Shown: in pieces, positions 1-64,000 of the stretch
Layout: the number at the start of each line of letters is the position of its first letter
Position numbering within the stretch: the first letter of the stretch is position 1
IMG/VR virus record: IMGVR_UViG_3300022839_000006
Coordinates: 29,896 to 93,895 of that record
From: a virus
Length of the DNA stretch: 64,000 nucleotides
Direction: 5' to 3' (one strand)
Notes under the pieces: generated by a model
The model's database searches: none
What the model saw: only the letters and a program-made list of their open reading frames with translations
Told to the model about the DNA's origin: nothing
Translations under genes and position numbers: made by a program

Positions 1-1
1 T

Positions 2-457
2 GGGATCGGTGTTCACTCTTACAACGACGTCAAAATCTCCAATTTACTGAGACAAATATCTGATGAACAAGCATTGTGTCTTCAACAGAATGTGTATTTT
101 GAAGCGCGCAACCAGAGTAGTCTCGGGCAACGTGCTGTTGCATGGGTTACTCTGAACCGTGTCAAACACACAAGATATCCTGATACCATTTGTGATGTTG
201 TGTGGCAAACAAAACAGTTCAGCTGGACACATGACGGCAAACCAGATCGGCCATCAACGGGTGTAGTTGAACAGCGCGCATGGGAAAAGGCAAAAACAGT
301 TGCCAACAAGGCACTGATTCGTTGGCTCCAAGACGAAGAGGGTCCTGTCGAAAGTGCAACAATGTTCCACGCTGACTACGTGACGCCCTTTTGGACAAGC
401 AGCTACGATCGTGTAGCCCAGATCGACGCACACATTTTTTATAGTTCCGACCGTTGA
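2..457 (+). CDS. SleB-like cell wall hydrolase; open reading frame runs from the window edge and is 5' partial
   Basis: Frame is open from base 2. Contains VAWVTLNRV...YPDTICDVVWQTKQFSW, typical of SleB-family N-acetylmuramoyl-L-alanine amidase / cell wall hydrolase domains. Confidence 0.6.
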   Translation, partial: GIGVHSYNDVKISNLLRQISDEQALCLQQNVYFEARNQSSLGQRAVAWVTLNRVKHTRYPDTICDVVWQTKQFSWTHDGKPDRPSTGVVEQRAWEKAKTVANKALIRWLQDEEGPVESATMFHADYVTPFWTSSYDRVAQIDAHIFYSSDR

Positions 458-503
458 TTGACCACTCACTACATAATGTGATATACTGGAGCTCTATGAC
501 ACC

Positions 504-782
504 ATGAGAATAACGATAGACGACATCACATACGAATCTGTATACTATCCATATTACCGCCTAGAAAAGAATGACGATTTCTCTGTTTATGGGATCAGAT
601 ATCCGTCAGGGTTTAATGAGACAGTGTTGGTGTTTGGTGTGGACGAACCCTTGAAAGAACTCCACGTATATTCTGAATTTCTCATAAGGGAATATGCTTT
701 GGAAGATGATGATGCTTTGACACCGCGTGCAATGAGATTAAAGCAAGATGTAAAAGACTTGTTTGTAGTCGTGGTGCCATGA
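504..782 (+). CDS. hypothetical protein
   Basis: 92-aa ORF in a co-directional tightly packed array; stop overlaps next start. Confidence 0.4.
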   Translation: MRITIDDITYESVYYPYYRLEKNDDFSVYGIRYPSGFNETVLVFGVDEPLKELHVYSEFLIREYALEDDDALTPRAMRLKQDVKDLFVVVVP

Positions 783-1132
783 TTGAATTTAGAATTCTTG
801 TCTGTGGTGGTAGATACTATGGTGACAGATATAAGGTTTGTAGTGTGTTGGACAGTGCAACAAAAGCTGTTGGTGACGTAATTATTATACACGGCGCTGC
901 GACAGGAGCAGACACACTTGCAGCAGAATGGGCCAAAGATCGTGGTTTTGAGGCCGAGGCCTACCCTGCTGATTGGGCCAAATACAAAAAATCTGCAGGA
1001 TTTGTACGAAACACGTTGATGCTCAAACAAGGTAGACCTAAATTGGTGATAGCATTCCCTGGCGGAATTGGCACAAAAATGATGATCGGTCTTGCCGAAA
1101 AAGCTAATGTTCCTACAAGGATATACACATGA
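779..1132 (+). CDS. DUF2493 / SLOG-family Rossmann-like protein
   Basis: ILVCGGRYYGDR...IIHGAATGADTLAAEWAK...AFPGGIGT matches the phage-associated DUF2493 pattern as I recall it. Confidence 0.5.
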   Translation: MIEFRILVCGGRYYGDRYKVCSVLDSATKAVGDVIIIHGAATGADTLAAEWAKDRGFEAEAYPADWAKYKKSAGFVRNTLMLKQGRPKLVIAFPGGIGTKMMIGLAEKANVPTRIYT

Positions 1133-1413
1133 TAGATACTTATACTAAGATAGCATGCATTGTGTGCTCAAAAGAGCTTCACAATTTGAACCGCAATACT
1201 AGAGATGGAATACCGATTGAAGTGCATCCTATGTCTGGATTGCACTTCTCGACAAGTGGACATTACGGATCAGGAATATTCGATCCAATGGGCACACGAG
1301 AAACACTTGATGTTGCTATTTGTGACAAATGTGTGATGGAAAACCTTGATAAAGTTCGTGGTACAGGTAAAGCAGGCTTGTTAGATGTCGACACGGACGA
1401 TTTGGATCTTTAA
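1129..1413 (+). CDS. hypothetical protein with Cys pairs (CxxC...CDKC)
   Basis: 94-aa ORF, ATGA overlap with upstream gene. Confidence 0.45.
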   Translation: MIDTYTKIACIVCSKELHNLNRNTRDGIPIEVHPMSGLHFSTSGHYGSGIFDPMGTRETLDVAICDKCVMENLDKVRGTGKAGLLDVDTDDLDL

Positions 1414-1517
1414 CCAAATCGTCCTCGCTTGTATTATGTATAAGTGTTGATGTACAATTAAACTAATAGAATACAGGACCGTAAACCCAGGTTTGATAAT
1501 ACAAAGGCGTTAAAATA

Positions 1518-1892
1518 ATGTTCGATATAGAAAAACTCAAAGTTGGTGATGTCTTCTTTTCCATAGACGAAGATAACAATATCATACGTCGTAAAAAAAT
1601 CCACAAAGTGATTGATGGCCAAGATTGGTGGAGATATGATATCCATATAAGAACATATTCAATCGCCACGCACGAGGTACTTGGAATTGTGAGATCCACG
1701 CTGCAGGGTGTGTGGATCGAAGGCGGTGCGTGGGATCTACTCGCGAAACATCATGTTAAAACCGAAAGTCGTGGTGAAACCTCGTCCTATTTTATAACAG
1801 ATGATGAACCGGAACATGGATATTTCCATCGCAAATCAGACGCGACGGAAGCAATGAAACTTCTAGAATTTGAGGCGAGGGGCGCGGCGTAA
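1518..1892 (+). CDS. hypothetical protein
   Basis: 124-aa ORF, AAAATAATG start context. Confidence 0.45.
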   Translation: MFDIEKLKVGDVFFSIDEDNNIIRRKKIHKVIDGQDWWRYDIHIRTYSIATHEVLGIVRSTLQGVWIEGGAWDLLAKHHVKTESRGETSSYFITDDEPEHGYFHRKSDATEAMKLLEFEARGAA

Positions 1893-2050
1893 GTGTTTGT
1901 TTTTGAACAGGTTCGCAAAGCTACCAAGTAAAACGAAAAGTCCTACGTACGACGAGTATCGTAGTCTGACACAGTTAGGCGAGCTTTCAAGCACCAAGGT
2001 GCTTGAGCTACATATAGGCACTATTAAGAAATCCAAACGGAGACAAACAA

Positions 2051-2776
2051 GTGAAAGTGAAAATAGGAAAATATACATCTTGGTTCGGTCCATATCAACT
2101 TGCAAGTGCACTTTGTTTTTGGGCCAAACCTGTCAAAGATGAACATGACATGATGGGCGAACCTGATTGGGTTCATAAGTTTGGTGAAATGCTCGCTTAT
2201 GGAAGCGCTGCGCCTGAATCAGATGATCTTGTCTGGGAGGATAAACGTCGTAAAACGTGGCTGTATAGATTTCTCGATTGGATCCAATCAAAAAAGAAAC
2301 GCAAGGTGATTGTGAAGCTTGAGCCTTATGATACGTGGTCAATGGACAATACACTTGCTCTAATCATCTTGCCTATGTTGAAACAGATTTTGGACCAGAA
2401 ACATGGTTCACCGTTTGTAGATCATGAAGACGTCCCTTTGGAAATGAGACCAACAAAGGAACAATATGATGGGCACATGGAAACAGGAGACACAGATCTA
2501 GACCCACTGTTTCACGACCGTTGGACCCATGTAATATCTGAAATGATTTTTGCTTTTGAAACAGAGGCAGGGTCCACACAAAACTGGGAAGAAGGTTTTG
2601 TCACTGGGCACAACGACGCGAGATTCGAAAAGATTGATGAAGAAGGTACACTAGAGCTTGTATACGGACCTGATCATACAGAAGTGATAGATCAAGAGTC
2701 CCGGGACCAATACCAACAACGGATTCAAAACGGATTCAGACTTTTTGGCAAGTATTATTCGAATCTTTGGTCATGA
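2051..2776 (+). CDS. hypothetical protein
   Basis: 241-aa ORF with GTG start; no recognisable motif. Confidence 0.45.
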   Translation: MKVKIGKYTSWFGPYQLASALCFWAKPVKDEHDMMGEPDWVHKFGEMLAYGSAAPESDDLVWEDKRRKTWLYRFLDWIQSKKKRKVIVKLEPYDTWSMDNTLALIILPMLKQILDQKHGSPFVDHEDVPLEMRPTKEQYDGHMETGDTDLDPLFHDRWTHVISEMIFAFETEAGSTQNWEEGFVTGHNDARFEKIDEEGTLELVYGPDHTEVIDQESRDQYQQRIQNGFRLFGKYYSNLWS

Positions 2777-2993
2777 AAAGAAAATTTCCCATCCTAATTA
2801 AAAGCAAAGGCTGTTCATCTTCTGGAAAGCTGACTGTTAAATGTGTGTCTTCAAGTTGCATCACGTAGTTATACAGTTTCAAAGAGCTCCTTAAAGGACT
2901 AAATATGTGCAGAAGAGGCAAAGCATACACGGTGGAGTTTTAGTATGAAAACCACGACTACCTCTCGTGAATGTGTGTACTGTAAAAGGGTAG

Positions 2994-3410
2994 ATGGAAA
3001 TGGTTAAAGTGATTTGGTTTGTGTTGGGGATTCTGCTTCTCGGTGTTGCATATCTTGGCGTAGTCCTACCAGGAATCCCATGGAGCACACCTGCTGTGGG
3101 TGCTGCTTATTGTTTTGCAAAATCCAGCACAAGGATGCACAAATGGATATACAGTCACAAATTGTTTGGTCCTTTCTTGGTTGGTTGGCAAGAAAAAAGA
3201 ATATTTCCACTAAGATTCAAGTTTTTTATGGTAGCAACAATGTCAACTTCACTAATATCTCTGTGGTTCACTACAGGTAACATACTTGCAGTGATGTGGT
3301 CTGGTGGGTTTATGTTGTTGGTTGGGATTTGGGGTTGGAGATACCCAAGTTCGGACGACGAACACCAAAAAAGAGTAAAAAATCAAAAACGTATAGGGTG
3401 GTTAAAATAG
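2994..3410 (+). CDS. DUF454/YbaN-like inner-membrane protein
   Basis: Hydrophobic N-terminus with LPGIPW motif and a second pair of TM segments, as in YbaN/DUF454. Confidence 0.5.
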   Translation: MEMVKVIWFVLGILLLGVAYLGVVLPGIPWSTPAVGAAYCFAKSSTRMHKWIYSHKLFGPFLVGWQEKRIFPLRFKFFMVATMSTSLISLWFTTGNILAVMWSGGFMLLVGIWGWRYPSSDDEHQKRVKNQKRIGWLK

Positions 3411-3532
3411 ATGGAAATGGTGCGCTAAATATGTTATATACTGCATCGAACCACCTTCAATTTCGATGCAGTATATAACGTTGGCTATTAATAATCAGTG
3501 GACTGTGTGTCCGCGTACAATTGAAGGAAAAA

Positions 3533-4143
3533 CAATGAGTAAAAAAGCATCAAATTTCGACTTGGCTGATATTTTTGGCAAGCAGACAAAACAAGACGAC
3601 AAAAGTTTCTGTAAGCCTATTGTGCACATACACGAATTTTATCTGAGCGGTGTGATAGAATCCGCTGATGCTTATATCCAGTGGTTTGACACAATTCGCC
3701 ATGCTGGGTCCAACGACGCAATAAAAATATACATAAATTCGTATGGTGGAGATATAAATACTGCAATTCAAATGTTGAGAATTCTTAACGATACAGAAGC
3801 GACCGTAATTGTATCTATCGAAGGTGCGTGTATGTCGGCAGCTACTATGGTGTTGATGGTAGCGGACAGTGTTGAAGTTTCACCACATTCGCAAATTATG
3901 TTCCACAACTATTCAGGTGGTACTATCGGAAAGGGCAGTGATATGCATTCGCAGATAGAATTCGAAAGAATGTGGTCTATCAAACTGATGAACGGTGTGT
4001 ATGAAGACTTTCTGTCGAAAGAAGAAATCCAAAAACTTTTAGATGGTAGTGATTTGTGGATGGATGGCGACGAAGTTGTTAAGCGATTGGAAGCAAAAAA
4101 CAAGAAAGATAAACCTAAGTCCAAGTCCAAGAAAAAATCATAA
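3533..4143 (+). CDS. ClpP-like (S14) serine peptidase, stand-alone
   Basis: SYGGDINTAIQMLRIL, catalytic Ser region EGACMSAATMV and His region IMFHNYSGGTIG align to the ClpP GxASMG / MIHQPxGG motifs; Lys-rich tail. Start taken at MSKKAS (RBS GGAAAAACA), not the upstream in-frame ATG. Confidence 0.6.
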
Positions 4144-4218
4144 GAACAAACTAAAATATGCACATGCCTGTTGACAAGCCCCACGAATTATCATATAAAA
4201 TAGATAAAGAAAAGGGGA

Positions 4219-4478
4219 TGTCAATGCGTATCACTGCTGAAAATATCACTTCTATCGCAATCGGAACCAGAGTTGTTATGAACTGGGGTGCATACTACCC
4301 AACAGAAGAAGGTCTTGTAGTTGATTATAAAATTGTACCTCCTTCGAAATTCTTTCCAGCCAAATACGTGGTTGTTGTAGAAGGTTCTAACGGTCGAATC
4401 CACGACACGTCAGAATTTATAAATTCCGGAGTGGGTGTTTATCTTGAGAGTGTTTTTATGCAACCGAAAAGCTACTAA
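4219..4478 (+). CDS. hypothetical protein
   Basis: ORF with GGGG RBS before the MSMRITAEN start. Confidence 0.45.
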
Positions 4479-4607
4479 GAAATAGCGTAACCCACTGCGC
4501 AGAAAGAAAAGATAACGATTTTGGATTTAATTTGGATGCTATCCCAGCGCTCACTGACCTGCAACAACAACACTGTATCAAGATCTGTGCCATTAGGAGG
4601 ATAAAAG

Positions 4608-4817
4608 ATGACAAATAATCGCAGTCGCATTGCTACTCTCATGCAGGTTAGTTCGGCAATAACAGTTGATGAAATTTCTGAGATAACAGGAATTTCTACT
4701 CTGGAAGCGCAGGAAATACTGATAACAATGGACGATGATGGAGACGTGTTGATGCGTAACGGATTTTACCGCGCATCTGAATTACTCAAGACCAAGAGAA
4801 TACAACAAGGAAAATAA
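4608..4817 (+). CDS. small hypothetical protein (possible winged-helix DNA binding)
   Basis: 69-aa ORF, RBS AGGAGGATAAAAGATG. Confidence 0.45.
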   Translation: MTNNRSRIATLMQVSSAITVDEISEITGISTLEAQEILITMDDDGDVLMRNGFYRASELLKTKRIQQGK

Positions 4818-4821
4818 TCAG

Positions 4822-5004
4822 ATGAGACTTTTTTTTACTGAGCACACAATAATCAATTTAAATTCGATTTGCTCTGTTGACATCAAAAATAACATCGTCA
4901 ACACCGTGGACGGTAACCATACAGTAATGCTGAGTCTACAAGAAACAAAAAATCTCGTTTCTGCCCTGAGAGAGATCCACAATCAAAACTATCGAAGAAC
5001 ATGA
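4822..5004 (+). CDS. small hypothetical protein
   Basis: 60-aa ORF immediately after upstream stop. Confidence 0.3.
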   Translation: MRLFFTEHTIINLNSICSVDIKNNIVNTVDGNHTVMLSLQETKNLVSALREIHNQNYRRT

Positions 5005-5184
5005 TCGAATTCGTACCGTGATGGTCGGCATGCCTGTTGCATGAAAAATATCCCATTAACAAGCATGTATTGCCCCACATGTTAATGAAGGGCTCGGTAA
5101 TTATGCCTCTGTTGGTAATTATGGTAGATGTGGGCGATTAATACGCACACAAAAGAATTTTGATGTAAAACAAAGGAACGCACC

Positions 5185-5349
5185 TTGATACACTTTCTAA
5201 TTGTACTTGCCGCACCTATTATCGCACTTGCGGTAGGTTATTTGTATGGCTGCAATAATATCGAACCAGATTTCGATTGGAAAAATGACGATGCTCTTGA
5301 AAATAAAACTACTGAAGAAATTCAGGCAGAAATTGAAGCACTAGCATAA
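5185..5349 (+). CDS. small membrane protein, TTG start (not in ORF track, <60 aa)
   Basis: AAAGGAA RBS 7 nt before TTG; a single TM helix then an acidic tail; followed by a 12-bp-stem hairpin. Confidence 0.3.
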   Translation: MIHFLIVLAAPIIALAVGYLYGCNNIEPDFDWKNDDALENKTTEEIQAEIEALA

Positions 5350-5453
5350 TACAAAGCCAAATGGCAACAGTGTGATGTTGTTGCCATTTGAAAATCCAAG
5401 AAACAAAAAATGTTTTTATTTTGGCATGACGCCAGTGTAAGGATTGGAGCAAA

Positions 5454-6137
5454 ATGAGTAAAACAAGATATATAGGCGATGTGCACGGCCACGTTCATGA
5501 ACTACAACTGGTCCTAAACAATCTTCCTGAGGACGTCACGTCTGTTGTTCAAGTTGGTGACATGGGCGTGGGGTTTGGCAAAGGCGAATATTGGCACACG
5601 TCTCTTGATGAAATGATGGTCCACAACAATGCAAAATTCATTCGAGGAAATCACGACTCGCCCGATGAATGCAAGAAGATGGAATCGTGGATTCCTGATT
5701 CAACAGTTATTAATGATGTAATGTATGTGGGAGGCGCGTGGTCAATTGACCACCATTGGAGGACTATGGGGATTAATATTTGGGAGGATGAAGAGCTCTC
5801 TTATACTGATCTAGACATTGCTATCGACACGTTTAAATTTGCACGGCCAAGAGTAATGGTTACACACGATTGTCCTGAAGAGATCTCTCTCGAACTGTTT
5901 ATCAAAACGGGAAACAGTATAGGCGGCGGAATCCAATTCAAAACTAGGACCGCATCTGCACTACAAACCATGTTCAAACATCACCAGCCTGATTTGCACA
6001 TTTTTGGTCATTGGCACACGGATGTTGATGAAGTTGTAAATGGGACAAGATTCATTTGTCTTGGCGAACTCAGTTATTGTGATGTGGACGACGACACTCT
6101 CGAAATTGTGTGGCAAAAAACGATCAGATCGTTTTAG
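5454..6137 (+). CDS. calcineurin-like metallophosphoesterase
   Basis: GDVHGH...GDMG...GNHD...GHWH motif series. Confidence 0.7.
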   Translation: MSKTRYIGDVHGHVHELQLVLNNLPEDVTSVVQVGDMGVGFGKGEYWHTSLDEMMVHNNAKFIRGNHDSPDECKKMESWIPDSTVINDVMYVGGAWSIDHHWRTMGINIWEDEELSYTDLDIAIDTFKFARPRVMVTHDCPEEISLELFIKTGNSIGGGIQFKTRTASALQTMFKHHQPDLHIFGHWHTDVDEVVNGTRFICLGELSYCDVDDDTLEIVWQKTIRSF

Positions 6138-6152
6138 AATTAAGGAGCAGGT

Positions 6153-6518
6153 ATGAGCAGTTACAGATTTGAGAATTGGGTCATTATAAAATTTAATAGT
6201 GCGGACCCACACTACAGAGTTCTTGGCGGAAGATCAGGCAGCTACCTTGATGGTAGCAGTTGGCGCATGAACAGCGGCGTCACAAGTGTTGAAAGTAGAA
6301 TTGACCATTACGTGAGTCAAGGCAAAAGGAAAGAATTCCTTTTGTATGAATTCTATGGTGCGAGCGGATCTTGTTACACATGCAACAAAGAATCTTACGG
6401 TCTCAAAATGAACAACGCACATGTTTGGAACGAGTTGGAAGAAATCTACGGCGATAAAGTCGAACTAATGGACGAAGATACAGATTGGCTGAACATGGAT
6501 TGGCTGATCAAAGCGTAG
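6153..6518 (+). CDS. hypothetical protein
   Basis: 121-aa ORF, RBS AAGGAGCAGGTATG. Confidence 0.5.
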   Translation: MSSYRFENWVIIKFNSADPHYRVLGGRSGSYLDGSSWRMNSGVTSVESRIDHYVSQGKRKEFLLYEFYGASGSCYTCNKESYGLKMNNAHVWNELEEIYGDKVELMDEDTDWLNMDWLIKA

Positions 6519-6523
6519 TATTA

Positions 6524-6904
6524 TTATGGGTTCCAGTATCCCATTTCTCCAGTTGTCGGATTGTAAACAGTGTAGAAGAAACCTGTAGGCAATGTGCTAG
6601 TTGGTGCTGTACCTGTGGTGTTTTCTCTAACTGGTTTGACAATTAGTGTATTTGCTACTACGTTGTCCAATTGGATGTTGGTTGCATTAATAACAATACT
6701 ATTCGCTGCTTGACTGGCCAACCCAGCTCTAGCACCAATTGCTATTGCAGCCGTGCCTTGATTGTTTCTGCCCGCTTCGATGCCTATTGCTATTGCTAAC
6801 GTGCCTTGGGATTGTGTTGCTGCATAATTACCAATCGCCACTGAACTCACCAGTTGTTGTACTTGACCAGCACTGTGGCCGATAGCAATGGCGTTTTCGT
6901 TTTG
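6524..6904 (-). pseudogene. tail-fibre-like repeat protein (AIAIG / Hep_Hag-like repeats) lacking a canonical start
   Basis: Open frame runs 22 codons above the only in-frame start (GTG at 6850) and continues the AIAIG repeat. The upstream promoter/RBS cassette copy has ACG where the paralogous cassette has ATG. Confidence 0.4.
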
Positions 6905-6945
6905 GTTGTCCTCTATGTATTTTTAAGATACTTTTATACTATTTC
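6903..6945 (-). promoter_or_regulatory. copy 2 of ~45-bp late promoter/RBS cassette (TATAAAAGTATCTTAA...ATAGAGGA)
   Basis: ~90% identical to 9010-9056; in this copy the start codon position holds ACG. Confidence 0.5.
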
Positions 6946-6960
6946 TTCTATGAGTTTGCT

Positions 6961-7860
6961 TTACCAAAACTTTAGTTTCTTGGCTGCTTTTTTAGCTGCA
7001 TTTGCCGTGGCTTTGGCTGCATCTTCTGCTGCTCTACCTGCCTCTGCCGCTGCTTTATCAGCTGCACGTTTTGCACCTGCGGCAGCTTTAGCGGCTGCAT
7101 CTGCTCGTCGCTGTGCTTCTTCAGCGGCTGCGTGTTCTGCGTCTGCCGCGGCTTTAGCAGCCCGCGAGGCTTCAGCAGCCCGCGAGGCTGCCGCCACTGC
7201 TGGCTTTGTATCTACGCTGACACTTAGGTCAACATCAACACCTGCTAGCACAGCAACTTCGCCACTTACTCCTATAGTAGCAACACCGTCGTCCATAGTT
7301 GCTCCGCCGCCAACTTCAGCACCTGCTTGAACACCGATACTTGTACCACCAGTTGCAGCACCACCATTGCCAGAGCTGTCATAAGCACTAGAAGTATTGT
7401 CAACACCTACACTTGCTCCAGCAGTTGCACCTGCATGGCCTTCTGCACCGTCTTTGCCGATTTGTGCAGATGCACCGGCACTTGCTCCTGCTTCTGCATG
7501 TACTGAGGTTTCATTCTTAACTTGAACACCCCCAACTTGTTGGCTTACACCAGCAGTTGCTTCTGCACTTGCACCAACTTCTGCACCAACTTCTGCATAA
7601 GCATTACCACCACTCACGCCTGCACTTGCACCAGCCTCAGCATGGGCCTCTGCACTAGCACCTGCTTCTACTGTTGTGTCCCCATATGATGTACTAGCAC
7701 CCGCCTCTACACTGACTCCAGCTCCTGCTGTCGCGGATGCTGTAGTGTCAGTTACTTCAGTGCTAGTTCCAGCATGTGCTTCTGTGCCGGCATGTGCTTC
7801 TAAGTTAACACCGCCTACATTTGTTTCTGCGCTTGTACCTGCTTCTACTTCTTTATTCAT
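6961..7860 (-). CDS. Ala/Gly-rich low-complexity protein with Ala-Lys/Arg-rich C-terminal helix
   Basis: AAGAGGA RBS before MNKEVEAG; 8-nt overlap with upstream gene. N-terminus has EAGAS-type repeats and the C-terminus reads AAKAAADAEHAAAEEAQRRADAAAKAAAGAKRAADKAAAEAGRAA. Confidence 0.5.
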   Translation of the reverse strand: MNKEVEAGTSAETNVGGVNLEAHAGTEAHAGTSTEVTDTTASATAGAGVSVEAGASTSYGDTTVEAGASAEAHAEAGASAGVSGGNAYAEVGAEVGASAEATAGVSQQVGGVQVKNETSVHAEAGASAGASAQIGKDGAEGHAGATAGASVGVDNTSSAYDSSGNGGAATGGTSIGVQAGAEVGGGATMDDGVATIGVSGEVAVLAGVDVDLSVSVDTKPAVAAASRAAEASRAAKAAADAEHAAAEEAQRRADAAAKAAAGAKRAADKAAAEAGRAAEDAAKATANAAKKAAKKLKFW

Positions 7861-8173
7861 TGTAATTGTCCTCTTCTTTTCTTTTTGCCAAAGCACTGCC
7901 TGTTAACAACGCACCAAACGCCAGATGAAACATACCAGCGCCTTTAAGTGTAAGTGGTTCATAAGGCGCCCACACTAATTCTATTAATTGCATTTGGATG
8001 TCATGATCTACTTCTGATTGTCCAAATACAGATGTATCTAATTGATCTCTGGTTGCTACAATCCAAGTAGGAATAATTACAAAATCAAATACACATATTA
8101 ATGCATATATGAGAGCAAGAAGAGGTTTCCAACCTTCATTTTTTTGTAGCCATACGAAAAATCTTTTCATCAC
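7853..8173 (-). CDS. small 2-TM membrane protein with charged C-terminus (holin-like topology)
   Basis: 106 aa, two hydrophobic segments, KRKEEDNYNE tail, AAGGAAT RBS. Confidence 0.45.
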   Translation of the reverse strand: MMKRFFVWLQKNEGWKPLLALIYALICVFDFVIIPTWIVATRDQLDTSVFGQSEVDHDIQMQLIELVWAPYEPLTLKGAGMFHLAFGALLTGSALAKRKEEDNYNE

Positions 8174-8283
8174 TATTCCTTATCATGTAATATTGATAGA
8201 TTTTTTATAATGATGAATCATTATCATTCTATCTCTCTTTGTTTAATTCTAATATATTGATGATACGTTATATAAACTGAATG

Positions 8284-9009
8284 TTAGATTCTAAAATCTG
8301 TGTACAAATCCGCAGTTGTTGTGCCAAAACTAGTAACGATCAATTGGCCTGTTGCATTGTTTTTTATGCTACCAGTCCCAAATCCACCTGTCGAATTAAT
8401 GTCGCTCACACCACTGTCTACGTCTAGATCAGTACCACTAGCATTTTTAAACATCACCACTACCTTCTTACCAAGAACAATGTTTGTATATGCCACGGTA
8501 ACAGTTTCTCCTGTTATTGTGGCCAATACGTAATTGTCAGTAGCGAAGTCAATTGTAAGTGTTGAATCAGCACCAAACGAACCTGCGTTGCGCGTCCCGC
8601 CTTTATACGTTGTTGCTGCAATCATTGCATTTGCGTCACGTGCAACAATTTTGTTAGCAGTTGGTGTAGCTGTCGCATCGACAGCTAGTGTCCCTGATGC
8701 AGTTATGGTACCATCTGAACTAATGTTGACACCTGGGCCTACTTTGATCCCGCCAATTCTATTCTCTGTTCCAGGAAGCAAATTCATGATGCTGCCGTCC
8801 ATGTTGAATTCAGGGCCTGGCTGGACAGAACCAAGCGTTGCTGCTGTTGCTGCTGCTATGGTCTGTGGTATGCCACCAACTGTTTCACCATCGGAAAGCC
8901 TTAACAGCCCTACGTCTAAATCGAAGAACATTTCACCCTTCACACCAATATAACTTGCAGCATCAGTGCCACCCATATTATCAGTAAAAATCTTTGATGT
9001 TGTGGTCAT
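8284..9009 (-). CDS. tail-fibre-like protein
   Basis: Gly/Thr/Ser-rich beta-type sequence (IGGIKVGPGVNISSDGTITASG); preceded by a TATAAAAG box and GAGGA RBS. Confidence 0.6.
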   Translation of the reverse strand: MTTTSKIFTDNMGGTDAASYIGVKGEMFFDLDVGLLRLSDGETVGGIPQTIAAATAATLGSVQPGPEFNMDGSIMNLLPGTENRIGGIKVGPGVNISSDGTITASGTLAVDATATPTANKIVARDANAMIAATTYKGGTRNAGSFGADSTLTIDFATDNYVLATITGETVTVAYTNIVLGKKVVVMFKNASGTDLDVDSGVSDINSTGGFGTGSIKNNATGQLIVTSFGTTTADLYTDFRI

Positions 9010-9056
9010 CTTGGTTATCCTCTATGCATCTTATTAAGATACTTTTATACTATTTA
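9010..9056 (-). promoter_or_regulatory. copy 1 of ~45-bp late promoter/RBS cassette driving the tail-fibre-like gene
   Basis: Minus strand reads AAATAGTATAAAAGTATCTTAATAAGATGCATAGAGGATAACCAAGATG. Confidence 0.5.
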
Positions 9057-9134
9057 TGTGTTTTGTAAATTTGATCGAATTGACATTAAGCTAAGTAGCC
9101 ATGTATTGTGAATGACACAAACAGGAGAATTACA

Positions 9135-9425
9135 ATGCCGTCTAATAAACATCTAAAGCATTCCTTAGATATAGCTTATGAAGATATCATGGCTTCTGAA
9201 CAGCTTGTCAAAATGGTCAGACAAGGTGGAAAATCAGAGCAACTAGCTCAATACATCAACTTTATTTTGTCTGAAAATGTAGAACATGTCAGACCCTTTT
9301 ACGATAATGTAAACACCAAGGGCTGGGAGTCAGTTGTCCCAGATCCAGATCCTTTTGTGAGACCTGTATCGAACCCATCAAAGAAAAAACGCAATCAACT
9401 ACGTGCAAAGCGAAAGAAAAAATAA
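9135..9425 (+). CDS. hypothetical protein with basic C-terminal tail
   Basis: RBS ACAGGAG before MPSNKHLK; C-terminus KKKRNQLRAKRKKK. Confidence 0.45.
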   Translation: MPSNKHLKHSLDIAYEDIMASEQLVKMVRQGGKSEQLAQYINFILSENVEHVRPFYDNVNTKGWESVVPDPDPFVRPVSNPSKKKRNQLRAKRKKK

Positions 9426-9464
9426 AAATGTCTGTCACTGTCTTGTTTAAAAGGAATTTGAAAA

Positions 9465-9641
9465 ATGTTCTACCGCTTTAATTCTGGAAATTTTGTAGAA
9501 GCTGACAGCTTCCAAGAAGCTCAAGAGATTGCTATCCACTTGATACAGCAAGAAACAGAAGAGCCTAGAAAATGGCACAAATGCACGTGCTTAGGCTTTC
9601 AACATCGAATTGGTTGTCCGGAACACAATTGGGTCGATTGA
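9465..9641 (+). CDS. small hypothetical protein (58 aa)
   Basis: AAAGGAA RBS; ORF checked by hand. Confidence 0.3.
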   Translation: MFYRFNSGNFVEADSFQEAQEIAIHLIQQETEEPRKWHKCTCLGFQHRIGCPEHNWVD

Positions 9642-9780
9642 ACAGCCAAAACCGCTGCACAAGAAATGATTGAGCATCTTGATGAAGTGTGGATTTGTTT
9701 GATGCTCTGCTAAATTGGTGGTTGACTTCGCCCTTTGCAAACGGTACAACTAAGGCATAGGCAAACAAGAGGACAATGAG

Positions 9781-9972
9781 ATGAACGGTTACAAAGCTTT
9801 CTGGAAAGACAAAGAATGTGAAGTTTATGCAGACACTTCATATGCTGCACAAACCCAGGCAGTGGTTCAATTCCAGAAAATGGCTGGGCGCAAGAAAGTC
9901 AAATCATACGACGTCACAGTTGTGATCTGCGAGAAGAACGACTCACTAATCACGCATACTTTTTCGGAATGA
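9781..9972 (+). CDS. small hypothetical protein
   Basis: 63-aa ORF with GAGGAC upstream. Confidence 0.4.
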   Translation: MNGYKAFWKDKECEVYADTSYAAQTQAVVQFQKMAGRKKVKSYDVTVVICEKNDSLITHTFSE

Positions 9973-10136
9973 TGGCTGACACTGAAGTGTCCAAGTTAAT
10001 GTGCTGACAGATCAAGGAGAAATGAGATGATTATCTGGAAAGATGTTCCAATTGAAATTGTCGAAAAGGGCACGTTGACACCTGACCATCCATCTGCTAT
10101 AACTGATGTATAGAGCAAGTCAAAAAGGACAATGAC

Positions 10137-10424
10137 ATGGGTCGTGGAAAATATAGTGTTTCAGGTTACAAAAAATGGCCAGAAGGTTACGAGTTCAGTT
10201 ACAATCGTTACGGACAAGAATGTGCTCCTTGGACCGCTGAAATGATTAAGGACCCAGACCAAACCTATGACTCCAAGACAATGTTTGGCAATTATGATGA
10301 AGATGGATATGATAGCTATGGTTATTCATGTTTCGATGAAAATGGAACTGATGTTGGCTGTGGAAATGGGATCGACCGAGAAGGCTACACAGAACACGAT
10401 TACCTGTCAGAACAAGACTGCTGA
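10137..10424 (+). CDS. hypothetical acidic Tyr/Gly-rich protein
   Basis: 95-aa ORF, RBS AAAAGGACAATGACATG. Confidence 0.45.
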   Translation: MGRGKYSVSGYKKWPEGYEFSYNRYGQECAPWTAEMIKDPDQTYDSKTMFGNYDEDGYDSYGYSCFDENGTDVGCGNGIDREGYTEHDYLSEQDC

Positions 10425-10495
10425 CACGGCCTAACGACTTCACTATAGTCTTCCTATATGTAATTCACTCCCTCTGCACGAAAGGCACCGTCCAC

Positions 10496-10843
10496 ATGAG
10501 TAATGACACAACACGTGATAAGATTGCATTGATTCACGCACACGAGCGCCGCTCTGAATGGCCTGACGCACAAGACTTTTATGCAGCAGATGCTATCATC
10601 GCGGCTTTGTCAAGTGTGATTAAGCCACTGGCATGGGAGAAATCCGAATGTTATAAAGCCTTCGTTTCAGGTGATATGGTTGTACAGCATGAACACGACG
10701 AAAAAGGCAAAGGGACATGGACATTCGGACTCATGGACAATCAACTAATATCCGAGCACCCAACATCAGACGAAGCCAAAGCCGCAGCCAACAACCACTA
10801 TTGCGCTGCATGTCTGTTGCCGTTTGGTATAGTGTTGTCATGA
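10496..10843 (+). CDS. hypothetical protein
   Basis: 115-aa ORF. Confidence 0.45.
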   Translation: MSNDTTRDKIALIHAHERRSEWPDAQDFYAADAIIAALSSVIKPLAWEKSECYKAFVSGDMVVQHEHDEKGKGTWTFGLMDNQLISEHPTSDEAKAAANNHYCAACLLPFGIVLS

Positions 10844-11795
10844 CCGAGTGCCGAGCGTGATGTGTTCTGCTATTACATTGTGACTCTATCAGTCAAAGAC
10901 AGTAGAGGATCGTAATAATTATGCATGTCCATACAACTCAAAAGGATAATCTAATGAACATTGATTACAGCAAACTTCCCTTTCACATGCAAGACGGAAC
11001 AGGCGTTACATCGAGAATGGTATCCCACCAGGAGGATTCCTGTCAGCAGTAATTTGCAACGACTTGAGCGGGTGCATACGGTAAAGCAGACCACCACAAT
11101 CGCAGTGTAATTGAAGACTGGATTAGGTTCTTCCACAATGATGCTCCAGCAGATTGTTCGGGAAGCGTAGTCGCATTTAACGATTGGTGCAGGTCAGGCG
11201 GAACGATGAAAGGTGTTATGACATGAAAGTTTACATTTACTTAAATAACTGGCACATTGATTAGGAGACGTTTGGGACTGATATCGTCTGGGTGTCAGAT
11301 CAACTACATCCACCATATTCCAGATCTGAAATTAATGCATGACCAAGTGGAGTTTTGGGAAGATGGGACCAAACAATGGTCCAAGGAACATGACGGAAAA
11401 ATGTCACTAAATTGGATCTGATAAATAGAAGACAACCCAATGTCTAAACTTGCATTCATGGATGCAGAAACAAAAGAATACTTTGTCAACGAGAAATTTG
11501 ACAAGTTTAATTTCTCGTTGGACATCAACAGGGCAAAACTTTACTTTAGAACTCCTGGGGTTTTGAGTGGGTCAAACTCAAAACAAAAAGACAGTTGACA
11601 TTGGTTGAAGTTAAAATTGATAATAGAGGCACATCACTATTTCTCGATGAATTACATGATGGTCGACTCAAAGAGTTCCAGCGTCTAGATCTATTGGCAA
11701 CAAAGAACTTGGAAGAAATGGAGACATCGTCATATTATCGGTGGCGAACACCAAGGAAAGAACTTACAACTTAATTAACCAAAGGAGTTTTGGTA

Positions 11796-12809
11796 ATGAC
11801 TAAAGAATTTGATACACTTGTAACGGTAATGAGGATGCAACCATTCCACCTTGGTCACCAAGCAGTGATCGGCGCCGCATTGAAAAATGCACACGAAGTA
11901 ATAGTGGTAATTGGATCTAGCTTCCAACCACGAACCACAAAAAACCCATTTACATTTGAAGAACGCAAAGCCATGGTGCTTGCATGTTATCCTGATCTAC
12001 CAGTCCGAGTGGTTGGGGTTCGGGACTATCCTTATGACGACAATGCTTGGGTGTCTGCTGTTCAACATGTAGTGGATTCGGTTAAGACTGGTACTCGAAC
12101 AGGGTTGATTGGGCACTCCAAAGATTCAAGTTCATACTACTTGAAAATCTTTCCGAATTGGCGGAAACATGTGGAAGTTGAGAATTATCAGGGCATTAAC
12201 GCAACTGATATCCGATCGGATTTATTCTCCAATGGAGTATATTTTACGAGTGGTGTTTTGATGCCGCGATCGGCGCTGGCCTCCATGTCGATGGCATTGT
12301 TGGAAGGAACGTGGTGGCCTGATCTCAAAGAAGAACATACGCAGATTAAAGCATACCACGAGAAATGGGAATCAGCACCATATGCACCAACCTTTGTGAC
12401 AACGGATGCAGTGATTGTGCAATCTGCTCATGTGTTGCTAATCAAACGTGGCAACTTCCCGTTCAAAGATTGTTGGGCATTGCCAGGTGGGTACCTCGAA
12501 AAAGACAAGACAATTGAGGAAAACGTGATCAAAGAGCTCAGAGAAGAAACGTGCATCAAACTTCCTGCTAAGGTTCTTAAAGGTTCCATCAAGTCAACTC
12601 AAGTGTTTGATCACCCTGACCGTGATCCCAGAGGTCGTACCGTTACACACGCCTTTTATATTGATCTTGGATTTCCAGATGAGAAACTGCCCCGAGTAAA
12701 AGGTGCGGATGATGCAGTCCACGCAGAATGGGTTCCTCTCAGTCAAGTGTCAAGTGACATCATGGCGTTTGACCACTACTCTGTTATTTCACACTTTGTA
12801 AAAATTTAA
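11796..12809 (+). CDS. nadM: bifunctional NMN adenylyltransferase / Nudix hydrolase (NadM-Nudix)
   Basis: N-terminal nucleotidyltransferase (H/T)xGH motif MQPFHLGHQAV; C-terminal Nudix box GGYLEKDKTIEENVIKELREETCI; AAAGGAG RBS. Confidence 0.8.
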   Translation: MTKEFDTLVTVMRMQPFHLGHQAVIGAALKNAHEVIVVIGSSFQPRTTKNPFTFEERKAMVLACYPDLPVRVVGVRDYPYDDNAWVSAVQHVVDSVKTGTRTGLIGHSKDSSSYYLKIFPNWRKHVEVENYQGINATDIRSDLFSNGVYFTSGVLMPRSALASMSMALLEGTWWPDLKEEHTQIKAYHEKWESAPYAPTFVTTDAVIVQSAHVLLIKRGNFPFKDCWALPGGYLEKDKTIEENVIKELREETCIKLPAKVLKGSIKSTQVFDHPDRDPRGRTVTHAFYIDLGFPDEKLPRVKGADDAVHAEWVPLSQVSSDIMAFDHYSVISHFVKI

Positions 12810-13210
12810 ACAAGTCACACAACGGAGAAAAATTATGGAAAATCTGATCGAGGCATATTGAGCGAGAAAACAAAAGGAAACAATAAATGACAGCTCAGCA
12901 GAAATGAAATCAATTGACGACAATCTTTATTCTGGCCATGGAAGATACCGTGGTGTGTATATTGAATTATATGAGGGATAAAATGAAACGAACAGTTAGA
13001 ATTGCATTGAGAATTATTGGTTAACTATTACATGGAATGGGCATGTGACGCGGGACTGGCCGGTGGGGAACAATATACTCGATATTGCCAAGACATTACT
13101 GTTCTATATTTCCAGAAGATGTACTTTATGAAGATGTAACAAAAGAATACAGTTGACAACCAACACACTATAATATAAATAACAATATCATTAACTAGAG
13201 GAGTTCTATA

Positions 13211-14710
13211 ATGAAAAATATTCTAAGCCTGCTTACTTCCATCATGCGTACCGATGGATACAAGACTTCACAATTCTTACAATACCCAGCTGACACGCAA
13301 TACATCAGCTCATATATTGAATCGCGCGGCGGCGCTGACACCAGTGTATTCTTTGGTCTACAAGCATTCATCAAAGACTATATGCAAACCCCCATTACTC
13401 AATCCGATATCAACTTTGCAGAAGCAGTTTTTACAAAGTACGGTACTCCCTTCAACCGAGAAGGTTGGGAGATCATCGTCAACGAGTTTGATGGGTATCT
13501 GCCACTGGAGATTGAAGCGGTTCCAGAAGGTACTGTTATGACAACCAGAAACATCCAAGTTCAAGTTGTAAACACTGATCCCAGAATGGGATGGTTGACA
13601 TCATACGTTGAAACTGCTCTGCTACGTGGGGTATGGTATCCTTCAACAGTGGCAACCAAATCTCGCGAGATGAAGGTGATGATTGCACAGGCACTGTTCA
13701 AAACCAGTGACATCCCACTTGATATTCTAATGGGGCCTGTGTTGAATTTCACTCTCAATGACTTTGGTGCTCGTGGTGCGTCATCCACAGAGACTGCCGT
13801 TCTTGGTGGGATGAGTCACCTTGTAAATTTCTGGGGCAGTGACACAATTGAGGGCATGATTGGCACACATGTTTACTATTCTGCTGATATTACAGACGTG
13901 TCTACACCTGTTGTTGCAGGGTCAATCGCGGCAAGTGAGCATAGTAGTATTACCAGCTGGGGCAAGGAAAACGAAGGTAAAGCATATGCCAATATGATTG
14001 ACCAGTTCTCTGCGCCTGGTAAAATTTACGCCTGTGTCAGCGATTCATACGACATCTACAATGCAACCAAAAACATTTGGGGATATGAACTCAAGGTTCA
14101 AGTAATTGAATCGGGAGGCACTCTGGTTGTACGTCCAGACTCAGGTGATCCCGTTACTGTGCCAATCGAAATCCTTGACATTCTGGCAGAGCAGTTTGGA
14201 TACACTGTAAACAGCAAGGGATTCAAGGTTCTTGCGCAGCGTGAAGATGGGTCCGCCATTGTGAAAGTCATCCAAGGTGATGGTCTTGATGTGGTCACCA
14301 TGAAACAATTACTGGACAATGTGATTGAGGCTGGATACAGTGTGGAAAACATTGCGCTGGGCATGGGCGGCGGACTCTTGCAAAAAGTAGACCGTGACAC
14401 TCTGAAATATGCCATGAAGGCTTCTGCCAGATGCGATTCAGATGGAGTATGGCATGATGTGTTCAAAGATCCTATTGCAGATCCTGGCAAGACTTCCAAG
14501 AAAGGTCGGCTGGGACTGATCTACGAATGTGGAGTTGGTTCATGTGGTTACCGGACACTGCCCAAGGAATTTGCAGATGAAAAAGGCAATATCCTGCGTA
14601 CAGTGTACCGGAATGGCGTGCAATTAATTGACGATGATTTTGAAACTGTTCGAACACGGGCAGGTCTGAAAGAATCAGAATACAATCCACAACCAATTGA
14701 ACGATTCTAA
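13211..14710 (+). CDS. nadV: nicotinamide phosphoribosyltransferase (NAMPT/NadV)
   Basis: 499 aa; MRTDGYKTSQF N-terminus and FGARGASSTETAVLGGMSHLVNF core typical of the NAMPT family; RBS AGAGGAG. Confidence 0.85.
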   Translation: MKNILSLLTSIMRTDGYKTSQFLQYPADTQYISSYIESRGGADTSVFFGLQAFIKDYMQTPITQSDINFAEAVFTKYGTPFNREGWEIIVNEFDGYLPLEIEAVPEGTVMTTRNIQVQVVNTDPRMGWLTSYVETALLRGVWYPSTVATKSREMKVMIAQALFKTSDIPLDILMGPVLNFTLNDFGARGASSTETAVLGGMSHLVNFWGSDTIEGMIGTHVYYSADITDVSTPVVAGSIAASEHSSITSWGKENEGKAYANMIDQFSAPGKIYACVSDSYDIYNATKNIWGYELKVQVIESGGTLVVRPDSGDPVTVPIEILDILAEQFGYTVNSKGFKVLAQREDGSAIVKVIQGDGLDVVTMKQLLDNVIEAGYSVENIALGMGGGLLQKVDRDTLKYAMKASARCDSDGVWHDVFKDPIADPGKTSKKGRLGLIYECGVGSCGYRTLPKEFADEKGNILRTVYRNGVQLIDDDFETVRTRAGLKESEYNPQPIERF

Positions 14711-14826
14711 ACAAAACCTAATAGTCCAAGTGGGTGTCTACTTGGACTATTTTCGTGACAATAACAGTTGACATCATGCTTTGTAGACTGTAAAATTATA
14801 TTAACAGCAACAAAGGAATGTGTAAC

Positions 14827-14970
14827 ATGAAGATCTTAGCAACAAACAAAGATTTCAGAGTTGAGTTTAACCAGTCCTCAACATATTTCGTTATAGACAA
14901 CAACGGAGATTGCTGGAAAACCTACAAGAGTGAAAAAGCCGCAATCAAATATATGGACAGCGTCGCATAA
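14827..14970 (+). CDS. small hypothetical protein (47 aa)
   Basis: TTGACA-N17-TAAAAT promoter upstream, RBS AAAGGAA. Confidence 0.3.
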   Translation: MKILATNKDFRVEFNQSSTYFVIDNNGDCWKTYKSEKAAIKYMDSVA

Positions 14971-15298
14971 CAGTTTTCATGTGGCACCAAAGGAAATTAC
15001 ACCACGATCTATTATTTTCGTTGATAATGAAATGAATGAATATGATCAAGGTCGAAAAGACGTTCTTCTGGAACTGCTGACAAAGTTCAAGCCCTCACGA
15101 ACTTTACGGACATGCGTAATTACCCAGTGTGATTGTTGTGGGCGACAGCTTCACCCATTGAACACTTCAGGATATGGCACGTGTGATGCTTGTAAAATTT
15201 CACACAACTATGGTCAGGATTCGTTTGACATTCGATTGGCATATATGCTAATAAAGCGCGCAAACAGTATAACCAATTTGGAAACTGATAATAGATAA
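14930..15298 (+). CDS. hypothetical Cys-containing protein
   Basis: 122-aa ORF with GTG start overlapping the preceding small ORF; the true start may be the internal ATG. Confidence 0.4.
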   Translation: MKKPQSNIWTASHNSFHVAPKEITPRSIIFVDNEMNEYDQGRKDVLLELLTKFKPSRTLRTCVITQCDCCGRQLHPLNTSGYGTCDACKISHNYGQDSFDIRLAYMLIKRANSITNLETDNR

Positions 15299-15309
15299 AG
15301 GTGACTGAC

Positions 15310-15504
15310 ATGACGAAAAAACTGCACCCACACTCGGAACTAGAATATGTCAAGTGGCAGGCTGAAGTATTCAAACAGAATGACCGAAATAACAAGGAGA
15401 AGATAAAGAATGAAATGGAAGACCAAATCCAAAATCAAAGCTGGCTCACGAGACAACATGCATCCCTGGTTCGTTCGTGTAAAAAGCTATACTATATCTT
15501 TTAA
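15310..15504 (+). CDS. small hypothetical protein
   Basis: RBS AAAGGTGA before MTKKLHPH. Confidence 0.4.
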   Translation: MTKKLHPHSELEYVKWQAEVFKQNDRNNKEKIKNEMEDQIQNQSWLTRQHASLVRSCKKLYYIF

Positions 15505-15599
15505 GTAATTGCTTTGATGATGTACTGTGATAACTCGTTATGTCCACACTAAGCGCTTAGTGACGCTAAAGGACTGACTCAGTACATCTTCTAAGCATT

Positions 15600-15683
15600 G
15601 CCCAAGTACTCAAGTAGCTGATGTGGTCTTAGCGCCGAGTTGAAGCCTCGGAGATGTCTGTTCGATTCGGACCTTGGGCCCCA
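15600..15683 (+). tRNA. tRNA-like element (possible tRNA-Phe GAA) with an atypically long D-region
   Basis: 7-bp acceptor stem GCCCAAG/CTTGGGC then discriminator and CCA. T-arm is GTCTG-TTCGATT-CGGAC. Anticodon arm CCGAG-TTGAAGC-CTCGG has U33 and a purine at 37. The segment between acceptor and anticodon stem is ~9 nt longer than a canonical D-arm. Confidence 0.4.
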
Positions 15684-15726
15684 TATTACAACTGTCCTAT
15701 AACTTATGTACTAAAGGAGAAATAAG

Positions 15727-16173
15727 ATGATTGAGTATACAGTTAAAGTTAATGACACCGGAACTAAGTCTTGGTATCTCAACGGTAAGCTACACCGAGA
15801 AGACGGTCCTGCTGTTGAGTTGGTCAACGGTAATAAGTTCTGGTACCTTAACGATAAGCAACACCGAGAAGATGGTCCTGCTATTGAGTATGGCAATGGT
15901 GATAAGTGGTGGTACCTTAACGATGAGCAACACCGAGAAGATGGACCTGCTGTTGAGTACATCAATGGTTATAAGTCTTGGTACCTTAACGGTAGGCGAC
16001 ACCGAGAAGATGGTCCTGCTATTCAGTATAGCAATGGTAATAAGTCTTGGTACCTTAACGGTAGGGGCCTAACGGAGGCAGAACATAAAGCTGCTACTTC
16101 ACCTAAGGATACTTGTAATGGTAAAGAAGTAGTAATTGATGGTATTACTTATGTATTAAAGGAGAGTAAATAA
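15727..16173 (+). CDS. MORN-like tandem-repeat protein (4 copies of W-Y-L-N-G-x-x-H-R-E-D-G-P-A repeat), paralog 1
   Basis: AAAGGAGA RBS; internal ~72-nt periodicity; C-terminal LTEAEHKAATSPK...GKEVVIDGITY. Confidence 0.6.
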   Translation: MIEYTVKVNDTGTKSWYLNGKLHREDGPAVELVNGNKFWYLNDKQHREDGPAIEYGNGDKWWYLNDEQHREDGPAVEYINGYKSWYLNGRRHREDGPAIQYSNGNKSWYLNGRGLTEAEHKAATSPKDTCNGKEVVIDGITYVLKESK

Positions 16174-16174
16174 G

Positions 16175-16555
16175 ATGATTGAACATACAGTTAAAGTTTA
16201 TGACAATGGCACTAAGCAGTGTTACCTTAACGGTAAGCTACACCGAGAAGATGGCCCTGCTATTGAGTGGGCCAATGGTTCTAAGTGGTGGTACCTTAAC
16301 GATGAGCAACACCGAGAAGATGGACCTGCTGTTGAGTACATCAATGGTTATAAGTCTTGGTATCTCAACGGTAAGCTACACCGAGAAGGGGGACCAGCTA
16401 TTGAGCATAGCAATGGCGATAAGTATTGGTATCTTAACGGTAAGCTACTAACGGAGGCAGAACATAAAGCTGCTACTTCACCCAAGAAGAAGCCTAGTTG
16501 TAGTGGTAAAGAAGTAGTAATTGATGGTATTACTTACACCCTAAAGGAGAAGTAA
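16175..16555 (+). CDS. MORN-like tandem-repeat protein, paralog 2 (recent tandem duplicate)
   Basis: Nearly identical N-terminus MIEHTVKV, same repeat and C-terminal module, same RBS. Confidence 0.6.
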   Translation: MIEHTVKVYDNGTKQCYLNGKLHREDGPAIEWANGSKWWYLNDEQHREDGPAVEYINGYKSWYLNGKLHREGGPAIEHSNGDKYWYLNGKLLTEAEHKAATSPKKKPSCSGKEVVIDGITYTLKEK

Positions 16556-16556
16556 G

Positions 16557-16613
16557 ATGATTGAGTATACAGTTGAAGTTAGTGGCAGCGGTGCCATTGG
16601 AAGTTATAATTGA
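16557..16613 (+). pseudogene. truncated third copy of the MORN-like repeat gene (18 codons, MIEYTVEV...)
   Basis: Same AGGAGAAGTAAG RBS and start as paralog 1, then an early stop. Confidence 0.4.
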
Positions 16614-17006
16614 TACCATGAAACAGGCGCATTTGACGTAGAGGGCACAAATTAATTCGTTTCGCATGCCGATTATGCTTGTGGTCTGTGTCGCGTCACG
16701 CTATAAGTAATGCATAGCAAAGAAGCACACACCGGAGAATGACAATGACAAACCCAGCACACACAAAAGAGCAGATCGCAGCAGCAGCCGATTGTGAAAA
16801 AACATTCTTGCGCTTGATGAAAAAAGCAGGAAAGCCGGTGCGCAAATGAGCGCCGCACAGGACTACATCAACGATGCCCAAAACCGAATGGAAAGGTTGC
16901 ATCGTATCTCGGAAATGTACGCAGGCACGGAACGAGCGTTTGCGGCCATCCGATGTATTGAAAAGCGAAAAGCGCGAATGGAACCCACTACCACAGGAGA
17001 CAGAAA

Positions 17007-17564
17007 ATGAGTGACATCCCAAACAGCCGCCGCAGTCCGATGGAGCACGAACGGGACATGCCGGACGCGCCGACGAACCGCATTGGGCTGCATGCGGACA
17101 TAATTAACATCCCGATTAAAGAGATCAACGGCCCGTTTTACGGACAGTGCGAGTTGGCATACAAGAATGGCCACCGCGATGCGCGACACGCGGCGGCTGA
17201 ATTGGCGCTATCGTTTGAACGCGAAGCCACCGCCGCGCAGGCCGAGATTGCTAGGCTGCGGGAAACTAACCGCTCACTTAACCGCAGAACGCAACAAGCC
17301 GAGAGTGTCGCATACAACAACGCGGGTCGATGGAAGCGAAAGCTAGAACGAGTGAAGGCATTTGCTGATCATATGCTTACCACCAACATGCGAGTCAATA
17401 AGCGGGAACGCGAGGCAAAGGCTGAGGTTGCCGCACTGCGCAAGCGAGTGCAGGCGGCGGATGCAATGGCGGATTCGTGCGAAACATACTTCGAAAGCGC
17501 ATGTGACATGACCTTTGTACTTGAAAAGCTAAAAGCCTACTGCGACACGGACGCCAAGCCATGA
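17007..17564 (+). CDS. coiled-coil hypothetical protein encoded in the GC-rich island
   Basis: 185 aa; strong G/C third-position bias consistent with coding in this frame; ATGA overlaps on both ends. Confidence 0.55.
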   Translation: MSDIPNSRRSPMEHERDMPDAPTNRIGLHADIINIPIKEINGPFYGQCELAYKNGHRDARHAAAELALSFEREATAAQAEIARLRETNRSLNRRTQQAESVAYNNAGRWKRKLERVKAFADHMLTTNMRVNKREREAKAEVAALRKRVQAADAMADSCETYFESACDMTFVLEKLKAYCDTDAKP

Positions 17565-17712
17565 CCGCAGCAGAGCGCAACCGCCGCAAGCGCCGCAGGG
17601 TTTAAAGCGCTACCTGCGGGGTGGATGCCAGTGGTGTACGCTGCAAAGGTCGAGGCATACGCCACTGGGGCGACCGAAGGCAAAATCGAACAATTCATAA
17701 GGGAAAAAAGAC

Positions 17713-17961
17713 ATGGCCAAATATTTAACCGACGAACAACTTTCCGAAATGGTGCGCCCAGCGACTGAGGCCGTTCCGACAGGTTCGCGATGGCGGCACA
17801 GCAAAAGCGGCGGTGTCTACATCGCGATGCAAGTTGCTCTGTCTGAGGGCGGGCATGAACCTGTTGTTATTTACCGTGAGGATCGCAAGGACGCACCTAT
17901 TTGGGTGCGCGTGGCACGTGACTTCTTGGACGGGCGTTTTATTCGCGCTGACCTTACTTAA
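17713..17961 (+). CDS. DUF1653-family protein
   Basis: RWRHSKSGGVYIAM...HEPVVIYRED...PIWVRVARDFLD matches the YRHYKGG...VVY...WVRP DUF1653 pattern; RBS AAGGGAAAAAAGACATG. Confidence 0.6.
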   Translation: MAKYLTDEQLSEMVRPATEAVPTGSRWRHSKSGGVYIAMQVALSEGGHEPVVIYREDRKDAPIWVRVARDFLDGRFIRADLT

Positions 17962-18025
17962 TAGGAGCAAGCGCAGCCAATGACTTGCCGCTGGGGCGAT
18001 TAATTTAATAATGGAGTATGACAGA

Positions 18026-18187
18026 ATGCAGCACACACTACAGACTGACCTTAACCACGAGATTAACGATCTCATCGAGGAGTGGATTGCCGAAAACCCC
18101 GATGCGACAGTGGCCACAGTTGAAAACGCGATTGTTGACGCCGGTAATGACTATTCTGCCCGTGTGTACCAGAAGTTGACGACGTGA
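18026..18187 (+). CDS. small acidic hypothetical protein (53 aa) in the GC-rich island
   Basis: GGAG RBS; hand-checked ORF. Confidence 0.4.
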   Translation: MQHTLQTDLNHEINDLIEEWIAENPDATVATVENAIVDAGNDYSARVYQKLTT

Positions 18188-18239
18188 ACAGACACCTCTT
18201 CGTGCCGGGTATTACCACAGTCTAATACAAGGAGCAAGT

Positions 18240-18635
18240 GTGAGACTTGCATTTTGTGACGTCGAAACTAATGCTATTGATAACCCAGATAGTATTTGGC
18301 TCGTTGGTGGCAAGATGGCGTGTACTGGTGAGGCATTCAAGTTCGATAATATCCACACTGACTTGGTTGCCCGTAAGGCAGCTACACAGTGGCATCTATC
18401 ACTAGATAAGATGGTTGGTCATAACTTCATTTCGTATGGTCTTCCCCTCTTAAACAAGTGGCTAGACACCAAGCTGGACCCTCAGAAGGTCCTTGATACC
18501 CTTGTCCTATCACGTACCATCAACTTCAACATCGAGACGCCACACCACCAGGCTAAATTCAGGCACACTATTTTAAGGGCTACATTTGCCATGATCCATC
18601 AACAAAATGCTCTTAGATGTGCAAATAACACTTGA
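18240..18635 (+). CDS. DnaQ/DEDD-like 3'-5' exonuclease, short/possibly truncated
   Basis: GTG start after AAGGAG; Exo I-like CDVETNAID and Exo II-like VGHNFISYGLPLL; no clear Exo III. Confidence 0.4.
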   Translation: MRLAFCDVETNAIDNPDSIWLVGGKMACTGEAFKFDNIHTDLVARKAATQWHLSLDKMVGHNFISYGLPLLNKWLDTKLDPQKVLDTLVLSRTINFNIETPHHQAKFRHTILRATFAMIHQQNALRCANNT

Positions 18636-18691
18636 CATGTAGATGCGAATAACATAAAAAGGTGTTATCAACAAAGCATAGGATATGCAAA

Positions 18692-19501
18692 ATGACAGAT
18701 GTGATTGAAATTCAAAAAACAGATGCTCGTACCAAGATGCTTCAACGTGTTCTGAATCTGCGAGCAAGAGCAGAAGATTCTGGTTCGTCCGAAGCAGAAA
18801 TGAACACAGCATTTGTTATGTGTGAGAAGCTAATGGATTCGTACAACATCGAGGAAGCAGAGCTCGCGATTGCAGAGGCCTCAGGCGAAATCAAGCTAGA
18901 TGTGATCACAAAAGAAGTTGACACTTCCATTCGCAAAGGCAAGAAACAGCTTCACAAAGTCCTCAACTGTCTAACTGGAATTGCAGCCTTCACTGAGACG
19001 CAAGCGGTATATTCTAAATGGGCAGGAACAGCGACGTTCACAGGTCACCGTCCAGATGTTGCGCTTGCAGATTTTCTTGTTGCGGTGATTAAAGAGGCCC
19101 TTGACCGCGAGTACGATTCATATCGGCGGAATACACCTGCAGTAGGATATGGAGCAAAAACATCGTTTACCAACGCCATGTCATACCGTGTCAATTGTCG
19201 ACTTAAAGAAATGGTAGCAGAGCGCACTGCGACTCGCGAATCAAATAAAGTAAAAGCAAAACAGCAGATGATCGAGAACGAGGCAACAGCAACATCTACA
19301 GCACTTGTAGTCTCAGAGATTGCGGAACAAAAAGCAAAAGAAGTTTCGTCTGAATTCGCTAAAGCACATCCCCGAGTCCGTTCTGTGTATACGCACTCCC
19401 GCTCATCAAACGGCACTGCACATGGTGCAGGTCGAACAGCAGGTGATAGGGTCAATCTGGGCCGTGCAATTGGTCAAGGGACAACAAAGTCTCTTGCATA
19501 A
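18692..19501 (+). CDS. hypothetical protein
   Basis: ORF from MTDVIEIQ; coiled/charged middle and a Ser/Thr/Gly-rich C-terminus. Confidence 0.5.
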   Translation: MTDVIEIQKTDARTKMLQRVLNLRARAEDSGSSEAEMNTAFVMCEKLMDSYNIEEAELAIAEASGEIKLDVITKEVDTSIRKGKKQLHKVLNCLTGIAAFTETQAVYSKWAGTATFTGHRPDVALADFLVAVIKEALDREYDSYRRNTPAVGYGAKTSFTNAMSYRVNCRLKEMVAERTATRESNKVKAKQQMIENEATATSTALVVSEIAEQKAKEVSSEFAKAHPRVRSVYTHSRSSNGTAHGAGRTAGDRVNLGRAIGQGTTKSLA

Positions 19502-19562
19502 GGTTGACACCAAACGGTAGGTGATGTATAGCTTGTAGTGTAGAAGCGGTGGAGAAATTGAC

Positions 19563-20012
19563 ATGCTACATACGATTGATTCGACAGGTTGGGACACACT
19601 CACATCTTGGTGTGTCCCAACCGCGATCAGTTTTCTTTCTGGGATTCCTCTGATCCATTCTCACTCTCGTGCCGCGTTTATTCAAGACAAGGCCTTGAAA
19701 GAGGTTAAGGGCGTGTACGCTGCAGAGGCGCTGTTGATGCTCAGAGAACAGGGATATAAAGGCGAGAGGGTCGATCTCAGCAGCCGATACAATGATGCCC
19801 CCAGGCTCAAGAAATTTCTCGAAGGTCGTACATCATGGGAGAAGGGCATGCCTCTCATGATTCAAGTTGAGGATTCCAAAGATTTCTGCCATATGATTGC
19901 AAGTCATTATGGATATGCCGCTGACAATCATACAATGAAGCCTGTTGCAATTGACAAATTCCCTCACCTTAACAAATATGTGACATCAGCTTGGGTTGTG
20001 TCAAAACTTTAA
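19563..20012 (+). CDS. hypothetical protein
   Basis: 149-aa ORF. Confidence 0.5.
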   Translation: MLHTIDSTGWDTLTSWCVPTAISFLSGIPLIHSHSRAAFIQDKALKEVKGVYAAEALLMLREQGYKGERVDLSSRYNDAPRLKKFLEGRTSWEKGMPLMIQVEDSKDFCHMIASHYGYAADNHTMKPVAIDKFPHLNKYVTSAWVVSKL

Positions 20013-20023
20013 TGGAGAATAAT

Positions 20024-20197
20024 ATGAAACTACTTTTAGGACTACTGTTTGTTCTTATGGTTACGTTCGTGCCGTTTGTACTGATCTGGGCAGTGAACAT
20101 TCTATTTCCGATTGCTGCCATCCCGTTTACATTAGAGACTTGGTTGGCTGCATTTGTGATCGGCTCTCTGTTTACTAAAACCACTTACACGAAATGA
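20024..20197 (+). CDS. small 2-TM membrane protein
   Basis: MKLLLGLLFVLMVTFVPFVLIWAVNILFPIAAIPF. Confidence 0.4.
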   Translation: MKLLLGLLFVLMVTFVPFVLIWAVNILFPIAAIPFTLETWLAAFVIGSLFTKTTYTK

Positions 20198-20448
20198 TGG
20201 AGAACACTGTGAATGGACACAAATTGGACGGCAATGCGATAGCTGTAGATGCGTATTACAATCAAAATATAGTGACAGACAATGCAATGAACATTCTTGA
20301 AGCGTTGTCAAATTCGGAGTTTGAAGATATTGCACAGGAGCTGTCTGATTGTGACGACAATTTTGATTATGCTGCACCAGAAGATGCAGTACTTGATTAT
20401 ATCGTTGCCAATATTGGGTTGTTTAACCCAGACCTCGAAGAAAGATGA
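20194..20448 (+). CDS. small acidic hypothetical protein
   Basis: 84-aa ORF with ATGA overlap. Confidence 0.45.
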   Translation: MMENTVNGHKLDGNAIAVDAYYNQNIVTDNAMNILEALSNSEFEDIAQELSDCDDNFDYAAPEDAVLDYIVANIGLFNPDLEER

Positions 20449-20583
20449 ATCACATGGACAGCAAACCAACCGTAACGGAAGTAAAGCTAAGCGAAAATAC
20501 AATTACTGAGATGTTTACTGTACTAGGTGCACACGTTTCTGGAACCACGCCTCTTGATTATTTTGATCAATGGGGTGATGAGG

Positions 20584-20796
20584 ATGAATAAAGTATTGGA
20601 GTTTCTAAAACTGTGGATGTCATCTGTTGCTGTCATAACTGCCATAATCCTGGTGCTCCTTATCTTCATTTCAATAGTAGTGTGGAGCTTTCCTATAGCA
20701 AATCCGTTCACCTGGTTGTTGCTGCGACTCGTCCTATCAATTGGTTTTATTTTTGCATGTATCCTCACACTTTTCGACATTTTTGAGGGATTGTAG
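20584..20796 (+). CDS. small membrane protein
   Basis: Start at MNKVLEF; two hydrophobic helices. Confidence 0.4.
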   Translation: MNKVLEFLKLWMSSVAVITAIILVLLIFISIVVWSFPIANPFTWLLLRLVLSIGFIFACILTLFDIFEGL

Positions 20797-20852
20797 TTCA
20801 CATTACACGTCTAGTCAGCTATGTTGTATGAGCAGCAACCTGCGTTTTAATT

Positions 20853-22871
20853 ATGAAAACAATGAGGAACTTAATGACAAACTTTTTAATCTTTTCGAGG
20901 CTTGTACGTGACCAATTCGATAAAATGTCGGAGGGTGAACTACACGTCACAGACATCTCCACAGACGTTCTGTGGGACACGTACATGTCGTCGTTCCCAG
21001 AAGGAACGGATCCGATGTACAAAGAACGGACCGAACACGATTGTAATTGCTGCAAGCAATTTATTCGTAACATCGCAAACGTGGTTTCTATTAAAGATCT
21101 AGCAGTCACAACTGTTTGGGACGTTGCGGTGCGTGACGCTCCATATCCATACAACAAAGTTGCACAAGCAATGTTTGAGATGGTACAGGCAAGTAATGTC
21201 CATACGATTTTCCACAAGTCTGAATCGCATTATGGTCAAGAAACAAATTTTCAACAGCTTGAAGACAAACAGGTGATCGAGTGGCATCACTTCGAAGCTA
21301 AGTTGAAGCCAAGATTTGTGTCTGATGATGGTCCCACCTTGATCTCTGAAGCAAATTCGAACGCTCAGGTGTTCCGTCGTGGTCTTGACGAGCTAAGACT
21401 GTCGGCAGTCGAATCGGTTTTGGATCTGATCAATTCCAACAGCATTTATCGTGGTGAAGAATTCACATCAATCGTGTCTGAGTTCAAAAAACTGAAAGCT
21501 GCATACAGCAAATTGAACTCTGACAATGCAAGAGCAACGTTCATCTGGGAAAACTTGTCCAGCTTTGCATCGCGTTTTCGCAACACTGCTATTGGAACTT
21601 TGGTTCAAGACCTATCCAACGATGTCGAACTGGAGTCGGCAGTCCGGATGTTCGAATCCAAAGTCGCGCCGGACAATTACAAACGGACGACATCACTCAT
21701 TACACCTAACATGATTAAAGATGCAATGAAGACGGTTGATGATTTGGGAATTGCAGACAGTCTACAGCGCCGCTTCGCAATCCTTGCTGATGTAAGTGTG
21801 AATGATGTGCTTTTTGTCGATAATCAATCGCGAAGTCTGATGAAAGACAGTGGTCTCACTCAATTGCTTATGGAGGAGGTAAAACCAAAGCAGGTGTCGA
21901 CAGACCGTGCAACCAAGATCACCATTGAAGACTTCCTTGAGACTGTTCTCCCCCGTACAGAATCTGTAGAACTTCAGATGAAAAACACAATGTCAGGCAA
22001 TTTGATGAGTCTGACTGCTCCAATTAACGAAGATGCCCCCAAACTGTTTAAATGGAACAACGGTTTTTCATGGTCCTATAACGGCAATGTGGCCGACTCC
22101 ATGAAAGAAAAGGTAAAGCGTGCAGGTGGCAATGTTGATGCCCAACTACGTGTAAGTCTCAATTGGTTCAATACGGACGACTTGGACATTCATGTAAGAG
22201 AGCCTGATGGTAACACCATCAACTTTAGTAACAAGTCTGGCAAACTTGATGTAGACATGAATGTTAGCCAGCCTGTTCGTGATGCTGTAGAAAATGTTCG
22301 CTGGCTGTCAAAGCCTGCAGACGGGACATATACTGTTTCGGTGAAGAATTACACAGTTCGCGAACGTGTAGATGTTGGCTTCAATCTTGAAGTAGAGTCG
22401 GATGGGATACTGTATGAATTCTCTTATGCTAAACCTGTCCATGGGATGGTGCAAACTATCGAAATTGATGTTCGAGACGGCAAAGTGATGAAAATCGAAA
22501 AGCTCGCTGGTGTAGTAGAAAACTCTTCGGCCAAGGACATCTGGAACCTCAAAACAGAAGCGTTCGTCAAAGTCAACACCATCGTTACAAGTCCAAACTA
22601 CATGGAAGACGATGGTGTAGGGAACAAGCATTGGTTCTTTGTACTTGATCAGTGTGTAAACCCTGACGCAACACGCGGATTCTACAACGAGCAGCTCCGT
22701 GGCGATCTTACAAAGCACCGAAAGGTATTCGAGATCCTTGCAGACAAATTAAAATGTGAGCACACGACGGATCAGATGAGCGGAGTGGGATTCTCGTCTA
22801 CAAAGAAAGATGCTGTTGTCGTTCACGCTAAAGGTAGTACACTTAACCAACTATATGAAATCAACTTTTAA
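20853..22871 (+). CDS. large hypothetical protein (672 aa)
   Basis: Long uninterrupted ORF; no motif I can assign confidently. Confidence 0.6.
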   Translation: MKTMRNLMTNFLIFSRLVRDQFDKMSEGELHVTDISTDVLWDTYMSSFPEGTDPMYKERTEHDCNCCKQFIRNIANVVSIKDLAVTTVWDVAVRDAPYPYNKVAQAMFEMVQASNVHTIFHKSESHYGQETNFQQLEDKQVIEWHHFEAKLKPRFVSDDGPTLISEANSNAQVFRRGLDELRLSAVESVLDLINSNSIYRGEEFTSIVSEFKKLKAAYSKLNSDNARATFIWENLSSFASRFRNTAIGTLVQDLSNDVELESAVRMFESKVAPDNYKRTTSLITPNMIKDAMKTVDDLGIADSLQRRFAILADVSVNDVLFVDNQSRSLMKDSGLTQLLMEEVKPKQVSTDRATKITIEDFLETVLPRTESVELQMKNTMSGNLMSLTAPINEDAPKLFKWNNGFSWSYNGNVADSMKEKVKRAGGNVDAQLRVSLNWFNTDDLDIHVREPDGNTINFSNKSGKLDVDMNVSQPVRDAVENVRWLSKPADGTYTVSVKNYTVRERVDVGFNLEVESDGILYEFSYAKPVHGMVQTIEIDVRDGKVMKIEKLAGVVENSSAKDIWNLKTEAFVKVNTIVTSPNYMEDDGVGNKHWFFVLDQCVNPDATRGFYNEQLRGDLTKHRKVFEILADKLKCEHTTDQMSGVGFSSTKKDAVVVHAKGSTLNQLYEINF

Positions 22872-22882
22872 GGATAAAAAAT

Positions 22883-23281
22883 ATGAATATGTTTGAACGT
22901 GCAACACGTAGTAAATATACTTTTGCGACAAGTGTTGGCCTCATCGGTGTAACAGATCTTTGGGACCTGCCACTGACCTCACAGCGTGGTGCAAACCTGA
23001 ACGACGTAGCGAAAGAAATCAATCGTGTTTTGAAATCGCAAGACGAAGATGACTTTGTGTCCATGTCTATCAATGTGAAAAAGACACAAAACGAGTTCAA
23101 GCTCGAACTGGTTAAGTACATCATCTCCGTAAAGCAGGCAGAGAATTCAGCAAGCCTCGAGAAAAAGACCAATGCAATGCGCAAAGAGAAGTTACTTGCG
23201 TTGTTGGCTAAGAAAAACGACGATGCTCTTGAAAGCAAAACCATCGAAGAAATTCAACGGGAAATCGAAGCTCTGGCATAA
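22883..23281 (+). CDS. hypothetical protein
   Basis: 132-aa ORF, RBS AAGGATAAAAAATATG. Confidence 0.5.
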   Translation: MNMFERATRSKYTFATSVGLIGVTDLWDLPLTSQRGANLNDVAKEINRVLKSQDEDDFVSMSINVKKTQNEFKLELVKYIISVKQAENSASLEKKTNAMRKEKLLALLAKKNDDALESKTIEEIQREIEALA

Positions 23282-23289
23282 GAAAAAGA

Positions 23290-23658
23290 GTGGTGATGGC
23301 AAACACTATCACCACTCCATCTACTGACACGCTTTCCACACAAAAAACAAATCGGAGAAAAGTAATGGAAGATCAAACACAAAACGTCGAAGATTGCTCG
23401 GGACAGAGCGAGTACGCCACTGAAGAGGATGCGCGCGCTGATCTGATCAATACCAACGCAGGAACTGTCCTCGAGGAGATTATGAACTTGCTCGAAAACG
23501 GCACATTGGACGAAGATACACTTTTGGCTGACACCTATGGGAGAATGGCTGCTCTTGAAATGATTGGGTTTTCTACTCTTGAATTGGCAGAATCTGCTAT
23601 GGAAACATCAGAATTTATGATTGATGTAAATAGCGAACCTGTTGATGGGGAGGAATGA
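23290..23658 (+). CDS. acidic hypothetical protein, paralog A
   Basis: Shares LENGTLDEDTLLADTYGRMAALEMIGFST with the next ORF. Confidence 0.45.
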   Translation: MVMANTITTPSTDTLSTQKTNRRKVMEDQTQNVEDCSGQSEYATEEDARADLINTNAGTVLEEIMNLLENGTLDEDTLLADTYGRMAALEMIGFSTLELAESAMETSEFMIDVNSEPVDGEE

Positions 23659-23662
23659 AAAC

Positions 23663-23896
23663 ATGACCAAAGAATTGCAGAAGCCTGAGACGTTTGTCAC
23701 TCAGATGGTGATGGATATCCTCGCGCGGATTGACAGCGGATCCTTAGATCATGCTACATTTTTGTCTGAGACATACGCACGTGTGGTGTGTGCGGAGATC
23801 TTAGGATATTCGACAGACAGCATGCAGACAGATGCAAAAATGGCTGCCAAGGAACTAAGTGACATCGCCTACGAAAAAGAGCCGAAAGATTTCTGA
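23663..23896 (+). CDS. acidic hypothetical protein, paralog B
   Basis: IDSGSLDHATFLSETYARVVCAEILGYST is similar to the preceding ORF. Confidence 0.45.
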   Translation: MTKELQKPETFVTQMVMDILARIDSGSLDHATFLSETYARVVCAEILGYSTDSMQTDAKMAAKELSDIAYEKEPKDF

Positions 23897-23944
23897 TTTG
23901 ATGTGGTATAATCACAATTGATAAAGTAATTATGTGTGTAACAC

Positions 23945-23976
23945 AACACACCTCTACTTATAAGTAGAGGTGTGTT
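23945..23976. repeat. 32-bp perfect palindrome (16-bp arms, AACACACCTCTACTTA|TAAGTAGAGGTGTGTT)
   Basis: Verified base by base; lies between the paralog B stop and the helicase start. Confidence 0.8.
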
Positions 23977-24003
23977 CAAACTGAAAAAATGTGAAAGAGT
24001 ATT

Positions 24004-25119
24004 ATGTGGAATGATCAACAAAAAGCAGCGCTCGTTGATGTAAATAGGTGGTTCATGGAATACAAATCGGCCCCAAATAAAAGATCAGTAAAACCTTGGT
24101 TTTCTCTGCAAGGTTTTGCGGGAACGGGAAAAACGACACTGGCAAGGCACTTTGCTGAAGGGATTGATACGCCTGTTTTCGCAGCCTTTACAGGGAAAGC
24201 AGCTCTTGTCATGCGTAAAGCAGGGTGTGAAGGTGCGAGGACAATACACAGTCTGATCTACATTGCAGAACAGCATAAGACGACAGGTGCACTCACGTTC
24301 AGGCTAAACAAGCAGAGTGCGTTGGCTGATGCGGACCTGTTAATCATTGACGAATGTTCGATGGTCAACGAGGAGATTGGCAAGGATCTGCTGTCTTTTG
24401 GAGTTCCGATTCTTGTTCTCGGCGATCCAGAGCAGTTGCCTCCTGTCGATGGAGCAGGCTTCTTCACATCACGTAAACCTGATGTTATGTTGACAGAGAT
24501 CCACAGGCAGGCTAAGGACAGTCCTATTATTCATCTTGCTACAATTGCAAGGTCAGGGCAGATGCCTGACATCGGAACATATGGCGATTGCAGAGTCGTC
24601 TCAAAGATCTCGTCCTCTGATGCACTTGATGCTGATCAGATCCTTGTTGGGCGAAATGTTACACGAGAAGATTTGAATCGCAAGATGAGAAAAATGTTGA
24701 AGTTTACGTCTGACATGCCTTCTGCTAAAGAAAAACTGATCTGCCTAAAAAATGATCGCGATCTTGCCATTTTCAACGGTGGAATGTTTACAGTGCTCGA
24801 GCCAATTCAGAACAAATACAAGACCCAATTCAGCTCCTATATGGTGAATTCAGAGGACGATGAGGATCGTCAGCCATTCACTATCAAAGTCCACAACAGT
24901 TTCTTCGTATCAGACGTCCCTGTACCAAACTGGAAACTACTCAAAGGATCGCAAAGTATGGACTACGCATACTGCATTACGACACACAGAGCTCAAGGTA
25001 GCCAATGGGGCAACGTCCTTGTGTATGGGTCTGAATCGTACGTGTTTCGTGACGATCAATACAGATGGCTTTACACAGGGATTACACGTGCACAAGAAAA
25101 ATTAACTCTTGTGGTGTGA
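24004..25119 (+). CDS. dda: Dda/RecD-like SF1 DNA helicase
   Basis: Walker A GFAGTGKT, Walker B LIIDECSM, VLGDPEQLPPV, TEIHRQ, YAYCITTHRAQGSQW, TGITRA. Confidence 0.8.
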   Translation: MWNDQQKAALVDVNRWFMEYKSAPNKRSVKPWFSLQGFAGTGKTTLARHFAEGIDTPVFAAFTGKAALVMRKAGCEGARTIHSLIYIAEQHKTTGALTFRLNKQSALADADLLIIDECSMVNEEIGKDLLSFGVPILVLGDPEQLPPVDGAGFFTSRKPDVMLTEIHRQAKDSPIIHLATIARSGQMPDIGTYGDCRVVSKISSSDALDADQILVGRNVTREDLNRKMRKMLKFTSDMPSAKEKLICLKNDRDLAIFNGGMFTVLEPIQNKYKTQFSSYMVNSEDDEDRQPFTIKVHNSFFVSDVPVPNWKLLKGSQSMDYAYCITTHRAQGSQWGNVLVYGSESYVFRDDQYRWLYTGITRAQEKLTLVV

Positions 25120-25163
25120 AAGACAATAATGTAAAATGTTTTGAACACAGACAAGGAGAGATT

Positions 25164-25739
25164 ATGAGCAGGGACATTTGGTTCTTCAGCGACCACCATT
25201 TTGGACAATCGAGTATTTTGAAGTTTACCGACAAGGACGGAAATCTTGTTCGTCCTGGCTTTGCTGATGTCGCTGAGATGGACAACTACATGATTGAAAT
25301 GTGGAACGCATCGATCAAACCAGGCGATATTGTATATCATCTTGGAGACATTGCATTTGACAAGCAAAAGTTCACTGATTCAATATTGAATCAGTTACAG
25401 GGAAGGATTCGATTGGTAGTCGGCAACCATGATGATATTAAGTTGATGTCATCGTTGCCTAAAATTCAAAAGATTTTAGAGAGTCGAAGGTTTGATGATC
25501 ATATGTTCATTGCCAGTCATAGACCATTGCACCCTCACAATCTGTGGAACCATAGAAAGATGTGCCCGTTGATTAATCTGGTCGGACACATTCACAGTAA
25601 CGATCCTCCACCTGACCAATACATAAACGTCTGTGTTGAGAGGACAGGATACAAGCCAATACACATCGACGACATTGCACAACAAGCACATATAATGATT
25701 CAAAATTTAGAGGAGGCATACAATGAGCAAATTACCTAA
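25164..25739 (+). CDS. metallophosphoesterase
   Basis: FFSDHHFGQ...HLGD...GNHD...GHIH; RBS AAGGAGAGATTATG. Confidence 0.65.
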   Translation: MSRDIWFFSDHHFGQSSILKFTDKDGNLVRPGFADVAEMDNYMIEMWNASIKPGDIVYHLGDIAFDKQKFTDSILNQLQGRIRLVVGNHDDIKLMSSLPKIQKILESRRFDDHMFIASHRPLHPHNLWNHRKMCPLINLVGHIHSNDPPPDQYINVCVERTGYKPIHIDDIAQQAHIMIQNLEEAYNEQIT

Positions 25740-26874
25740 GAATCCGCTTCCGTTTTCGGTTCCTGGTTGCTACCTTGCGGGTGGGGCGATTCTTTCCACA
25801 GTAACCAAAACAGAAATATCAGATTATGATCTTTACCCAAAGTCTAAAGAGGCGATGATCACGCTGTTCTACATTTTGCAAGAATCGAACTGCTTTGTGG
25901 TCAATTATTCGGACCGAGCGGTGACATGGAAGTGCAATGACGTTGTAAAAGACAATGGCGAGCGCGGCATCATTCAGGTGATGACGTTTGACACATTTGA
26001 AAATCCCGAAAAGATTTTTGACTTTTTCGATTTCTCTGTTTGTATGGGCGCATTTGACACAGATACGCTTGAATACCATTTTCACAAAGACTTCTGGCCT
26101 TCTGTGGCAAGCAGAACACTGTACTTCAATCCTAAGACAAAATACCCATTAAATAGTCTGACACGCGTCAGTAAGTACACGTCCAAAGGATACCACTTAC
26201 CTAAGACACAGTCGATCAAAATGTCTCTTGCTGTGATCAACTCAGGGATGCCAACATCGTGGGAAGAACTTGAAGCAGCCATTGGCGGATCTTACGGCAG
26301 ACAGATCAAAATTATGGTTACGGATAAAGAATTCTCATACGAAGCTGCATTGGAAATTCTGGGCGATCTTGTTCTTGATATCGATGTAGTGACTGAATCG
26401 TACGACAAGATTAAGGCCGAACACCTTGAGGTGAGCGTCACTGGCTCGACTGTTCCAATTCTAACAATTCCATACAGTAACAACAGCATGAATTCAAGCT
26501 CCAAAACATATAAAATAGTTAATGGCGCTGCTGTTCCTATGGACGCTGCTGAAAAGACTGCTTTGACGTTGCTCGGCGTCAATATGGAGGAAATTGACCC
26601 TAACACGATGTTTAACGGATACAAGTGGATGACACATGTAGATGGCAACACGTATGAAGGACTCTTCAACTTCAAAAGGGTTCAATACACAATGAAAGAA
26701 GAAACCGGTGAGATCACAGGACTATACAACACTCCTGAAATGGCACTTCAGCCGCCAAGTTCAGCACAAACTTCACTGTGCATGTTTTCATTCGTTGCAT
26801 CAGACATAACCAGTGCAACGTCGAGAGATTTTCACGTCAAGCGTTCCACATTTCAAGAGGTGGTCAAATGTTGA
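25723..26874 (+). CDS. hypothetical protein, possible Pol-beta-superfamily nucleotidyltransferase
   Basis: N-terminal GCYLAGGAIL followed 14 aa later by DYD resembles the GG...DxD head-domain signature; the rest is unassigned. Confidence 0.4.
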   Translation: MSKLPKNPLPFSVPGCYLAGGAILSTVTKTEISDYDLYPKSKEAMITLFYILQESNCFVVNYSDRAVTWKCNDVVKDNGERGIIQVMTFDTFENPEKIFDFFDFSVCMGAFDTDTLEYHFHKDFWPSVASRTLYFNPKTKYPLNSLTRVSKYTSKGYHLPKTQSIKMSLAVINSGMPTSWEELEAAIGGSYGRQIKIMVTDKEFSYEAALEILGDLVLDIDVVTESYDKIKAEHLEVSVTGSTVPILTIPYSNNSMNSSSKTYKIVNGAAVPMDAAEKTALTLLGVNMEEIDPNTMFNGYKWMTHVDGNTYEGLFNFKRVQYTMKEETGEITGLYNTPEMALQPPSSAQTSLCMFSFVASDITSATSRDFHVKRSTFQEVVKC

Positions 26875-27158
26875 AACTCGTAGAAATAGTCCTCCATGTT
26901 GTTAGTTTTCTCACAATGGTCTTGATTAGTCTAGCATTGTGCGGTTTGACTATCTCTGTGTTGTTGGGGATCACAATGTTCTTGACATGGACCGTGCCTG
27001 CAGGAGCGCTGTTCCATTGGGGCATTCTTAGAGGGCTGGTTGTAATATCAATAGGAGTCTCGTTGTGTTGGGCCATTTCGTCTGAAAGCAAGGAATGGGT
27101 GGACGAATCACTTGAGACATTAAAAAACGGACCAATTCAATTTTCAAAGGGAGAATAA
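26868..27158 (+). CDS. membrane protein (3 TM)
   Basis: Start overlaps the upstream stop (ATGTTGA). Confidence 0.45.
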   Translation: MLKLVEIVLHVVSFLTMVLISLALCGLTISVLLGITMFLTWTVPAGALFHWGILRGLVVISIGVSLCWAISSESKEWVDESLETLKNGPIQFSKGE

Positions 27159-27160
27159 CA

Positions 27161-27328
27161 ATGGCTACAGCAGAACAATACGCAAACTGGTGCATGGGAC
27201 TAATTCGAGGAGACGATCACATTGTTGATGATATATATTCAGCAATGTACGATGATGGTTTTATGGACGATGATCAAGAATGGACTATCGTCGATGCCGA
27301 TGCCGATGATGATGATGATGACAGCTAA
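27161..27328 (+). CDS. small highly acidic protein (55 aa)
   Basis: RBS AAAGGGAGAATAACAATG; followed by a 10-bp-stem hairpin. Confidence 0.3.
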   Translation: MATAEQYANWCMGLIRGDDHIVDDIYSAMYDDGFMDDDQEWTIVDADADDDDDDS

Positions 27329-27491
27329 GTTAAAATGTGGAGTGTCATAAAAAGCACTCCACATTACTGTTGGTTATGTATACGGACGAAGAGCCCAAGT
27401 TTGACTACAAGGAGCAAGGACTTCCTGTTGCAGATCGCACAGATCTGAAGTAAAGTCAGAGAATATAATTATTAGTTAAGGAACAAGGCAT

Positions 27492-28838
27492 ATGCACGAT
27501 ATTATCAATGCTCTGTGTGAAAACAACAGTGCAAACTACAAGCTCGGCGTTCTGAAGGAACATAAGAGCAACGAACAGCTCAAGCGTGTTTTGATGATGA
27601 CATACGACAAGGTTGCATATCGTTACTACATTACGATGAACCATTGGAACAAACCTGAGACATCTCCGTTTGTTTCCAACTCAATCCCAACATTGTCTTT
27701 AGACGATGCTCTCGACTTTCTGGAGACTAAGCTGTCCACAAGAGAGGTTACAGGCAACGCTGCGATTGAACAGATGGATGTGGTTTTTAGGTCTCTCTCT
27801 GATGAAGATCGCAGTGTAATGACGAAGGTGTTGAACCGCGATCTTCGGATTAATTGTGGACGAACACAGATTAATAAGGTGTTTCCGAGCCTGATTAATA
27901 GGCCCGTTTACATGCGCTGCGGAATCTACAACAAAGACACTGCAAAGAAGATTAATGTTGTAGGGGCCATTGTTCAGCTCAAAGCGGACGGCACGTATCG
28001 CGAGTTCGTGTGTGATGCAAGTGGCACGTCATCAAGCTCGCGATCGGGTGAAGAATATGAATATCCTGTGCACTTTGATCTAATGAAGGATTATCCAAAC
28101 GGACACTATTTTGGAGAATTGACAGTGATCAACGAAGACGGCACTGTGATGAATCGCGCTGAGGGCAATGGTCTTATCAACAGCAGTGCACCTCCTCATA
28201 GTCAAATCGTGTTCGACGTTTGGGATTACGTCACTCCCGAAGAGTATGCGACAGCTACGAAGAAAGAGAAGTGCAAGACACCATACGCCACACGATTGGC
28301 AGAGTTGCGCAAAATTCTTATTGACAATACATCTCCACAAATCAGACTGATCGAAACGCATGTTGTAAACACCATGAGCGAAGCTCTTGGACACTGTATG
28401 AAATGGATGAACGATGGACTTGAGGGTGCAATTCTAAAGGACTCGAACTCTGTGTTCCGTGACGGCACCAACCCACAACAATTGAAGTTGAAGCTGGTCA
28501 TTGATCTTGATTTGAGGATTGTAGGATTCCAAGAAGGCACTGTTGGAACGTCACGCGAAAAAACATTCGGTGCAATTGTGTTTGAGTCTGACGATGGCAA
28601 GATTAAAGGTCGAACATCAGGGTTCACAGATGCACTATTGAAAGATTTCAATTCCCGTCGTGCAGAAATGATCGGCAAGATTATTACAGTCCAATGCAAT
28701 GATATTACAAAGGGACGAGACAACGATTTTTACGCTCTCTCCCACCCACGGTTTATTGAGGTTCGTGATGATAGAACAGATACAGACACGCTCCAACGTG
28801 CTCTCGAGACCAAGAGAATGGCAATGGATCTGTCTTGA
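27492..28838 (+). CDS. ATP-dependent polynucleotide ligase (likely DNA ligase)
   Basis: Motif I KADGTYR, motif IV/V region EGAILKD...KLKLV, C-terminal OB-like region; 448 aa. Confidence 0.6.
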   Translation: MHDIINALCENNSANYKLGVLKEHKSNEQLKRVLMMTYDKVAYRYYITMNHWNKPETSPFVSNSIPTLSLDDALDFLETKLSTREVTGNAAIEQMDVVFRSLSDEDRSVMTKVLNRDLRINCGRTQINKVFPSLINRPVYMRCGIYNKDTAKKINVVGAIVQLKADGTYREFVCDASGTSSSSRSGEEYEYPVHFDLMKDYPNGHYFGELTVINEDGTVMNRAEGNGLINSSAPPHSQIVFDVWDYVTPEEYATATKKEKCKTPYATRLAELRKILIDNTSPQIRLIETHVVNTMSEALGHCMKWMNDGLEGAILKDSNSVFRDGTNPQQLKLKLVIDLDLRIVGFQEGTVGTSREKTFGAIVFESDDGKIKGRTSGFTDALLKDFNSRRAEMIGKIITVQCNDITKGRDNDFYALSHPRFIEVRDDRTDTDTLQRALETKRMAMDLS

Positions 28839-28881
28839 AAATGTCGTTGATTTACATCTTTAACTGGCGTAAGATGTAAGC

Positions 28882-29064
28882 ATGGAACAATACTTCTTGC
28901 TGTTATCCCTTGCTGTTTTAATCGTGATCTTCGTCAGGGGGACATTTATCGTGTTCAGTCAAAACTTCTTGATGGCAACAATGTTGCTCTTCGTGCTCCC
29001 CCCATTACTTTTTGTTTGGATCGTGTATGTGGGCATTTTCATGAGAACTCAAGATCCAACATAG
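28882..29064 (+). CDS. small membrane protein; its C-terminal codons are formed by repeat R1
   Basis: 60-aa ORF, two TM helices. Confidence 0.35.
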   Translation: MEQYFLLLSLAVLIVIFVRGTFIVFSQNFLMATMLLFVLPPLLFVWIVYVGIFMRTQDPT

Positions 29065-29093
29065 TAACAACATAAAGGACGAATAAAATGAAC
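29029..29093 (+). repeat. repeat units R1 (29029-29061) + R2 (29065-29093)
   Basis: R1 GTGGGCATTTTCATGAGAAYTCAAGATCCAACA recurs at 29372-29404; R2 TAACAACATAAAGGACGAATAAAATGAAC recurs at 30953-30981. Confidence 0.8.
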
Positions 29094-29219
29094 GATTTAG
29101 TATATTACATTGTCGGAAACGTGGTTTTGTTTGGATCAGCGTATGCATTTGGCACTGGTCTGCAACGTTGGTACGACAAATATGCAGAGTCATGGATGGA
29201 GCGTGACGAGAAAAATTGA
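29088..29219 (+). CDS. small membrane peptide (43 aa) started by the R2 cassette
   Basis: RBS and ATG are contained in R2. Confidence 0.3.
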   Translation: MNDLVYYIVGNVVLFGSAYAFGTGLQRWYDKYAESWMERDEKN

Positions 29220-29341
29220 TCGTGTGGCGGACCTATCCGAGAACAGGCCACAGCAGACCACTTGTACAAAAAATGTACAAGTGGCCACCAAAATCGTTTT
29301 TGAGTGTGTGGCGTACCCATTAAAGTAGGAGATTGTGAACA

Positions 29342-29569
29342 ATGACAAAAGATCTACCAACACTACCACGATGTGGGCATTTTCATGAGAATTCAAGATC
29401 CAACAACGACGTGCAAAATACGCCACCAGAAGCATATCTTGAGGGAATAAAGGCTTTGGGTCGAGTGATAAACGATTATCGTGATTGTCTGGCATTTAAA
29501 GGCTATATTCTACACGGCAGCGTCGAAAGTTCTGATCTGTACGCGAAGAAAGAGATCTTCGTACTGTGA
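29342..29569 (+). CDS. small hypothetical protein containing R1 in a different frame
   Basis: 75-aa ORF, RBS GGAGATTGTGAACAATG. Confidence 0.35.
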   Translation: MTKDLPTLPRCGHFHENSRSNNDVQNTPPEAYLEGIKALGRVINDYRDCLAFKGYILHGSVESSDLYAKKEIFVL

Positions 29570-29691
29570 AAGTCAACTGTTGACTTGGACGATCGAACCT
29601 TCATTGTGCGTTGAGAGCATGAAAGAATCACAGCTGGAACGCGGTCAAGAAACTACAAACACGTCCACAATTTTTAACAATGAGGTAAATT

Positions 29692-30156
29692 ATGAGACAA
29701 CTATTTTTAGACTGCGATGGCGTTCTTGCTGATTTTGACAAGCAGTTTGTATTGCTTGCAGGGACAACAGGTCAAACATACGAAGACGAACACGGTTCTG
29801 GAACTTTTTGGAATCTGATACAAAATTCCAAAAAGTTCTTTGAGGACATGCCTCTTATGTCCGACGCTCTTGAGCTGTATGCTGCTGTAAAACATCATCG
29901 CCCTATCATACTCACAGGATGTCCACGCGGGACCTGGTCTGTTCAGCAGAAGCTGATCTGGCGTGACAAACACTTCAAGGGCGTTCCAATGGTCACGTGC
30001 TTGTCTAGGGATAAGGTAGATTACTGTCAGCCAGGAGACGTCCTCGTCGATGATTTCTTGAAGCACAGCCAGAAGTGGATTGATGGCGGAGGAGTGTTTG
30101 TTCACCACACCAATACACCTTCGACATTGCAACAATTGAGCCAAATTGACCTTTGA
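29692..30156 (+). CDS. HAD-superfamily 5'(3')-nucleotidase-like phosphatase
   Basis: LFLDCDGVLADF motif I and downstream HAD motifs. Confidence 0.6.
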   Translation: MRQLFLDCDGVLADFDKQFVLLAGTTGQTYEDEHGSGTFWNLIQNSKKFFEDMPLMSDALELYAAVKHHRPIILTGCPRGTWSVQQKLIWRDKHFKGVPMVTCLSRDKVDYCQPGDVLVDDFLKHSQKWIDGGGVFVHHTNTPSTLQQLSQIDL

Positions 30157-30178
30157 CATGGTAGGAGAACAAAAAATA

Positions 30179-30226
30179 CTGATTGACACTCCTTGACAGA
30201 TATGCTACGTTTAATGTATAAGGAAG
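30179..30226 (+). promoter_or_regulatory. sigma70-like early promoter cassette (TTGACA-N18-TATAAG), copy 1 of 2
   Basis: ~85% identical to 44229-44276. Confidence 0.5.
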
Positions 30227-30393
30227 GGGAATCACTATGTAAACCTTCTACAGAAACGATTTCTTTGTAGAAGGTAGGCATTATGAGCGGTTCAGTGGAA
30301 ACAGTATGATAGATGAAGTGTTTTACTTGAAGAGTATGGGTTATACAGTCGAGTGGTGAAAAACTTCTTTGTGAAACAGGTTTAGGAAAAACT

Positions 30394-30648
30394 ATGAAAA
30401 TGGCTGAAAACGATTTCAACCAACTCAAAGAGATTATTATTGAAAATGATAATATCCACGGTCTAAAAACATCAGATTGGGTTGAACAAGCTAAAATTAA
30501 TGGCTGGTCTGATAAACGTATGCGGTGGGATATGGTTTGGAGTGTAGGCCGTGAAAAGCGGCAAACTTGGTTCGACAAAGTTTACCAGTATCTTGATGAC
30601 GATCACATTGATACCGCGCTTCGTAAAATTGTACAGCAAATGACTTGA
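30394..30648 (+). CDS. hypothetical protein
   Basis: 84-aa ORF, RBS AGGAAAAACTATG. Confidence 0.45.
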   Translation: MKMAENDFNQLKEIIIENDNIHGLKTSDWVEQAKINGWSDKRMRWDMVWSVGREKRQTWFDKVYQYLDDDHIDTALRKIVQQMT

Positions 30649-30975
30649 CACTATATGTTAAACGAGTTGAAAAGTTGATGATGTTATGATTCGTCCAGCA
30701 AACAATTTTTTCAATATCAGTGAGCGTGAAGGATTGAAAAATGAGTAAATTATCCTATCCTGCAAATAAACCATATGTTGCTGGATATTATGGCGTTCTA
30801 TACAACAACCCTGAAAAAGACGGCCAGGAATATCCAAATGTTTGTGGTGGAACACACATCATTTCGTGTGGCATATTCCTGGCACGGACCAACATGTCAC
30901 TGTGTTTTTCCTGAAACATGCCACAGATATTACACTACAAGTGTGCAATTATTAACAACATAAAGGACGAATAAA

Positions 30976-31455
30976 ATGAACAAATTGACATGGGCACGTG
31001 ATGAATTGCGACGTGCGGGATATAGCACAGACGATCCTGAAGACGGTCCAGACAAGTGGATCGCCGAGAATGTAATTCAACTGCTCCAAGTATTTTCGGA
31101 ACAGGGACACAGTGGCTCTTCAGCACCGTTTGCAATTAGAATTTTTGAGCAGCTTGCATCATGGAAACCGCTTACACCGCTTACAGGCAATGATGAAGAG
31201 TGGCAACATTTCGACAATGAAAGTATCAGCCAAAATATTCGCGATTCGTCAGTGTTCAAAAACATTGACGGTGTTGCATATTGGACTGAAGGTAAAGTGT
31301 TCTGGGAATGGTTTTCTTATGAAGGTGGTGAGCCCTACAAATCGTATTTTACAAATTCGGAGAGTAGTGTGGACGTTGCATTTCCGTGGTCGAGACCTGA
31401 CTCCCCCCAGTACGTTTTCAAACCAAATAGCACTTACCCAAACGAAGAGCGCTAA
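30976..31455 (+). CDS. hypothetical protein started by the second R2 cassette
   Basis: 159-aa ORF; identical 29-nt upstream/RBS/ATGAAC. Confidence 0.5.
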   Translation: MNKLTWARDELRRAGYSTDDPEDGPDKWIAENVIQLLQVFSEQGHSGSSAPFAIRIFEQLASWKPLTPLTGNDEEWQHFDNESISQNIRDSSVFKNIDGVAYWTEGKVFWEWFSYEGGEPYKSYFTNSESSVDVAFPWSRPDSPQYVFKPNSTYPNEER

Positions 31456-31592
31456 TTAGAAAGAACAAAAGAAAATGGTGATACTTGCCTTACTTGGCGC
31501 TATTATGGTTGGTTGTATTGTTGGATATGGAGTAATGACTCTTTCCTACAATCTCATGCTAAAGAACAAAAATGGAAAAGGAACAAAAAACG

Positions 31593-32441
31593 ATGATAAT
31601 TAAAATTGTCAGTGCAGTGTTTGCAGGGATTCTAGCTCTTACAGTCGTAGGTGGAAGTTGGTACACGGTCGATCAAGGTGAACTAGGTGTCCAGCTCCGC
31701 AACGGTGCTTTGGTTGGTGTGGCTGAGCCAGGGCTTGGTTTCAAAGTGCCCGTGATCGACAAAGTTGTTGACATTGACCTTCGCAGCCAAGTCAAAATCT
31801 ACGAAAATGTTTTGACGTATAGCCGCGATCAGCAGACAGCAAGTCTTACTGTTAGCGTAAACTTTCGAGTGCCACCTGGCGAGGTCGTTAGCGTCTATCA
31901 AGATTATGGAAGTGTGGAACGTCTTGCTGATAGACTACTCGATCGTCAAGTCATGGACGAAACTAAGAATGTTTTTGGTCGGTTTAATGCAGTGACTGCT
32001 ATTCAAGAGCGGAGCAGACTTGTAGTGGAGATTCAACAGGCAATTCAAGAAAGTGTCGATGGCCCAATCACAATTGAGAGCGTACAAGTCGAAAACATTG
32101 ATTTTGATGATAGCTATGAAAGAGCGATTGCTGCACGGATGGAAGCAGAGGTAGAAGTTCAAAGGATTGGCCAGAATGCAGAGCGCGAAAAGGTGCAGGC
32201 GCAAATTAAAGTGATTCAAGCAGAGGCAGATGCAGCATCCCGTGTGGCACAAGCGACCGCAGAAGCACAGGCAATCACTCTTCTTGGCAATGCTGAGGCA
32301 GAGGCGATCAAAGCAAGGGGCAACGCACTTCGCGATAACCCAAATCTTGTCAGTCTTGTTCAAGCAGAGCGCTGGGACGGCAAGCTACCAACGACAATGT
32401 TGCCCGATATTACAGTACCATTCATGAACATGAGTAACTGA
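31593..32441 (+). CDS. SPFH/Band-7 (prohibitin/HflKC-like) membrane protein
   Basis: N-terminal TM, then YTVDQGELGVQLRNGA...GLGFKVP SPFH core and an Ala/Glu-rich coiled-coil tail. Confidence 0.7.
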   Translation: MIIKIVSAVFAGILALTVVGGSWYTVDQGELGVQLRNGALVGVAEPGLGFKVPVIDKVVDIDLRSQVKIYENVLTYSRDQQTASLTVSVNFRVPPGEVVSVYQDYGSVERLADRLLDRQVMDETKNVFGRFNAVTAIQERSRLVVEIQQAIQESVDGPITIESVQVENIDFDDSYERAIAARMEAEVEVQRIGQNAEREKVQAQIKVIQAEADAASRVAQATAEAQAITLLGNAEAEAIKARGNALRDNPNLVSLVQAERWDGKLPTTMLPDITVPFMNMSN

Positions 32442-32787
32442 TCTTGAACCTTGGCATTGCAATGATTGTCGCGTATATTCCACTCTTCTATTGGATGATA
32501 CACGAGGCTGTTAGGCAGAAAAAAGATTTGAAAAAGATTCGACGACAACCTCGTGTTGAGGTGATCACCTCGACATATTATTCCTGACGGAGATGCTAAT
32601 TTGTGCTGTACAAACAACACAAAGAATATTACGATGCAATCTGATCGGCACGTTCTCTTATCTGGAAGATTTCACAACTGAAACATCTTGTGAAATCTTC
32701 CAGACTGGCATCGACGATGTCGTTGTATTTGATTCTGTTGGACAGACTGCTTTTCGAACAAAAAAGACCACACAATAGAGGTGCAAA

Positions 32788-33396
32788 ATGAACTACAAAT
32801 TTCCTGAAATTAAAACGCTATCTGATGTTCTCCCTCACGTTGAGGGGAGGTCAGAGTTTGTTGTGGCTGAACGTGTGTTTGGCACTGTAGTCAATTATAT
32901 GGTTGCAAAGAAAGACACGTTCGATATGAGTGGTCCTGATGATGTGGGTGGTGCGATTCGTCGTGAATGTCGTGGCATCAAATTTGACTTGGATGGAAAC
33001 ATCATAGCAAGACCCTTCCATAAGTTTTTCAACGTCGGCGAAAGAGAGGAGACACATCCTAACGTGCTGGACTTTTCCGTTGACCACACTGTCTATACAA
33101 AGGAAGACGGTAGCATGGCACATCCCATCATGTTCAACGGCACTGTACGGTGGTGCACCAAGATGGGACTGACAGACGTGTCTGCTTATATGGACACGTT
33201 CTGCGCGAAGAACCCCAAATACAATCAGTTTGCACGTGATTGCATTGCAGATGGCTACACGCCACTTTTTGAGTATGTGGGACCATTTAACAAAGTGGTA
33301 ATTGAGCACAAAGAAGAGAATATGGTGTTGCTTGCTGTACGAAATACCATTACAGGCGAATTTGTCAACATAAACAAGGAGAATGCTAAATGGTGA
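32788..33396 (+). CDS. RNA ligase 1 (Rnl1-type) N-terminal half, carrying adenylation motif I
   Basis: Motif I TKEDGSM (compare T4 RnlA KEDGSL); ORF stops well before motifs IV/V. Confidence 0.6.
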   Translation: MNYKFPEIKTLSDVLPHVEGRSEFVVAERVFGTVVNYMVAKKDTFDMSGPDDVGGAIRRECRGIKFDLDGNIIARPFHKFFNVGEREETHPNVLDFSVDHTVYTKEDGSMAHPIMFNGTVRWCTKMGLTDVSAYMDTFCAKNPKYNQFARDCIADGYTPLFEYVGPFNKVVIEHKEENMVLLAVRNTITGEFVNINKENAKW

Positions 33397-33699
33397 ATGT
33401 TGGAGCACAAGGTGAACTGCGGGGATTACACTCTATGGATATATTCGTCTCAAACATTCCTTGCACAACTTCCCGAGAGTGTGTACCAGCACCTACCAAT
33501 TCGCACATAAACCATAGAAGTTGATATACAGTGCGACGAGTCGTTAAAGAAAATCGTGTGAAGACTTATTTTGAACAAATTGCCAACAATCGTAAAAGAG
33601 CGTGTTCTTTGGTCTCGCAACTGTGGACAACACGTCCACAATCAGTTATCGTTACCCATCGGACAATAGGTTTATAGACAAATCCTACTCAACGTTCAA

Positions 33700-33742
33700 C
33701 ATCAGATATCAGTCGTCAACTCAACTCAACTGATATCTGATG
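33700..33742 (+). other. 13-bp perfect stem hairpin (CATCAGATATCAG...CTGATATCTGATG, 17-nt loop with TCAAC x3)
   Basis: Hand verified; lies in the 380-bp insert between the two Rnl1 halves. Confidence 0.7.
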
Positions 33743-33776
33743 TAAGTTAATAGAATTATACATTTAAGAGGGACTC

Positions 33777-34334
33777 ATGGACATCATAGAAAAAATCAAA
33801 ACGTACGACATTCCTGTTGTAGTGTCACATGGTAGGTATACTTCTGCAGAAGCATTGCTCGAATTTACTCGTCCTCTTGAGGGCATCGAGGGGTTTGTCG
33901 TTGACTTTGACGGCCACAAGGTGAAGGTCAAGGCTGATCAGTATGTCACGCTTCATAGGGTGAAGGACCAGATTCGAACCGAACGTCACATTCTTGAGAT
34001 CATCATTAATGGAAAACTCGACGATGTTCTCCCTATCCTAGACGCAACAGATCGAGTAACCGTTGAAGAATACCAACAGCGTTTTAACGTGGGGTTCGAC
34101 GCAGTTGTGAGTCGAATTGAAGGGCTAGTGTTGCTTGCGCGTGCCCTCCACAGTGGCGACAAGAAGGAAGTTGCCATAAAATTTGTGCCAAATCTCCTAC
34201 ACAAAGAAGATTCAAGTTTCATATTTCGTGTACTTGATGGTAAAGAATTGCGCCCACATATCATCGAGTACGTTCGCAAAAGCGTAGGTAATACTACACG
34301 CTACGACGCTCTTCTCAAATGGCTACAAATGTAG
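33777..34334 (+). CDS. RNA ligase 1 C-terminal half, carrying motifs IV/V
   Basis: EGFVVDFDGHKVKVK ~40 aa from its N-terminus lines up with T4 RnlA motifs IV-V if the two halves are joined; own RBS AAGAGGGACTCATG. Confidence 0.6.
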   Translation: MDIIEKIKTYDIPVVVSHGRYTSAEALLEFTRPLEGIEGFVVDFDGHKVKVKADQYVTLHRVKDQIRTERHILEIIINGKLDDVLPILDATDRVTVEEYQQRFNVGFDAVVSRIEGLVLLARALHSGDKKEVAIKFVPNLLHKEDSSFIFRVLDGKELRPHIIEYVRKSVGNTTRYDALLKWLQM

Positions 34335-34406
34335 TAGGTTGTACTGACTTGTTAAAGGAAGAGGACAACGTGCAATTACGCATGCTGATTACAAAAGGAC
34401 TAAAAC

Positions 34407-35351
34407 ATGACTTTCGTTAAATTTACATCTATTGACAAGTTCGCTGATGCGTGGAAAATGATGCAACGACAAGAAATTGGCCAGATCCAATACCGCTCCA
34501 AAATAAAGCTGCACGGTACAAACGCCGGAGTTCGCATTGAAGGTGGTCAGCCTTTTTATCAAAAGCGTACTACAGACGTTACACCACTTGCAGACAATGC
34601 AGGGTTCGCATCGTTCGCATGTACTGTAGACTGGAAGATTGACGAAGATATTATCATCTACGGCGAGTGGGCCGGAAAAGGCGTTCAAAAATCTGATGCT
34701 GTTTCTTCGATTCCTACAAAGATGTTGTTTGTTTTCGCAGTGAAAAAAGATGAATACATGATCACTGAACCAGCCGCAATTCGTGAGTATGTACCATACC
34801 ACCCACAGATTGTGATTCTACCATGGTTCGACGAACCAACAACACTAGACATCAACGACGTCAGCAGTGCAAAAGCACTTTCAGAACGTCTCAACGTAGA
34901 CGTGGAACAGATTGGATCAGAAGACCCATTCATCAAAGAGCGTTTTGGTATCTCAGGTGTTGGTGAAGGTCTTGTCGTCTCGCCATGTTCAGAAACTGGT
35001 TCGGTCCCACTTTGGCTTTACAACACATATACATTCAAGGTCAAATCTGATGCTCACCTTGTACAGAAAACTAAAGGAATCAACTCTTCAATCTACATTG
35101 AAATTCCTGGTTCTGTCAGAGAATTCTGTGATCAATTCGTCACGGACAACCGATGTGAACAGATGGTTCAAGAACACCTTGAAGGCTCCTATACTATGAG
35201 AGGAATGGGGACATTTCTTAAAACAATCAACGCTGATATTCTGAAAGAAAGCAGAAACGAATTTGCTGAACTTGGTGTAGAATGGAAGATGGTTGCAAAG
35301 GAAATCAATAAACGTACTGCGAAATGGTTCAAATCTAAAAATACAGTTTGA
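34407..35351 (+). CDS. RNA ligase 2 (Rnl2-type)
   Basis: Motif I KLHGTNAG (T4 Rnl2 KIHGTN), YGEWAGKGVQK motif-III region; 314 aa (T4 Rnl2 is 334 aa). Confidence 0.75.
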   Translation: MTFVKFTSIDKFADAWKMMQRQEIGQIQYRSKIKLHGTNAGVRIEGGQPFYQKRTTDVTPLADNAGFASFACTVDWKIDEDIIIYGEWAGKGVQKSDAVSSIPTKMLFVFAVKKDEYMITEPAAIREYVPYHPQIVILPWFDEPTTLDINDVSSAKALSERLNVDVEQIGSEDPFIKERFGISGVGEGLVVSPCSETGSVPLWLYNTYTFKVKSDAHLVQKTKGINSSIYIEIPGSVREFCDQFVTDNRCEQMVQEHLEGSYTMRGMGTFLKTINADILKESRNEFAELGVEWKMVAKEINKRTAKWFKSKNTV

Positions 35352-35381
35352 CAAATAACGACACAGTGTCAGGAGACAGCC

Positions 35382-35729
35382 GTGAACATTTTCAACTGGA
35401 TCAAATCACTCTTCCAAAACCCTGTAGTGGCTCAACCAATTGATGGGCATGTGGTCTTTGATGGAAGACGTATTGCATGTCTTCCATCAAAGACAGCAGC
35501 GGAAGAATTCATTCGAAATCAATTCCAAGAGGTCGATGTCAAAACGGCCCGTATAAATCTAACTGCCAGAGGCAAATGTCGATCCACTCAGGATGGAAGA
35601 TGGAAGGCGTTTAGAAGCAATCTGAAATTGTCAAACAGGAGACGTCAAGATGAAAAAAGAGTTCAAACCAGTAGTGGGTGGACGAGCCAGCATCTGCACA
35701 TGGGAAATAGAATTTTATTTCCTAGATAA
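35382..35729 (+). CDS. hypothetical protein (GTG start); 3' end overlaps the next ORF and the real gene may be shorter
   Basis: ORF track only. Confidence 0.3.
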   Translation: MNIFNWIKSLFQNPVVAQPIDGHVVFDGRRIACLPSKTAAEEFIRNQFQEVDVKTARINLTARGKCRSTQDGRWKAFRSNLKLSNRRRQDEKRVQTSSGWTSQHLHMGNRILFPR

Positions 35730-35907
35730 ACAGCAAGCGAGATCATTCATCAAACTTCTAATCAAAGACGAAATTGATTTTTCGTTTGAATATGAAAAAG
35801 TTCTTGATCAAGCTGACGAACGGCACTATGTTACAGTAACTGGCTGCTGGGCGGCAAACATGGTTCGGGTTGCTCAGATGGCAGAAGAAGTTGACTATGT
35901 TGGATAA
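35650..35907 (+). CDS. small hypothetical protein
   Basis: RBS CAGGAGACGTCAAGATG. Confidence 0.45.
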   Translation: MKKEFKPVVGGRASICTWEIEFYFLDKQQARSFIKLLIKDEIDFSFEYEKVLDQADERHYVTVTGCWAANMVRVAQMAEEVDYVG

Positions 35908-35925
35908 CCAAAAAGGAATATAAAC

Positions 35926-36093
35926 ATGAACAAGGATGCAAAACAGCTGGCCAGAGATATTTATCTACAGGCTCTTAGTAACGCGGCGGGCTTGGCCGAT
36001 CTTACCCAGGAGGTAAGAATACAAATGCTTCAAGAGGCTGCTCAAATATGTATTGATGCTGCTGATGTATTTTACGAAGCAATTGGTGAGTAA
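35926..36093 (+). CDS. small hypothetical protein (55 aa)
   Basis: RBS AAAAGGAATATAAACATG, hand verified. Confidence 0.35.
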   Translation: MNKDAKQLARDIYLQALSNAAGLADLTQEVRIQMLQEAAQICIDAADVFYEAIGE

Positions 36094-36246
36094 GAATCAT
36101 CAAAAAAATCTGGTGCAATTGGCCAATAAATTATGGCACATACAATCTGAAAGCATGGCACGAAATTGCCAGAGGTGTCGTGTTTCTTCCTCTGGTAATT
36201 ATAGCATTCGCCCTGCTCTACTTTTCAGTGTGTTTGATGACAGGCA

Positions 36247-36585
36247 GTGCTGAAGCTGAACGAATTAGAAAAGATGTGCAGTGACATGATCAAAACAACA
36301 AATGGACTAAAACGAAATCACGTAGTTGAAGATGTTAATAGTACATCTGGTTTCTGGCCTGCTAGAATCTGGCGAATATTGGACAGCGAGCATGTGATCA
36401 CAATTTGCACAGGCCTTCATGTAAAAAAGATGCACGTCTCTGAATTGAGAAAGTCAGAGTATACCGGTAGGTGGATGAGCAATCGCAGCATCCGCGAAAA
36501 GACACACTTTCTGGGGATGACTAGACTGAGAGGATTAATTAAAGGCGCTCGGCATTATAATCCCGAACTGATCCCAGAAGAATGA
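36247..36585 (+). CDS. hypothetical protein
   Basis: 112-aa ORF with GTG start. Confidence 0.4.
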   Translation: MLKLNELEKMCSDMIKTTNGLKRNHVVEDVNSTSGFWPARIWRILDSEHVITICTGLHVKKMHVSELRKSEYTGRWMSNRSIREKTHFLGMTRLRGLIKGARHYNPELIPEE

Positions 36586-36603
36586 AACTGGAGTAACAAT
36601 GAC

Positions 36604-36807
36604 ATGAACAGTAGAGTTTATGAAGATCAGGATGGTTTGGAAATTACCACTAAAGATCGATCAATAGAATTTCTGAAATTTGACGGAGGAAAAACGATTC
36701 TTGATGTGGTGATTCATGACAAGAAACTGCAAAATCCCGTAGTGGTGTGTCTAACATCAGATGAAGCAACCCAATTGAAAAACTGGCTGAATGATCAGGG
36801 ATTCTAA
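36604..36807 (+). CDS. small hypothetical protein
   Basis: 67-aa ORF. Confidence 0.45.
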   Translation: MNSRVYEDQDGLEITTKDRSIEFLKFDGGKTILDVVIHDKKLQNPVVVCLTSDEATQLKNWLNDQGF

Positions 36808-37094
36808 ATTTGATAGACAGTTGACACCGAAGTCATTCTGTTATATTTTTATATTATAGAGGAAACACACATGGGGCGACGTGGAATTAGTCAACTGTAC
36901 AGTCCCTTGTGATACTGTCCCAAAGTGGGCAACGTACAGGACCTCAAGACAGCAAAGAGCCAAGCATAGCGTGCAAAATACAAGAAATCAAGTCTAGAGA
37001 TCATGACTGCTCTTGTGGCGCATCGCAGCATAAGTCCCTTCCAGTCCCAACCAATCACTAAAATTTTAACACTCATGAAATAGGAGATGTACTA

Positions 37095-37286
37095 ATGTAC
37101 AATAGAAGTTTTGATCTAGGATTCGTCGCTGGAATAGTAGGTGCTGTTGTAGTGTGTATGGTTATTATTGTCGTCTTCACTACCCCGACTTCAGAGTGGC
37201 AGTCAAATGCCATCGAACGTGGTTATGCACTGTATTGTCCATCGACTGGTGACTTTGCGTGGAAAGATGAATGTGACGTAAAATGA
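37095..37286 (+). CDS. small membrane protein
   Basis: RBS AGGAGATGTACTAATG; single TM. Confidence 0.4.
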   Translation: MYNRSFDLGFVAGIVGAVVVCMVIIVVFTTPTSEWQSNAIERGYALYCPSTGDFAWKDECDVK

Positions 37287-37642
37287 CTTGGAAATTGTTC
37301 CTTGATGATATCAGGTTCCCTGCTGATGTCAGATATGATTATGGTCCCTACCGAGATATTGTAATCTGTCGTAGTATGGACGATGCAGTGTGGTGTGTTG
37401 AACAATATGGTCTCCCTCAATTCATCAGCTTTGACCATGATTTGGCAGACGTTCATTATGAACAGGGCGATGGAGAAAAAACAGGGTTTACATTTGCCAA
37501 GTGGCTATGTGACTATGTCATGGACAACAATCTTCAAATGCCCGAAGATTTTGGTTTTTTTGTACATTCCATGAATCCCGTCGGCGCAGAAAACATCCGT
37601 TGTTATATGAACAACTTTTTAAAGTACTGGCAACACAAATGA
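37283..37642 (+). CDS. hypothetical protein, possible cyclic-phosphate-processing receiver (CPR)-like domain
   Basis: LFLDDIR ... ICRS ... SFDHDLA pattern resembles the receiver-like CPR domain linked to RNA-repair loci; recalled from memory. Confidence 0.35.
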   Translation: MTWKLFLDDIRFPADVRYDYGPYRDIVICRSMDDAVWCVEQYGLPQFISFDHDLADVHYEQGDGEKTGFTFAKWLCDYVMDNNLQMPEDFGFFVHSMNPVGAENIRCYMNNFLKYWQHK

Positions 37643-37998
37643 TGAAAATGTATATTGCCTTATTGGATGAATTTCCTGATCATATGACACCCACTCTTGT
37701 GGCTCATTCGGTGTTGTCTGCACATGATAAATTCTCAGAGAGGCTTATGATTAACGGTCACTCTGGATATTATTATCCTGAATACATAGACTGGTTTGAG
37801 AATTCATTCAAGAAAGTCACATTACGAGTGAACCAAAAAGAGTTTGACAAGATTGCTGCATTGCCAAATGTTCATTTGGGACACGAGAACACCACACTGG
37901 AAGGCAGAAAGGCCTGTGCCGTAGTTTGTCCCATGCCAAATGAAAACTTGCCCAACGTATTGAAGTATGCTAAACTGTGGAAACCCAAGCACGAATAA
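37639..37998 (+). CDS. hypothetical protein, weak PTH2-like similarity
   Basis: MYIALLDEFPDHMTPTLVAHSVLSAH resembles the N-terminus of the clearer Pth2 homolog at 50944. Confidence 0.35.
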   Translation: MMKMYIALLDEFPDHMTPTLVAHSVLSAHDKFSERLMINGHSGYYYPEYIDWFENSFKKVTLRVNQKEFDKIAALPNVHLGHENTTLEGRKACAVVCPMPNENLPNVLKYAKLWKPKHE

Positions 37999-38168
37999 AG
38001 AACACTTGTTGAGCAATCTTCAATTCCAGAGTGACTGTTTAGAGAACCCTTTATTGGAAGTAGACTTTAGGCACACTCCATAGACAATCAATAATTACAA
38101 ACAAGAGTGTGACATGACACGAGAAAGTATCAAGCGAGTGATTAAATTAATCGAAAACGGAGTAAATA

Positions 38169-38387
38169 TTGATGGTAAATGATGTTGGAAGATTGAACCA
38201 AGAAATAAAGATTGCACTTGATCAATACATCAAGACTAACGATGTGTCGCACATGGACAAAGTGCTCGAATTAACAAAAGAACGTGCGAAGTCGTTGAAA
38301 GCTCGCGACTTTGAGACTTTCTATGCAGACAAGGTTGTGCGGTTAGATAAGGGAACAAACACAACCGAGAAAAAGAAGGGTCGATGA
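38169..38387 (+). CDS. small hypothetical protein
   Basis: 72-aa ORF. Confidence 0.4.
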   Translation: MMVNDVGRLNQEIKIALDQYIKTNDVSHMDKVLELTKERAKSLKARDFETFYADKVVRLDKGTNTTEKKKGR

Positions 38388-38454
38388 ATCTTACCATGAA
38401 TAATTTTTACGAAGGGAAGATAGAAGCTTACCGGAAAATGCAGGAGTCAATGAC

Positions 38455-38739
38455 GTGGTGAACATTTGGCGCGATTTAAAATCAGATCCACCCGCTGGCA
38501 ACGAATATGCGGTGATTATTTTCCCTTGTAAAAGCGATTGCGGTGTGCTTTACACAATTAGCAATCCCCATTATGCCCGAGGTGAAAACGCACTCGAAGC
38601 AGGATACACACATTGGTGCCTGTTTACATTGGCTAGTAACCACGACGAGTGGGAAAAATGGCAAGATGATCTGCTGCCCACTACAGGCGGAGATATCAAT
38701 TGCGCCATGGCGCAATTGAAAGACTTCGAGAAGACGTGA
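38455..38739 (+). CDS. small hypothetical protein
   Basis: 94-aa ORF. Confidence 0.4.
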   Translation: MVNIWRDLKSDPPAGNEYAVIIFPCKSDCGVLYTISNPHYARGENALEAGYTHWCLFTLASNHDEWEKWQDDLLPTTGGDINCAMAQLKDFEKT

Positions 38740-38875
38740 GTAGTATTCAAACAGATGATCAGAGAACTGATGGATGGGTTTGAGGATAAGATTCAAGCTT
38801 TGACAGATGCTAGATTTGATCACAAACGTGGCACTCGATTAATCTCTTTCCGAATGGATTCTGAATCCATTTCGT

Positions 38876-39097
38876 GTGCATAATTACTGGGACCACAACA
38901 CAGACAGAGAAGATGAAGCATGGGTTTCGTACACAGATCTTTTGGATCTTGATTCGGTCGATAGGATCAAAAAGGAAACACAGATAGCCAGAGAAACTGA
39001 AAACAATCGCTTGACACTTGAGAAGCTGAAAGCAATCGAGAAAACTGAAAGAGACGACTTGAAGAAACTAATCGACAAATATGGGGTGCCTGAATGA
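38876..39097 (+). CDS. small hypothetical protein
   Basis: 73-aa ORF. Confidence 0.4.
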   Translation: MHNYWDHNTDREDEAWVSYTDLLDLDSVDRIKKETQIARETENNRLTLEKLKAIEKTERDDLKKLIDKYGVPE

Positions 39098-39100
39098 GCT

Positions 39101-39286
39101 ATGACAGAGGCTGTCCTTGCGGCAGAGAATCGTGCTACGAGAACTGTACGTCAAGTGATTGTTACAGAAAACCACACCAAACATTGTAGCAAGCAAGTAA
39201 AGGTGCATACAACATCCGGCGAACACTTTTATGACGAAAGGGGTGCGCTGGACTCATCATGGCCACATGGCATCTTGAACTATTAA
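39101..39286 (+). CDS. small hypothetical protein (61 aa)
   Basis: ORF track; an overlapping 31-aa Cys-rich ORF from ATG 39092 has the better RBS. Confidence 0.3.
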   Translation: MTEAVLAAENRATRTVRQVIVTENHTKHCSKQVKVHTTSGEHFYDERGALDSSWPHGILNY

Positions 39287-39340
39287 TTGGACAATTTAAT
39301 AGGATCAAACTGACTCCATTGTAAATTATTAGGATTAAAC

Positions 39341-39775
39341 ATGAAAACTTTCCAAATCAACCGAGACTCTTGGCACTACAAGCTAAACAAAAACTTCTTT
39401 CAAGACACTTTGATGGAGAGACAGTGGGAACCCAAACACGCCAGCTTCTGTAAATACTGGTCTGCTACTATGTTCAGAATCGTCGGTGCGGCTATCATGG
39501 CGGCTATGACAACTATATTGTTATTTTTGATCGCCTTTGCAATCTGGACCGATCCATTGACTGTCCTGAAAGGCGTAATAGTTTTCATCGGGATCTTCGG
39601 AGCTGTACTGAGCATCGCTGTATTGGTAGATTATGTCCAGACTCGGCCAACTGCTATGCCCAACGACGAACCAAAATCCATGATCGCCATGAAATATTAT
39701 TCCTTCAAGAATAAAATCTGCCCAATGATCGAATTCAAAGATTCAGAGAAACAATATGAAGGATCGATGGAGTAA
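39341..39775 (+). CDS. membrane protein (2-3 TM)
   Basis: 144-aa ORF, central hydrophobic helices. Confidence 0.5.
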   Translation: MKTFQINRDSWHYKLNKNFFQDTLMERQWEPKHASFCKYWSATMFRIVGAAIMAAMTTILLFLIAFAIWTDPLTVLKGVIVFIGIFGAVLSIAVLVDYVQTRPTAMPNDEPKSMIAMKYYSFKNKICPMIEFKDSEKQYEGSME

Positions 39776-39824
39776 AATTCAAAGGACGGCAAATGCGATC
39801 ATCAGAACAGTTTAGGATTGAATA

Positions 39825-40244
39825 ATGAATAGATATGAATTTCAGGACGTAGTGGACTCTATTATGGGCAAGACAGAATACGTTCCTGGTGTTAGAGCAA
39901 ATTCCAAAGCTAGAATTAAAGGCAAAGACCCCTATTTCAGTCATTGCTCAAAGATAACTGCTACATGGGAAACTGGCGGAGTGAGTGGGGGTAGCTGTTG
40001 GGACGATTCCGATCCTGTTGAGTATTCAACCTCTGAACTTGAACCTGATTTTCACCACTTGGATGAGATACTTTCTAAAGTTGCAAGCAACGTCACATTT
40101 CTTGAATACAAAACTCTCATGAAATTAGTGAAGTACGGTACATATATAGAGAACGAGTATTACGGTAACTGTACATACTACGCGACAAAGACGATTACAA
40201 TTGATGACATCTGGGACTTTCTTGTTGCACAAAAACATGTCTGA
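39825..40244 (+). CDS. hypothetical protein
   Basis: 139-aa ORF, RBS TAGGATTGAATAATG. Confidence 0.5.
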   Translation: MNRYEFQDVVDSIMGKTEYVPGVRANSKARIKGKDPYFSHCSKITATWETGGVSGGSCWDDSDPVEYSTSELEPDFHHLDEILSKVASNVTFLEYKTLMKLVKYGTYIENEYYGNCTYYATKTITIDDIWDFLVAQKHV

Positions 40245-40638
40245 GATTATCTTGTTCATTGGTCTTCCTGGCTCTGGAAAAACACACGTGTCTGGTAGGA
40301 TGTGTTCTGAAATCTTTGATGATATCATTGACCTCGATTTGTTGCCACAACAAATCGAGGTTGACTCCATACTTGGTATATGTGATGTTAATTTCTGTGA
40401 TGATAAGATTCTCAGCAATGCTGTTGCGTTTTTCAAGGACAAATATCCCCATTCTCGTGTCAAAAAACATTATTTTGAGAATGCGCCAGACAAATGTAGA
40501 GCCAACGTTGTTCATCGGAATGACGGAAGAAACGTCGAAGGTACAATAAAGAGGTTTGAAAAAATCTACAACCCGCCTCAAGGCTTCCATGAGGTTTGGG
40601 GACATGTAAAAGGAAAAGAGGACAAAAAAGGTGATTAA
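40237..40638 (+). CDS. P-loop kinase (polynucleotide/nucleoside kinase-like, kinase domain only)
   Basis: Walker A ILFIGLPGSGKTH at the N-terminus as in the T4 Pnk kinase domain; no phosphatase domain. Confidence 0.5.
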   Translation: MSEIILFIGLPGSGKTHVSGRMCSEIFDDIIDLDLLPQQIEVDSILGICDVNFCDDKILSNAVAFFKDKYPHSRVKKHYFENAPDKCRANVVHRNDGRNVEGTIKRFEKIYNPPQGFHEVWGHVKGKEDKKGD

Positions 40639-40987
40639 TGTGGCTGTAGGCACTGTTCCTAAGATTAAAAACATAACGGTTGATTCGTGCAAATGGCCTG
40701 ATGGGGCATGTGCTTGCCATGTTGCACAAGAAAATAAGGGTGACGTGTATGGGCGTGTATGGATGCATTGCGAAGAAGGACTGAACTTCTCCAAGGCAAG
40801 CATGACACGTTTTGTGATGTTCTGTCTTGGAAACAATGTGGAAATTGGAGATCTGTATCCATTCGATGCGAAGTTTCCAAGATGTCAAGTATCTGCTTCT
40901 GTTCGATTGCGAAAGGATCAATTCGCTAAATTTGAAAGTGAGACAGGCGGAAAGTTGAGACTGCCCGCTAGAACTGTATTGTGTTGA
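40631..40987 (+). CDS. hypothetical Cys-containing protein
   Basis: 118-aa ORF with GTG start. Confidence 0.4.
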   Translation: MINVAVGTVPKIKNITVDSCKWPDGACACHVAQENKGDVYGRVWMHCEEGLNFSKASMTRFVMFCLGNNVEIGDLYPFDAKFPRCQVSASVRLRKDQFAKFESETGGKLRLPARTVLC

Positions 40988-41050
40988 ATCGTTGTTGACT
41001 GCAAGGCTGTGTTCCTATAACCTAAACATAGGAACACAAAGGAGTCAATC

Positions 41051-41260
41051 ATGCCTGCAGTTACAATTAAGAACATCAACAAAGCTTTGAACGACGCAAA
41101 TCTCCCTTTAGAGATTGTAAAGGGTGATGGATACTTCTGGTTCGCAGCAACGGAAAATGCACCAGCTGGGGTTGAAGATAATGTAGGCAGCATCTACTCC
41201 AACTATCTTCGTGGAATGAGCATAGAAGATTATGTGGAACACGTAAAAGACAGCCAATAA
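41051..41260 (+). CDS. small hypothetical protein
   Basis: RBS AAAGGAGTCAATCATG. Confidence 0.45.
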   Translation: MPAVTIKNINKALNDANLPLEIVKGDGYFWFAATENAPAGVEDNVGSIYSNYLRGMSIEDYVEHVKDSQ

Positions 41261-41280
41261 AAACAGATGAAGGAAACACA

Positions 41281-41490
41281 ATGGACTACATTACAACACC
41301 AAAGACCTCCCAAGAGGCGTATCGACTGATTCACCAGCATGCCGCCATGTGGTTGGCTGGATGTATTGGAAACGGCAGTGCTTGTGATGACTTCTTCCAC
41401 ACAGAGCTGAAACTTCCAAGTGTTATGAGAGAAATTGAATCGCATACAGACTTGGAGGAGCATCGTCCTCGCTTCGAAGACGGATGTTAA
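41281..41490 (+). CDS. small hypothetical protein
   Basis: RBS GAAGGAAACACAATG. Confidence 0.45.
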   Translation: MDYITTPKTSQEAYRLIHQHAAMWLAGCIGNGSACDDFFHTELKLPSVMREIESHTDLEEHRPRFEDGC

Positions 41491-41491
41491 G

Positions 41492-42124
41492 ATGGAACAC
41501 CTGACATTTGTAGTTGCAGACATTCACGGACGCTTTGATCTTCTGGAATTGGCACTAAAAGAGATCGACTTACAGGGTGGGAAGAATATAATCTTTACAG
41601 GCGATTACATTGACCGTGGTCCTCAAAGCCGTGAAGTTGTTGAGCTATTGATTGCAGGCCCTCAAGATAATGATTGTACCTGGTCATTCATCAAGGGCAA
41701 CCACGAAGACATGATTCTCCACTGTATAGACGGAACAGACATCGAATGGTGGATTCAACACGGCGGTGACACAACAATCAAATCGTACGGCAGCAATATT
41801 CCTGCCAAACATCTTCAATGGTTTGATGAGATGCCTCGTTTGCTGTGGGATACACATCGAGTATACGTCCATGCAGGAGTGTCTGAATCACATTCACTTG
41901 ATAATCAGCCTGACCAAACAACACAGTGGCATCGTTACGGAAAGAATGAAGATATTGGCTACCACGATAAACACGTAGTTCATGGACACACAATTGGTAC
42001 AAAGTTTCTTGTAAACCGTACCAATTTAGATGCAGGATCTTTTCGCACGGGAAGATTGACTGTCGGCGTGTTTGATGACAACAAAGAGGGTGGGCCCATT
42101 CGCACGATTGGGATCTCTGTCTAA
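41492..42124 (+). CDS. PPP-family Ser/Thr protein phosphatase (lambda-phosphatase / ApaH-like)
   Basis: VADIHGR...GDYIDRG...GNHE...HAG...GH motif series. Confidence 0.75.
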   Translation: MEHLTFVVADIHGRFDLLELALKEIDLQGGKNIIFTGDYIDRGPQSREVVELLIAGPQDNDCTWSFIKGNHEDMILHCIDGTDIEWWIQHGGDTTIKSYGSNIPAKHLQWFDEMPRLLWDTHRVYVHAGVSESHSLDNQPDQTTQWHRYGKNEDIGYHDKHVVHGHTIGTKFLVNRTNLDAGSFRTGRLTVGVFDDNKEGGPIRTIGISV

Positions 42125-42225
42125 AGTTTTAAAAGAGACTGAGACAATCACATTTTGGAGGATAATTATACTATGAACATTGTTACAATTCCACTTGAAA
42201 ACCATAAATAGTATCGAAAGAAGGA

Positions 42226-42540
42226 TTGTTAAACGTGGTATATTCATACATTAAAAGACTCGGCATAGCTATCTCTATTCTACTCAATGTAATTTTTGGC
42301 GGAGATTCCAACCAGACATTTAGTGCAAGGAATTACGGGTGGAAGAGAGAACAAAAGTTAAATCTTGTCTGGACAATAGACTTACTTTTTCGCGTGTTGT
42401 TTAAAGACGATGACCATTGCCTTCAGTCGTGGGTTTATTGGTATGTGAGAACAAGCTCTTATGAGGTGACGTCCGAAGTTCAAAGAACTCGTAATGACAT
42501 GCTAGAAGGATTGAAGAAAATTGATAAAAATTTACGGTAA
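42226..42540 (+). CDS. hypothetical protein
   Basis: 104-aa ORF. Confidence 0.4.
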   Translation: MLNVVYSYIKRLGIAISILLNVIFGGDSNQTFSARNYGWKREQKLNLVWTIDLLFRVLFKDDDHCLQSWVYWYVRTSSYEVTSEVQRTRNDMLEGLKKIDKNLR

Positions 42541-42772
42541 CCAAACTTGTGCGTTTTGTCTACGTGCTAAACGTCTTGCACATTCCTACAATCTGAGGTA
42601 CGAGTGGGTAGACACAGACATTGACGAGAATCTCGATGAGCTGAGAAGGCTACGTCCTGGTTTCAAAACAATTCCTCAAATTTGGTGGTATGACAAGTAT
42701 GTTGGTGGTTACAATGAGTTTGCCACAGCTGTAGGGGAAACGATAGGTGGTTTTGGCGATGGAAGGCTGTAA
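42521..42772 (+). CDS. glutaredoxin/NrdH-like redoxin
   Basis: IKIYGNQTCAFCLRAK CxxC active site; TIPQIWW...GGY glutaredoxin fold motifs. Confidence 0.7.
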   Translation: MIKIYGNQTCAFCLRAKRLAHSYNLRYEWVDTDIDENLDELRRLRPGFKTIPQIWWYDKYVGGYNEFATAVGETIGGFGDGRL

Positions 42773-42783
42773 GAGGTCTGAGT

Positions 42784-43038
42784 GTGGCACCGCAGAATCT
42801 TGAGAAAATGCTTGTAATGGTCATGGGCCGTGAAAAGTGTTCCTTGGTTGCAGCTCTCGAGATTGTGTTCGATTATTATTGTGTTAATGGTGATGATGTG
42901 TATGATGTTGTAGAATTTCTTGAATGTGGTCTTCCTGATCTAGACACAGTGTCACACTTCATGAAAATCTGGACAGGAGAAGAGAGCGATCTCGTGTTAA
43001 AAACGCGCGCTAAAAACGAAAAATTGAGAGGAATTTAA
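42784..43038 (+). CDS. small hypothetical protein
   Basis: 84-aa ORF. Confidence 0.4.
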   Translation: MAPQNLEKMLVMVMGREKCSLVAALEIVFDYYCVNGDDVYDVVEFLECGLPDLDTVSHFMKIWTGEESDLVLKTRAKNEKLRGI

Positions 43039-43041
43039 ATA

Positions 43042-43431
43042 ATGAATCTACACGACCATTTAAGACGACAGATGGCCTTCAGTAGGGCTACATATGGACC
43101 AGGCGATCGCCTAGGCGGAGTAACAGACCATATTACCAAAGAACTAGTCGAAGTTAAAGAGGCAGGTGATCCGCGTGAATGGGTGGATCTTGTACTTCTT
43201 TCCCTTGATGGTTTGTGGAGAAGCCTAGCTTATGACGGTCAAGACCCATACATTGGAATGTATACAAGCGGAGGCAAAAAGGCATTGGAGAACAATTGGG
43301 ACAACATCCCTGAAATTATTACGTTGCTCATTCAAGAAAAACAATCCAGGAATGAGCAACGAACATGGCCTGATTGGAGAGGTGCTGATCCCACAAAAGC
43401 AATTGAGCGCGATCGATCGATCGAAGGCTGA
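43042..43431 (+). CDS. MazG-like / DUF550-type nucleotide pyrophosphohydrolase-like protein
   Basis: TDHITKELVEVKEAGDPREWVDLVLLSLDGLW resembles the all-alpha NTP-pyrophosphatase (DUF550) fold. Confidence 0.4.
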   Translation: MNLHDHLRRQMAFSRATYGPGDRLGGVTDHITKELVEVKEAGDPREWVDLVLLSLDGLWRSLAYDGQDPYIGMYTSGGKKALENNWDNIPEIITLLIQEKQSRNEQRTWPDWRGADPTKAIERDRSIEG

Positions 43432-43465
43432 TTAGGTTAATAAATAAGCCTAAAAGGGGACGTTT

Positions 43466-44056
43466 ATGATTCTTGCAGGCATTGATTACAGTATGACATC
43501 ACCATCGATATGTGTTCACGATGGTGCAGAGTGGTCGATTGACAATTGCACCTTCCATTACATCGTTCAAAGAGACAAACACCTCGTGGTTACAAAACAG
43601 CTGCGCGGAAGTCTATATCCTGAATGGTCTTTGCTTGAGCAAAGATTTGACAACTTAGCAAAATGGTCACTTGGTGTTCTCCTTGAACACCAAGTTTCTT
43701 CCGTGATGATAGAAGGTTATAGCTATGGAAGTAGCTCAAGTAGACTATTCCAAATCGCGGAGAACGGTGGAACACTAAAGCAAGCAATATGGAAAAGTAA
43801 TATTCCATTTGCAGTCACACCGCCCACTGTAATTAAAAAATTAGCCACATCTAAAGGAAATTCCAACAAAGAAAAAATGTGGGATTCTTTCATCGAGGAG
43901 ACCTCCCTCAATCTGTTCAATATTCTCGGCCAAGAAGAAAAAAAGAATTGGAATCCCGTATCAGACATGGTCGACGCGTACTATTTGGCAAAACACTGCT
44001 TCAACGAACAGCACCCTCTACCCTTTATCTTAGAGCGTAACTCTATTATCGTCTAA
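43466..44056 (+). CDS. RuvC-like Holliday-junction resolvase
   Basis: ILAGIDYSMTSPSICV (catalytic Asp), MIEGYSYG (Glu), DMVDAYYLAKH (Asp-His), in the RuvC/YqgF fold order. Confidence 0.6.
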   Translation: MILAGIDYSMTSPSICVHDGAEWSIDNCTFHYIVQRDKHLVVTKQLRGSLYPEWSLLEQRFDNLAKWSLGVLLEHQVSSVMIEGYSYGSSSSRLFQIAENGGTLKQAIWKSNIPFAVTPPTVIKKLATSKGNSNKEKMWDSFIEETSLNLFNILGQEEKKNWNPVSDMVDAYYLAKHCFNEQHPLPFILERNSIIV

Positions 44057-44228
44057 ATGCAAATTAAGTCAACTGCAAAAAGCGTACAGTCACATTCTTA
44101 TTTGTGGTTGACAGCGTCCCCTTTGTAGGGGATGTTTCAAGAGTAGATCAAATAGGATACACGTTGTGCTGATGCTCGATAATGTACTGAATCGCCTGAA
44201 AAATCTTAACGACGTACAATCGGTTAAT

Positions 44229-44276
44229 ATGATTGACATTCTTTGACAGATGTACTACCTTTAATGTACAAGGAAA
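44229..44276 (+). promoter_or_regulatory. sigma70-like early promoter cassette (TTGACA-N18-TACAAG), copy 2 of 2
   Basis: ~85% identical to 30179-30226 and includes a doubled TTGACA. Confidence 0.5.
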
Positions 44277-44349
44277 TCAATTGTCCAAAATTAACAGCCT
44301 CATCGACGACCATGTAGGCCATCTGAACACGTGATCTAAATTTTATATT

Positions 44350-44568
44350 ATGGAGGGCTACAATATGCTAATCAAACGTGTGAGCGTCATTACAGGAGTC
44401 GAACGTCAACAGGACATTCCTGTTGATCCCAATGACGTGGTCTTGTGGGACCTTGGGTTGGGCAGCATTGAAGAGTTGATGCCATACCTGTCCGACAACG
44501 ACCGAGACTTTATCCTGTCAGGAATTACAACCACAGAATGGCAGGAGGCGTTTGCTGAGTTTGTGTGA
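44350..44568 (+). CDS. small hypothetical protein
   Basis: RBS ATGGAGGGCTACAATATG. Confidence 0.4.
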   Translation: MEGYNMLIKRVSVITGVERQQDIPVDPNDVVLWDLGLGSIEELMPYLSDNDRDFILSGITTTEWQEAFAEFV

Positions 44569-44624
44569 GAATGCTCTTACCTATAAATATCAGCAAATGA
44601 AATCTTTATGAAAAGAGGAAATGA

Positions 44625-44837
44625 ATGTCAACAAAAAAGATGCTGTTTCTAGAAAATCCGTATGATGTGGAGACGCTCCTAGAATGCATTAAGATTGCTA
44701 CAGAACATAATCGAGAATTAGTATACATGGACAGATTGGTAGGAATGTTAAGACTCGATCCTGAGGCCGATTTGATTAATCTAAACTACCGTATAATGCA
44801 CGACTTGTCACTGTTGAAACTCGAACCTGTCGAATAA
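44625..44837 (+). CDS. small hypothetical protein
   Basis: RBS AAGAGGAAATGAATG. Confidence 0.4.
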   Translation: MSTKKMLFLENPYDVETLLECIKIATEHNRELVYMDRLVGMLRLDPEADLINLNYRIMHDLSLLKLEPVE

Positions 44838-45116
44838 AGGAATACATCATGGGAAGAACTACACCTCAAAAGGTCAGCGCAACTGTACATCGACCTCTAC
44901 TCGTCGACAAACGTAGCTTAACAGTGAAAACGCGTGGTTGACCATCACAAAACAGATTCAAGTCGTCTGTTCATTATTGTCCGGACCAACAACTTGAATC
45001 GCGGCACATCGAAAGATCGCGCAAGTAAAACGTTTGTGGCAAAGTAAGAAAATATTAACCTAGAATGAGTAGAGCATTGACCTTTACTCATTCTTTCACA
45101 TCTGAAAGATACTACA

Positions 45117-45494
45117 ATGCTCGATCAATACAGTAACATCGTAAAATTTCCTAATGGCAAAACTGTAAAACCGTCCACACTTCAAACTGAAGATAATATA
45201 GTAGATCAGATCTTCGAATTAGAATCTCCTTTGGCTAAGGAGATTTCAGACACACTCTTGAATTACATCTTTGGTGAAATGCAGCGGACAGGTGCAGATA
45301 TTGATATTGACGATGTGTATCCATCATTGACTCTTGTAATGGGGGCGTTGCAGTCTTTCCAACTGAAATTAATGAACATTCACCATTCACATCAAGACTA
45401 TGCTGATAAAATTTACCGCGGTTCTGACGTTGACCTCCATCTGATTACAGCAGATGCTCAATCATTCTATAAAAATGATAACGGAGATGAATAA
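45117..45494 (+). CDS. hypothetical protein
   Basis: 125-aa ORF abutting rnh. Confidence 0.45.
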   Translation: MLDQYSNIVKFPNGKTVKPSTLQTEDNIVDQIFELESPLAKEISDTLLNYIFGEMQRTGADIDIDDVYPSLTLVMGALQSFQLKLMNIHHSHQDYADKIYRGSDVDLHLITADAQSFYKNDNGDE

Positions 45495-46355
45495 GTGCCA
45501 ATACTAATGGACTACAGCCAGGTCATAATCGCGTCGCTATTTGCCAGCATCGGCAATCACACGAACGTAGAGATATCTGAAGATCTGATTCGACACATGT
45601 TCCTTGTGTCGCTACGCCACAACAGAATGAAGTTTGCTCAAACATATGGCGAGTTGGTAATCTGTTGCGATGGCAAGAATTCATGGCGTCGCGAGTTGTT
45701 TCCATACTACAAGGCGTCGCGTAGATCTGATCGCGAGAAATCTGAACTAAACTGGAGTGAACTGTTTGGAATCATAAACAACATCAGAGAAGAATTGTCT
45801 GACCACTTCCCATACAAGGTCATTAACGTCGATCAATGCGAAGCAGACGACATCATCGGCGTTGTCTGTCACGAAAACGGCACACAGTTAAACAACGGCA
45901 GTGAAAAGTATCTGATCCTTTCAGGAGACAAAGACTATATTCAGTTGCAAAAATATGCCAACATCGATCAGTACGACCCTACACGAAAAAAATTCATTCG
46001 TCACGACAATCCTGATCAATACCTCGTCGAGCACATTCTCAAGGGTGACAGAGGCGATGGCGTTCCAAATGCATTGTCTCCAGACAATTGTCTGGCAATT
46101 GGCCAACGTCAAAAATCAATGACTGCTATAAAGCTTAGTCTGTTTTCAAAATCGCGTGACAACATGGACGAGGAGACACGAGGACGCTTTGATCGGAACA
46201 AGCAGTTGATCGATCTTGGCGAAACGCCTGAGAATTTTCGTCAAGAGATCATTACCGCGTATAACAAAGAAAAAAACATTGGACGCTCTAAACTCTTCAA
46301 CTACTTCATTCAGAAGCAACTCAAACACCTCATGACAGATATACAGGACTATTAA
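45495..46355 (+). CDS. rnh: RNase H / FEN-1-type 5'-3' exonuclease (T4 rnh-like)
   Basis: CEADDIIG, LILSGDKDYIQL and GDRGDGVPN motifs of the 5' nuclease family. Confidence 0.8.
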   Translation: MPILMDYSQVIIASLFASIGNHTNVEISEDLIRHMFLVSLRHNRMKFAQTYGELVICCDGKNSWRRELFPYYKASRRSDREKSELNWSELFGIINNIREELSDHFPYKVINVDQCEADDIIGVVCHENGTQLNNGSEKYLILSGDKDYIQLQKYANIDQYDPTRKKFIRHDNPDQYLVEHILKGDRGDGVPNALSPDNCLAIGQRQKSMTAIKLSLFSKSRDNMDEETRGRFDRNKQLIDLGETPENFRQEIITAYNKEKNIGRSKLFNYFIQKQLKHLMTDIQDY

Positions 46356-46356
46356 C

Positions 46357-46794
46357 ATGCTACTATCACTATCAGAAATTGTAAACAAAACAATTAAACT
46401 CCCTACCAAACAGGAAAAAATTGACTGGCTTCAATCAAATAAAAGCGTTCCACTGTTGACTGTGCTCAACATCATGTATAATAAAGACGTACGGATGTTG
46501 ATTCCTGATTCTGCCCCACCGTGGAAGAAGAATGGTTATATTGGTGTAGAAGGGATGCTATACAAAGAGACACGCCGCCTTAAAATCTTCATTGAAGGTG
46601 GCGGATACGACAACCTTCAACAGACGAAGAGGGAACAATTGTTCATTTCCCTACTTGAAGATGTGGATGACAATGACGCAGACCTTCTGTGTCAAATGAT
46701 TGCACAGAAGTCACTAAAGGGTATGTCACGTACTGTTGTAGCTGAAGCGTTCCCTGAATTAAACTTGAAATCTGAAGTTAAAGAGGATCTATAA
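46357..46794 (+). CDS. hypothetical protein
   Basis: 145-aa ORF. Confidence 0.5.
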   Translation: MLLSLSEIVNKTIKLPTKQEKIDWLQSNKSVPLLTVLNIMYNKDVRMLIPDSAPPWKKNGYIGVEGMLYKETRRLKIFIEGGGYDNLQQTKREQLFISLLEDVDDNDADLLCQMIAQKSLKGMSRTVVAEAFPELNLKSEVKEDL

Positions 46795-46795
46795 G

Positions 46796-46957
46796 ATGGC
46801 AAAATCATTCCGCAAATTCCGTGAAGATTCGTACGGCGATTGGGACGATCAAGACAACGACATCCGCGAAAAGCACAAAAAAATGGAATCGAGACGTGAT
46901 CAACGACGGAAGAAGCTGAGCGAACAGCAGTCAGTAAACGACACAGATGAACAGTGA
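46796..46957 (+). CDS. small basic/acidic hypothetical protein (53 aa)
   Basis: Starts immediately after the upstream stop. Confidence 0.3.
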   Translation: MAKSFRKFREDSYGDWDDQDNDIREKHKKMESRRDQRRKKLSEQQSVNDTDEQ

Positions 46958-47540
46958 ACGAACCATCCTTGTGGATGTTGACGGTGTTCTCTTGAACTGG
47001 ATCGTGTCTTTCGAACGATGGATGCGATCTAGAAACTACAAAAAGAAAAACCGATCAATGTATAGGATCGAAGATGTGTATGGTATTACGTCCTCCGACG
47101 CACACAAAGAGATTGTCAGTTTCCACAACAGTAAATATATTGGATTGCTCCCTTCTTTCAGAGATGCAAGAAAATACGTAAGAAAACTTCACGTGGAGCA
47201 TGGATACGTCTTTCACTGTGTAACTGCTATTCCTGATTCAGATCACATTAAAAAAATGCGACATCAAAACATTGATGGAATATTCGGTTCGAATGCAATC
47301 AAGAAAATTGACTGTGTCACAAAGAGTACTAACAAGGAGGCGATACTTGCACAGTATGCAGGATCGGGCGCTCCATGGGTCGAAGATTTGTACTCTAATG
47401 TCCTCACAGGCCAGAAAGTTGGTCTCACACCTTATATAATGGATCATTGGTACAACCGCCAAGCTGAAGAAGAAAAAGGTGTTGTTCGTGTAAAAAACTG
47501 GGCCAATCTTTACGAACTTATTGTATCTACACATAAATAG
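46947..47540 (+). CDS. HAD-superfamily phosphatase (5'-nucleotidase-like)
   Basis: ILVDVDGVL motif I. Confidence 0.55.
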   Translation: MNSERTILVDVDGVLLNWIVSFERWMRSRNYKKKNRSMYRIEDVYGITSSDAHKEIVSFHNSKYIGLLPSFRDARKYVRKLHVEHGYVFHCVTAIPDSDHIKKMRHQNIDGIFGSNAIKKIDCVTKSTNKEAILAQYAGSGAPWVEDLYSNVLTGQKVGLTPYIMDHWYNRQAEEEKGVVRVKNWANLYELIVSTHK

Positions 47541-47574
47541 ATTTGTAAAGATCTGTTGTAATGAGACACAATTG

Positions 47575-47610
47575 AGCGGTTCTTTTACAGAACCGCTTTT
47601 CGCTTTTTTG
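47575..47610 (+). terminator. rho-independent terminator
   Basis: AGCGGTTC-TTTTACA-GAACCGCT stem-loop followed by TTTCGCTTTTTTGG. Confidence 0.7.
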
Positions 47611-47618
47611 GAGGGCAA

Positions 47619-47855
47619 ATGCCAATATATAGTATCATGAACAAAGAAACTGACGATGTTTTTGAAGTAAACATCAAGTTTGCAGAACTGGACAAATATT
47701 TGTCCGACAATCCCACATACAAACAAGTATTCACAAAATTCCCAAGCTTCGGCGATCCTGTACGTTTGGGCCTTAGAAAGCCTGACGATGGCTTTCGCGA
47801 TGTATTGAGAACTGTCCAACATCACCATAAAAAGGATTCAATCAACACATTCTAA
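47619..47855 (+). CDS. small hypothetical protein
   Basis: 78-aa ORF, RBS GGAGGGCAAATG. Confidence 0.45.
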   Translation: MPIYSIMNKETDDVFEVNIKFAELDKYLSDNPTYKQVFTKFPSFGDPVRLGLRKPDDGFRDVLRTVQHHHKKDSINTF

Positions 47856-47894
47856 CCACGTCCTTCCGTTTCTTTAACAAAAATAGGAGTTCAC

Positions 47895-48623
47895 ATGTCC
47901 ATTAGACGTATGACCAAAACAAGAAAAAAGCAACACACTAGAGAAGCTAACCAAATACTGAATGTGAAATTTGGCATGAAGCAAATTGCACCTATCACAG
48001 ACAACCAAGACTTGTTGTTTGAAGCGTACGAAGAAGGAAAAAACATCCTTGCAATTGGCTCAGCAGGAACAGGAAAAACGTTCACAGCTCTCTATTTGGC
48101 ACTTAAAGACGTTATGGCAAACAATGACTACAAAGAGATTATCATCGTCAGATCATCGGTCCAATCGCGGGAGCAGGGTCACCTGCCAGGCGACGCAAAG
48201 GAAAAGATGGCATATTTCGAGTCACCATACGCTGACATTGTTAATGAGTTGTTTGGACGTGGTGACGCTTATGAAATTATGAAACAAAAGAACACTATTA
48301 GGTTTATGAGCACGTCGTTTATTCGCGGACTTACGTTTGACGATGCGCTGATTATTGTCGACGAATGTCAGTCATGCACGTACCACGAGCTCGATAGTAT
48401 CATAACGCGTGTGGGCGAAGGATCTCGCATCATTTTCTGCGGTGATGTGAAGCAAGACGACCTGAAAACAGGTGGTAGAGGACGAAATGACGTATCAGGT
48501 CTGAAAGACTTTGTGAAGGTTCTCAACAACATGTCCTCTGTTCAAACCATTGAATTCACCATAAACGATGTGGTTAGATCAGGACTCGTCAAGGAGTACT
48601 TGATAGCTAAAGAAGCAGCCTAA
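47895..48623 (+). CDS. phoH: PhoH-like ATPase
   Basis: Walker A AIGSAGTGKTF, DEAH-like IIVDECQS, typical PhoH length and motifs. Confidence 0.85.
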   Translation: MSIRRMTKTRKKQHTREANQILNVKFGMKQIAPITDNQDLLFEAYEEGKNILAIGSAGTGKTFTALYLALKDVMANNDYKEIIIVRSSVQSREQGHLPGDAKEKMAYFESPYADIVNELFGRGDAYEIMKQKNTIRFMSTSFIRGLTFDDALIIVDECQSCTYHELDSIITRVGEGSRIIFCGDVKQDDLKTGGRGRNDVSGLKDFVKVLNNMSSVQTIEFTINDVVRSGLVKEYLIAKEAA

Positions 48624-48687
48624 GCAACCAAGGGGCATGTTTTTCTCTGATTGACATGCCCCTTGTCTCGCATCTACTTCAATTGGG

Positions 48688-48695
48688 TATAAATA
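48688..48695 (+). promoter_or_regulatory. T4-type late promoter box TATAAATA upstream of the PAAR gene
   Basis: Exact TATAAATA ~30 nt before the ATG. Confidence 0.5.
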
Positions 48696-48726
48696 GTTGT
48701 GTAGACTATAAGAGTGGAACATCATA

Positions 48727-49032
48727 ATGTCAGCAGTAGCAAGAGTCAGTGTGGATAATGTGAACACAGGACACGGATGTGATAGTATCGCGGGGATAGA
48801 AGGTCAACTACAAACCAAGGTTTTTATAAACGGTTCTCCTGCCGCTGTTATGGGCGACGCAATTGCTTCTCACACAATACTATCAGGTGGAAGCTGTGTG
48901 CCACACAGCGCTGTCATAAATCAAGGATCGTCAAAGGTTTTCTGTCAAGGGATCGCAATCGCAAGAGTGAACGATTCAGCTGATGCAGGTGCCGTCGCAA
49001 CAGGGTCACCTACCTGCTCTGCTGGAGGATAA
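48727..49032 (+). CDS. PAAR-repeat spike-tip protein (T4 gp5.4-like)
   Basis: GSPAAVMGD and IAIARVND PAAR motifs; ~100 aa. Confidence 0.7.
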   Translation: MSAVARVSVDNVNTGHGCDSIAGIEGQLQTKVFINGSPAAVMGDAIASHTILSGGSCVPHSAVINQGSSKVFCQGIAIARVNDSADAGAVATGSPTCSAGG

Positions 49033-49034
49033 CA

Positions 49035-49514
49035 ATGAAATCGTTAAAAGAATACATGACAACGCGTAAATACGTTTGTGTCAATTACACAAAGGAATCG
49101 CAGAACCGACTCCGGGAATGGGCTCAAAACAATGGGTTTGACCTAAGCATAGGTTTCAACGGTGCAGACCAAGATCCAACAGACTTTAACTTTCACACAA
49201 CAATATTCTATTCCACGAACGACGTTTATCTTAGAAACCAAGAAATGAGCGAGAGTGAGACAGAAGTATTTGTTACAGGCTTTGACATGTTTGGCGACAA
49301 CAAAGATATACCTGTGCTCATTCTTTCGTATTCAGGCGGACTAAAAGACATCCGTGAACATTTCGAAAGACTTGGACTAGAAGATAAGTATCCAAGATAC
49401 CGACCACACATCTCCCTGTCGTATGTAAGGGAACGAAAAGACGTCTCTAAAATGGAGCTACCAGACTTCAGGCCAAAATTTGATAAAATTGCAATACGTG
49501 AGATAAAGGACTAA
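49035..49514 (+). CDS. 2H phosphoesterase (LigT/CPDase-like)
   Basis: Two H-x-T/S-x motifs (HTTIFYS and HISLSY) at the spacing expected for the 2H fold. Confidence 0.55.
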   Translation: MKSLKEYMTTRKYVCVNYTKESQNRLREWAQNNGFDLSIGFNGADQDPTDFNFHTTIFYSTNDVYLRNQEMSESETEVFVTGFDMFGDNKDIPVLILSYSGGLKDIREHFERLGLEDKYPRYRPHISLSYVRERKDVSKMELPDFRPKFDKIAIREIKD

Positions 49515-49517
49515 CTC

Positions 49518-50174
49518 GTGTTTAATCATGAAACTAATTTTGATCTTCCTGAACTAAGTGCTGAATTGACCGAGAAGGGGCGCTTCTACACCACACCTAA
49601 CGGCGACGTGTATCCGTCTGTCACTACAGTTATAGGACACGGCACAGATAAGTCATTTATTCAGAGGTGGAGAGATCGAGTCGGTGACGTTGAGGCTGAT
49701 AAAGTGTTGGCACAAGCTAATCGTAGAGGGACTGCTGTACACGAGATATGTGAGCAGTATCTAAAAAACGATCCGCTATACAAAAAAGGTCACATGCCTG
49801 TGAACATTGCAAACTTTCTTGATATGAAGCCCCACTTAGACAAACACATTACAACAGTTGGCGGCTTAGAGATTCCCCTTTATTCAGACAAGTTTCGTGT
49901 AGCAGGTAGAGTTGATTGTCTTGCGAAGTGGGACAATGAGTGGGCAATTGTAGACTTCAAAACAAGCAGAAGAGTTAAGAAGCACGAAGAAATTCACGGT
50001 TACTTTATGCAAGCGAGTTGCTATGCATACATGGTTTATGAGCGGACCAACGTCGTGCCGAAGAACATTGTAATTGTCATGTCCGTGGACGATTCTGATT
50101 CTTTGGTGTTCATCGAGAAGGCGAGAGACTGGTTGCCAAAATTTGTTGTCGTTCGCAACTCTGTTGACCTTTAA
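49518..50174 (+). CDS. PD-(D/E)xK-superfamily nuclease (Cas4/RecB-like)
   Basis: GRVDCLAKWDNEWAIVDFKTS D...D/E-x-K arrangement; GTG start. Confidence 0.5.
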   Translation: MFNHETNFDLPELSAELTEKGRFYTTPNGDVYPSVTTVIGHGTDKSFIQRWRDRVGDVEADKVLAQANRRGTAVHEICEQYLKNDPLYKKGHMPVNIANFLDMKPHLDKHITTVGGLEIPLYSDKFRVAGRVDCLAKWDNEWAIVDFKTSRRVKKHEEIHGYFMQASCYAYMVYERTNVVPKNIVIVMSVDDSDSLVFIEKARDWLPKFVVVRNSVDL

Positions 50175-50274
50175 CTGAAATCTCTCTACGTTGATCCTAT
50201 GAATTGGTGAGTATACGTAACCGCCTTTTCAGCCTTCTGCACACGATTGTTACCATTGTATTTGAAGGAAAACT

Positions 50275-50586
50275 ATGAAAAATAAACTAACAATCATCGT
50301 AGAACAGAACCTAGGAATCTTTCTTGGTAATCATGCAGGCATTGCAATTTTCAGTTACAGCGACGCGACGCTTGCCACAAAAGCATATGGATTCAGAAGC
50401 AAAGATGATGCTAAGAAGTACGTTCGGAATTATCTTAAACACATGAAAAACAATGTTGAATATGTTGTTGTTCCGTGTCCACATCGCGAACATTATGTGA
50501 CAGTAGTCGATCTAATTAAGGCAGGACATGCGGACCTTGCTGCAGATCTGTTTCTGAACATGTCCGCACATCCTACATTGCAATAA
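50275..50586 (+). CDS. hypothetical protein
   Basis: 103-aa ORF, RBS AAGGAAAACTATG. Confidence 0.45.
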   Translation: MKNKLTIIVEQNLGIFLGNHAGIAIFSYSDATLATKAYGFRSKDDAKKYVRNYLKHMKNNVEYVVVPCPHREHYVTVVDLIKAGHADLAADLFLNMSAHPTLQ

Positions 50587-50734
50587 AAGGAGAACACCAA
50601 TCGCACATGTATTTGTTGCTGCGTTATACGCAGCAGGTCTCTATCTTTCTACACACGGTTTTGTAGGTGGTACTTATCTACTGTTTGGACTGCTTAGCAT
50701 ACACGTTATCGTTCTCGTACTTGCAAGTTCTGTA

Positions 50735-50947
50735 ATGTTGGGAATTTCTCATAGAAAGGCAGAAGGGAAAGCTAAAATACTACCAGGAAATGTGCTGTTA
50801 GGTCAAGTGTTTGTTGGAATTGCAGGTTATCACATGTTTATGATGGGTCACCTGTTGATTGCAGGAGTAATATCCACTACGCTCACAATTGCAGTTGTTG
50901 GGGATCTTGTACGCATGTTGACAACAAAGGACAAACCAACACAATGA
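50735..50947 (+). CDS. membrane protein; the hydrophobic frame is open ~45 codons upstream with no ATG/GTG/TTG
   Basis: First ATG at 50735; upstream in-frame sequence is TM-like. Confidence 0.3.
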   Translation: MLGISHRKAEGKAKILPGNVLLGQVFVGIAGYHMFMMGHLLIAGVISTTLTIAVVGDLVRMLTTKDKPTQ

Positions 50948-51372
50948 CTGTCCCTGTACTCTACATCATAATGAGAACAGATCTCGACTCGATGAATTCA
51001 GGCAAGGCAATGGCCCAAGCGTCCCACGCATCTAATGCGTTTGTAAAGGCTTGCAACAAAGCAATAGAGACAAACACAAACTCTCAACCACTAAGTGACG
51101 CTTTTGAAAAATGGCAGAACGAAACGGCTCAGGGATTTGGTACTGTCCTCGTGTTAGAAGGACAGACGATGAGTAGCATTGAGGATTCAATCGAACTGCT
51201 CTATGGTTACGGACACGTTGCAGGTGTTGTTCACGATCCTACCTATCCAATACTCGATGGATATGCAGTCCACCACATCCCACTCTACACATGTGGATAC
51301 GTTTTTATCGAAGACAAAAGCCTACACACAGCCGCCTCTGACATTCTAAAACACTACAATCTACACAAATAA
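50944..51372 (+). CDS. PTH2-family peptidyl-tRNA hydrolase-like protein
   Basis: LYIIMRTDLDSMNSGKAMAQASHAS matches the PTH2 N-terminal signature. Confidence 0.6.
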   Translation: MTVPVLYIIMRTDLDSMNSGKAMAQASHASNAFVKACNKAIETNTNSQPLSDAFEKWQNETAQGFGTVLVLEGQTMSSIEDSIELLYGYGHVAGVVHDPTYPILDGYAVHHIPLYTCGYVFIEDKSLHTAASDILKHYNLHK

Positions 51373-51401
51373 CAATGAAACTGCTTGAAAGGCAATATAT
51401 T

Positions 51402-51671
51402 ATGAACGACGTAACAACAGACACAGCAAACGACACAACATATAGCGTGACAGCGGACGAACTCCGCTCATTCATTGAGCGATATGAGCGTCTTCAGATT
51501 GAGAAGACGGACGTTGGCGATGCTCAGAAAGAGGTGATGGCCGAAGCTAAAGGGCGTGGGTATGACACCAAAGTTCTACGGAAAATCATCGCACTCCGTA
51601 AGCGTAGTAACGGTGACGTTCAAGAAGAAGAGGCCGTACTTGAAATGTACAAAGAAGCGTTGGGAATGTAA
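51402..51671 (+). CDS. DUF2312 / GapR-like DNA-binding protein
   Basis: LRSFIERYERLQIEKTDVGDAQKEVMAEAKGRGYDTKVLRKIIALRKR...LEMYKEALGM closely tracks the DUF2312 (GapR) consensus. Confidence 0.65.
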   Translation: MNDVTTDTANDTTYSVTADELRSFIERYERLQIEKTDVGDAQKEVMAEAKGRGYDTKVLRKIIALRKRSNGDVQEEEAVLEMYKEALGM

Positions 51672-51798
51672 CCACACAATACATGCACGCTGAGAAAGGA
51701 ATGCTTGTATGTCCTTTCTCAGCGTGTGTTGACCTTATAGTCAATGGGCATATAGTGCAAGAAGTACAAAAATAACACAAGATCAGTCGAGGATAAAA

Positions 51799-53259
51799 AT
51801 GTGTACAAATAACGAGCTGGTCGCACTTGCAACAAAAATTGTCAAGTTGATAGGGAACGCTAAACAACACAAGGACAAGGTCCTACAAAATATTGATTCT
51901 GATCTACACGCACGTTTTGTAGAGTCGACAAGCTTCATGCCTGAGGATACCAAACTCTCACAGAGAGTTGCACATGGCCTGACAGGAATCGATCGTATGT
52001 TGATATGCGTTGTATGTGGTAACACACACATGAGAATATACCCTCCTTCCCAAAGAGATTATTGTTGTAAAGGGTGCTACTTTTCAGACACAAAAGCAAT
52101 GAAGCAACGCGTAAGTGTTGTAGATCAAACTGCACGTGTGAAGAAGATGGCACACACCAACAAAGTAAAGTACGGATACGAATTTAATAGTCAAAGACCC
52201 GACGTCAAAAAACTGTTGAGCAAATCTAAATTGGAACGTACCAATCCCGAGGCTGTAGACAGGCTCGCAGATAAGCTGTGGCTTGAAGAACAATACGCTA
52301 AACAAACCTCCGTTGAAATTTCAAACACTCTAAACGTGCATTACAGCACTGTTCTTTTCCACTTGAGAAAACATGGGATAGAAATAACACCATATGCAAA
52401 CACGAGTGCGGTTGAACGTAGTATAAACCAATTCATACTTGACAGTGGTGCACGAACAACAACGTCCACTCGTAACATTCTCACAGGCAACAGAGAGATC
52501 GACATCTATGTCCCTGAAAAACACCTCGCAATTGAAGTTAATGGGCTATATTGGCATAGTAGCACAGATTTCACCAATTCGGCCAAGCACTTAACCAAGA
52601 CGGAGGAGTGTTTGAGTAACGGGATTCGGCTCATACACATATCTGACGAAAAGTGGTTCACGAAGCCAGATGTTGTAAAGTCTATGCTGTTGAATAGACT
52701 CGGCATGTCTCAGACACGAATACATGCAAGACAATGTACGGTCAGGTCTGTAGATCCGTCTACATCCAACGAATTTATTAACAGAAACCACATCAATGGC
52801 ACAGCAAACGCAAACAAGAAGTATGGTCTATATCACAATGATGTGTTGGTATTGGTAATGACGTTTAGTAAATCACGGTATTCTAAGATGCACGAGTGGG
52901 AGTTAATAAGGTTGTGTTCTGCTCACAATACGGTTATTGTAGGAGGAGCATCTAAAGTATTTCAACACTTCATTAGAGAGCAGTCGCCTATCAGCATTAT
53001 GACTTATGCTGATAGGCAATATGGAGAGGGACACGCATATCCAAAACTTGGCTTTAAATTTTCTCACATTACCAAGCCAGGATATTCCTGGACAGATGGC
53101 AATAAAACTTACAATAGAATCAACTTTCAAAAACACAAACTCCACAAACTACTAGATGTCTATAGTGACAGCCTGACAGAAAGAGAAAACATGATTAACA
53201 ACGGATATCGTTTATATTTCGATTGCGGTCACAATGTTTATGAGTGGAGCCAACAATAA
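51799..53259 (+). CDS. hypothetical protein with Zn-ribbon, HTH and a possible endonuclease-like region
   Basis: CVVCGNTH...CCKGC Cys cluster; HTH-like ISNTLNVHYSTVLFHLRKHGI; IDIYVPEKHLAIEVNGLYWH resembles restriction-endonuclease-like/DUF559 cores. Confidence 0.45.
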   Translation: MCTNNELVALATKIVKLIGNAKQHKDKVLQNIDSDLHARFVESTSFMPEDTKLSQRVAHGLTGIDRMLICVVCGNTHMRIYPPSQRDYCCKGCYFSDTKAMKQRVSVVDQTARVKKMAHTNKVKYGYEFNSQRPDVKKLLSKSKLERTNPEAVDRLADKLWLEEQYAKQTSVEISNTLNVHYSTVLFHLRKHGIEITPYANTSAVERSINQFILDSGARTTTSTRNILTGNREIDIYVPEKHLAIEVNGLYWHSSTDFTNSAKHLTKTEECLSNGIRLIHISDEKWFTKPDVVKSMLLNRLGMSQTRIHARQCTVRSVDPSTSNEFINRNHINGTANANKKYGLYHNDVLVLVMTFSKSRYSKMHEWELIRLCSAHNTVIVGGASKVFQHFIREQSPISIMTYADRQYGEGHAYPKLGFKFSHITKPGYSWTDGNKTYNRINFQKHKLHKLLDVYSDSLTERENMINNGYRLYFDCGHNVYEWSQQ

Positions 53260-53286
53260 AAAAGGCGGACCGAAGCCCGCCTTAAT
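53258..53286. terminator. terminator hairpin between convergent genes (canonical on the minus strand for g23)
   Basis: AAGGCGG(GCTTCGGT)CCGCCTT stem with a TTTTTTATTG run on the minus strand. Confidence 0.7.
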
Positions 53287-53320
53287 TGATCTGGTTTGTT
53301 CCAGATTCTTTTGGTGTTTA

Positions 53321-54622
53321 TTAGAACAGGTTGTTAACAACCACTTTGCGGTAGTACTCGTTCGTTGCAGACTGCAGACGACCAAGTCCTTGAGCGCTAC
53401 CTTCTGCAAAAGGATTCGCGACCATGCCGTAGCGTGTCTTGAAGCCGATTTTTGGTTGGAAGCTATTCTCACCGATTGCACGCACCATCTGAAGCGGAAC
53501 ATATGGGCAGTAGAAGATTCCCGCATCAAATGAAGAGGAGCCTTTGTAGCCGACTACAAGGTAGTTGTTGCCTGCATATGGATCGATGTATACGCGGTAA
53601 CGACCATTAAGAACACCTGCGAAAGTATTGCCTGTGTCATCAACTTGTAGGTTGTTGCTGTTAAGTGCTGGTGTATAATCAAGTACGCCTGCCATCTGAA
53701 GTGCGGAAGCAACATCAGAAGAACAAATTACCAGATTGCCTTTGCCGCGACGAGTAGCTTTTGCAATTGCGTTTGCTTCCGTCTCGATTTGGAACATCAG
53801 ACCCTTGAACTTCTCAACAGACCAGCGACCGTTTGCATCGACATCAAGGTCGAACACACCTGGCGTTGCTGTTCTTTGAGCTCCGACGACTGCGTTAGTA
53901 AAGATTGTACGTACAACTTCACGGTTGATTTCAACAAGAATCTCGCTCGAAAGAATGTTTGCGAGTTCTGTTTCTGCGTCAAGACCGTGAACAGCACGAA
54001 GATCCTGTGCAAGTTCAGTGGTGTATTCCGCTTTCAGTGCGCGTGTTTTTGCTTCAACAGCAACTTTTTCAATTGAGAAAGCCATTTCTGCGAAGGGTGT
54101 TGCACCACCTGCAGCACCAAGTGCTTCTGCAGCTGCTGTGTTCATGCCCGTACCGAAGTCTGCGTTACCTGGAAGGCCTGCTGTGTTGGCTGTACCAGTA
54201 CCACCAAAGGCGGTGTTGGCTTCGTTGTAGAATGCTTCGTCGCCTGCTTGTGATGCATACTTGGAGCGCATTGCAAAGATCAGGCCAGTTGGACCTGTCA
54301 TTGGCTGTACGCCACAAATGTCGTATGCAATCAAATTTGGCATTGCACGACGAACCAGGCTGATAAGTACTGGGTCATAACCAGCGACTGGACCTGCAGC
54401 AGCTGCTCCGGCAGAGAAGCCACCAGTCCCAGCATCGTTGGCTGGCGATTCATTGAGCAATGAAGTCATTGTAACGCCCGTACGATCTTCTGCAAGTGCC
54501 TTCTCAGTGTTCTCAAGAATTGTTGCAGTCACGCCACGACGGTACTTGTCTTTGATTGATTCGAACTGATCGTGGTCCAGAATCGGTGCCCACTTTTCTG
54601 TTAGAAGATTATGTTGACTCAT
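53321..54622 (-). CDS. g23: major capsid protein (T4 gp23-like)
   Basis: IAYDICGVQPMTGPTGLIFAM core, 433 aa, sits at the end of the g20-g21-g22-g23 block. Confidence 0.85.
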   Translation of the reverse strand: MSQHNLLTEKWAPILDHDQFESIKDKYRRGVTATILENTEKALAEDRTGVTMTSLLNESPANDAGTGGFSAGAAAAGPVAGYDPVLISLVRRAMPNLIAYDICGVQPMTGPTGLIFAMRSKYASQAGDEAFYNEANTAFGGTGTANTAGLPGNADFGTGMNTAAAEALGAAGGATPFAEMAFSIEKVAVEAKTRALKAEYTTELAQDLRAVHGLDAETELANILSSEILVEINREVVRTIFTNAVVGAQRTATPGVFDLDVDANGRWSVEKFKGLMFQIETEANAIAKATRRGKGNLVICSSDVASALQMAGVLDYTPALNSNNLQVDDTGNTFAGVLNGRYRVYIDPYAGNNYLVVGYKGSSSFDAGIFYCPYVPLQMVRAIGENSFQPKIGFKTRYGMVANPFAEGSAQGLGRLQSATNEYYRKVVVNNLF

Positions 54623-54669
54623 CTCTTAGTCTCCTTATTGAGTTGTTATTCGTATTATAGCTTTATTTA

Positions 54670-55722
54670 TTATTTAAAGTTTTTCATGGCTGATGCGTAG
54701 GCATTGATCGAATCATACTGCGAAATCTTCTTTGGTGCTGATTCTTCAAGAGTCGGTGCACTGTTTTCTTCATCGAGGCTTTCGCTGATTACAGTATCTT
54801 TCTTTACTTTAAAGAAAGATTCTTTGAGAGTTTTCAGGTTTTCTGTATAAGCTACGTGATCTGAATTGTCAAGTTTTTCAGAAAGTACGCGAAGGCGCTC
54901 TACTTGTGCTACAGACAGTCCTTCGACCATTGTTTCAAAAATCTGTGCTCCACGAAGTGTTTTGATCTCTTCTTCGAGGTCAAGACGATCGTTGATTGCA
55001 CGGCTTGCTGTTGCTTTCATCGTGGAAAGCTCTTCTTCAAGACCTGCAACAATGTCGATTGTTTCTTCATCGATCTCTACATTGTGATCGTAAAACAGCT
55101 CTTTGAGACCGATCATCAGCGATTCAGCCATCTCTACTTTGATGCCTGATTCAACAGCAACAGTGTTTTCTTCCATCCACTCTTTAACAACATAATCAAG
55201 ATAACCGTCAAGATTTTCAACAATGTCGTCTAGTGATTCGGACAGTGCGGCGTCAAACTGCTCTTTAAGATCAGCCTCAACAGCCTCAACAACGCTGGCA
55301 GACTTTGCTGTTGCAGCTTCGTGAACAGCAGCTTCGAACACAAGCGTTGCTTTACCTTTAAAATCTTCAGAAAGGTCAAGACCTTCGAACAGGTCAGAAA
55401 GGTCAAAAGACTCGCCCATGCCCGCTTTCATCTTTTCAGACTTCATCGTCTTGCTGTGCATGGCTTCATCCGTGTCGTCCTCGTCATCCATGTCATCCCC
55501 GTCATCCATGTCATCCATCTCAGATTTCATTGCTTCGACAGCAACAAGAGGCTTGTTTGTCTTTTTTGTTACACCATCGGTAACTGTTTCCGCATCTGGG
55601 TCTACTTGTTGCATTACATCTGCTGAACTGCGCTTAGCTTTGCCACCAGCCGCATTGACAGGAGCTTCAACCGAAGATACTCCGTCGGCAGACATTACTT
55701 TTTCTTCTAGGTTATTTGCCAT
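54670..55722 (-). CDS. g22: prohead scaffolding protein (gp22-like)
   Basis: Very acidic coiled-coil protein (DDMDDGDDMDDEDD) between protease and MCP; TATAAATA box upstream. Confidence 0.7.
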   Translation of the reverse strand: MANNLEEKVMSADGVSSVEAPVNAAGGKAKRSSADVMQQVDPDAETVTDGVTKKTNKPLVAVEAMKSEMDDMDDGDDMDDEDDTDEAMHSKTMKSEKMKAGMGESFDLSDLFEGLDLSEDFKGKATLVFEAAVHEAATAKSASVVEAVEADLKEQFDAALSESLDDIVENLDGYLDYVVKEWMEENTVAVESGIKVEMAESLMIGLKELFYDHNVEIDEETIDIVAGLEEELSTMKATASRAINDRLDLEEEIKTLRGAQIFETMVEGLSVAQVERLRVLSEKLDNSDHVAYTENLKTLKESFFKVKKDTVISESLDEENSAPTLEESAPKKISQYDSINAYASAMKNFK

Positions 55723-55829
55723 AGTAGATTTTTCCTTTTTGTTTATAGATCACGATTATTTATAATATTTTATTTCTCAAGGTTATTTATCAAGATGAGA
55801 ATTTCTATTTAAAACAAAATTCCCAACTG

Positions 55830-56591
55830 TTACTTTCTTAGTGTGGACATGTAGCTTTCAAACATCTTCAAAGCTTTATGCTCGTCAATTTTTTTAGAGG
55901 GCTTGTTAAACGATTCTTTGATTGTCATTATTGCGTCTTCGAGCATTTGAAGGCGGTCCATTGCTTGATTAAATAGCAGCGCATCAATAGACTGAACCAC
56001 AGCTTCTTCAACAATTGGCTCGTCAAAAGCTCCTTGGTTCCATGTAGACGTCGCCATGTCAAAAAAGTACTGAGTGTTCTCCATAATTCCCTTTACAAAG
56101 CAGTTGGGCCCGCTGGGATCTGTCACAATGTCAACAGTTGCTAAATGGAAATCGCCTTGAACTTCCATGATTCCTTCTTTCGATTGCTTTACAGAACCTA
56201 GGCCACGCGTCGATACGCCAATCTTCACACCTTCATCGATGAACGTCTTTACAATATTGCCCATTGGTGTGCCAAGAATTTTTGCTTTTCCAATAAAGTT
56301 GGAACCATCACGACCCATTTCTATGATAAGATGTGATGCACGGTCACCGTTGATCTGAGGTCCGTCTGGATGGCCAAGCTCGCCTAATGCACGCTTAGTT
56401 TTAACAAATTGCTCATTGTAGCGGTTCATTTCTTTTTCAAGAATATTAGATGGATACATGCGGCCGTTTCTATTCTTAATGTCACCTTGCATGAAGATGC
56501 CTTCGATGTAATGTGACTTGTTGCCACTCTCATTAGCCTCAACAAGAACAGCAATGTCTTCGTTGAATACCTCTGTCATCAGTAATGCCAT
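55830..56591 (-). CDS. g21: prohead core protease (gp21-like)
   Basis: KSHYIEGIFMQGDIKNRNGRMYP resembles the T4 gp21 N-terminal region; correct position. Confidence 0.7.
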   Translation of the reverse strand: MALLMTEVFNEDIAVLVEANESGNKSHYIEGIFMQGDIKNRNGRMYPSNILEKEMNRYNEQFVKTKRALGELGHPDGPQINGDRASHLIIEMGRDGSNFIGKAKILGTPMGNIVKTFIDEGVKIGVSTRGLGSVKQSKEGIMEVQGDFHLATVDIVTDPSGPNCFVKGIMENTQYFFDMATSTWNQGAFDEPIVEEAVVQSIDALLFNQAMDRLQMLEDAIMTIKESFNKPSKKIDEHKALKMFESYMSTLRK

Positions 56592-56634
56592 GTCGGTTGC
56601 TCCAGTTTGCTTTTGTTTCTTCTATTTATCAATT

Positions 56635-56874
56635 TTACGATTTGTACGAAACGGGAGTGCACAAGATACTAGTAGAACCGGATATTGTGTTTTCTGGTAT
56701 CTTTTCAACGAAAGTCACAGAACCTGCCGGTGCAGTAAAAGAAGCCACATCGCTGTTAGCGTCTGCAATAGTTATGACTGACACAGAGTTTGCATATATG
56801 CGAATCAATCGCCCATTATAAACAGTGTCCGCAGTCGTGACGGACATTTCAATCGCCAGAGGTTTTACAATCAT
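56635..56874 (-). CDS. small prohead-core-associated protein (79 aa)
   Basis: ATGA-coupled to upstream gene, in the T4 gp67/gp68 position. Confidence 0.45.
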
Positions 56875-57572
56875 GATTCTAAGACCTCTTTTGCAAACTT
56901 CAAAATGTCTCGGAATCCTCTTTTGTCTTTCATTGCTGTCTTCATCATTGATTTCTTGTTTGATGAACTCAACTCGTCGAACATCTGGTTGAGCATCTTG
57001 GTCTCAGGTTCTTTAAGCGTTACAGAAGATCCGTCGCCAAGCTGCACATTGCCTGTTTTAAACGCTTCGTTGGTCCCTTCAGAGACATCTTCGTGTCTGT
57101 CTGTTTTTTGTTTGTTCACTGCACGCGTGACAACTTTTCTACGATTTTTCAAATAATCATCGGAGCTGTCCACATCACCGTCATTGTCAATGTCATCATC
57201 TTCTTTTCCGACGGCATCGAGTGCTTCTTTCATTGCCTTGGAGATTGCCTTGGAGATTGCCTTCCGACGGTTGTGCAAATAATCATCAGAGCTATCTACG
57301 TCACCGTCATTGTCAATATCTTTGTCCTTGCGATTATCAAAGTCTTTTTTGAGCGCATCTTGATCGACCTTGTCCAGCTTTTCATATACAGCCTTGTCTT
57401 GCCCTGCCGCATAATCAGCGAGACGCTTAGCCTTTTTCATTACTGAAGAGTGTTGACTCTCTTCAGACTCGGGATGATCTAAGATGTTGAATGTGTGCTT
57501 GGCCTTGAAATCAATTTCGTCTACTGATGTTGGTTGGGCCACTTCTGCGATAAGTTTCTTGAACGATTTCAC
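56871..57572 (-). CDS. acidic prohead core protein (gp67/68-like) with internal duplication
   Basis: Two copies of [15 protein letters not shown](H/K)NRRK; overlaps portal stop. Confidence 0.5.
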
Positions 57573-59275
57573 CGTGCTTTTCTCCGCTTTTCTTTATAAT
57601 GTTGAAATGTGTTTTTATTATTTATCTGAAGCGATTCTTCTGATGGAGGAGTATCTTGTTCTCCATCACTGTCGTCCGTTTCGGAGTCTGCATCATCATC
57701 CACTTCATCGTCCACTTCATCATTATCCACTTCATCGTCGCTACCACGATCGTCCATATCATCAGGATCGCGATAGAGACCTGCTGCGCGCTCAGCAGCA
57801 ATTTGAGCTTGCATCTCCATCGTTTCGGTTTCTGACATGAATAGAACATTTTTCTGAACCCATTGACGAGAGAAGTACTTGCCAACTTGCTCTTCCATTT
57901 CTCTTATCGTACCGATCTTTTCTTTTAGAATCTCCATCTCCTTGAGCTCTTCAAAGTAGCTATCTTTCATGAAGTCGTAACGAACTTCGTCTTTAATGTC
58001 CTTCCATTCGTCGGGCGTTAATACACCTTTCAATATGAGCTGTTTTTCAAGTATAATATCGAATAAGATGGAGAAGCGGGTACGAAGACGTCGAACGAAC
58101 TTTCCGAAGCGCATTTCGTCGCGTGTCATTTCCGACACTCGACCAAACGAATAACTATTTTCAGATTCCAATCTGGATACAGGAACACCAAGCGATTTGT
58201 AGAGTTTTTTCTGAAAGTATGCTAAGTTGTCGTTATCGCCGAGTGACGCACCACCAGGAAGCGAGTCTACTTCAGTGCTACGATTTCCTTCTCTTCTTGG
58301 AAACCAAAAGTCTTCTGTCATAGTCATAAACTTACGACTGTCGCTCATTTCGCCAGTACTTGAATTGTACTGAAGTTTATTCTTGTGTCTTGCCATCATA
58401 TCAGCTAGGTATTGCTCTGCCTTTGCTTTTGGCAAGTTGCCCACATCGACGTAGAATATTCTACGCTCTGGTGCGCGAGTCAACGTGTAGATTACAGTAG
58501 CATCTTCTAGTACTCTTAGCTGATTGAGTGGCTTAATTGCACGGTGTAGGTGTGATAAAACAAGTGACTGATTTTCATTCATCAGACCTGATGTAACACG
58601 TGCAATTGAGTCTTTTGCAATTTTATATCCGTTTGTCACTTGACTGCTTGCAGAACCGCCCGAGGACGAAACGCCAAAGCCGCCATCTGAATACATAAAA
58701 TATTCTGACTTAATTCTTTTCAGTGGGAGACCGGTCTGTCTATCTGCTGTACTGGAATCGTTTTCACGAATTAGTCGTACTTTACGAGGATCGAGATATC
58801 TAAGCTCCTGAATTCCCTTTCTGAGATTGCTCTCATCAATTATAATATGATAATTAATTCTACCATCCACAAAAAATCTTTGAAAAATGTCGTAACCTTG
58901 GTTCGAAAAGTCGAGTAGGTGAAGAACATTTTCAAACTCTTCTAAAATTGCGCTCTTTACCTTATCAGGCAGTTCAACACCATCTAGTACAATTGTAACT
59001 ACTTTTTGATTTGCCGAAACAGAGATTGATTCGTTTACAACCTCGTCTACGGCTTGTTGAACTTCAGGCTGTAATGCCATGGATCTATACCTAGTCACAA
59101 GTTCCGATTCGTTTTTGGCTGTTCCTTCAATGTCAAGGAAATATCCATACGACCCGCCGGTAGCAGTTGCTTCTACGTTAACCGCGCCGTCATCGTTTTG
59201 CGGAGCTGCAAACGATGACGGCTGGTATTCGTCTTTATTATTGCGCTTAATTTCAAAGCCAAATAATTTTGCCAT
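57569..59275 (-). CDS. g20: portal vertex protein (gp20-like)
   Basis: 568 aa, position and length; acidic C-terminal tail. Confidence 0.8.
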
Positions 59276-59291
59276 AGTATAAAGTCCCTTA

Positions 59292-59828
59292 TTAGGTTAC
59301 AGGGTTTCCAGTAGTTCCGCCAACGACAGTCCACAGGTCATATTGGAACGTAGTGGTAAACTCTTCAATAGTGTCAGTTGTTTCCCAGGACAGTGCAATG
59401 TCGCTAACTGCGACGGGGTAGATCCCTTGGAAGTTATATATACGCAGTGTAGCACCATCTTTGCCGTACTGTGTAATAATAGCATCTGATTTATAATCCT
59501 GTGGCAATGCTCTTGAATTTGCCACATGACTGTTGATTGCGTTTGACCAAGCTTCCAGTGCATTGCGCACTGCAAAGTCTTCGTCGTTGATGATTGTTAC
59601 TGTCCAATCTTCGAAGGTTCTATCACCTGCATATTTAATCTGGCGACCAAAGTATGGAACTGTGTAGGACCCAAGGTTAGATGAAGGAATAGCAGCAGTT
59701 TTAGCCATGAATGGCACTTTAAAATCTGCTACGCCCAAGACTGGATTTGCAATTTGTACTTGGAAGAGGGTGGGACGTGCTCCACCCCCCACTAACTGCG
59801 ATTTAAATTCATTGACTGAGAATGACAT
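59292..59828 (-). CDS. g19: tail tube protein (gp19-like)
   Basis: ARPTLFQVQI and AGDRTFEDWTVTIINDE align to T4 gp19 ARPNLFQVEI / AGDRTFDDWTVTVMNDE; TATAAATA box upstream. Confidence 0.75.
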   Translation of the reverse strand: MSFSVNEFKSQLVGGGARPTLFQVQIANPVLGVADFKVPFMAKTAAIPSSNLGSYTVPYFGRQIKYAGDRTFEDWTVTIINDEDFAVRNALEAWSNAINSHVANSRALPQDYKSDAIITQYGKDGATLRIYNFQGIYPVAVSDIALSWETTDTIEEFTTTFQYDLWTVVGGTTGNPVT

Positions 59829-59860
59829 GTTAATTGTTCTCCTTGTTATATCTATTTATA

Positions 59861-61726
59861 TCAGAACTGTTGACCGACAATTTCGTCAAATTCGACACCA
59901 GTTCTAGTTGCAACAAATGTCAGTTCGATGAAGTTGATTGATCTTGCAGGTTTGATAAAGATATTCGAGCGGAATTTATTGGCATCAATAACGTCAGCCG
60001 TGTTTACCGTAGCATCAGAAACAACACGATAGTCGATAATGCCGCGACGGCCTTGAATATCACGGAGGAACGGATCCACAATCTGGCGGAATTGGTTCTG
60101 TGTGAACTCATCATTGAACTCGAAAAGGAATTGTGCAGAAATTGTTGCAATTGCCTTTTCTACTGTAATGAATAGACGACGTACGTTAATCCGCGTGAAT
60201 GCACTTCCAGTTGCGGTGCCTAGACCTGTCTTGTCGCCGAATAGAATTGTCCCCTGACCTGATTGTGCAATCACTGGGTTAACATCACGGCCGTAAAGTT
60301 GATCACGCTGTGCTTTAGTTGGATTGAATGCAAGCTTGATAACATTGCGTACCCGTCCCTTACGGTAACCAGCTGGTGATTCCCACGATTCGACACGAGC
60401 ACAAAGGCCTGCCATATCACCGTTTAGTGGAGTCCAGCGATACTGGTCATTGTACTTATCATAACGGTACTTATAACCACTGTCCATAAACCAATATGAC
60501 GAATTCTGCATGGACGTTCTAAAGCCTATAACATTGTTCATTTTGTCCTGTTCGGAAGCAACACCAACAACATCAGTAATTTCTGGCGATATAAATGCAA
60601 TGCAATCTTTACGATATTCAGCAACATTTGAAACGATGTAGTTTGCAAGGTTAGAACCACTTACTGCTTTGCCTTGGAGAAGAAAGGAAATATCAATGTC
60701 ATTTGCTTCTCTGTATAGGTCATAACCGAAAGCAATTGTACCAAGCGATACTAGGCTTTCTGATAGACTGTCGACACCAAGTGCAAAGGTCAGATATTCA
60801 CGCTGCGCGGTAACAACACCAGTAGTAACGTCACCAATATTATCTTCGCCTGCTTCAATGTATGCAGATCTTTCTTCGATGTACGATCTATAAAAGATGT
60901 TCGTGCCGTCAGTTGTTTTAGTACCAGATTTAATTGCTAGGTTTTCAAACTTTTCAAGTATTTGACCAGCAGTGCCTGATACCAAGCCTGTTCTGTCAGT
61001 TACAATGATGTGCATCTTACTAGCTTCTGGAGCTTCACCGAACGCGTCGGCATACGCCCAACGGCGCGTAACATCAGTAGGAATGTTCACCATTGTGAAT
61101 CGCTCTCTAAAGATGAACGAGTGCACATATTCAAATTCAGAACCAGAAGTCGGTGTGGTGCTAAGAGTTTCAAGAGCAAGGATTTCCATGTCCTGGTAAC
61201 CACTTGACGTGTCAATGCGTAGAACATCGCCTATCTTTACATTAATATCAACAAGAGCTTGGTCTGTTGTTATATCTAATGTTTGCTCTCTGAATGTGAT
61301 GTCATATGTAGTTGCAATGCTAAACACATCTTCTGCGAAGCCACTTTCACCAATTTCGGATGTGGTGATATATGAAATTTCAATGCCGTTTGCGATGGTA
61401 CCTGGGTATTTCGCCTTAAAAACAACATCGTCTGCTATATTTGAAACAGTTGCTGTACTAGCAGTATCATCTACTACACGGGTCACGTATAGAGCATTTG
61501 AATACGAGAGGTAATCAGCAGCGGTAAAGAATGTTTCCGCATTGTGATCTGTAGGTTGGCCGAAAACATTAGCAAGTTCTATTTCTGAAGAGATTAGAAC
61601 TCTTTCGTTTACAGGACCCCAGCGGAACACACCTGCGATTGCAGCTGGTAGCGTGGTGATTGCGGGAATTGTGGTAGTAAGATCAACTTCTCTTACCGTT
61701 ACTGATGGACTTACAGAAAAAACCAT
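59861..61726 (-). CDS. g18: tail sheath protein (gp18-like)
   Basis: N-terminal ...AIAGVFRWGPVNE resembles T4 gp18 ...ALAGKFQWGPAFQ; 621 aa. Confidence 0.8.
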   Translation of the reverse strand: MVFSVSPSVTVREVDLTTTIPAITTLPAAIAGVFRWGPVNERVLISSEIELANVFGQPTDHNAETFFTAADYLSYSNALYVTRVVDDTASTATVSNIADDVVFKAKYPGTIANGIEISYITTSEIGESGFAEDVFSIATTYDITFREQTLDITTDQALVDINVKIGDVLRIDTSSGYQDMEILALETLSTTPTSGSEFEYVHSFIFRERFTMVNIPTDVTRRWAYADAFGEAPEASKMHIIVTDRTGLVSGTAGQILEKFENLAIKSGTKTTDGTNIFYRSYIEERSAYIEAGEDNIGDVTTGVVTAQREYLTFALGVDSLSESLVSLGTIAFGYDLYREANDIDISFLLQGKAVSGSNLANYIVSNVAEYRKDCIAFISPEITDVVGVASEQDKMNNVIGFRTSMQNSSYWFMDSGYKYRYDKYNDQYRWTPLNGDMAGLCARVESWESPAGYRKGRVRNVIKLAFNPTKAQRDQLYGRDVNPVIAQSGQGTILFGDKTGLGTATGSAFTRINVRRLFITVEKAIATISAQFLFEFNDEFTQNQFRQIVDPFLRDIQGRRGIIDYRVVSDATVNTADVIDANKFRSNIFIKPARSINFIELTFVATRTGVEFDEIVGQQF

Positions 61727-61810
61727 TTGTTTTGTTCTCCTTTGACATAATAGCTTTATTGAACTAGTTTCACTTTAATCCTATTTATTATAATTGAGTT
61801 CTCACACAAT

Positions 61811-62623
61811 CTAGAGCCAGCTGTTGTACCGTACAGGCATATCATCTTCTTCTAGCTCGTCACCTATACTTACAAAGCCGAAAGGGAGTAATTCTTCCTC
61901 TATTTGTTCTTCGCTCTTTTCACGCAATTTCATCATTGTGTTGATGTCAGTCAGGTCTTTGAAGTAACCTTGATCAGTTAACCACGAAAACAGAACCAGG
62001 GTCATAACAAGATCATCGTGTGAGCCAGATTCTGCCTCATATGATAGACCCTTCTTAGAGAATTTGGAAAGCTCTTGAATGGTGTTGAAATCTGGAACGA
62101 GCAATTGGTTCTGCTCGATTAACATTTTTAGAATTGAACAGCCGATAGATTTTACTGATTTTGTTGTTCTGATACCTCGATCTACATTCTTACCAAAACC
62201 GCCAGAGACTCTTTTTCCCGACCGGCCTCCATTTTCTGTCATGACAAGATTTTCATATCCATAGTCAAGGAAAAGAATGTCTGATACCTGACCACCTATG
62301 TCATTGACCTCGACCATAACATGTGCTTCATTATAAAGCGTCGCAACTCTAAATATAGTAGCGGCATAATCAACAGGGCCAGTAAAATTATCTCTAAATG
62401 TACACACTTGCTTGTACGGCATTTGAGTTATGTCCAGAACAGAGAAAGCAGAATAATCCAAACCTTTGCCACGAGAAACATCAACTACCATTGCATATGT
62501 ATGACCAGTAACAACAGGGTCATACTGAAGCAGGCCCTCACTTTGAGTCACTGGTTTTGAATGTGCCATTTCTTTGAGTTTCTGTCCTGCGATCAAAGTA
62601 CCAGAGCTGCCAAGGAATTCGCA
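61811..62623 (-). CDS. g17: terminase large subunit C-terminal (nuclease) extein
   Basis: Begins CEFLGSSGTLI straight after the intein HN; RNase-H-like nuclease domain with MVVDVSRGKGLDYSAFSV. Confidence 0.75.
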   Translation of the reverse strand, partial: CEFLGSSGTLIAGQKLKEMAHSKPVTQSEGLLQYDPVVTGHTYAMVVDVSRGKGLDYSAFSVLDITQMPYKQVCTFRDNFTGPVDYAATIFRVATLYNEAHVMVEVNDIGGQVSDILFLDYGYENLVMTENGGRSGKRVSGGFGKNVDRGIRTTKSVKSIGCSILKMLIEQNQLLVPDFNTIQELSKFSKKGLSYEAESGSHDDLVMTLVLFSWLTDQGYFKDLTDINTMMKLREKSEEQIEEELLPFGFVSIGDELEEDDMPVRYNSWL

Positions 62624-62956
62624 GTTATGAGATACCATATTATTAGTATAATATTTGTGGCCGTTGCTCACTTCAAGCGCGTCGTATACATCCGCAGTTT
62701 CATTCTTATCTATAGAAAGAGTTGCTACTCTCGAATAGCCGCTCTTCGTTTTCAATCTCGATCCTATATATAAATTCTGCGCTTGTATAAACCCTGCTTC
62801 AGTCTCTATTTTATGATCCAGCGTACATTCTAATAGATTGCCGATTTCATCTACAATGGTTACTATACCGGTAGTGGTTTTTTTATACACACCGTGAAAA
62901 TCCGCCCATCCACTGTCCGTTAGTATTTCATACTGGGTGTTGTTCTTTTTCGTCAT
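62624..62956 (-). other. intein C-fragment (111 aa: blocks B, F, G) translated from its own ATG and RBS
   Basis: Block B GNLLECTLDHKIET, block F ADVYDALEV, block G NNMVSHN then Cys+1. Confidence 0.7.
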
Positions 62957-63140
62957 GGTAGGTCCTTTGTGGGAATGCCTTTTCTCTATGGTGTTGTTCT
63001 TATAGCAGCCGGCACCACATCACATGTTTCAGCGCGCCACAGAACGAGAAGCGGACTTCTCGTTAAATCTCCTTTATTCTTTCTTCTGGAGTCGTTCGCC
63101 GCGATTTGTACACGTGTGTTTTCTCATCTCCATCCTATTT

Positions 63141-63148
63141 TATTTATA
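63141..63148 (-). promoter_or_regulatory. late promoter box TATAAATA inside the 203-bp gap between the terminase halves
   Basis: Minus strand reads GATTTATAAATAAAATAGG ~185 nt upstream of the IntC start. Confidence 0.45.
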
Positions 63149-63162
63149 AATCAAGGAATTCA

Positions 63163-63258
63163 CAAGTGCAAATTTTCATAAAGTTCTTCTATGAAGATCG
63201 TTTTTATCTCGCCTGTTTCTTTGTCTCTTATGGTGATTTGAGTGTTGCCCTTCACGCA
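63163..63258 (-). other. intein N-fragment (32 aa: block A only) fused to the end of the terminase ATPase ORF
   Basis: C-VKGNTQITIRDKETGEIKTIFIEELYENLHL then a stop; block A C-x-x-G-x-T. Confidence 0.7.
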
Positions 63259-64000
63259 GCAATATTCTTGCGCAAACTTGTCTTGGTCGTGATCAAGAGC
63301 TTCGAGAGTTTCCTGTTTCCAAGCTTCACCTCTGCCTGGGACATCATTCCACATAACACGTACAAACTCATATCCGTTGGTGCCTTCCTCTGCACCTTTA
63401 CAGGTTTTCCAATAGTGGTTAATGCCATTTGGAGTTGAAGTCATTAATAATTTTGTTGTCTCGCCGGACGAAATTGTAGGATAAACAGAGGCGAAGAATT
63501 CATCGTACCCTTCGATAAACGCGACCTCGTCGAGATACAGAAACGAGATTGACTTGCCTCGAATTGCACTTGATGACGTAGTGCCTGCATATATCTTACA
63601 ACCGTTTTCTAATTCTATAGAGCCTTTGTTCCACTCCTCTACGCCTTGCTGTAGCCACCTAGGGAGCGCCTCGTACGCAAGCTGAATTCTATTGAGAACT
63701 TCTCTTGCAGAGTCACCTTTATTTGCAAGGATTGCTGCTGTCTTATATTCGTTAAATAGAATATAGTGTAGAATCACGGCTGCGGCAGTTGTGGTTTTGC
63801 CACTTTGCCTTGCTGTCAACACCGCAACTCTTCTATTATCTGTAATTTTACGGACAATTTCCTCTTGGTAACCGTACATTTCAAACGGTATAAGCCCTTT
63901 GTCTACGTGCACAATTTTTATATATGTCTTGGCAAAATATACCGGATCGTTGGCACATTTCATGTACTCTTGTAGTAATTCCGGCGTCCATTCAATTGCG
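63259..64000 (-). CDS. g17: terminase large subunit N-terminal (ATPase) extein; 5' end beyond window
   Basis: Walker A TARQSGKTT and Walker B FLYLDEVAF; frame is open to the window edge. Confidence 0.75.

What the first reader, a model, noticed from the sequence alone, without database searches (positions are those of the whole stretch)
29029..30981. Mosaic short repeat cassettes R1 and R2 used in different reading frames
R1 (33 nt, GTGGGCATTTTCATGAGAAYTCAAGATCCAACA) occurs at 29029-29061 and 29372-29404, where it encodes ...GIFMRTQDPT* versus ...CGHFHENSRSNN. R2 (29 nt, TAACAACATAAAGGACGAATAAAATGAAC) follows R1 at 29065-29093 and recurs at 30953-30981. Each time it supplies the RBS and ATGAAC start of a different gene. 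The combination pattern (R1+R2, R1 alone, R2 alone) suggests modular recombination of small expression cassettes. This recalls T4 PeSL elements but uses different sequences.
Basis: seen in the sequence. Interest (0 to 1): 0.55.

Follow-up and report, generated by a model that had tools for sequence, protein, structure and literature searches.

The report
Short copied patches, not mobile cassettes
Two short repeats in the accessory-gene region of a T4-like phage are real, but they are recent copy-and-paste patches from one gene junction onto two nearby genes, most likely made by replication template switching, and are not mobile expression cassettes.

Summary
R1 (35 nt, 34/35 identical) lies at 29027-29061 and 29371-29405. 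R2 (29 nt, exact) lies at 29065-29093 and 30953-30981. Neither is expected by chance, and R1 is read in two different frames.

The window is a T4-like phage, and the repeats sit in a variable accessory-gene region after the DNA ligase gene. Close relatives show which copies are older.
- The contiguous R1-TAG-R2 block, at the junction of a 60-aa and a 43-aa membrane-protein gene, is native. A relative about 88% identical has a diverged ortholog there.
- R1 copy 2 exists only in the window lineage. It replaces 12 codons with 15 near the start of a 75-aa gene.
- R2 copy 2 is missing even from a 99%-identical strain. That strain differs at 10 of 17 positions there, after 4.9 kb with no difference. 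The patch overwrites the ribosome-binding region of a Tad3-family (anti-Thoeris) gene.

The junctions carry only microhomology. The best explanation is ectopic templated replacement, as in T4 "templated mutations".

PeSL-type cassettes are rejected. The repeats have no promoter and no stem-loop. There are two copies each in about 81 kb. They bound no indel. This is a natural instance of a known mechanism, of modest interest.

The parts
29027..29061 (+). R1 copy 1. This is the native donor: the last 11 codons of the 60-aa membrane-protein ORF.
   Evidence: A diverged ortholog (6/35 mismatches) sits at the same place in the L001-type relatives.
29062..29064 (+). TAG stop codon of the 60-aa ORF. 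It joins R1 and R2 into one 67-nt donor block.
29065..29093 (+). R2 copy 1. This is the native donor: the Shine-Dalgarno sequence AAGGA plus ATG AAC of the 43-aa ORF.
   Evidence: The L001-type ortholog reads TAACAGCATAAAGGGTGAAT-AAATGGGT. The sequence is identical in the 99% strain L009.
29371..29405 (+). R1 copy 2. This is a derived patch inside the 75-aa ORF, codons about 10-22, read in a different frame.
   Evidence: Absent from L001 and L003 and from 7 protein outgroups. It shares 6 of 6 window-lineage-specific variants of copy 1. Its one private C>T change, at 29392, is synonymous in the 75-aa ORF frame.
30953..30981 (+). R2 copy 2. This is a derived patch covering the translation-initiation region and first two codons of the Tad3-family gene. 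The changed bases are 30956-30972.
   Evidence: The 99%-identical strains L009 and L010, and the 88% relative L001, all carry CATAGGAAGTTAACAAAATGAAC here.
28882..29064 (+). 60-aa hydrophobic ORF, whose end is R1 copy 1.
   Evidence: Conserved as a 61-aa ORF in L001, with conservative hydrophobic substitutions.
29088..29219 (+). 43-aa small membrane-protein ORF, started by R2 copy 1.
29342..29569 (+). 75-aa ORF of unknown function, the recipient of R1 copy 2.
30976..31455 (+). Tad3-family gene (type I Thoeris inhibitor), whose initiation region is R2 copy 2.
   Evidence: Pfam PF25185, E = 1.3e-36, 125 bits against a cutoff of 27.
30741..30963 (+). Twice-frameshifted remnant of a 77-aa gene that is intact in L001. 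It lies directly upstream of R2 copy 2.

Best explanation
Proposed events:
- R1 copy 2 and R2 copy 2 are footprints of two separate, recent, non-reciprocal events.
- In each, a short stretch was overwritten in place with sequence copied from the same 67-nt donor block. That block is the stop region of the 60-aa ORF plus the initiation region of the 43-aa ORF, at 29027-29093.
- R1 replaced about 19 nt with 28 nt, 344 nt downstream of the donor.
- R2 replaced about 17 nt, 1,888 nt downstream of the donor.

Proposed mechanism:
- The most likely mechanism is ectopic template switching during replication or repair synthesis. The polymerase leaves its template at a microhomology, copies the donor, and returns at a second microhomology.
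- This is the route described for 'templated mutations' in phage T4.

Consequences:
- The 75-aa protein gained a new 15-residue N-proximal segment, read from R1 in another frame.
- The Tad3-family gene acquired the 43-aa gene's ribosome-binding region.

Shown versus inferred:
- Shown here: the copies are derived, the direction of copying, the patch boundaries, and the microhomologies.
- Inferred: the enzymology, and any selective benefit.
For: R2 copy 2 is derived and came from site 1:
- The window and the 99% strain L009 have no difference from 25563 to 30441. They then differ in 10 of 17 columns at 30956-30972.
- Every one of those changes makes the window identical to site 1.
- L009, L010 and the 88% relative L001 share the other state.
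- Of 11 multi-difference clusters between the two strains, only this one has a long (29-nt) ectopic match. The others give 11-13 nt, which is chance level.
- Site 1 is unchanged between the strains, so the event was non-reciprocal.

R1 copy 2 is derived:
- The L001-type 75-aa ortholog reads RGEISIGENCVE where the window reads CGHFHENSRSNNDVQ.
- The outgroup P0125 shares EI and VENT with the L001-type, not with the window.
- Copy 2 carries 6 of 6 window-lineage-specific variants of copy 1.

Junctions:
- R2 is flanked by TA(G/T)TAAC on the left and AAAATGAAC (9 nt) on the right. Donor and the pre-conversion recipient were a significant imperfect direct repeat (54 of 2000 shuffles).
- R1 is flanked by only GTGGG on the left and AAC on the right.

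Mechanistic precedent:
- A review of T4 replication describes sequential strand switching that copies an imperfect repeat elsewhere and then returns. It notes the process is influenced by genes 32, 41 and uvsX. This is PMC3016281, citing Schultz, Carver and Drake 2006.

Same-region context:
- The same 2 kb carries other microhomology-type rearrangements: a roughly 160-nt deletion at AG(T/G)CCACA, and a 54-nt deletion in L009.
Against: - Only two divergence tiers of relatives exist. There is no nucleotide-level outgroup for site 1.
- ATGAAC at site 1 (ATGGGT in L001) may itself have come from site 2. The history may therefore be bidirectional.
- L009's site-2 segment also carries 3 extra SNPs and a deletion. 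It could be an imported allele, which would shift the timing of the event but not its direction.
- Use of one donor block twice is unexplained by a random process.
- For R1, the flanking microhomology is very short and there is no significant pre-existing similarity.
- The enzymology cannot be told from sequence.
- About 180 kb of the 264-kb genome was not scanned.
Confidence: 0.75

Rival explanations
1. R1 and R2 are small mobile expression or regulatory cassettes, PeSL-like. They would recombine with one another to shuffle gene modules.
For: - R2 contains a stop codon, a Shine-Dalgarno sequence and a start codon, like the 3' part of a PeSL.
- The region is hyperplastic. Relatives with 66-69% ligase identity have unrelated genes after the ligase.
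Against: - No sigma-70-like promoter lies in or next to R1 or R2. Promoter-like hits in the region do not exceed the shuffled expectation.
- There is no significant stem-loop (z = +0.2 to +0.8).
- There are only two copies each in about 81 kb, against about 50 PeSLs per genome.
- None of the four indels among the relatives is bounded by R1 or R2.
- Gene order is unchanged where the copies appear.
Confidence: 0.04
2. The patches arose by copying, but they persist because they are functional. One version is that R2 is a better, unstructured initiation region that restored or raised Tad3 translation after the upstream 77-aa gene was frameshifted. Another is that R2 is a shared operator that co-regulates the 43-aa and Tad3 genes. 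This rival concerns maintenance, not origin, so it is compatible with the best explanation.
For: - The ancestral site-2 region can form a small UUAACU/AGUUAA hairpin around the Shine-Dalgarno sequence. That hairpin is absent after conversion.
- The AGGA-to-ATG spacing changes from 10 nt to 8 nt (read).
- In L001, the upstream gene's stop codon lies 5 nt before the Tad3 ATG, which would allow translational coupling. That gene is frameshifted in the window lineage.
- The R1 patch keeps the reading frame (+9 nt), and its only later change is synonymous.
Against: - The hairpin difference is small (-8.4 versus -6.2 kcal/mol), and neither fold is significant.
- Strains with the ancestral region keep an intact Tad3 gene.
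- No expression data exist.
- Frame preservation has a one-in-three chance of arising anyway.
Confidence: 0.15
3. The patches were imported by ordinary homologous recombination from an unsampled related phage that already carried these sequences. They would not have been made inside this genome.
For: - The segment around site 2 is the most variable spot between the two 99% strains. It holds a deletion, 3 SNPs and the patch within 140 nt, which could mark an exchanged segment.
- Contigs of co-occurring variants break in this region.
Against: - Import does not explain why the patch is 29/29 identical to a sequence 1.9 kb away in the same genome. An ectopic copy is still needed somewhere in the history.
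- R1 copy 2 carries all 6 variants specific to this lineage's copy 1.
- No exact match to R1 or R2 exists in IMG/VR or in the genome collection.
Confidence: 0.05
4. The repeats are a metagenome assembly artefact, that is, chimeric joins at short repeats.
For: - All the sequences are metagenomic assemblies.
- Several contigs end near 29208.
Against: - The same structure is recovered by different assemblers and from different samples: ENA megahit, JGI, and Logan.
- The patches are collinear replacements with intact flanks, not joins.
- The repeats are shorter than the assemblers' k-mers.
Confidence: 0.01

Closest known systems
T4 'templated mutations': ectopic strand switching to imperfect direct repeats (Schultz, Carver and Drake 2006, as summarised in PMC3016281)
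   Same: - A clustered multi-base replacement whose new sequence equals a donor elsewhere in the same genome.
- The donor is unchanged.
- Donor and recipient are imperfect repeats, or share flanking microhomology.
- The host of the event is a T4-type phage, with the same replication and recombination style.
   Different: - These events are seen in natural strains rather than in selected laboratory mutants.
- One patch (R1) has almost no pre-existing similarity and adds 9 nt.
- One donor block served twice.
- The targets are a translation-initiation region and a coding segment read in a new frame.
- Dependence on gp32, gp41 and UvsX is untested.
PeSL promoter-early stem-loop cassettes of T4-type phages (Arbiol et al. 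2010, PMC2839356; Comeau et al. 2014, PMC4122927)
   Same: - Short repeated intergenic sequence in a hyperplastic region of a T4-like genome.
- R2 ends with a Shine-Dalgarno sequence and a start codon, as PeSLs do.
   Different: - No promoter and no stem-loop.
- Two copies, not about 50.
- No associated indel or gene swap.
- R1 lies within coding sequence.
- A true PeSL-like element (promoter plus 12-bp hairpin) does exist nearby, at 30193-30274, and is unrelated to R1 and R2.
Short-tract ectopic gene conversion / concerted evolution of dispersed repeats
   Same: Non-reciprocal homogenisation of two dispersed sequences within one genome.
   Different: The flanking identity is only 3-9 nt. From general knowledge, that is far below the homology normally needed for recombinase-mediated conversion. 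The tracts are only 17-35 nt.
Template-switch mutations creating protein novelty (for example in yeast, PMC8604942)
   Same: A multi-nucleotide templated change rewrites a stretch of coding sequence in one step.
   Different: The yeast cases involve inverted-repeat arms. Here the donor is a direct, distant sequence read in a different frame.

Membership tests
PeSL cassette | Strong sigma-70-like early promoter (-35 and -10 boxes, with an AT-rich upstream region) | tested here: not met
   No promoter-like site overlaps or adjoins R1 or R2. The region has 12 hits against 11.0 +/- 3.4 expected.
PeSL cassette | Stable stem-loop acting as a terminator or attenuator | tested here: not met
   Folds of all three sites give z = +0.83, +0.65 and +0.18. 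No terminator-like site lies at R1 or R2.
PeSL cassette | Many copies per genome (about 50), concentrated in hyperplastic regions | tested here: not met
   Two copies of each in the 64-kb window, allowing up to 3 mismatches. None in about 17 kb of extra flanks, allowing up to 6-8 mismatches. About 180 kb of the genome was not scanned.
PeSL cassette | Copies bound insertions, deletions or replacements between close relatives | tested here: not met
   The indels lie at 29243/29244, at the 3' end of the 43-aa ORF, at about 30150-30680, and at 30833-30886. None abuts R1 or R2.
PeSL cassette | 3' end carries the Shine-Dalgarno sequence and start codon of the downstream gene | tested here: met
   This holds for R2 only: AAGGA-N8-ATG at both sites. 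R1 has none.
Templated mutation (ectopic strand switch) | Clustered multi-nucleotide change relative to the ancestral allele | tested here: met
   10 of 17 columns differ, after 4.9 kb with no difference. For R1, 28 nt replace 19 nt within flanks of about 85% identity.
Templated mutation (ectopic strand switch) | The new sequence is identical to a donor elsewhere in the same genome, and the donor is unchanged | tested here: met
   29/29 and 34/35 identity to 29027-29093. The donor is identical in the window and in L009.
Templated mutation (ectopic strand switch) | Donor and recipient are imperfect repeats, or share microhomology at both switch points | tested here: met
   R2: TA(G/T)TAAC on the left and 9-nt AAAATGAAC on the right, with pre-existing similarity reached by 54 of 2000 shuffles. 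R1: only GTGGG and AAC, with no significant similarity. This is therefore met for R2 and only weakly for R1.
Templated mutation (ectopic strand switch) | Arises during replication or replication repair, with frequency modulated by gp32, gp41 and UvsX | not testable with these tools
   This needs genetics. It is cited only from PMC3016281.
Diversity-generating retroelement | Nearby reverse transcriptase, and template/variable repeats that differ at adenines | tested here: not met
   No RVT family appears among the precomputed Pfam hits for 21 kb around the site. The only difference between copies is C>T.

The most novel reading that the evidence does not exclude
The junction of the 60-aa and 43-aa genes could be a preferred, recurrently used donor. 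Short-patch 'initiation-region swapping' would then be a selected way for T4-like jumbo phages to retune expression of counter-defence genes such as Tad3, and to rewrite N-termini of accessory proteins, rather than a random by-product of replication.
Probability: 0.1. Interest if true: 0.6.

Novelty: new member of a known kind. Interest (0 to 1): 0.3.

Why it matters
This shows, at strain resolution in wild phage populations, that ectopic templated replacement contributes to the evolution of the variable accessory regions of T4-like phages. That process was previously known mainly from selected laboratory T4 mutants.

In single steps it swapped the ribosome-binding region of an anti-Thoeris (Tad3-family) gene and rewrote 15 residues of a small protein in a new reading frame.

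It is also a caution for annotation. Short exact repeats at gene boundaries in phage genomes need not be mobile or regulatory elements. Comparing strains can separate donor from recipient.

The new direct repeats (35 nt, 344 nt apart; 29 nt, 1,888 nt apart) also create substrates for future deletions of the genes between them.

Tried and rejected
Searches that found nothing:
- A near-identity search of 50,697 GenBank phage records. The best protein-level relatives are the Vibrio phage Va1 group, at 45% ligase identity, too distant to use.
- Exact R1 and R2 patterns in IMG/VR and in 185,579 bacterial and archaeal genomes.

Relatives that added little:
- The metagenome scan returned only a duplicate of the L001-type (L003) and one distant phage (L004).
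- Word-based protein searches for the 75-aa and 43-aa proteins returned only the two known lineages. A full HMM scan was needed to find 7 distant homologues of the 75-aa protein.
- No outgroup was found for the 43-aa gene. It therefore stays unresolved whether ATGAAC at site 1 is ancestral or was copied from site 2.
- Relatives at 66-69% ligase identity (L021-L023) lack the 60-aa, 43-aa, 75-aa and Tad3 genes near the ligase. They give no nucleotide outgroup.
- Searches of IMG/VR with the Tad3 protein and with the 75-aa alignment failed.

Functional and structural tests that were negative:
- Rfam, at E <= 1.
- Promoter and terminator scans, which did not exceed the shuffled expectation.
- RNA folds of the repeats.

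Ideas considered and rejected:
- R1 copies as target-site-like repeats flanking an inserted module. The L001-type has the same genes in the same order without R1 copy 2.
- A diversity-generating retroelement. There is no reverse transcriptase and no adenine bias.
- Assembly chimera. Independent assemblies agree.
Full report
OBSERVATION

Both repeats are real.
- R1 matches twice, even allowing 3 mismatches, at 29029-29061 and 29373-29405. No shuffle gave a match.
- Extended, R1 is 35 nt, 29027-29061 versus 29371-29405, identical at 34 of 35 positions.
- R2 is 29/29 identical at 29065-29093 and 30953-30981. None is expected by chance.
- At the first site, R1, the stop codon TAG and R2 form one contiguous 67-nt block.
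- The frames are as described. The 60-aa ORF 28882-29064 ends VGIFMRTQDPT*. The 75-aa ORF 29342-29569 reads RCGHFHENSRSNND through R1.
- R2 supplies AAGGA-N8-ATGAAC to the 43-aa ORF 29088-29219 and to the 159-aa ORF 30976-31455.

CONTEXT

The window is part of a T4-like phage known only from metagenomes.
- It is 100% identical to an ENA contig of 107 kb (L008). A 99% strain sits on a JGI contig of 263,791 nt (L009).
- T4-type portal, sheath, gp23 and terminase genes lie further along.
- No GenBank phage is close. The best ligase match is 45%, to the Vibrio phage Va1 group.

The repeats lie in a run of small accessory genes. In order these are:
- DNA ligase, 27492-28838
- a 60-aa ORF and a 43-aa ORF (both hydrophobic)
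- a 75-aa ORF of unknown function
- an NT5C-type deoxyribonucleotidase, 29692-30156
- an 84-aa ORF
- a frameshifted gene remnant
- a Tad3-family gene, 30976-31455 (Pfam PF25185 'Type I Thoeris inhibitor', E = 1.3e-36)
- a Band_7 gene

Phages with 66-69% ligase identity carry unrelated genes after the ligase, so this is a hyperplastic region.

COMPARATIVE EVIDENCE

Two tiers of relatives were recovered.
- Tier 1: L009 and L010 (two samples), 99% identical to the window over 19.4 kb.
- Tier 2: L001, L003, L005, L006 and L007 (the 'L001-type'), 85-92% identical and collinear.

R2 COPY 2 IS DERIVED

- The window and L009 show no difference from 25563 to 30441, then one SNP.
- Next comes a 54-nt deletion plus 3 SNPs in L009.
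- Then 10 differing columns fall within 30956-30972, which is exactly R2 copy 2.
- L009 and L010 read TATTAACTAGCATAGGAAGTTAACAAAATGAAC. L001 and L003 read TATTAACCAACATAGGAAGTTAACAAAATGAAC. The window, L008 and L013 read TATTAACAACATAAAGGACGAATAAAATGAAC.
- Two separate lineages thus share the GGAAGTTAAC state, and the window state is new.
- Every change makes the window identical to site 1. Site 1 is identical in the window and L009, and it has a recognisable ortholog in L001 (TAACAGCATAAAGGGTGAAT-AAATGGGT).
- The direction was therefore site 1 to site 2, and the event was non-reciprocal.
- Of the 11 multi-difference clusters between the two strains, only this one has a long ectopic match in the genome: 29 nt, against 11-13 nt for the others.

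R1 COPY 2 IS DERIVED

- All window-type assemblies carry it, and the L001-type does not.
- The L001-type 75-aa ortholog reads PRRGEISIGENCVENTPPEAY. The window reads PRCGHFHENSRSNNDVQNTPPEAY.
- A full HMM scan found seven distant homologues. In their alignment the L001-type shares EI and VENT with P0125, and the window's segment resembles nothing.
- The L001-type site-1 ortholog differs from window copy 1 at 6 of 35 positions. Copy 2 has the window state at all six.
- Copy 2 was therefore made after the two lineages split.
- Its single private change, C>T at 29392, is synonymous in the 75-aa frame (AAC to AAT, Asn).

JUNCTIONS AND MECHANISM

For R2:
- Donor and recipient were both initiation regions, and already formed an imperfect direct repeat.
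- They shared TA(G/T)TAAC on the left and the 9-nt AAAATGAAC on the right.
- This pre-existing similarity was reached by only 54 of 2000 shuffles.

For R1:
- The only shared bases are GTGGG on the left and AAC on the right.
- There is no significant wider similarity.
- About 19 nt were replaced by 28 nt, a net gain of 9 nt that preserves the frame.

These short flanks, the tiny tracts and the unchanged donor fit ectopic template switching better than recombinase-mediated conversion. The point about the homology that recombinases require rests on general knowledge, not on a test here.

A review of T4 replication describes this process. [quoted passage not shown] Their frequency is altered by mutations in genes 32, 41 and uvsX (PMC3016281, citing Schultz, Carver and Drake 2006). 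The enzymology in this phage is inferred, not shown.

The same 2 kb holds other rearrangements of this kind.
- A roughly 160-nt deletion at an AG(T/G)CCACA microhomology removed the 5' part of an 87-aa ORF that is intact in L001.
- A 54-nt deletion occurred in L009.
- A hairpin in the window is perfect where L001 has only an imperfect inverted repeat.

THE CASSETTE / PeSL READING

PeSLs are defined by a strong sigma-70-like promoter plus a stable stem-loop. There are about 50 per genome, and they sit at the borders of indels between close relatives (PMC2839356). R1 and R2 fail each test.
- No promoter-like site lies at them.
- They show no significant fold.
- No Rfam family matches.
- There are two copies each in the window plus about 17 kb of extra flanks.
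- They have no exact match in IMG/VR or in the bacterial and archaeal genome collection.
- None of the four indels abuts them.

Only R2's Shine-Dalgarno sequence and start codon resemble the 3' end of a PeSL.

A real PeSL-like element does exist nearby.
- It has TTGACAGATATGCTA...TATAAG at 30193-30229, followed by a 12-bp hairpin at 30243-30274 (z = -3.9).
- It sits at the start of a roughly 530-nt segment, carrying an 84-aa ORF, that the L001-type lacks.

CONSEQUENCES

- The 75-aa protein has 15 new residues in place of 12.
- The Tad3-family gene now uses the 43-aa gene's leader.
- The ancestral leader can form a weak UUAACU/AGUUAA hairpin around its Shine-Dalgarno sequence, and this is lost. 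The AGGA-to-ATG spacing shortens from 10 nt to 8 nt (read).
- In L001, the upstream 77-aa gene ends 5 nt before the Tad3 start codon, which would allow translational coupling. That gene is frameshifted twice in the window lineage.
- A benefit from a stronger, independent leader is therefore plausible but untested.
- The new direct repeats could also seed deletions. No deletion variant was seen.

RIVALS

- Import of the patches from an unsampled relative does not remove the need for an ectopic copy. It also conflicts with R1 copy 2 carrying this lineage's own variants.
- An assembly artefact is excluded, because different assemblers and samples agree.
- Selection for function is compatible with the proposed origin and stays open.

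LIMITS

- About 180 kb of the genome could not be scanned.
- Site 1 has no nucleotide outgroup. ATGAAC there (ATGGGT in L001) may itself have been copied from site 2, which would make the exchange two-way.
- It is unexplained why one 67-nt block served as donor twice.

VERDICT

This is a clear natural example of a known mutational mechanism, and of modest interest.

Noticed in passing
window 29258-29284: There is a perfect 11-bp hairpin, CCACTTGTACA-AAAAA-TGTACAAGTGG (z = -5.05). It lies inside the remnant of an 87-aa ORF. In L001 that ORF is intact and the same stretch is only an imperfect inverted repeat. This may be quasi-palindrome correction, or a newly made terminator.
   Followed up: partly
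window 30150-30680: A segment of about 530 nt is absent from the L001-type. It starts with a PeSL-like element: the promoter-like TTGACAGATATGCTA...TATAAG at 30193-30229, plus a 12-bp hairpin at 30243-30274 (z = -3.9). It also carries an 84-aa ORF (phrog_9817, unknown function). Similar TTGACNKATATGCTA motifs occur at 15236, 32584 and 44243.
   Followed up: partly
window 29243/29244 versus L001 6529-6686: A deletion of about 160 nt in the window lineage lies at an AG(T/G)CCACA microhomology. It removes the start of an 87-aa ORF. Three L001-type contigs (L005, L006, L007) all end at about window position 29208, which suggests co-occurring variants break the assemblies there.
   Followed up: partly
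window 30741-30963; L001 7879-8358: Gene decay is reciprocal between the lineages. The 77-aa gene is intact in L001 but has two 1-nt deletions in the window lineage, and a further 54-nt deletion in L009 and L010. The Tad3-family gene is intact in the window lineage but has two in-frame stops and a frameshift in L001 and L003.
   Followed up: partly
window 25723-26874: The precomputed table lists Pfam PF26128 (Gad2, an anti-Gabija protein) for this 383-aa ORF. My own Pfam scan found no family at E <= 0.01. With Tad3 nearby, this stretch may be a counter-defence gene cluster.
   Followed up: no
window 5280-5356 and 23212-23288: A 77-nt direct repeat, 81% identical, covers the 3' ends and stop codons of two genes 18 kb apart. 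This may reflect paralogous C-termini.
   Followed up: no
window 6920-6944 and 9031-9055: A 25-nt repeat, TT(T/A)TTAAGATACTTTTATACTATTT (24/25), occurs at two intergenic-looking sites 2.1 kb apart. It may be a promoter or terminator motif.
   Followed up: no
window 15608-16591: A tRNA-Phe gene is followed by three tandem paralogous small genes with similar leaders (repeat families D1 and D2).
   Followed up: no
L001 9546-9570 versus window 32606-32630: L001 has AAACAACATAAAGGACACAACAATG in front of a 79-aa ORF. This shares the 15-mer AACAACATAAAGGAC with the window's R2. The window's ortholog is degraded (AACAACACAAAGAAT) and the ORF is lost. R2-like leaders may form a small family in this phage group.
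   Followed up: partly

What the first reader, a model, noticed from the sequence alone, without database searches (positions are those of the whole stretch)
32788..34334. Rnl1-type RNA ligase split into two ORFs by a 380-bp insertion
ORF 32788-33396 carries nucleotidyltransferase motif I (TKEDGSM, cf. T4 RnlA KEDGSL) and stops after 202 aa. ORF 33777-34334 (185 aa) begins ~40 aa before motifs IV/V (EGFVVDFDGHKVKVK). Joined, they reproduce the length and motif spacing of T4 RnlA (374 aa). The 380-bp insert contains stops in all frames and a GC-richer patch (CUGCGGGGAUUACAC...UUCCCGAGAG). It also holds a 13-bp perfect hairpin just before the second ORF's RBS. It could be a small self-splicing intron (common in T4-like phages), the scar of an excised homing element, or a genuinely fractured two-polypeptide gene.
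Basis: partly seen in the sequence, partly recalled or inferred. Interest (0 to 1): 0.7.

Follow-up and report, generated by a model that had tools for sequence, protein, structure and literature searches.

The report
Two-piece phage RNA ligase gene
A T4-like phage carries its RNA ligase 1 gene as two separately translated halves, an arrangement shared by dozens of uncultured relatives, and the 380 bases between the halves are the eroded remains of inserted genes, not an intron.

Summary
ORF 32788-33396 (202 aa) and ORF 33777-34334 (185 aa) are the N- and C-terminal halves of an Rnl1-type RNA ligase, separated by 380 bp.

The intron reading is not supported:
- No Rfam family matches.
- Without its hairpin, the spacer folds no better than shuffled sequence.
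- The spacer is made of colinear deletion remnants of a gene cassette (orf121, DUF6745, terminator, orf67). That cassette is still intact directly after the N-half in the closest relative.

The split is older than the spacer and widespread:
- At least 60 protein clusters are stand-alone C-halves that all start at the same residue.
- In several lineages the halves abut (gap -4 to +1 nt), with a Shine-Dalgarno inside the last N-half codons.
- Other lineages hold a promoter, a small ORF, or a reverse-strand homing endonuclease at the same junction.

Both halves look functional. They keep all catalytic motifs, evolve at dN/dS of about 0.1-0.18, and model as one confident Rnl1 fold with the break at a surface loop.

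Best reading: a functional genes-in-pieces Rnl1 whose junction is an insertion hot spot. It is a new member of a known kind, comparable to Aeh1 nrdA/mobE and phage 44RR/25 gene 43. Enzyme activity is inferred, not shown.

The parts
32788..33396 (+). Rnl1 N-half (202 aa). Carries the R54-, K75/F77-like residues, motif I (Lys105 in TKEDGSM) and motif III (FEY, E162). Preceded by SD AGAGGTG.
33376..33396 (+). Last six codons plus stop of the N-half (KENAKW*). This tail is encoded by what is the ribosome-binding site and start codon of orf121 in relatives, so it derives from inserted DNA.
   Evidence: window 33372-33421 is 92% identical to L006 3655-3704 and 90% identical to L070 4983-5032
33372..33421 (+). 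Remnant 1: RBS and first ~11 codons of orf121 (MVNVGAQGELR).
33419..33463 (+). Remnant 2: internal fragment of the DUF6745 gene (aa 232-246, AGITLYGYIRLKHSL).
   Evidence: 82% DNA identity to L070 6131-6175; tblastn 87% over 15 aa
33451..33537 (+). Remnant 3: 3' end of the DUF6745 gene (..FLAQLPESVYQHLPIRT*), its stop codon, and the 5' arm of its terminator hairpin. The 3' arm and T-run are deleted.
   Evidence: 87% identity to L070 6365-6451
33536..33581 (+). Remnant 4: start of a small downstream ORF (orf67 of L070). Here ATG is changed to GTG, the SD is lost, and similarity ends after KTYFEQI.
   Evidence: 85% identity to L070 6493-6538
33582..33698 (+). Spacer segment with no detectable homologue, ORF, promoter or terminator.
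33699..33743 (+). Perfect 15-bp hairpin with a TCAAC-repeat loop and no T-run. It belongs to a class of perfect intergenic hairpins found throughout the window. The loop is 5 nt shorter in strain L004, with the stem intact.
33766..33772 (+). Shine-Dalgarno AAGAGGG, 4 nt upstream of the C-half ATG.
   Evidence: conserved in L003-L005
33777..34334 (+). Rnl1 C-half (185 aa). Carries motif IV (EG, residues 38-39), motif V (HKVKVK, residues 47-52) and the all-helical C-terminal domain.

Best explanation
This is a genes-in-pieces RNA ligase 1.

The split. In this clade of T4-like phages the rnlA-type gene is divided, inside a variable surface linker of the nucleotidyltransferase domain (between motifs IIIa and IV), into two cistrons.
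- The N-half carries the adenylylated lysine and motifs I and III.
- The C-half carries motifs IV and V and the C-terminal helical domain.
- In the simplest relatives the two cistrons abut and are translationally coupled: a GGAG sits inside the last N-half codons, followed by TGA-A-ATG.

The junction as a landing site. It behaves as an intergenic landing site. Different lineages hold a sigma70-like promoter, a 77-aa ORF, reverse-strand HNH-type homing endonuclease genes, or a promoter-led cassette (orf121-DUF6745-terminator-orf67).

The window's spacer. The window's lineage once held that cassette, as its 91%-identical relative L006 still does. At least four deletions then reduced it to a 380-bp untranslated spacer.
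- One deletion fused the N-half reading frame to the former orf121 ribosome-binding site, creating the tail KENAKW*.
- Another removed the 3' arm and T-run of the cassette's terminator.

Expression and function (inferred, not shown).
- Both halves are co-transcribed through the spacer, which contains no terminator-like site.
- The C-half is translated from its own Shine-Dalgarno (AAGAGGG-N4-ATG).
- The two polypeptides reassemble by fragment complementation into one Rnl1 fold with a composite active site.
For: Shown:
- Colinearity with intact Rnl1, with only +1 to +2 residues at the junction.
- At least 60 clusters (90% identity) of 184-189-aa stand-alone C-halves, 46-70% identical to the window's, all starting at the same alignment column.
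- Junction census: gap -4 to +1 nt in L010, L011, L019, L037, L039; 51 bp in L044; 293 bp in L009, L012, L013; 375-380 bp in the window and L003-L005; 1.0-1.15 kb with reverse-strand homing endonucleases (phrog_655 / phrog_12434) in L008, L034, L038 and L033.
- dN/dS of 0.10-0.18 for both halves between split lineages, and 0.107 for window versus L006 N-halves.
- Motifs I, III and IV are intact in every split locus. Motif V is intact in all but L019, whose motif V did not match the search pattern.
- Window versus strain L004: 1 change in 1181 coding nt against 6 in 540 non-coding nt (p = 0.005).
- The AlphaFold model of the concatenate has pLDDT 94.3 and pTM 0.83. The break lies at the N-cap of helix 200-211, after loop 187-199. 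The best structural match is T4 Rnl1 2c5u, E 1.5e-18.
- Four colinear remnants of the L070/L006 cassette lie in 33372-33581.
- No terminator-like site and no TTGACA-type promoter occur in the spacer.

Precedents: Aeh1 nrdA/mobE (PMC3045599) and gene 43 with an IC-UTS or a seg endonuclease (PMC2988022).
Against: - No transcript, protein or activity data exist. Heterodimer assembly and ligase activity are inferred only from conservation and a single-chain model.
- The C-half of the L006 lineage was not seen, because the contig ends. The pre-deletion state (N-half, cassette, C-half) is therefore reconstructed, not observed in one contig.
- 195 bp of the spacer (33582-33776), including the hairpin, has no identified origin or function.
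- dN/dS specific to the window's own C-half branch could not be measured, because the nearest other C-half is 70% identical and dS is saturated.
Confidence: 0.8

Rival explanations
1. The 380 bp is a small self-splicing (group I-like) intron. Splicing would restore one continuous Rnl1 mRNA.
For: - The size is compatible with an ORF-less group I intron.
- Introns are known in T4-like phages.
- The exons are colinear with intact homologues, with nothing missing.
Against: - No Rfam family matches at E<=10 in a 2.1-kb or a 491-nt scan.
- Folding z = -1.9 is due solely to the hairpin; without the hairpin z = +0.45.
- 210 bp of the spacer are remnants of protein-coding genes.
- The C-half has its own SD and ATG at a start position conserved in at least 60 clusters.
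- Relatives have 0-1 nt between the halves.
Confidence: 0.02
2. In this particular phage the split Rnl1 is decaying. One or both halves are no longer functional, because the 380-bp spacer uncoupled their expression.
For: - Translational coupling seen in relatives is lost here.
- The N-half has acquired a foreign 6-residue tail.
- No promoter is recognisable in the spacer.
- The gene is dispensable in T4 in most hosts (own knowledge).
Against: - Both ORFs are intact with all catalytic residues.
- A good SD precedes the C-half.
- The N-half has dN/dS 0.107 against L006.
- Strain comparison shows coding regions more conserved than the spacer.
- The single C-half substitution (D11N) is to the residue found in homologues.
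- The cassette's terminator has been deleted, which fits selection for read-through.
Confidence: 0.12
3. The spacer is itself functional. For example, the hairpin could be an RNA-processing or stability element, or a small ORF or sRNA could be expressed, rather than the spacer being neutral debris.
For: - The perfect 15-bp hairpin stem is retained in strain L004 despite a loop indel.
- Similar perfect hairpins recur at many intergenic sites of the window.
Against: - No conserved ORF; the 44-, 37- and 48-aa ORFs are frame fragments of decayed genes.
- No Rfam hit.
- The two other point differences from L004 within the body of the spacer lie upstream of the hairpin.
- Only two strains are available, so conservation is not informative.
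Confidence: 0.25

Closest known systems
Aeromonas phage Aeh1 nrdA-a / mobE / nrdA-b 'genes-in-pieces' ribonucleotide reductase (Friedrich et al. 2007; Crona et al. 2010, PMC3045599)
   Same: - An enzyme gene of a T4-like phage is split into two separately translated polypeptides at a site occupied by a free-standing HNH homing endonuclease, as in relatives L034 and L038 here.
- The active site must be rebuilt from two chains.
- Terminal tails are encoded by DNA that came with the insertion; here that is the KENAKW tail.
   Different: - A different enzyme (ATP-dependent RNA ligase).
- In the window itself the intervening DNA is not an endonuclease but decayed cargo genes.
- The split is shared by dozens of diverged lineages, many with no insert at all.
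- Function of the split enzyme is untested here.
Split DNA polymerase gene 43 (43A/43B) of Aeromonas phages 44RR and 25: intercistronic untranslated sequence (IC-UTS) versus seg endonuclease at the same site (Petrov et al., as reviewed in PMC2988022)
   Same: - It has the same pair of states: an untranslated intercistronic spacer in one phage and a homing endonuclease gene in a relative, at the same split point.
- It raises the same open question of whether the endonuclease caused the split or invaded a pre-existing one.
   Different: - Here the origin of the untranslated spacer can be traced to specific decayed genes.
- Insert-free, translationally coupled forms also exist.
T4 RNA ligase 1 (gp63, RnlA; PDB 2c5u, 5tt6, 9do4)
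   Same: - Same fold (Foldseek E 1.5e-18).
- Same motif order and the same catalytic residues; equivalence to T4 K99, E159, E227/G228 and K240/K242 is by alignment plus own knowledge of the T4 numbering.
   Different: - T4 Rnl1 is a single 374-aa chain.
- Sequence identity is only about 20-25%.
Fractured genes with split inteins and an intervening homing endonuclease (Dassa et al. 2009, PMC2677866)
   Same: Two gene halves are separated by an endonuclease gene in environmental phage-like DNA.
   Different: There are no intein halves: 202 + 185 aa equals the intact length (385 aa), leaving no room for the roughly 100 + 35 aa of a split intein.
Phage group I introns (T4 td, nrdB, nrdD)
   Same: They interrupt a T4-like phage metabolic gene, with colinear exons.
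   Different: No intron structure was found. The second half has its own translation start. The spacer is derived from coding sequence.

Membership tests
Rnl1-type ATP-dependent RNA ligase (Pfam PF09511 + PF20819) | Nucleotidyltransferase motifs I, III, IV and V in order, with the catalytic Lys in KxDG | tested here: met
   Motif I TKEDGSM (K105) and motif III FEY (E162) are in the N-half. Motif IV EG (residues 38-39) and motif V HKVKVK are in the C-half. All align to the T4 motifs.
Rnl1-type ATP-dependent RNA ligase (Pfam PF09511 + PF20819) | Rnl1 fold, including the all-helical C-terminal domain | tested here: met
   AlphaFold model of the concatenate: pLDDT 94.3. The top PDB matches are the three T4 Rnl1 entries.
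Rnl1-type ATP-dependent RNA ligase (Pfam PF09511 + PF20819) | Single polypeptide that self-adenylylates and seals 2',3'-OH / 5'-PO4 RNA ends | not testable with these tools
   The gene encodes two polypeptides, and activity needs biochemistry.
Genes-in-pieces created or occupied by mobile elements (Aeh1 nrdA, gene 43 of phages 25 and 44RR, T4 39/60) | Halves are colinear with an uninterrupted homologue, and each has its own translation start and stop | tested here: met
Genes-in-pieces created or occupied by mobile elements (Aeh1 nrdA, gene 43 of phages 25 and 44RR, T4 39/60) | A mobile element (homing endonuclease) at the split site in this or related genomes | tested here: met
   Reverse-strand homing endonuclease ORFs lie between the halves in L008, L034 and L038, and upstream of the C-half in L033. 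There is none in the window itself.
Genes-in-pieces created or occupied by mobile elements (Aeh1 nrdA, gene 43 of phages 25 and 44RR, T4 39/60) | Both halves retained under selection | tested here: met
   dN/dS 0.10-0.18 in both halves; invariant catalytic residues.
Genes-in-pieces created or occupied by mobile elements (Aeh1 nrdA, gene 43 of phages 25 and 44RR, T4 39/60) | Halves reassemble into an active enzyme | not testable with these tools
   Only inferred, from a single-chain model and from conservation.
Group I self-splicing intron | Conserved catalytic core (P3-P9 with the G-binding P7), detectable by covariance models | tested here: not met
   No Rfam intron hit at E<=10. No excess folding energy outside the hairpin.
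Group I self-splicing intron | Downstream exon lacks an independent translation start, and exons are joined at RNA level | tested here: not met
   An SD and ATG lie exactly at the conserved C-half start. Splicing itself is not testable here.
Split-intein fractured gene | Intein N- and C-fragments at the broken ends | tested here: not met
   There is no extra sequence: 387 aa against 385 aa intact.

The most novel reading that the evidence does not exclude
A naturally heterodimeric covalent nucleotidyltransferase. The adenylylated lysine (N-half) and motifs IV/V (C-half) would sit on different polypeptides and form the active site only on assembly. This arrangement has been kept for a long time in a whole clade of uncultured T4-like phages.

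The junction would serve as a recurrent landing pad for homing endonucleases and promoter-led gene cassettes, and the split and intact states have interconverted more than once. The split could also allow separate use of the halves. For example, the two activities known for T4 gp63 (RNA ligation and tail-fibre attachment) might be divided between them; that last step is pure speculation.
Probability: 0.55. Interest if true: 0.6.

Novelty: new member of a known kind. Interest (0 to 1): 0.45.

Why it matters
- It adds RNA ligase 1 to the short list of phage enzymes known to persist as genes in pieces (ribonucleotide reductase, DNA polymerase, topoisomerase). I found no description of a split Rnl1 in the searchable literature. 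No cultured phage in the GenBank-derived collection has one.
- The comparative series is unusually complete: abutting cistrons, a promoter, a small ORF, homing endonucleases, an intact cassette, and an eroded cassette. It shows how a split junction becomes an insertion hot spot and how inserted DNA is later trimmed back while the host gene is preserved.
- For enzymology, it offers a natural two-chain ligase cut between motifs IIIa and IV. This could guide engineered split ligases.
- For annotation, the stand-alone C-half is usually labelled hypothetical.

Tried and rejected
- **Rfam scans.** Scans of 2.1 kb and of 491 nt at E<=10 returned only spurious miRNA-type hits on the hairpin.
- **RNA folding.** No structure beyond the hairpin.
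- **DNA search of GenBank phages.** blastn with the locus gave no match.
- **Pfam and PHROGs on the small spacer ORFs.** The 44-, 48- and 63-aa ORFs returned nothing.
- **blastn/tblastx against the first set of relatives' inserts and the rest of the window.** Only the 50-nt patch shared with L006 was found. The origin became clear only after fetching the orf121 family contexts.
- **Exact-pattern scan of IMG/VR with the shared 22-mer.** It found only the L006 contig, so the L006-lineage C-half could not be recovered.
- **Split-intein idea.** Rejected on length.
- **Stop-codon read-through or frameshifting as a general way to fuse the halves.** Rejected because the C-half lies in a different relative frame in different lineages. 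Only L011 has the halves in frame, separated by a single TGA.
- **Single origin of the split.** Not supported. NJ trees interleave split and intact forms: L011 groups with intact P0001/P0002 at 85% bootstrap, and all split forms alone at 0%. The trees are distance-based and weakly resolved, so the number of split or re-fusion events is left open.
- **TTGACA-N17-TAGTRT promoter in the spacer.** A search for the promoter type carried by relatives' inserts found none.
Full report
**1. The observation**

The window carries ORF 32788-33396 (+, 202 aa) and ORF 33777-34334 (+, 185 aa), separated by 380 bp.
- The first ORF matches Pfam RNA_lig_T4_1 over profile positions 1-158 of 227 (E 1.8e-22). The second weakly matches the T4 Rnl1 C-terminal domain.
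- Joined, the 387 residues align in one piece to T4 Rnl1 (PDB 2c5u residues 52-319, E 1.7e-25).
- They also align over 99-100% of their length to more than 100 uninterrupted metagenomic homologues of 373-392 aa. The best is P0001, 59% identical and 385 aa.
- At the junction the window reads NINKENAKW* | MDIIEKIKTYDIPVV, against P0001 NIHEETQDYYILEMISRYNIPVV. Nothing is missing and only about one residue is extra.
- The hairpin is real, with 15-bp arms rather than 13 (33699-33713 / 33729-33743).
- The same two-ORF locus occurs in three other assemblies from different sources, including a 264-kb JGI contig, so it is not an assembly error.

The window is from a T4-like myovirus. It encodes a major head protein, portal, tail sheath, Dda-like helicase and DNA ligase. 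No cultured phage in the GenBank-derived collection is close: there is no DNA match, and the best protein identity is about 35%, always to uninterrupted genes.

**2. The spacer is not an intron**

- Rfam covariance models give no intron or other plausible family at E<=10, either on 2.1 kb or on 491 nt alone. The only hits are miRNA-type models matching the hairpin.
- The spacer RNA folds with z = -1.9, entirely because of the hairpin. The 302 nt upstream of the hairpin fold no better than shuffles (z = +0.45).
- The second half has a Shine-Dalgarno (AAGAGGG, 33766-33772) 4 nt before its ATG.

**3. The split is older and far wider than this phage**

A search with the C-half alone returned at least 60 clusters (90% identity) of stand-alone proteins of 184-189 aa. 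They are 46-70% identical to the window's C-half, and several lie on contigs of 170-275 kb. In an alignment of 29 of them, all start at the same column (M-x-[IL]-[IL]-E...). Motif IV (EG) and motif V (H..K.K) are invariant.

I fetched 68 related loci and classified them with a profile of intact homologues.

| Junction state | Loci | Notes |
|---|---|---|
| Gap of -4, 0 or 1 nt | L010, L011, L019, L037, L039 | GGAG or GGAA inside the last N-half codons, then TGA-(A)-ATG; a translational-coupling junction |
| 51 bp | L044 | A TTGACA-N17-TAGTAT promoter whose -35 box overlaps the N-half stop codon |
| 293 bp | L009, L012, L013 | A 77-aa ORF plus the same promoter type |
| 1.0-1.15 kb | L008, L034, L038 | A 289-333-aa ORF on the opposite strand matching PHROG homing-endonuclease families phrog_655 and phrog_12434 (E 1e-13 to 1e-31); Pfam HNH is weak in L038. 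L033 is similar but cut by the contig end |
| 375-380 bp | window, L003-L005 | This finding |

Most other relatives are uninterrupted. Among the best 150 representatives at 50% identity for the N-half, about eight are around 200-218 aa and most of the rest are full length.

**4. Both halves are under selection**

- NG86 dN/dS between split lineages is 0.10-0.18 for N- and C-halves alike. Examples: L037/L039 give 0.137 and 0.096; L034/L038 give 0.118 and 0.140. The window N-half against its 91%-identical relative L006 gives 0.107.
- Every split locus keeps KxDG (K105), motif III E162 and motif IV EG. All but L019, whose motif V did not match my search pattern, keep motif V KxK.
- Between the window and strain L004 there is 1 change in 1181 coding nt and 6 in 540 non-coding nt (p = 0.005). 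The single coding change (D11N in the C-half) gives the residue seen in homologues.

**5. Structure**

- An AlphaFold2 model of the concatenate, with 35 homologues as alignment, is confident (pLDDT 94.3, pTM 0.83).
- The break (residues 202/203) lies at the N-cap of helix 200-211, right after the loop 187-199. That block has the lowest local confidence (85).
- This region is also length-variable among intact homologues.
- The best PDB matches are the three T4 Rnl1 entries (E 1.5e-18 to 5e-17).
- The cut therefore passes through the nucleotidyltransferase domain. Motifs I and III are on one chain, and motifs IV and V plus the helical domain are on the other. A functional enzyme would need a composite active site. 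This is inferred, not shown.

**6. What the 380 bp are**

The closest relative, L006, has a stop codon after ...VNINN. This is followed by a TTGACA-N17-TAGTGT promoter, a strong RBS and a 121-aa ORF, then the start of a second ORF before the contig ends.

The 121-aa protein is a real, conserved family: 57 clusters at 53-98% identity. It normally lies upstream of a ~325-aa DUF6745 gene.

Comparison with such a module (L070) shows four colinear remnants in the window.

| Window | L070 | Identity | Content |
|---|---|---|---|
| 33372-33421 | 4983-5032 | 90% (92% to L006) | RBS and first 11 codons of orf121 |
| 33419-33463 | 6131-6175 | 82% | DUF6745 aa 232-246 |
| 33451-33537 | 6365-6451 | 87% | DUF6745 C-terminus, stop codon, 5' arm of its terminator |
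| 33536-33581 | 6493-6538 | 85% | Start of a 67-aa ORF; here ATG is changed to GTG and the SD is lost |

The spacer is therefore a cassette eroded by at least four deletions, of roughly 65 bp, 1.1 kb, 190 bp and 41 bp.
- The leftmost deletion removed the original stop codon and the promoter. The N-half frame now runs into the former orf121 RBS and ends KENAKW*.
- The 41-bp deletion removed the 3' arm and T-run of the cassette terminator.
- This fits, but does not prove, selection for transcriptional read-through to the C-half. No terminator-like site remains in the spacer.

The last 195 bp (33582-33776), including the hairpin, have no identified origin. Perfect hairpins of 12-18 bp with loops of about 10 nt and no T-run recur at many intergenic sites of the window, so this one looks like a generic intergenic element of this phage.

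**7. History of the split**

Distance trees place all split forms in one larger clade together with a few intact genes (71.5% bootstrap), but split and intact states are interleaved.
- Split L011 groups with intact P0001 and P0002 (85%).
- The endonuclease-bearing group (L008, L034, L038) is separate (100%).
- All split forms alone never form a clade in the bootstraps (0%).

At least two changes of state (repeated splitting, lateral transfer by homing, or re-fusion) seem required. The trees are too weak to say which. Whether an endonuclease created the split or invaded an existing junction is open, exactly as for gene 43 of phages 25 and 44RR (PMC2988022).

**8. Comparison with known systems and verdict**

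The closest precedents are:
- the Aeh1 nrdA gene split by mobE, whose two products reassemble with the help of tails derived from the insertion (PMC3045599);
- the split gene 43, with an intercistronic untranslated sequence in one phage and a seg endonuclease in another (PMC2988022).

The present case has both states, plus insert-free forms and a traceable history for the untranslated spacer. It is not a split-intein 'fractured gene' (PMC2677866), because no extra residues exist.

I found no report of a split Rnl1, but the searchable library is incomplete.

Verdict:
- The intron reading is rejected.
- The 'fractured two-polypeptide gene' and 'scar' readings are supported, with a correction: the scar is of cargo genes, not of an endonuclease.
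- It is a new member of a known kind. Interest is moderate, mainly for phage genome evolution and ligase enzymology.

Noticed in passing
window 3433-3479, 5358-5390, 14720-14751, 19587-19622, 29801-29838, 32661-32704, 35454-35494, 51686-51726, 59186-59222: A class of perfect 12-18-bp hairpins with loops of about 10 nt and no T-run. Most are intergenic, some lie directly after stop codons, and some are followed by a TTGACA-type promoter. Their sequences are unrelated to one another. They may be terminators without a U-tract or RNA processing/stability elements.
   Followed up: partly
window 51799-53259 (+), next to the major head gene 53321-54622 (-): A 486-aa homing/HNH endonuclease (phrog_3339, E 6e-105) lies adjacent to the major capsid gene. 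This is another free-standing endonuclease in the same genome.
   Followed up: no
window 27492-28838, 32788-34334, 34407-35351: Three ligase genes lie within 8 kb: an ATP-dependent DNA ligase (phrog_114), the split Rnl1, and an Rnl2-like RNA ligase (phrog_548; Pfam PF09414 just below its cut-off) immediately downstream.
   Followed up: partly
window 25723-26874 and about 30976-31455; 31572-32441: The genes upstream of the ligase carry precomputed Pfam hits to the anti-defence families Gad2 (383 aa) and Tad3 (159 aa). An SPFH/Band 7 protein follows.
   Followed up: no
window 33714-33728 versus L004: The hairpin loop is made of TCAAC repeats: three copies in the window, L003 and L005, and two in the 264-kb JGI strain L004. 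This is a small repeat-number polymorphism.
   Followed up: yes
L006 3575-4198 and L070 4902-5525: The promoter-orf121-DUF6745 module is 90% identical at DNA level in two different contexts: after the Rnl1 N-half in L006, and after a 742-aa RNR-like gene in L070. It behaves as a mobile, promoter-led cassette.
   Followed up: partly
L011 3990-4010: In this relative the two halves are in the same reading frame, separated only by a TGA. Stop-codon read-through or TGA recoding would give a full-length protein there. Other lineages have the halves in different frames.
   Followed up: partly
L044 2730-2790; L009 3940-4000: The N-half stop codon TGA of L044 is part of the -35 box (TTGACA) of a sigma70-like promoter that drives the C-half. 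The same promoter type precedes the C-half in L009.
   Followed up: partly
window 15608-15683; 13211-14710: A tRNA-Phe (GAA) gene and a nicotinamide phosphoribosyltransferase gene (phrog_448, E 1e-141).
   Followed up: no

Follow-up and report, generated by a model that had tools for sequence, protein, structure and literature searches.

The DNA considered here (the window, that is, the whole analyzed stretch of 64,000 nucleotides) raises the question of whether a phage encodes a true set of enzymes for mending broken RNA, or whether its RNA ligases, phosphatases, and tRNA-related proteins have been gathered independently. The window forms part of a same-strand region of accessory and replication genes in a T4-like jumbo myovirus (~264 kb), the host of which is probably an alphaproteobacterium. 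Every open reading frame (ORF) of the original prediction is present on the + strand, with coordinates that are exact or off by a few codons, and nearly all of its gene calls are borne out by HMM, structure, or PHROGs matches (Table 1). An RNA/tRNA end-healing and sealing set is genuinely encoded. As the overall best explanation, to which we assign a probability of roughly 65%, the window holds a dispersed RNA/tRNA damage-reversal set together with an RNA ligase 1 (Rnl1) in pieces. Its membership is smaller than was proposed: the ligases, the kinase, a separate metallophosphoesterase, the cREC protein, the PTH2-type proteins, and a CCA-adding-like nucleotidyltransferase (NTase) keep their place, whereas a 2H phosphoesterase, two HAD phosphatases, and a PD-(D/E)xK nuclease do not.

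Table 1. Positions of the features discussed, with the basis of each assignment
Feature	Position in window	Strand	Basis
Metallophosphoesterase	5454	+	Listed ORF
Metallophosphoesterase	25065..25739	+	phrog_547, motifs
Pol-beta-superfamily nucleotidyltransferase	25723..26874	+	Predicted fold
HAD phosphatases	29692 and 46947	+	NT5C-like
Rnl1 N-terminal piece, 202 aa	32788..33396	+	Pfam, PDB, junction alignment
Spacer splitting Rnl1, 380 nt	33397..33776	+	Comparison with relatives
Rnl1 C-terminal piece, 185 aa	33777..34334	+	PDB, PHROGs, weak Pfam
RNA ligase 2 (Rnl2), 314 aa	34407..35351	+	PHROGs, homologs, motif I
cREC, stand-alone cyclic-phosphate-processing receiver-like domain, 119 aa	37283..37642	+	PF20274, phrog_1479
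Divergent PTH2-fold protein, 119 aa	37639..37998	+	Predicted fold
Stand-alone mini polynucleotide 5'-kinase-like P-loop protein, 133 aa	40237..40638	+	Family profile
Lambda-phosphatase/CthPnkp-phosphatase-type metallophosphoesterase	41493..42124	+	Pfam, PDB, PHROGs
2H phosphoesterase, Acb1 (anti-CBASS) family	49035..49514	+	PF23474
PD-(D/E)xK nuclease	49518	+	HMM 2.1e-8
PTH2-type peptidyl-tRNA hydrolase, 142 aa	50944..51372	+	PF01981

The end-healing enzymes give the clearest link to RNA. In the kinase-only protein, which had been likened to Pnk, the family alignment displays the motifs GLPGSGKT and DD and an R-x5-R-x3-R lid. Its Pfam match (AAA_33, 6e-5) is confined to the P-loop, and the family profile finds stand-alone RNA 5'-OH kinases as its best PDB matches, over the full length (RazKIN 9d8a, 2.1e-9; 9drz, 5.5e-9), followed more weakly by T4 Pnk (4.6e-5) and the CthPnkp kinase (0.01). 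RazKIN itself is a stand-alone RNA 5'-OH kinase (PMC11571804). The several metallophosphatases that had been called are found as well, one of them 0.85 kb downstream of the kinase. Its ORF opens at 41435 (the likely ATG is at 41493), and it matches Pfam Metallophos (3.5e-13) and, among solved structures, 4j6o (1.7e-9) ahead of lambda-Pase 1g5b (2.6e-7). 4J6O is the phosphatase domain of CthPnkp (PMC3675462); the best PDB relatives of both kinase and phosphoesterase are proven RNA end-healing enzymes. The phosphoesterase also matches the middle of phrog_8238, later positions of which match both Rnl1 halves, and on sequence grounds we regard it as a candidate 2',3'-cyclic phosphodiesterase/phosphatase. 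The phosphoesterase at 25065 (likely start Met34, ~25164) has the motifs DHH, GD, GNHD, and GHIH, as read from its sequence, and matches phrog_547 ("phosphoesterase", 2e-46).

The possible receiver-like protein proves to be a cREC (PF20274, 7.1e-21; phrog_1479, 7e-28), and its stop overlaps the start of the next ORF (ATGA). The latter had been called a weak PTH2 homolog, next to a clear one at 50944. For the clear case the HMM agrees, as it does for both ligases: PF01981 is matched above its gathering cut-off (4.6e-8), the motif GK..AQ..HA is present, and the homologs bear PF01981 and the JGI name peptidyl-tRNA hydrolase. The weak case stands by predicted fold only. It matches phrog_5822 (4e-49) and, poorly, Pfam PTH2 (0.051), and evolves with a dN/dS of 0.066; its AlphaFold (AF2) model (pLDDT 93.6) has as its top 14 Foldseek PDB matches 13 PTH2/Bit1-family chains and Atu0240 (2gax), at TMq 0.56-0.75. 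Among the matches listed for its family of 1183 homologs, 0 of 120 have a Pfam match, and the absence of any sequence-profile relation between the family and true PTH2 counts against our reading. For the possible Pol-beta NTase, sequence searches return neither a Pfam nor a PDB match, and it is again the predicted fold that speaks: the AF2 model (pLDDT 90.5) resembles a CCA-adding enzyme in its N-terminal ~230 aa, with the C-terminal ~150 aa outside this fold, and its top 31 Foldseek PDB matches come without exception from class II tRNA nucleotidyltransferases/PAP, at a best E of 1.4e-6. Its family of 1347 representatives has invariant GG, DxD, and FDFTVC.

The proteins that drop out are all present, and it is their proposed role in RNA repair that lacks support. 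The 2H protein (motifs HTT and HIS) exceeds the cut-off of PF23474 Acb1 (4.9e-13; PDB Acb1 7t26, 0.0038) and misses that of the LigT-type 2_5_RNA_ligase2 model (0.0019), and so scores as Acb1 rather than LigT; on this basis, it is more likely to degrade cyclic-oligonucleotide signals than to heal RNA ends. Both HADs score as 5'(3')-deoxyribonucleotidase-like (NT5C, phrog_2643), and the PD-(D/E)xK protein is a generic nuclease. The Acb1-like protein belongs, with Tad3 and the NAD-salvage genes, to other counter-defence pathways in the same window.

These reassignments also favor the view that there is no dedicated toolkit at all, and that the window is a patchwork of accessory genes, each acquired independently, of which several act elsewhere: the 2H protein on CBASS signals, the HADs and a MazG-like protein on nucleotide pools, the lambda-Pase-like enzyme on proteins, the PD-(D/E)xK and RuvC-like proteins on DNA, and Rnl1 in tail-fibre attachment. 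T4 Rnl1 has a second role in that process, and phrog_562, which the C-half of our Rnl1 matches, is named tail-fibre attachment catalyst; Rnl1 retention therefore need not reflect RNA repair. The PHROGs name of phosphoesterase 41493 (phrog_246, 3e-48) is that of a NinI-like Ser/Thr phosphatase, and the annotation of lambda-Pase-type enzymes as NinI-like protein phosphatases counts against the repair reading. So does the spread of the repair genes over ~26 kb, between RNase H/FEN, PhoH, MazG-like pyrophosphatase, RuvC-like, DNA ligase, Tad3, PAAR, and GapR genes, which rules out a single operon-like cassette; this mosaic same-strand region also includes genes for DNA metabolism and for anti-defence (Tad3, NAD salvage). 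The gene arrangement, moreover, is not conserved among relatives: synteny with the related locus L083, in which 2.5 kb separates cREC from the PTH2-like gene, is weak. Kinase homologs occur without a ligase within 4 kb in two other lineages, another point against us. In favor of the set, a kinase homolog of one other lineage has an RNA ligase gene at a distance of ~1 kb and a Metallophos_2 gene, itself a weak match, at ~2.9 kb.

Nevertheless, we hold a purely accidental assembly to be unlikely, if still the most serious alternative. The closest solved relatives of the kinase and of phosphoesterase 41493 are RNA-healing enzymes, the two RNA ligase genes adjoin, and cREC and the 25065-type phosphoesterase recur beside Rnl1 on many unrelated contigs (within 6 kb in 10 and 23, respectively, of the 80 related viral loci). 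Nor do PTH2 and the CCA-adding-like NTase have an obvious role outside tRNA biology.

Among the sealing enzymes, Rnl2 is the simple case, as it matches phrog_548 (8e-38), is 50% identical to an annotated roseophage Rnl2, has a motif I (KLHGTN) that aligns to T4 RnlB, and shows a dN/dS of 0.08. Rnl1 is split, as had been noticed, and both halves match the T4 Rnl1 structure 2c5u: the N-terminal piece over residues 52-193 (1.7e-16; Pfam RNA_lig_T4_1, 1.8e-22) and the C-terminal piece over residues 217-319 (8e-7; phrog_562, 4e-21; Pfam T4_Rnl1_C, 0.0093). They align colinearly with intact homologs, and no part of the protein is lost. The first contains the R, K-F, motif I (TKEDG), the K119 equivalent, and motif III (FEYV), and the second has motifs IV (EGFV) and V (KVKVKAD) together with the C-terminal helical domain. 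Twelve residues we take to be essential in T4 Rnl1 (R54, K75, F77, K99, D101, G102, K119, E159, E227, G228, K240, and K242); the first eight have equivalents in the N-half and the last four in the C-half. The break separates motif III from motif IV and falls in a variable loop.

What separates the halves is what deletion has left of a larger insert with several genes. The inserted DNA supplies the stop and the last 7 residues of the N-terminal piece, as the junction alignment shows, and the spacer contains a 15-bp perfect hairpin (33699-33743) and the Shine-Dalgarno sequence (SD) of the C-half. At this site the insert is far larger in two relatives, L003 and L083, where at least ~2.4 kb of it, with several forward ORFs, is sequenced (it is incomplete, on two non-overlapping contigs). 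The spacer retains remnants homologous to a 121-aa ORF of L003 and to DUF6745 and the DNA upstream of it in L083, and is only 77% identical to L083, as against ~93% for adjacent coding DNA. In L004 and L005, a clade that is not sister to that of the window, a GIY-YIG endonuclease gene splits Rnl1 in the same loop.

One could take the split gene for a pseudogene killed by the insertion, leaving all ligase activity to Rnl2, as a stop and 380 non-coding nt interrupt its frame and ~75 of the 80 related loci keep it intact. We find this improbable, since both halves are under purifying selection (dN/dS 0.10 at dS 0.47 for the N-half vs L003; 0.18 at dS 0.21 for the C-half vs L083) and all catalytic motifs are intact across them. 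The C-half has its own AAGAGGGA SD and ATG, conserved in the window, L083, and L005; both halves survive although the insert is largely deleted or rearranged; and the independent GIY-YIG clade retains both as well. Hardly any credence is due to a self-splicing (group I) intron yielding one full-length Rnl1, although such introns are frequent in phage genes, the insertion lies in a conserved enzyme gene, and a splice of ...AAU to GAC... would keep the frame, because the spacer matches no Rfam family, group I introns included, at E<=10 under permissive filters, the relatives' inserts are large and multi-ORF, in L005 the GIY-YIG gene is on the reverse strand and the halves are shifted in frame relative to each other, the C-half opens with an SD and ATG of its own exactly at the homology boundary, and the N-half stop position varies among relatives.

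Our preferred reading is a dispersed damage-reversal set, and its steps, derived from homology and predicted structure, follow the pathway logic of PMC7824862. The stand-alone kinase would phosphorylate the 5'-OH, and phosphoesterase 41493 would open and remove the 2',3'-cyclic phosphate, a step at which cREC and the Rnl1-linked phosphoesterase 25065 may help. Rnl2 or Rnl1 would then seal the ends, the NTase could restore tRNA 3' ends, and the two PTH2-fold proteins could free peptides from broken or stalled peptidyl-tRNA. As for Rnl1, a mobile insertion, since decayed to 380 nt, would have hit a variable surface loop, and the separately translated halves would reassemble non-covalently into one active site.

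In T4, Pnkp (a fused kinase-HAD protein) and Rnl1 (with Rnl2) form a tRNA restriction-repair pathway against PrrC. The window shares Rnl1 and Rnl2 homologs with all ligase motifs and a kinase that resembles Pnk in its P-loop, catalytic Asp, and Arg lid. As predicted, however, the end-healing chemistry is divided otherwise: the kinase lacks a fused HAD 3'-phosphatase, the candidate 3' healer being a separate metallophosphoesterase; Rnl1 is split, and the window adds cREC, PTH2, and CCA-like genes. The bacterial Pnkp of Clostridium thermocellum Pnkp-Hen1 unites kinase, metallophosphatase, and ligase on one polypeptide. The predicted repair chemistry of the window is of this type, given the same three chemistries, 4J6O as best solved relative of phosphoesterase 41493, and the CthPnkp kinase domain among the kinase-profile matches, but the modules are separate genes and the ligases are of Rnl1/Rnl2 rather than Pnkp type. 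A Hen1 methyltransferase was not found among the window ORFs scanned.

Besides a 2021 survey, work by Burroughs & Aravind in 2016 is said to cover the RNA-repair repertoire of jumbo phages. Typical of their groups 2 and 3 are RNA ligases, Pnk, HAD, calcineurin-like, 2H, and cREC proteins, CCA-adding enzyme, and PTH2 (Iyer et al. 2021, PMC7824862). The component classes match, with ATP-grasp ligases and cREC linked to them, and because this repertoire was already catalogued, the claim of an "unusually rich" set is not supported for a phage of this class. The window differs in its two-piece Rnl1, a 133-aa kinase instead of a Pnk-HAD fusion, an NTase and a second PTH2-fold protein from families without a Pfam model, and a single tRNA gene. 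The unusual details are the end-healing enzymes as separate small proteins and, more so, the split Rnl1, of which no earlier report was found in the literature searched.

Among solved structures, the kinase is most similar, over its full length, to the Mucorales RazKIN/MciKIN, which likewise stand alone beside a separate ligase and have an essential Asp that the alignment places at the DD motif (PMC11571804), but it is ~40 residues shorter, viral in origin, and outside a tRNA-splicing context. Split phage genes that stay functional are known, as are genes put in pieces by mobile endonucleases (Aeh1 nrdA/mobE, T4 39/60 with mobA, and phage 25 gene 43 with seg), and in 44RR a non-coding spacer (IC-UTS) parts the pieces of gene 43 (PMC2988022). 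In the window Rnl1, too, an insertion left two still conserved ORFs, presumably translated separately, around a non-coding remnant, and a related clade still has a GIY-YIG gene in the gap. Unlike in the known cases, the target is an RNA ligase 1, and the break leaves motifs I-III of this covalent nucleotidyltransferase on one piece and motifs IV-V on the other.

Almost all of the gene calls in the original prediction, which saw an unusually rich RNA- and tRNA-repair toolkit between 32788 and 51372, proved correct in HMM searches and structure prediction. The reading that we put forward, with a probability of roughly 40%, has three parts. Rnl1 would be a two-subunit enzyme whose active site forms from two separately translated chains, the first carrying motifs I-III and the second motifs IV-V and the tRNA-binding domain; the loop in which it is split would be a recurrent, fission-tolerant landing site for mobile DNA. 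Together with a 133-aa P-loop protein (hereafter mini-kinase) and a separate lambda-phosphatase-type 2',3'-phosphoesterase, it would form a fully unbundled Pnkp-like heal-and-seal pathway. Finally, a cyclic-phosphate-processing receiver-like (cREC) protein, a divergent PTH2-fold family (about 1200 members), and an equally unmodelled, divergent CCA-adding-like nucleotidyltransferase family (about 1300 representatives), the latter two lacking a Pfam model, would extend the coverage to several kinds of tRNA damage.

Features and their database matches (window positions, except in the last row)
Feature	Position	Match or remark
Rnl1, N-half	32788-33396	RNA_lig_T4_1 1.8e-22; 2c5u (T4 Rnl1) residues 52-193, 1.7e-16; phrog_562 1.5e-41
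Rnl1, C-half	33777-34334	2c5u residues 217-319, 8e-7; phrog_562 positions 208-364, 4.2e-21
Rnl2	34407-35351	phrog_548 8e-38 over 1-304
cREC, full-length domain	37283-37642	PF20274 7e-21; 75.1 bits (cut-off 27); model positions 1-88 of 88
Divergent PTH2-fold protein	37639-37998	predicted fold only
Mini-kinase	40237-40638	
Metallophosphoesterase	41493-42124	top PDB matches 4j6o 1.7e-9, then lambda phosphatase 1g5b 2.6e-7
Metallophosphoesterase	25065-25739	phrog_547 2e-46
Third metallophosphoesterase	5454-6137	Metallophos_2 7e-9; far upstream of the RNA ligase genes
PTH2	50944-51372	PF01981 33.7 bits (cut-off 23); model positions 3-67 alone aligned
PD-(D/E)xK protein	49518 (start)	
Tad3, type I Thoeris inhibitor, 159 aa	30976-31455	Pfam Tad3 1.3e-36
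NMNAT (cytidylyltransferase-like)-Nudix fusion	11790-12809	
NAMPT/NAPRTase	13211-14710	
PAAR-motif protein	48727-49032	8.5e-9; in a non-structural gene region
GapR-like DNA-binding protein	51375-51671	2.4e-30
tRNA-Phe(GAA)	15608-15683	
GIY-YIG homing-endonuclease-like gene (221 aa)	L005 6584-7249, - strand	inside the Rnl1 gene

Both ORFs of the split Rnl1 match profiles and the T4 structure sequence, which bears out this call. The covalent nucleotidyltransferase motifs all align to those of T4, TKEDG and FEYV lying in the N-half and EGFV and KVKVKAD in the C-half. Equivalents of T4 R54, K75, F77, K99, D101, G102, K119, and E159 are found in the N-half and those of E227, G228, K240, and K242 in the C-half, which we take to be the essential residues of T4 Rnl1. 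Instead of a single polypeptide with nucleotidyltransferase and C-terminal domains, the enzyme is encoded by two ORFs with a stop codon and 380 nt between them and no intron signature. The break falls between motifs III and IV, in a loop of variable length that follows the conserved TGxY segment (T4 residues ~193-200). When concatenated, the two halves align as a single block with intact phage Rnl1 genes, and an intact gene (~375 aa, one frame) is present in about 75 of the 80 viral contigs with a relative of the N-half.

Selection counts against a pseudogene. The N-half has a dN/dS of 0.10 compared with L003 (dS 0.47) and the C-half one of 0.18 compared with L083 (dS 0.21), both being relatives with Rnl1 split at the same site; the corresponding values for Rnl2 and cREC are 0.08 and 0.145. 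An intron in the spacer (33397-33776) found no support, as no Rfam family, group I introns included, matched at E<=10 apart from spurious miRNA hairpins, and a split intein was rejected, since neither half holds any extra sequence and both run colinear with intact homologs. The C-half has its own start, AAGAGGGA-N3-ATG, placed precisely at the homology boundary, and this start is kept in L083.

Several genes lie between the Rnl1 halves in L003 and L083, and the window has a deletion derivative of this arrangement, since its spacer shares three elements with these relatives, namely the start of a 121-aa ORF (intact in L003), a fragment that corresponds to the end of the L083 DUF6745 gene, and, in its final ~190 nt, the DNA that precedes the C-half in L083. 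The window's N-half owes its last seven codons and its stop to the ribosome-binding region in front of the inserted ORF. Compared with L083, the spacer shows 77% identity, and the adjoining coding DNA of the C-half about 93%. A hairpin within it (33699-33743) is only 63% conserved in L083, and we therefore make no regulatory claim. The larger insert of these close relatives (L003 6673-7038, L083 1-1540) comprises the 121-aa ORF, which has no Pfam match, the DUF6745 gene, and several small ORFs, one being a paralog of window ORF 35382-35729.

The same loop is broken in an unrelated clade, represented by L004 and L005, where 809 nt with a reverse-strand GIY-YIG endonuclease gene interrupt Rnl1 and both halves are kept. 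In a neighbor-joining tree of the N-halves these two are not sister to the window/L003 pair and are nested among intact-gene lineages, so that the two splits appear to be independent, judging from the sequences. No report of a split Rnl1 was found in the literature searched. The arrangement fits the known phenomenon of genes in pieces, which includes Aeh1 nrdA/mobE, T4 39/60, gene 43 of phage 25, and gene 43 of 44RR, the last with a non-coding spacer (PMC2988022).

The second ligase, Rnl2, was also called correctly: besides its profile match, it shares 50% identity with annotated Rnl2 of roseophages, and KLHGTN, its motif I, aligns with KIHGTN of T4 RnlB (E 2e-6). Its score with Pfam RNA_ligase, 25.4 bits, falls just under the 27-bit cut-off. 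On another jumbo-phage contig (L087, 5358-6723), a 209-aa RNA_ligase (Rnl2-type) ORF is directly followed by a 243-aa ORF without Pfam match, ~1 kb from a mini-kinase homolog; this pair may represent another ligase of unusual or split architecture.

For the healing of RNA ends, a kinase-only protein resembling Pnk and a division of labor different from that of T4 had been proposed. As a single sequence, the mini-kinase (true start 40237) gave only P-loop matches in Pfam and PDB searches, and since this is noise a family profile was needed. It was built from 47 homologs, in all of which GLPGSGKT, DD, and R..R...R (P-loop, catalytic Asp, and Arg-rich lid) are invariant. The profile matches the stand-alone RNA 5'-OH kinases of Mucorales over their full length (9d8a, RazKIN, 2.1e-9; 9drz, 5.5e-9) and further T4 Pnk (4.6e-5) and the CthPnkp kinase domain (0.01), in agreement with the proposed identity. 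The Mucorales enzymes are proven tRNA-splicing RNA kinases (PMC11571804).

In T4 Pnkp, a C-terminal HAD 3'-phosphatase is fused to the kinase, whereas the mini-kinase (133 aa; homologs 110-160 aa) is kinase-only and has no fused HAD (DxDxT) 3'-phosphatase domain. It lies 0.85 kb upstream of the metallophosphoesterase at 41493, whose motifs (DIHG, GDYIDRG, GNHED, and VHGH) are those of the lambda-phosphatase/CthPnkp phosphatase branch, with putative 2',3'-cyclic phosphodiesterase activity. Both lambda phosphatase and the enzyme identified as 4J6O, CthPnkp, are Mn-dependent 2',3'-cyclic phosphodiesterase/phosphomonoesterases, and CthPnkp heals 3' ends in a bacterial system of RNA repair (PMC3675462). 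The combination of a kinase-only protein and a separate CthPnkp-type metallophosphoesterase thus supports a partition unlike the kinase-HAD fusion of T4. One of three other mini-kinase lineages has an RNA ligase ~1 kb and a weak Metallophos_2 gene ~2.9 kb away; the other two have no such ligase or metallophosphoesterase neighborhood. The 41493 protein also matches the middle of phrog_8238 (an 'RNA ligase' profile of 737 positions), later positions of which match both Rnl1 halves, and this suggests that fused phosphatase-ligase proteins occur in other phages.

With the other two metallophosphoesterases, the 'several' that had been anticipated amount to three. A homolog of the one at 25065 is found <6 kb from Rnl1 in 23 of 80 related viral contigs and a cREC homolog in 10 of the 80, giving gene-neighborhood support for a link of both to the ligase. 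The cREC itself, originally a 'possible' CPR receiver-like protein, is now firmly assigned by its score.

Two PTH2-like peptidyl-tRNA hydrolase homologs had been named. The one at 50944 passes the PF01981 cut-off; most of its homologs carry this domain, with G20, K21, A24, Q25, H28, and A29 (GK..AQ..HA motif) invariant. The one at 37639 failed by sequence profile but was recovered by predicted fold. It scores 14.2 bits with PF01981 (E 0.051; cut-off 23), its family profile has no significant match in the PDB (PTH2 at E 1.7), and hhalign gives no signal with the 50944 family (probability 0.2%). The top 14 Foldseek PDB matches of its AlphaFold (AF2) model (pLDDT 93.6) are 13 PTH2/Bit1-family chains plus Atu0240 (2gax), with probability 1.0 and TMq up to 0.75, and it is only this predicted fold that would link the protein to PTH2. 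Its family has 1183 metagenomic members of about 120 aa, and none of the best 120 is listed with a Pfam domain. Conservation is very strong (62-96% identity among the best 120 of the 1183 homologs; dN/dS 0.066). As phrog_5822 covers it by its C-terminal half only (positions 139-256 of 257), an additional N-terminal domain may be present in some relatives. The stop codon of cREC and the start codon of 37639 overlap in the window, yet 2.5 kb separate the two genes in L083, so a fixed pair was rejected.

The possible Pol-beta nucleotidyltransferase at 25723 likewise stands by fold and invariant residues and not by profile membership: neither a Pfam match (E<=0.1) nor a PDB sequence match was found, the family profile included. 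Throughout its family (1347 representatives) GG...DxD...FDFTVC is invariant, as are G20, G21, D34, D36, and D103, corresponding to the GG...DxD and third carboxylate of the Pol-beta head. The top 31 PDB fold matches of the AF2 model (N-terminal 236 residues, pLDDT 90.5) consist entirely of class II CCA-adding enzymes, related tRNA nucleotidyltransferases, and PAP. A motif D EDxxR nucleotide template is not evident in the consensus, nor is there PolyA_pol profile membership. We file the protein as probably CCA-adding-enzyme-like, the predicted fold alone being informative.

Other members of the proposed set point away from RNA ends. The 2H phosphoesterase at 49035 does have both HxT/S motifs (HTT and HIS), but instead of the end-healing LigT type it is filed as Acb1-like (anti-CBASS), because it passes the Acb1 model (49.5 bits, 4.9e-13; cut-off 27) and fails 2_5_RNA_ligase2 (LigT-type; 18.7 bits, cut-off 27); its PDB relatives are Acb1 structures only. 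The two HAD phosphatases (29692 and 46947) are present, but both resemble 5'(3')-deoxyribonucleotidases; a role of 46947 as RNA 3'-phosphatase is not supported by any PDB match. The PD-(D/E)xK nuclease was called correctly. Upstream of the RNA-related genes, the NMNAT-Nudix fusion and NAMPT/NAPRTase look like a phage NAD+ salvage module, and these genes, Tad3, and the Acb1-like 2H protein most likely act on host signaling or NAD depletion, not on RNA ends. Tad3 homologs adjoin mini-kinase homologs in two other contigs (L085 and L086).

Between ~1 and 53.5 kb almost all plausible genes are on the + strand, and the large ORFs further on are on the - strand; the one tested encodes a tail sheath of T4 type with 44% identity to its counterparts in Sinorhizobium phages phiM12 and phiN3. 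A 263,791-bp JGI contig encodes a 100% identical mini-kinase, and the source is therefore a jumbo-sized T4-like phage. Among 50,697 phage records, Megablast with the 18.6-kb region detected no near-identical phage. The nearest phage relatives of Rnl1 and Rnl2 are largely phages of Caulobacter, Sinorhizobium, and roseobacters, with two Synechococcus phages as top Rnl1 matches. An alphaproteobacterial host is suggested by GapR, a gene typical of this class and of the phages that infect it, and by the phage affinities of both ligases and the tail sheath.

At gathering score, Rfam matched the tRNA-Phe alone over the window, and promoter and terminator scans came out near shuffle expectation. The sole strong intrinsic-terminator-like site in the 20-kb region (47574-47598; a 10-bp GC-containing stem, then a T-run) lies directly 3' of the HAD gene 46947-47540 and may mark a transcription unit boundary within the proposed toolkit. 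Perfect inverted repeats of 14-18 bp occur within or between ORFs as 32 pairs in 64 kb (e.g., 32661-32704, 35454-35494, 40331-40361, 3433-3479, and 23945-23976), and some repeat-bearing ORFs (for instance 32593-32778 and 35382-35729) may not be genuine genes.

The toolkit as an observation is confirmed; its interpretation is only partly supported. The reasons are that the RNA-related genes lie scattered across about 26 kb among others (RecD-like helicase, ATP DNA ligase, SPFH, T4-type RNase H/FEN, PhoH, dATP/dGTP pyrophosphohydrolase, RuvC-like, PAAR, and GapR), that their order is not kept in the closest relative, L083, that other counter-defense genes are present, and that the repertoire is known for jumbo phages. 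Rich when compared with T4, the set is ordinary for jumbo phages and not 'unusually rich': Iyer et al. (2021; PMC7824862) already described, with the same proposed logic, a characteristic repertoire of RNA ligases, Pnk, HAD and calcineurin-like phosphatases, 2H, and RlaP and CCA-adding nucleotidyltransferases, with cREC linked to RNA ligases and PTH2 for peptidyl-tRNA clearance. The presence of many RNA-repair genes in a jumbo phage is an established conclusion, and what is new is not the toolkit but the two-piece Rnl1, the unbundled Pnkp-like healing, and two unmodelled families assigned by fold.

In the proposed pathway, the mini-kinase would phosphorylate the 5'-OH end, Rnl2 or the two-chain Rnl1 would seal the ends, the CCA-adding-like nucleotidyltransferase would repair tRNA 3' ends, and the PTH2-fold proteins would clear peptidyl-tRNA. 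If its halves reassemble, Rnl1 would give an enzyme family in wide laboratory use a naturally split member and would be one more of the few known phage genes in pieces, and its defined permissive loop could guide the engineering of split RNA ligases. The mini-kinase would rank among the smallest polynucleotide kinases, and the families of 37639 and 25723 would gain, from predicted models, a structural assignment that annotation pipelines now miss. In its kinase, metallophosphatase, and ligase the window resembles bacterial Pnkp, here as separate polypeptides, and these separate genes suggest that bacterial Pnkp chemistry may exist unbundled in phages too.
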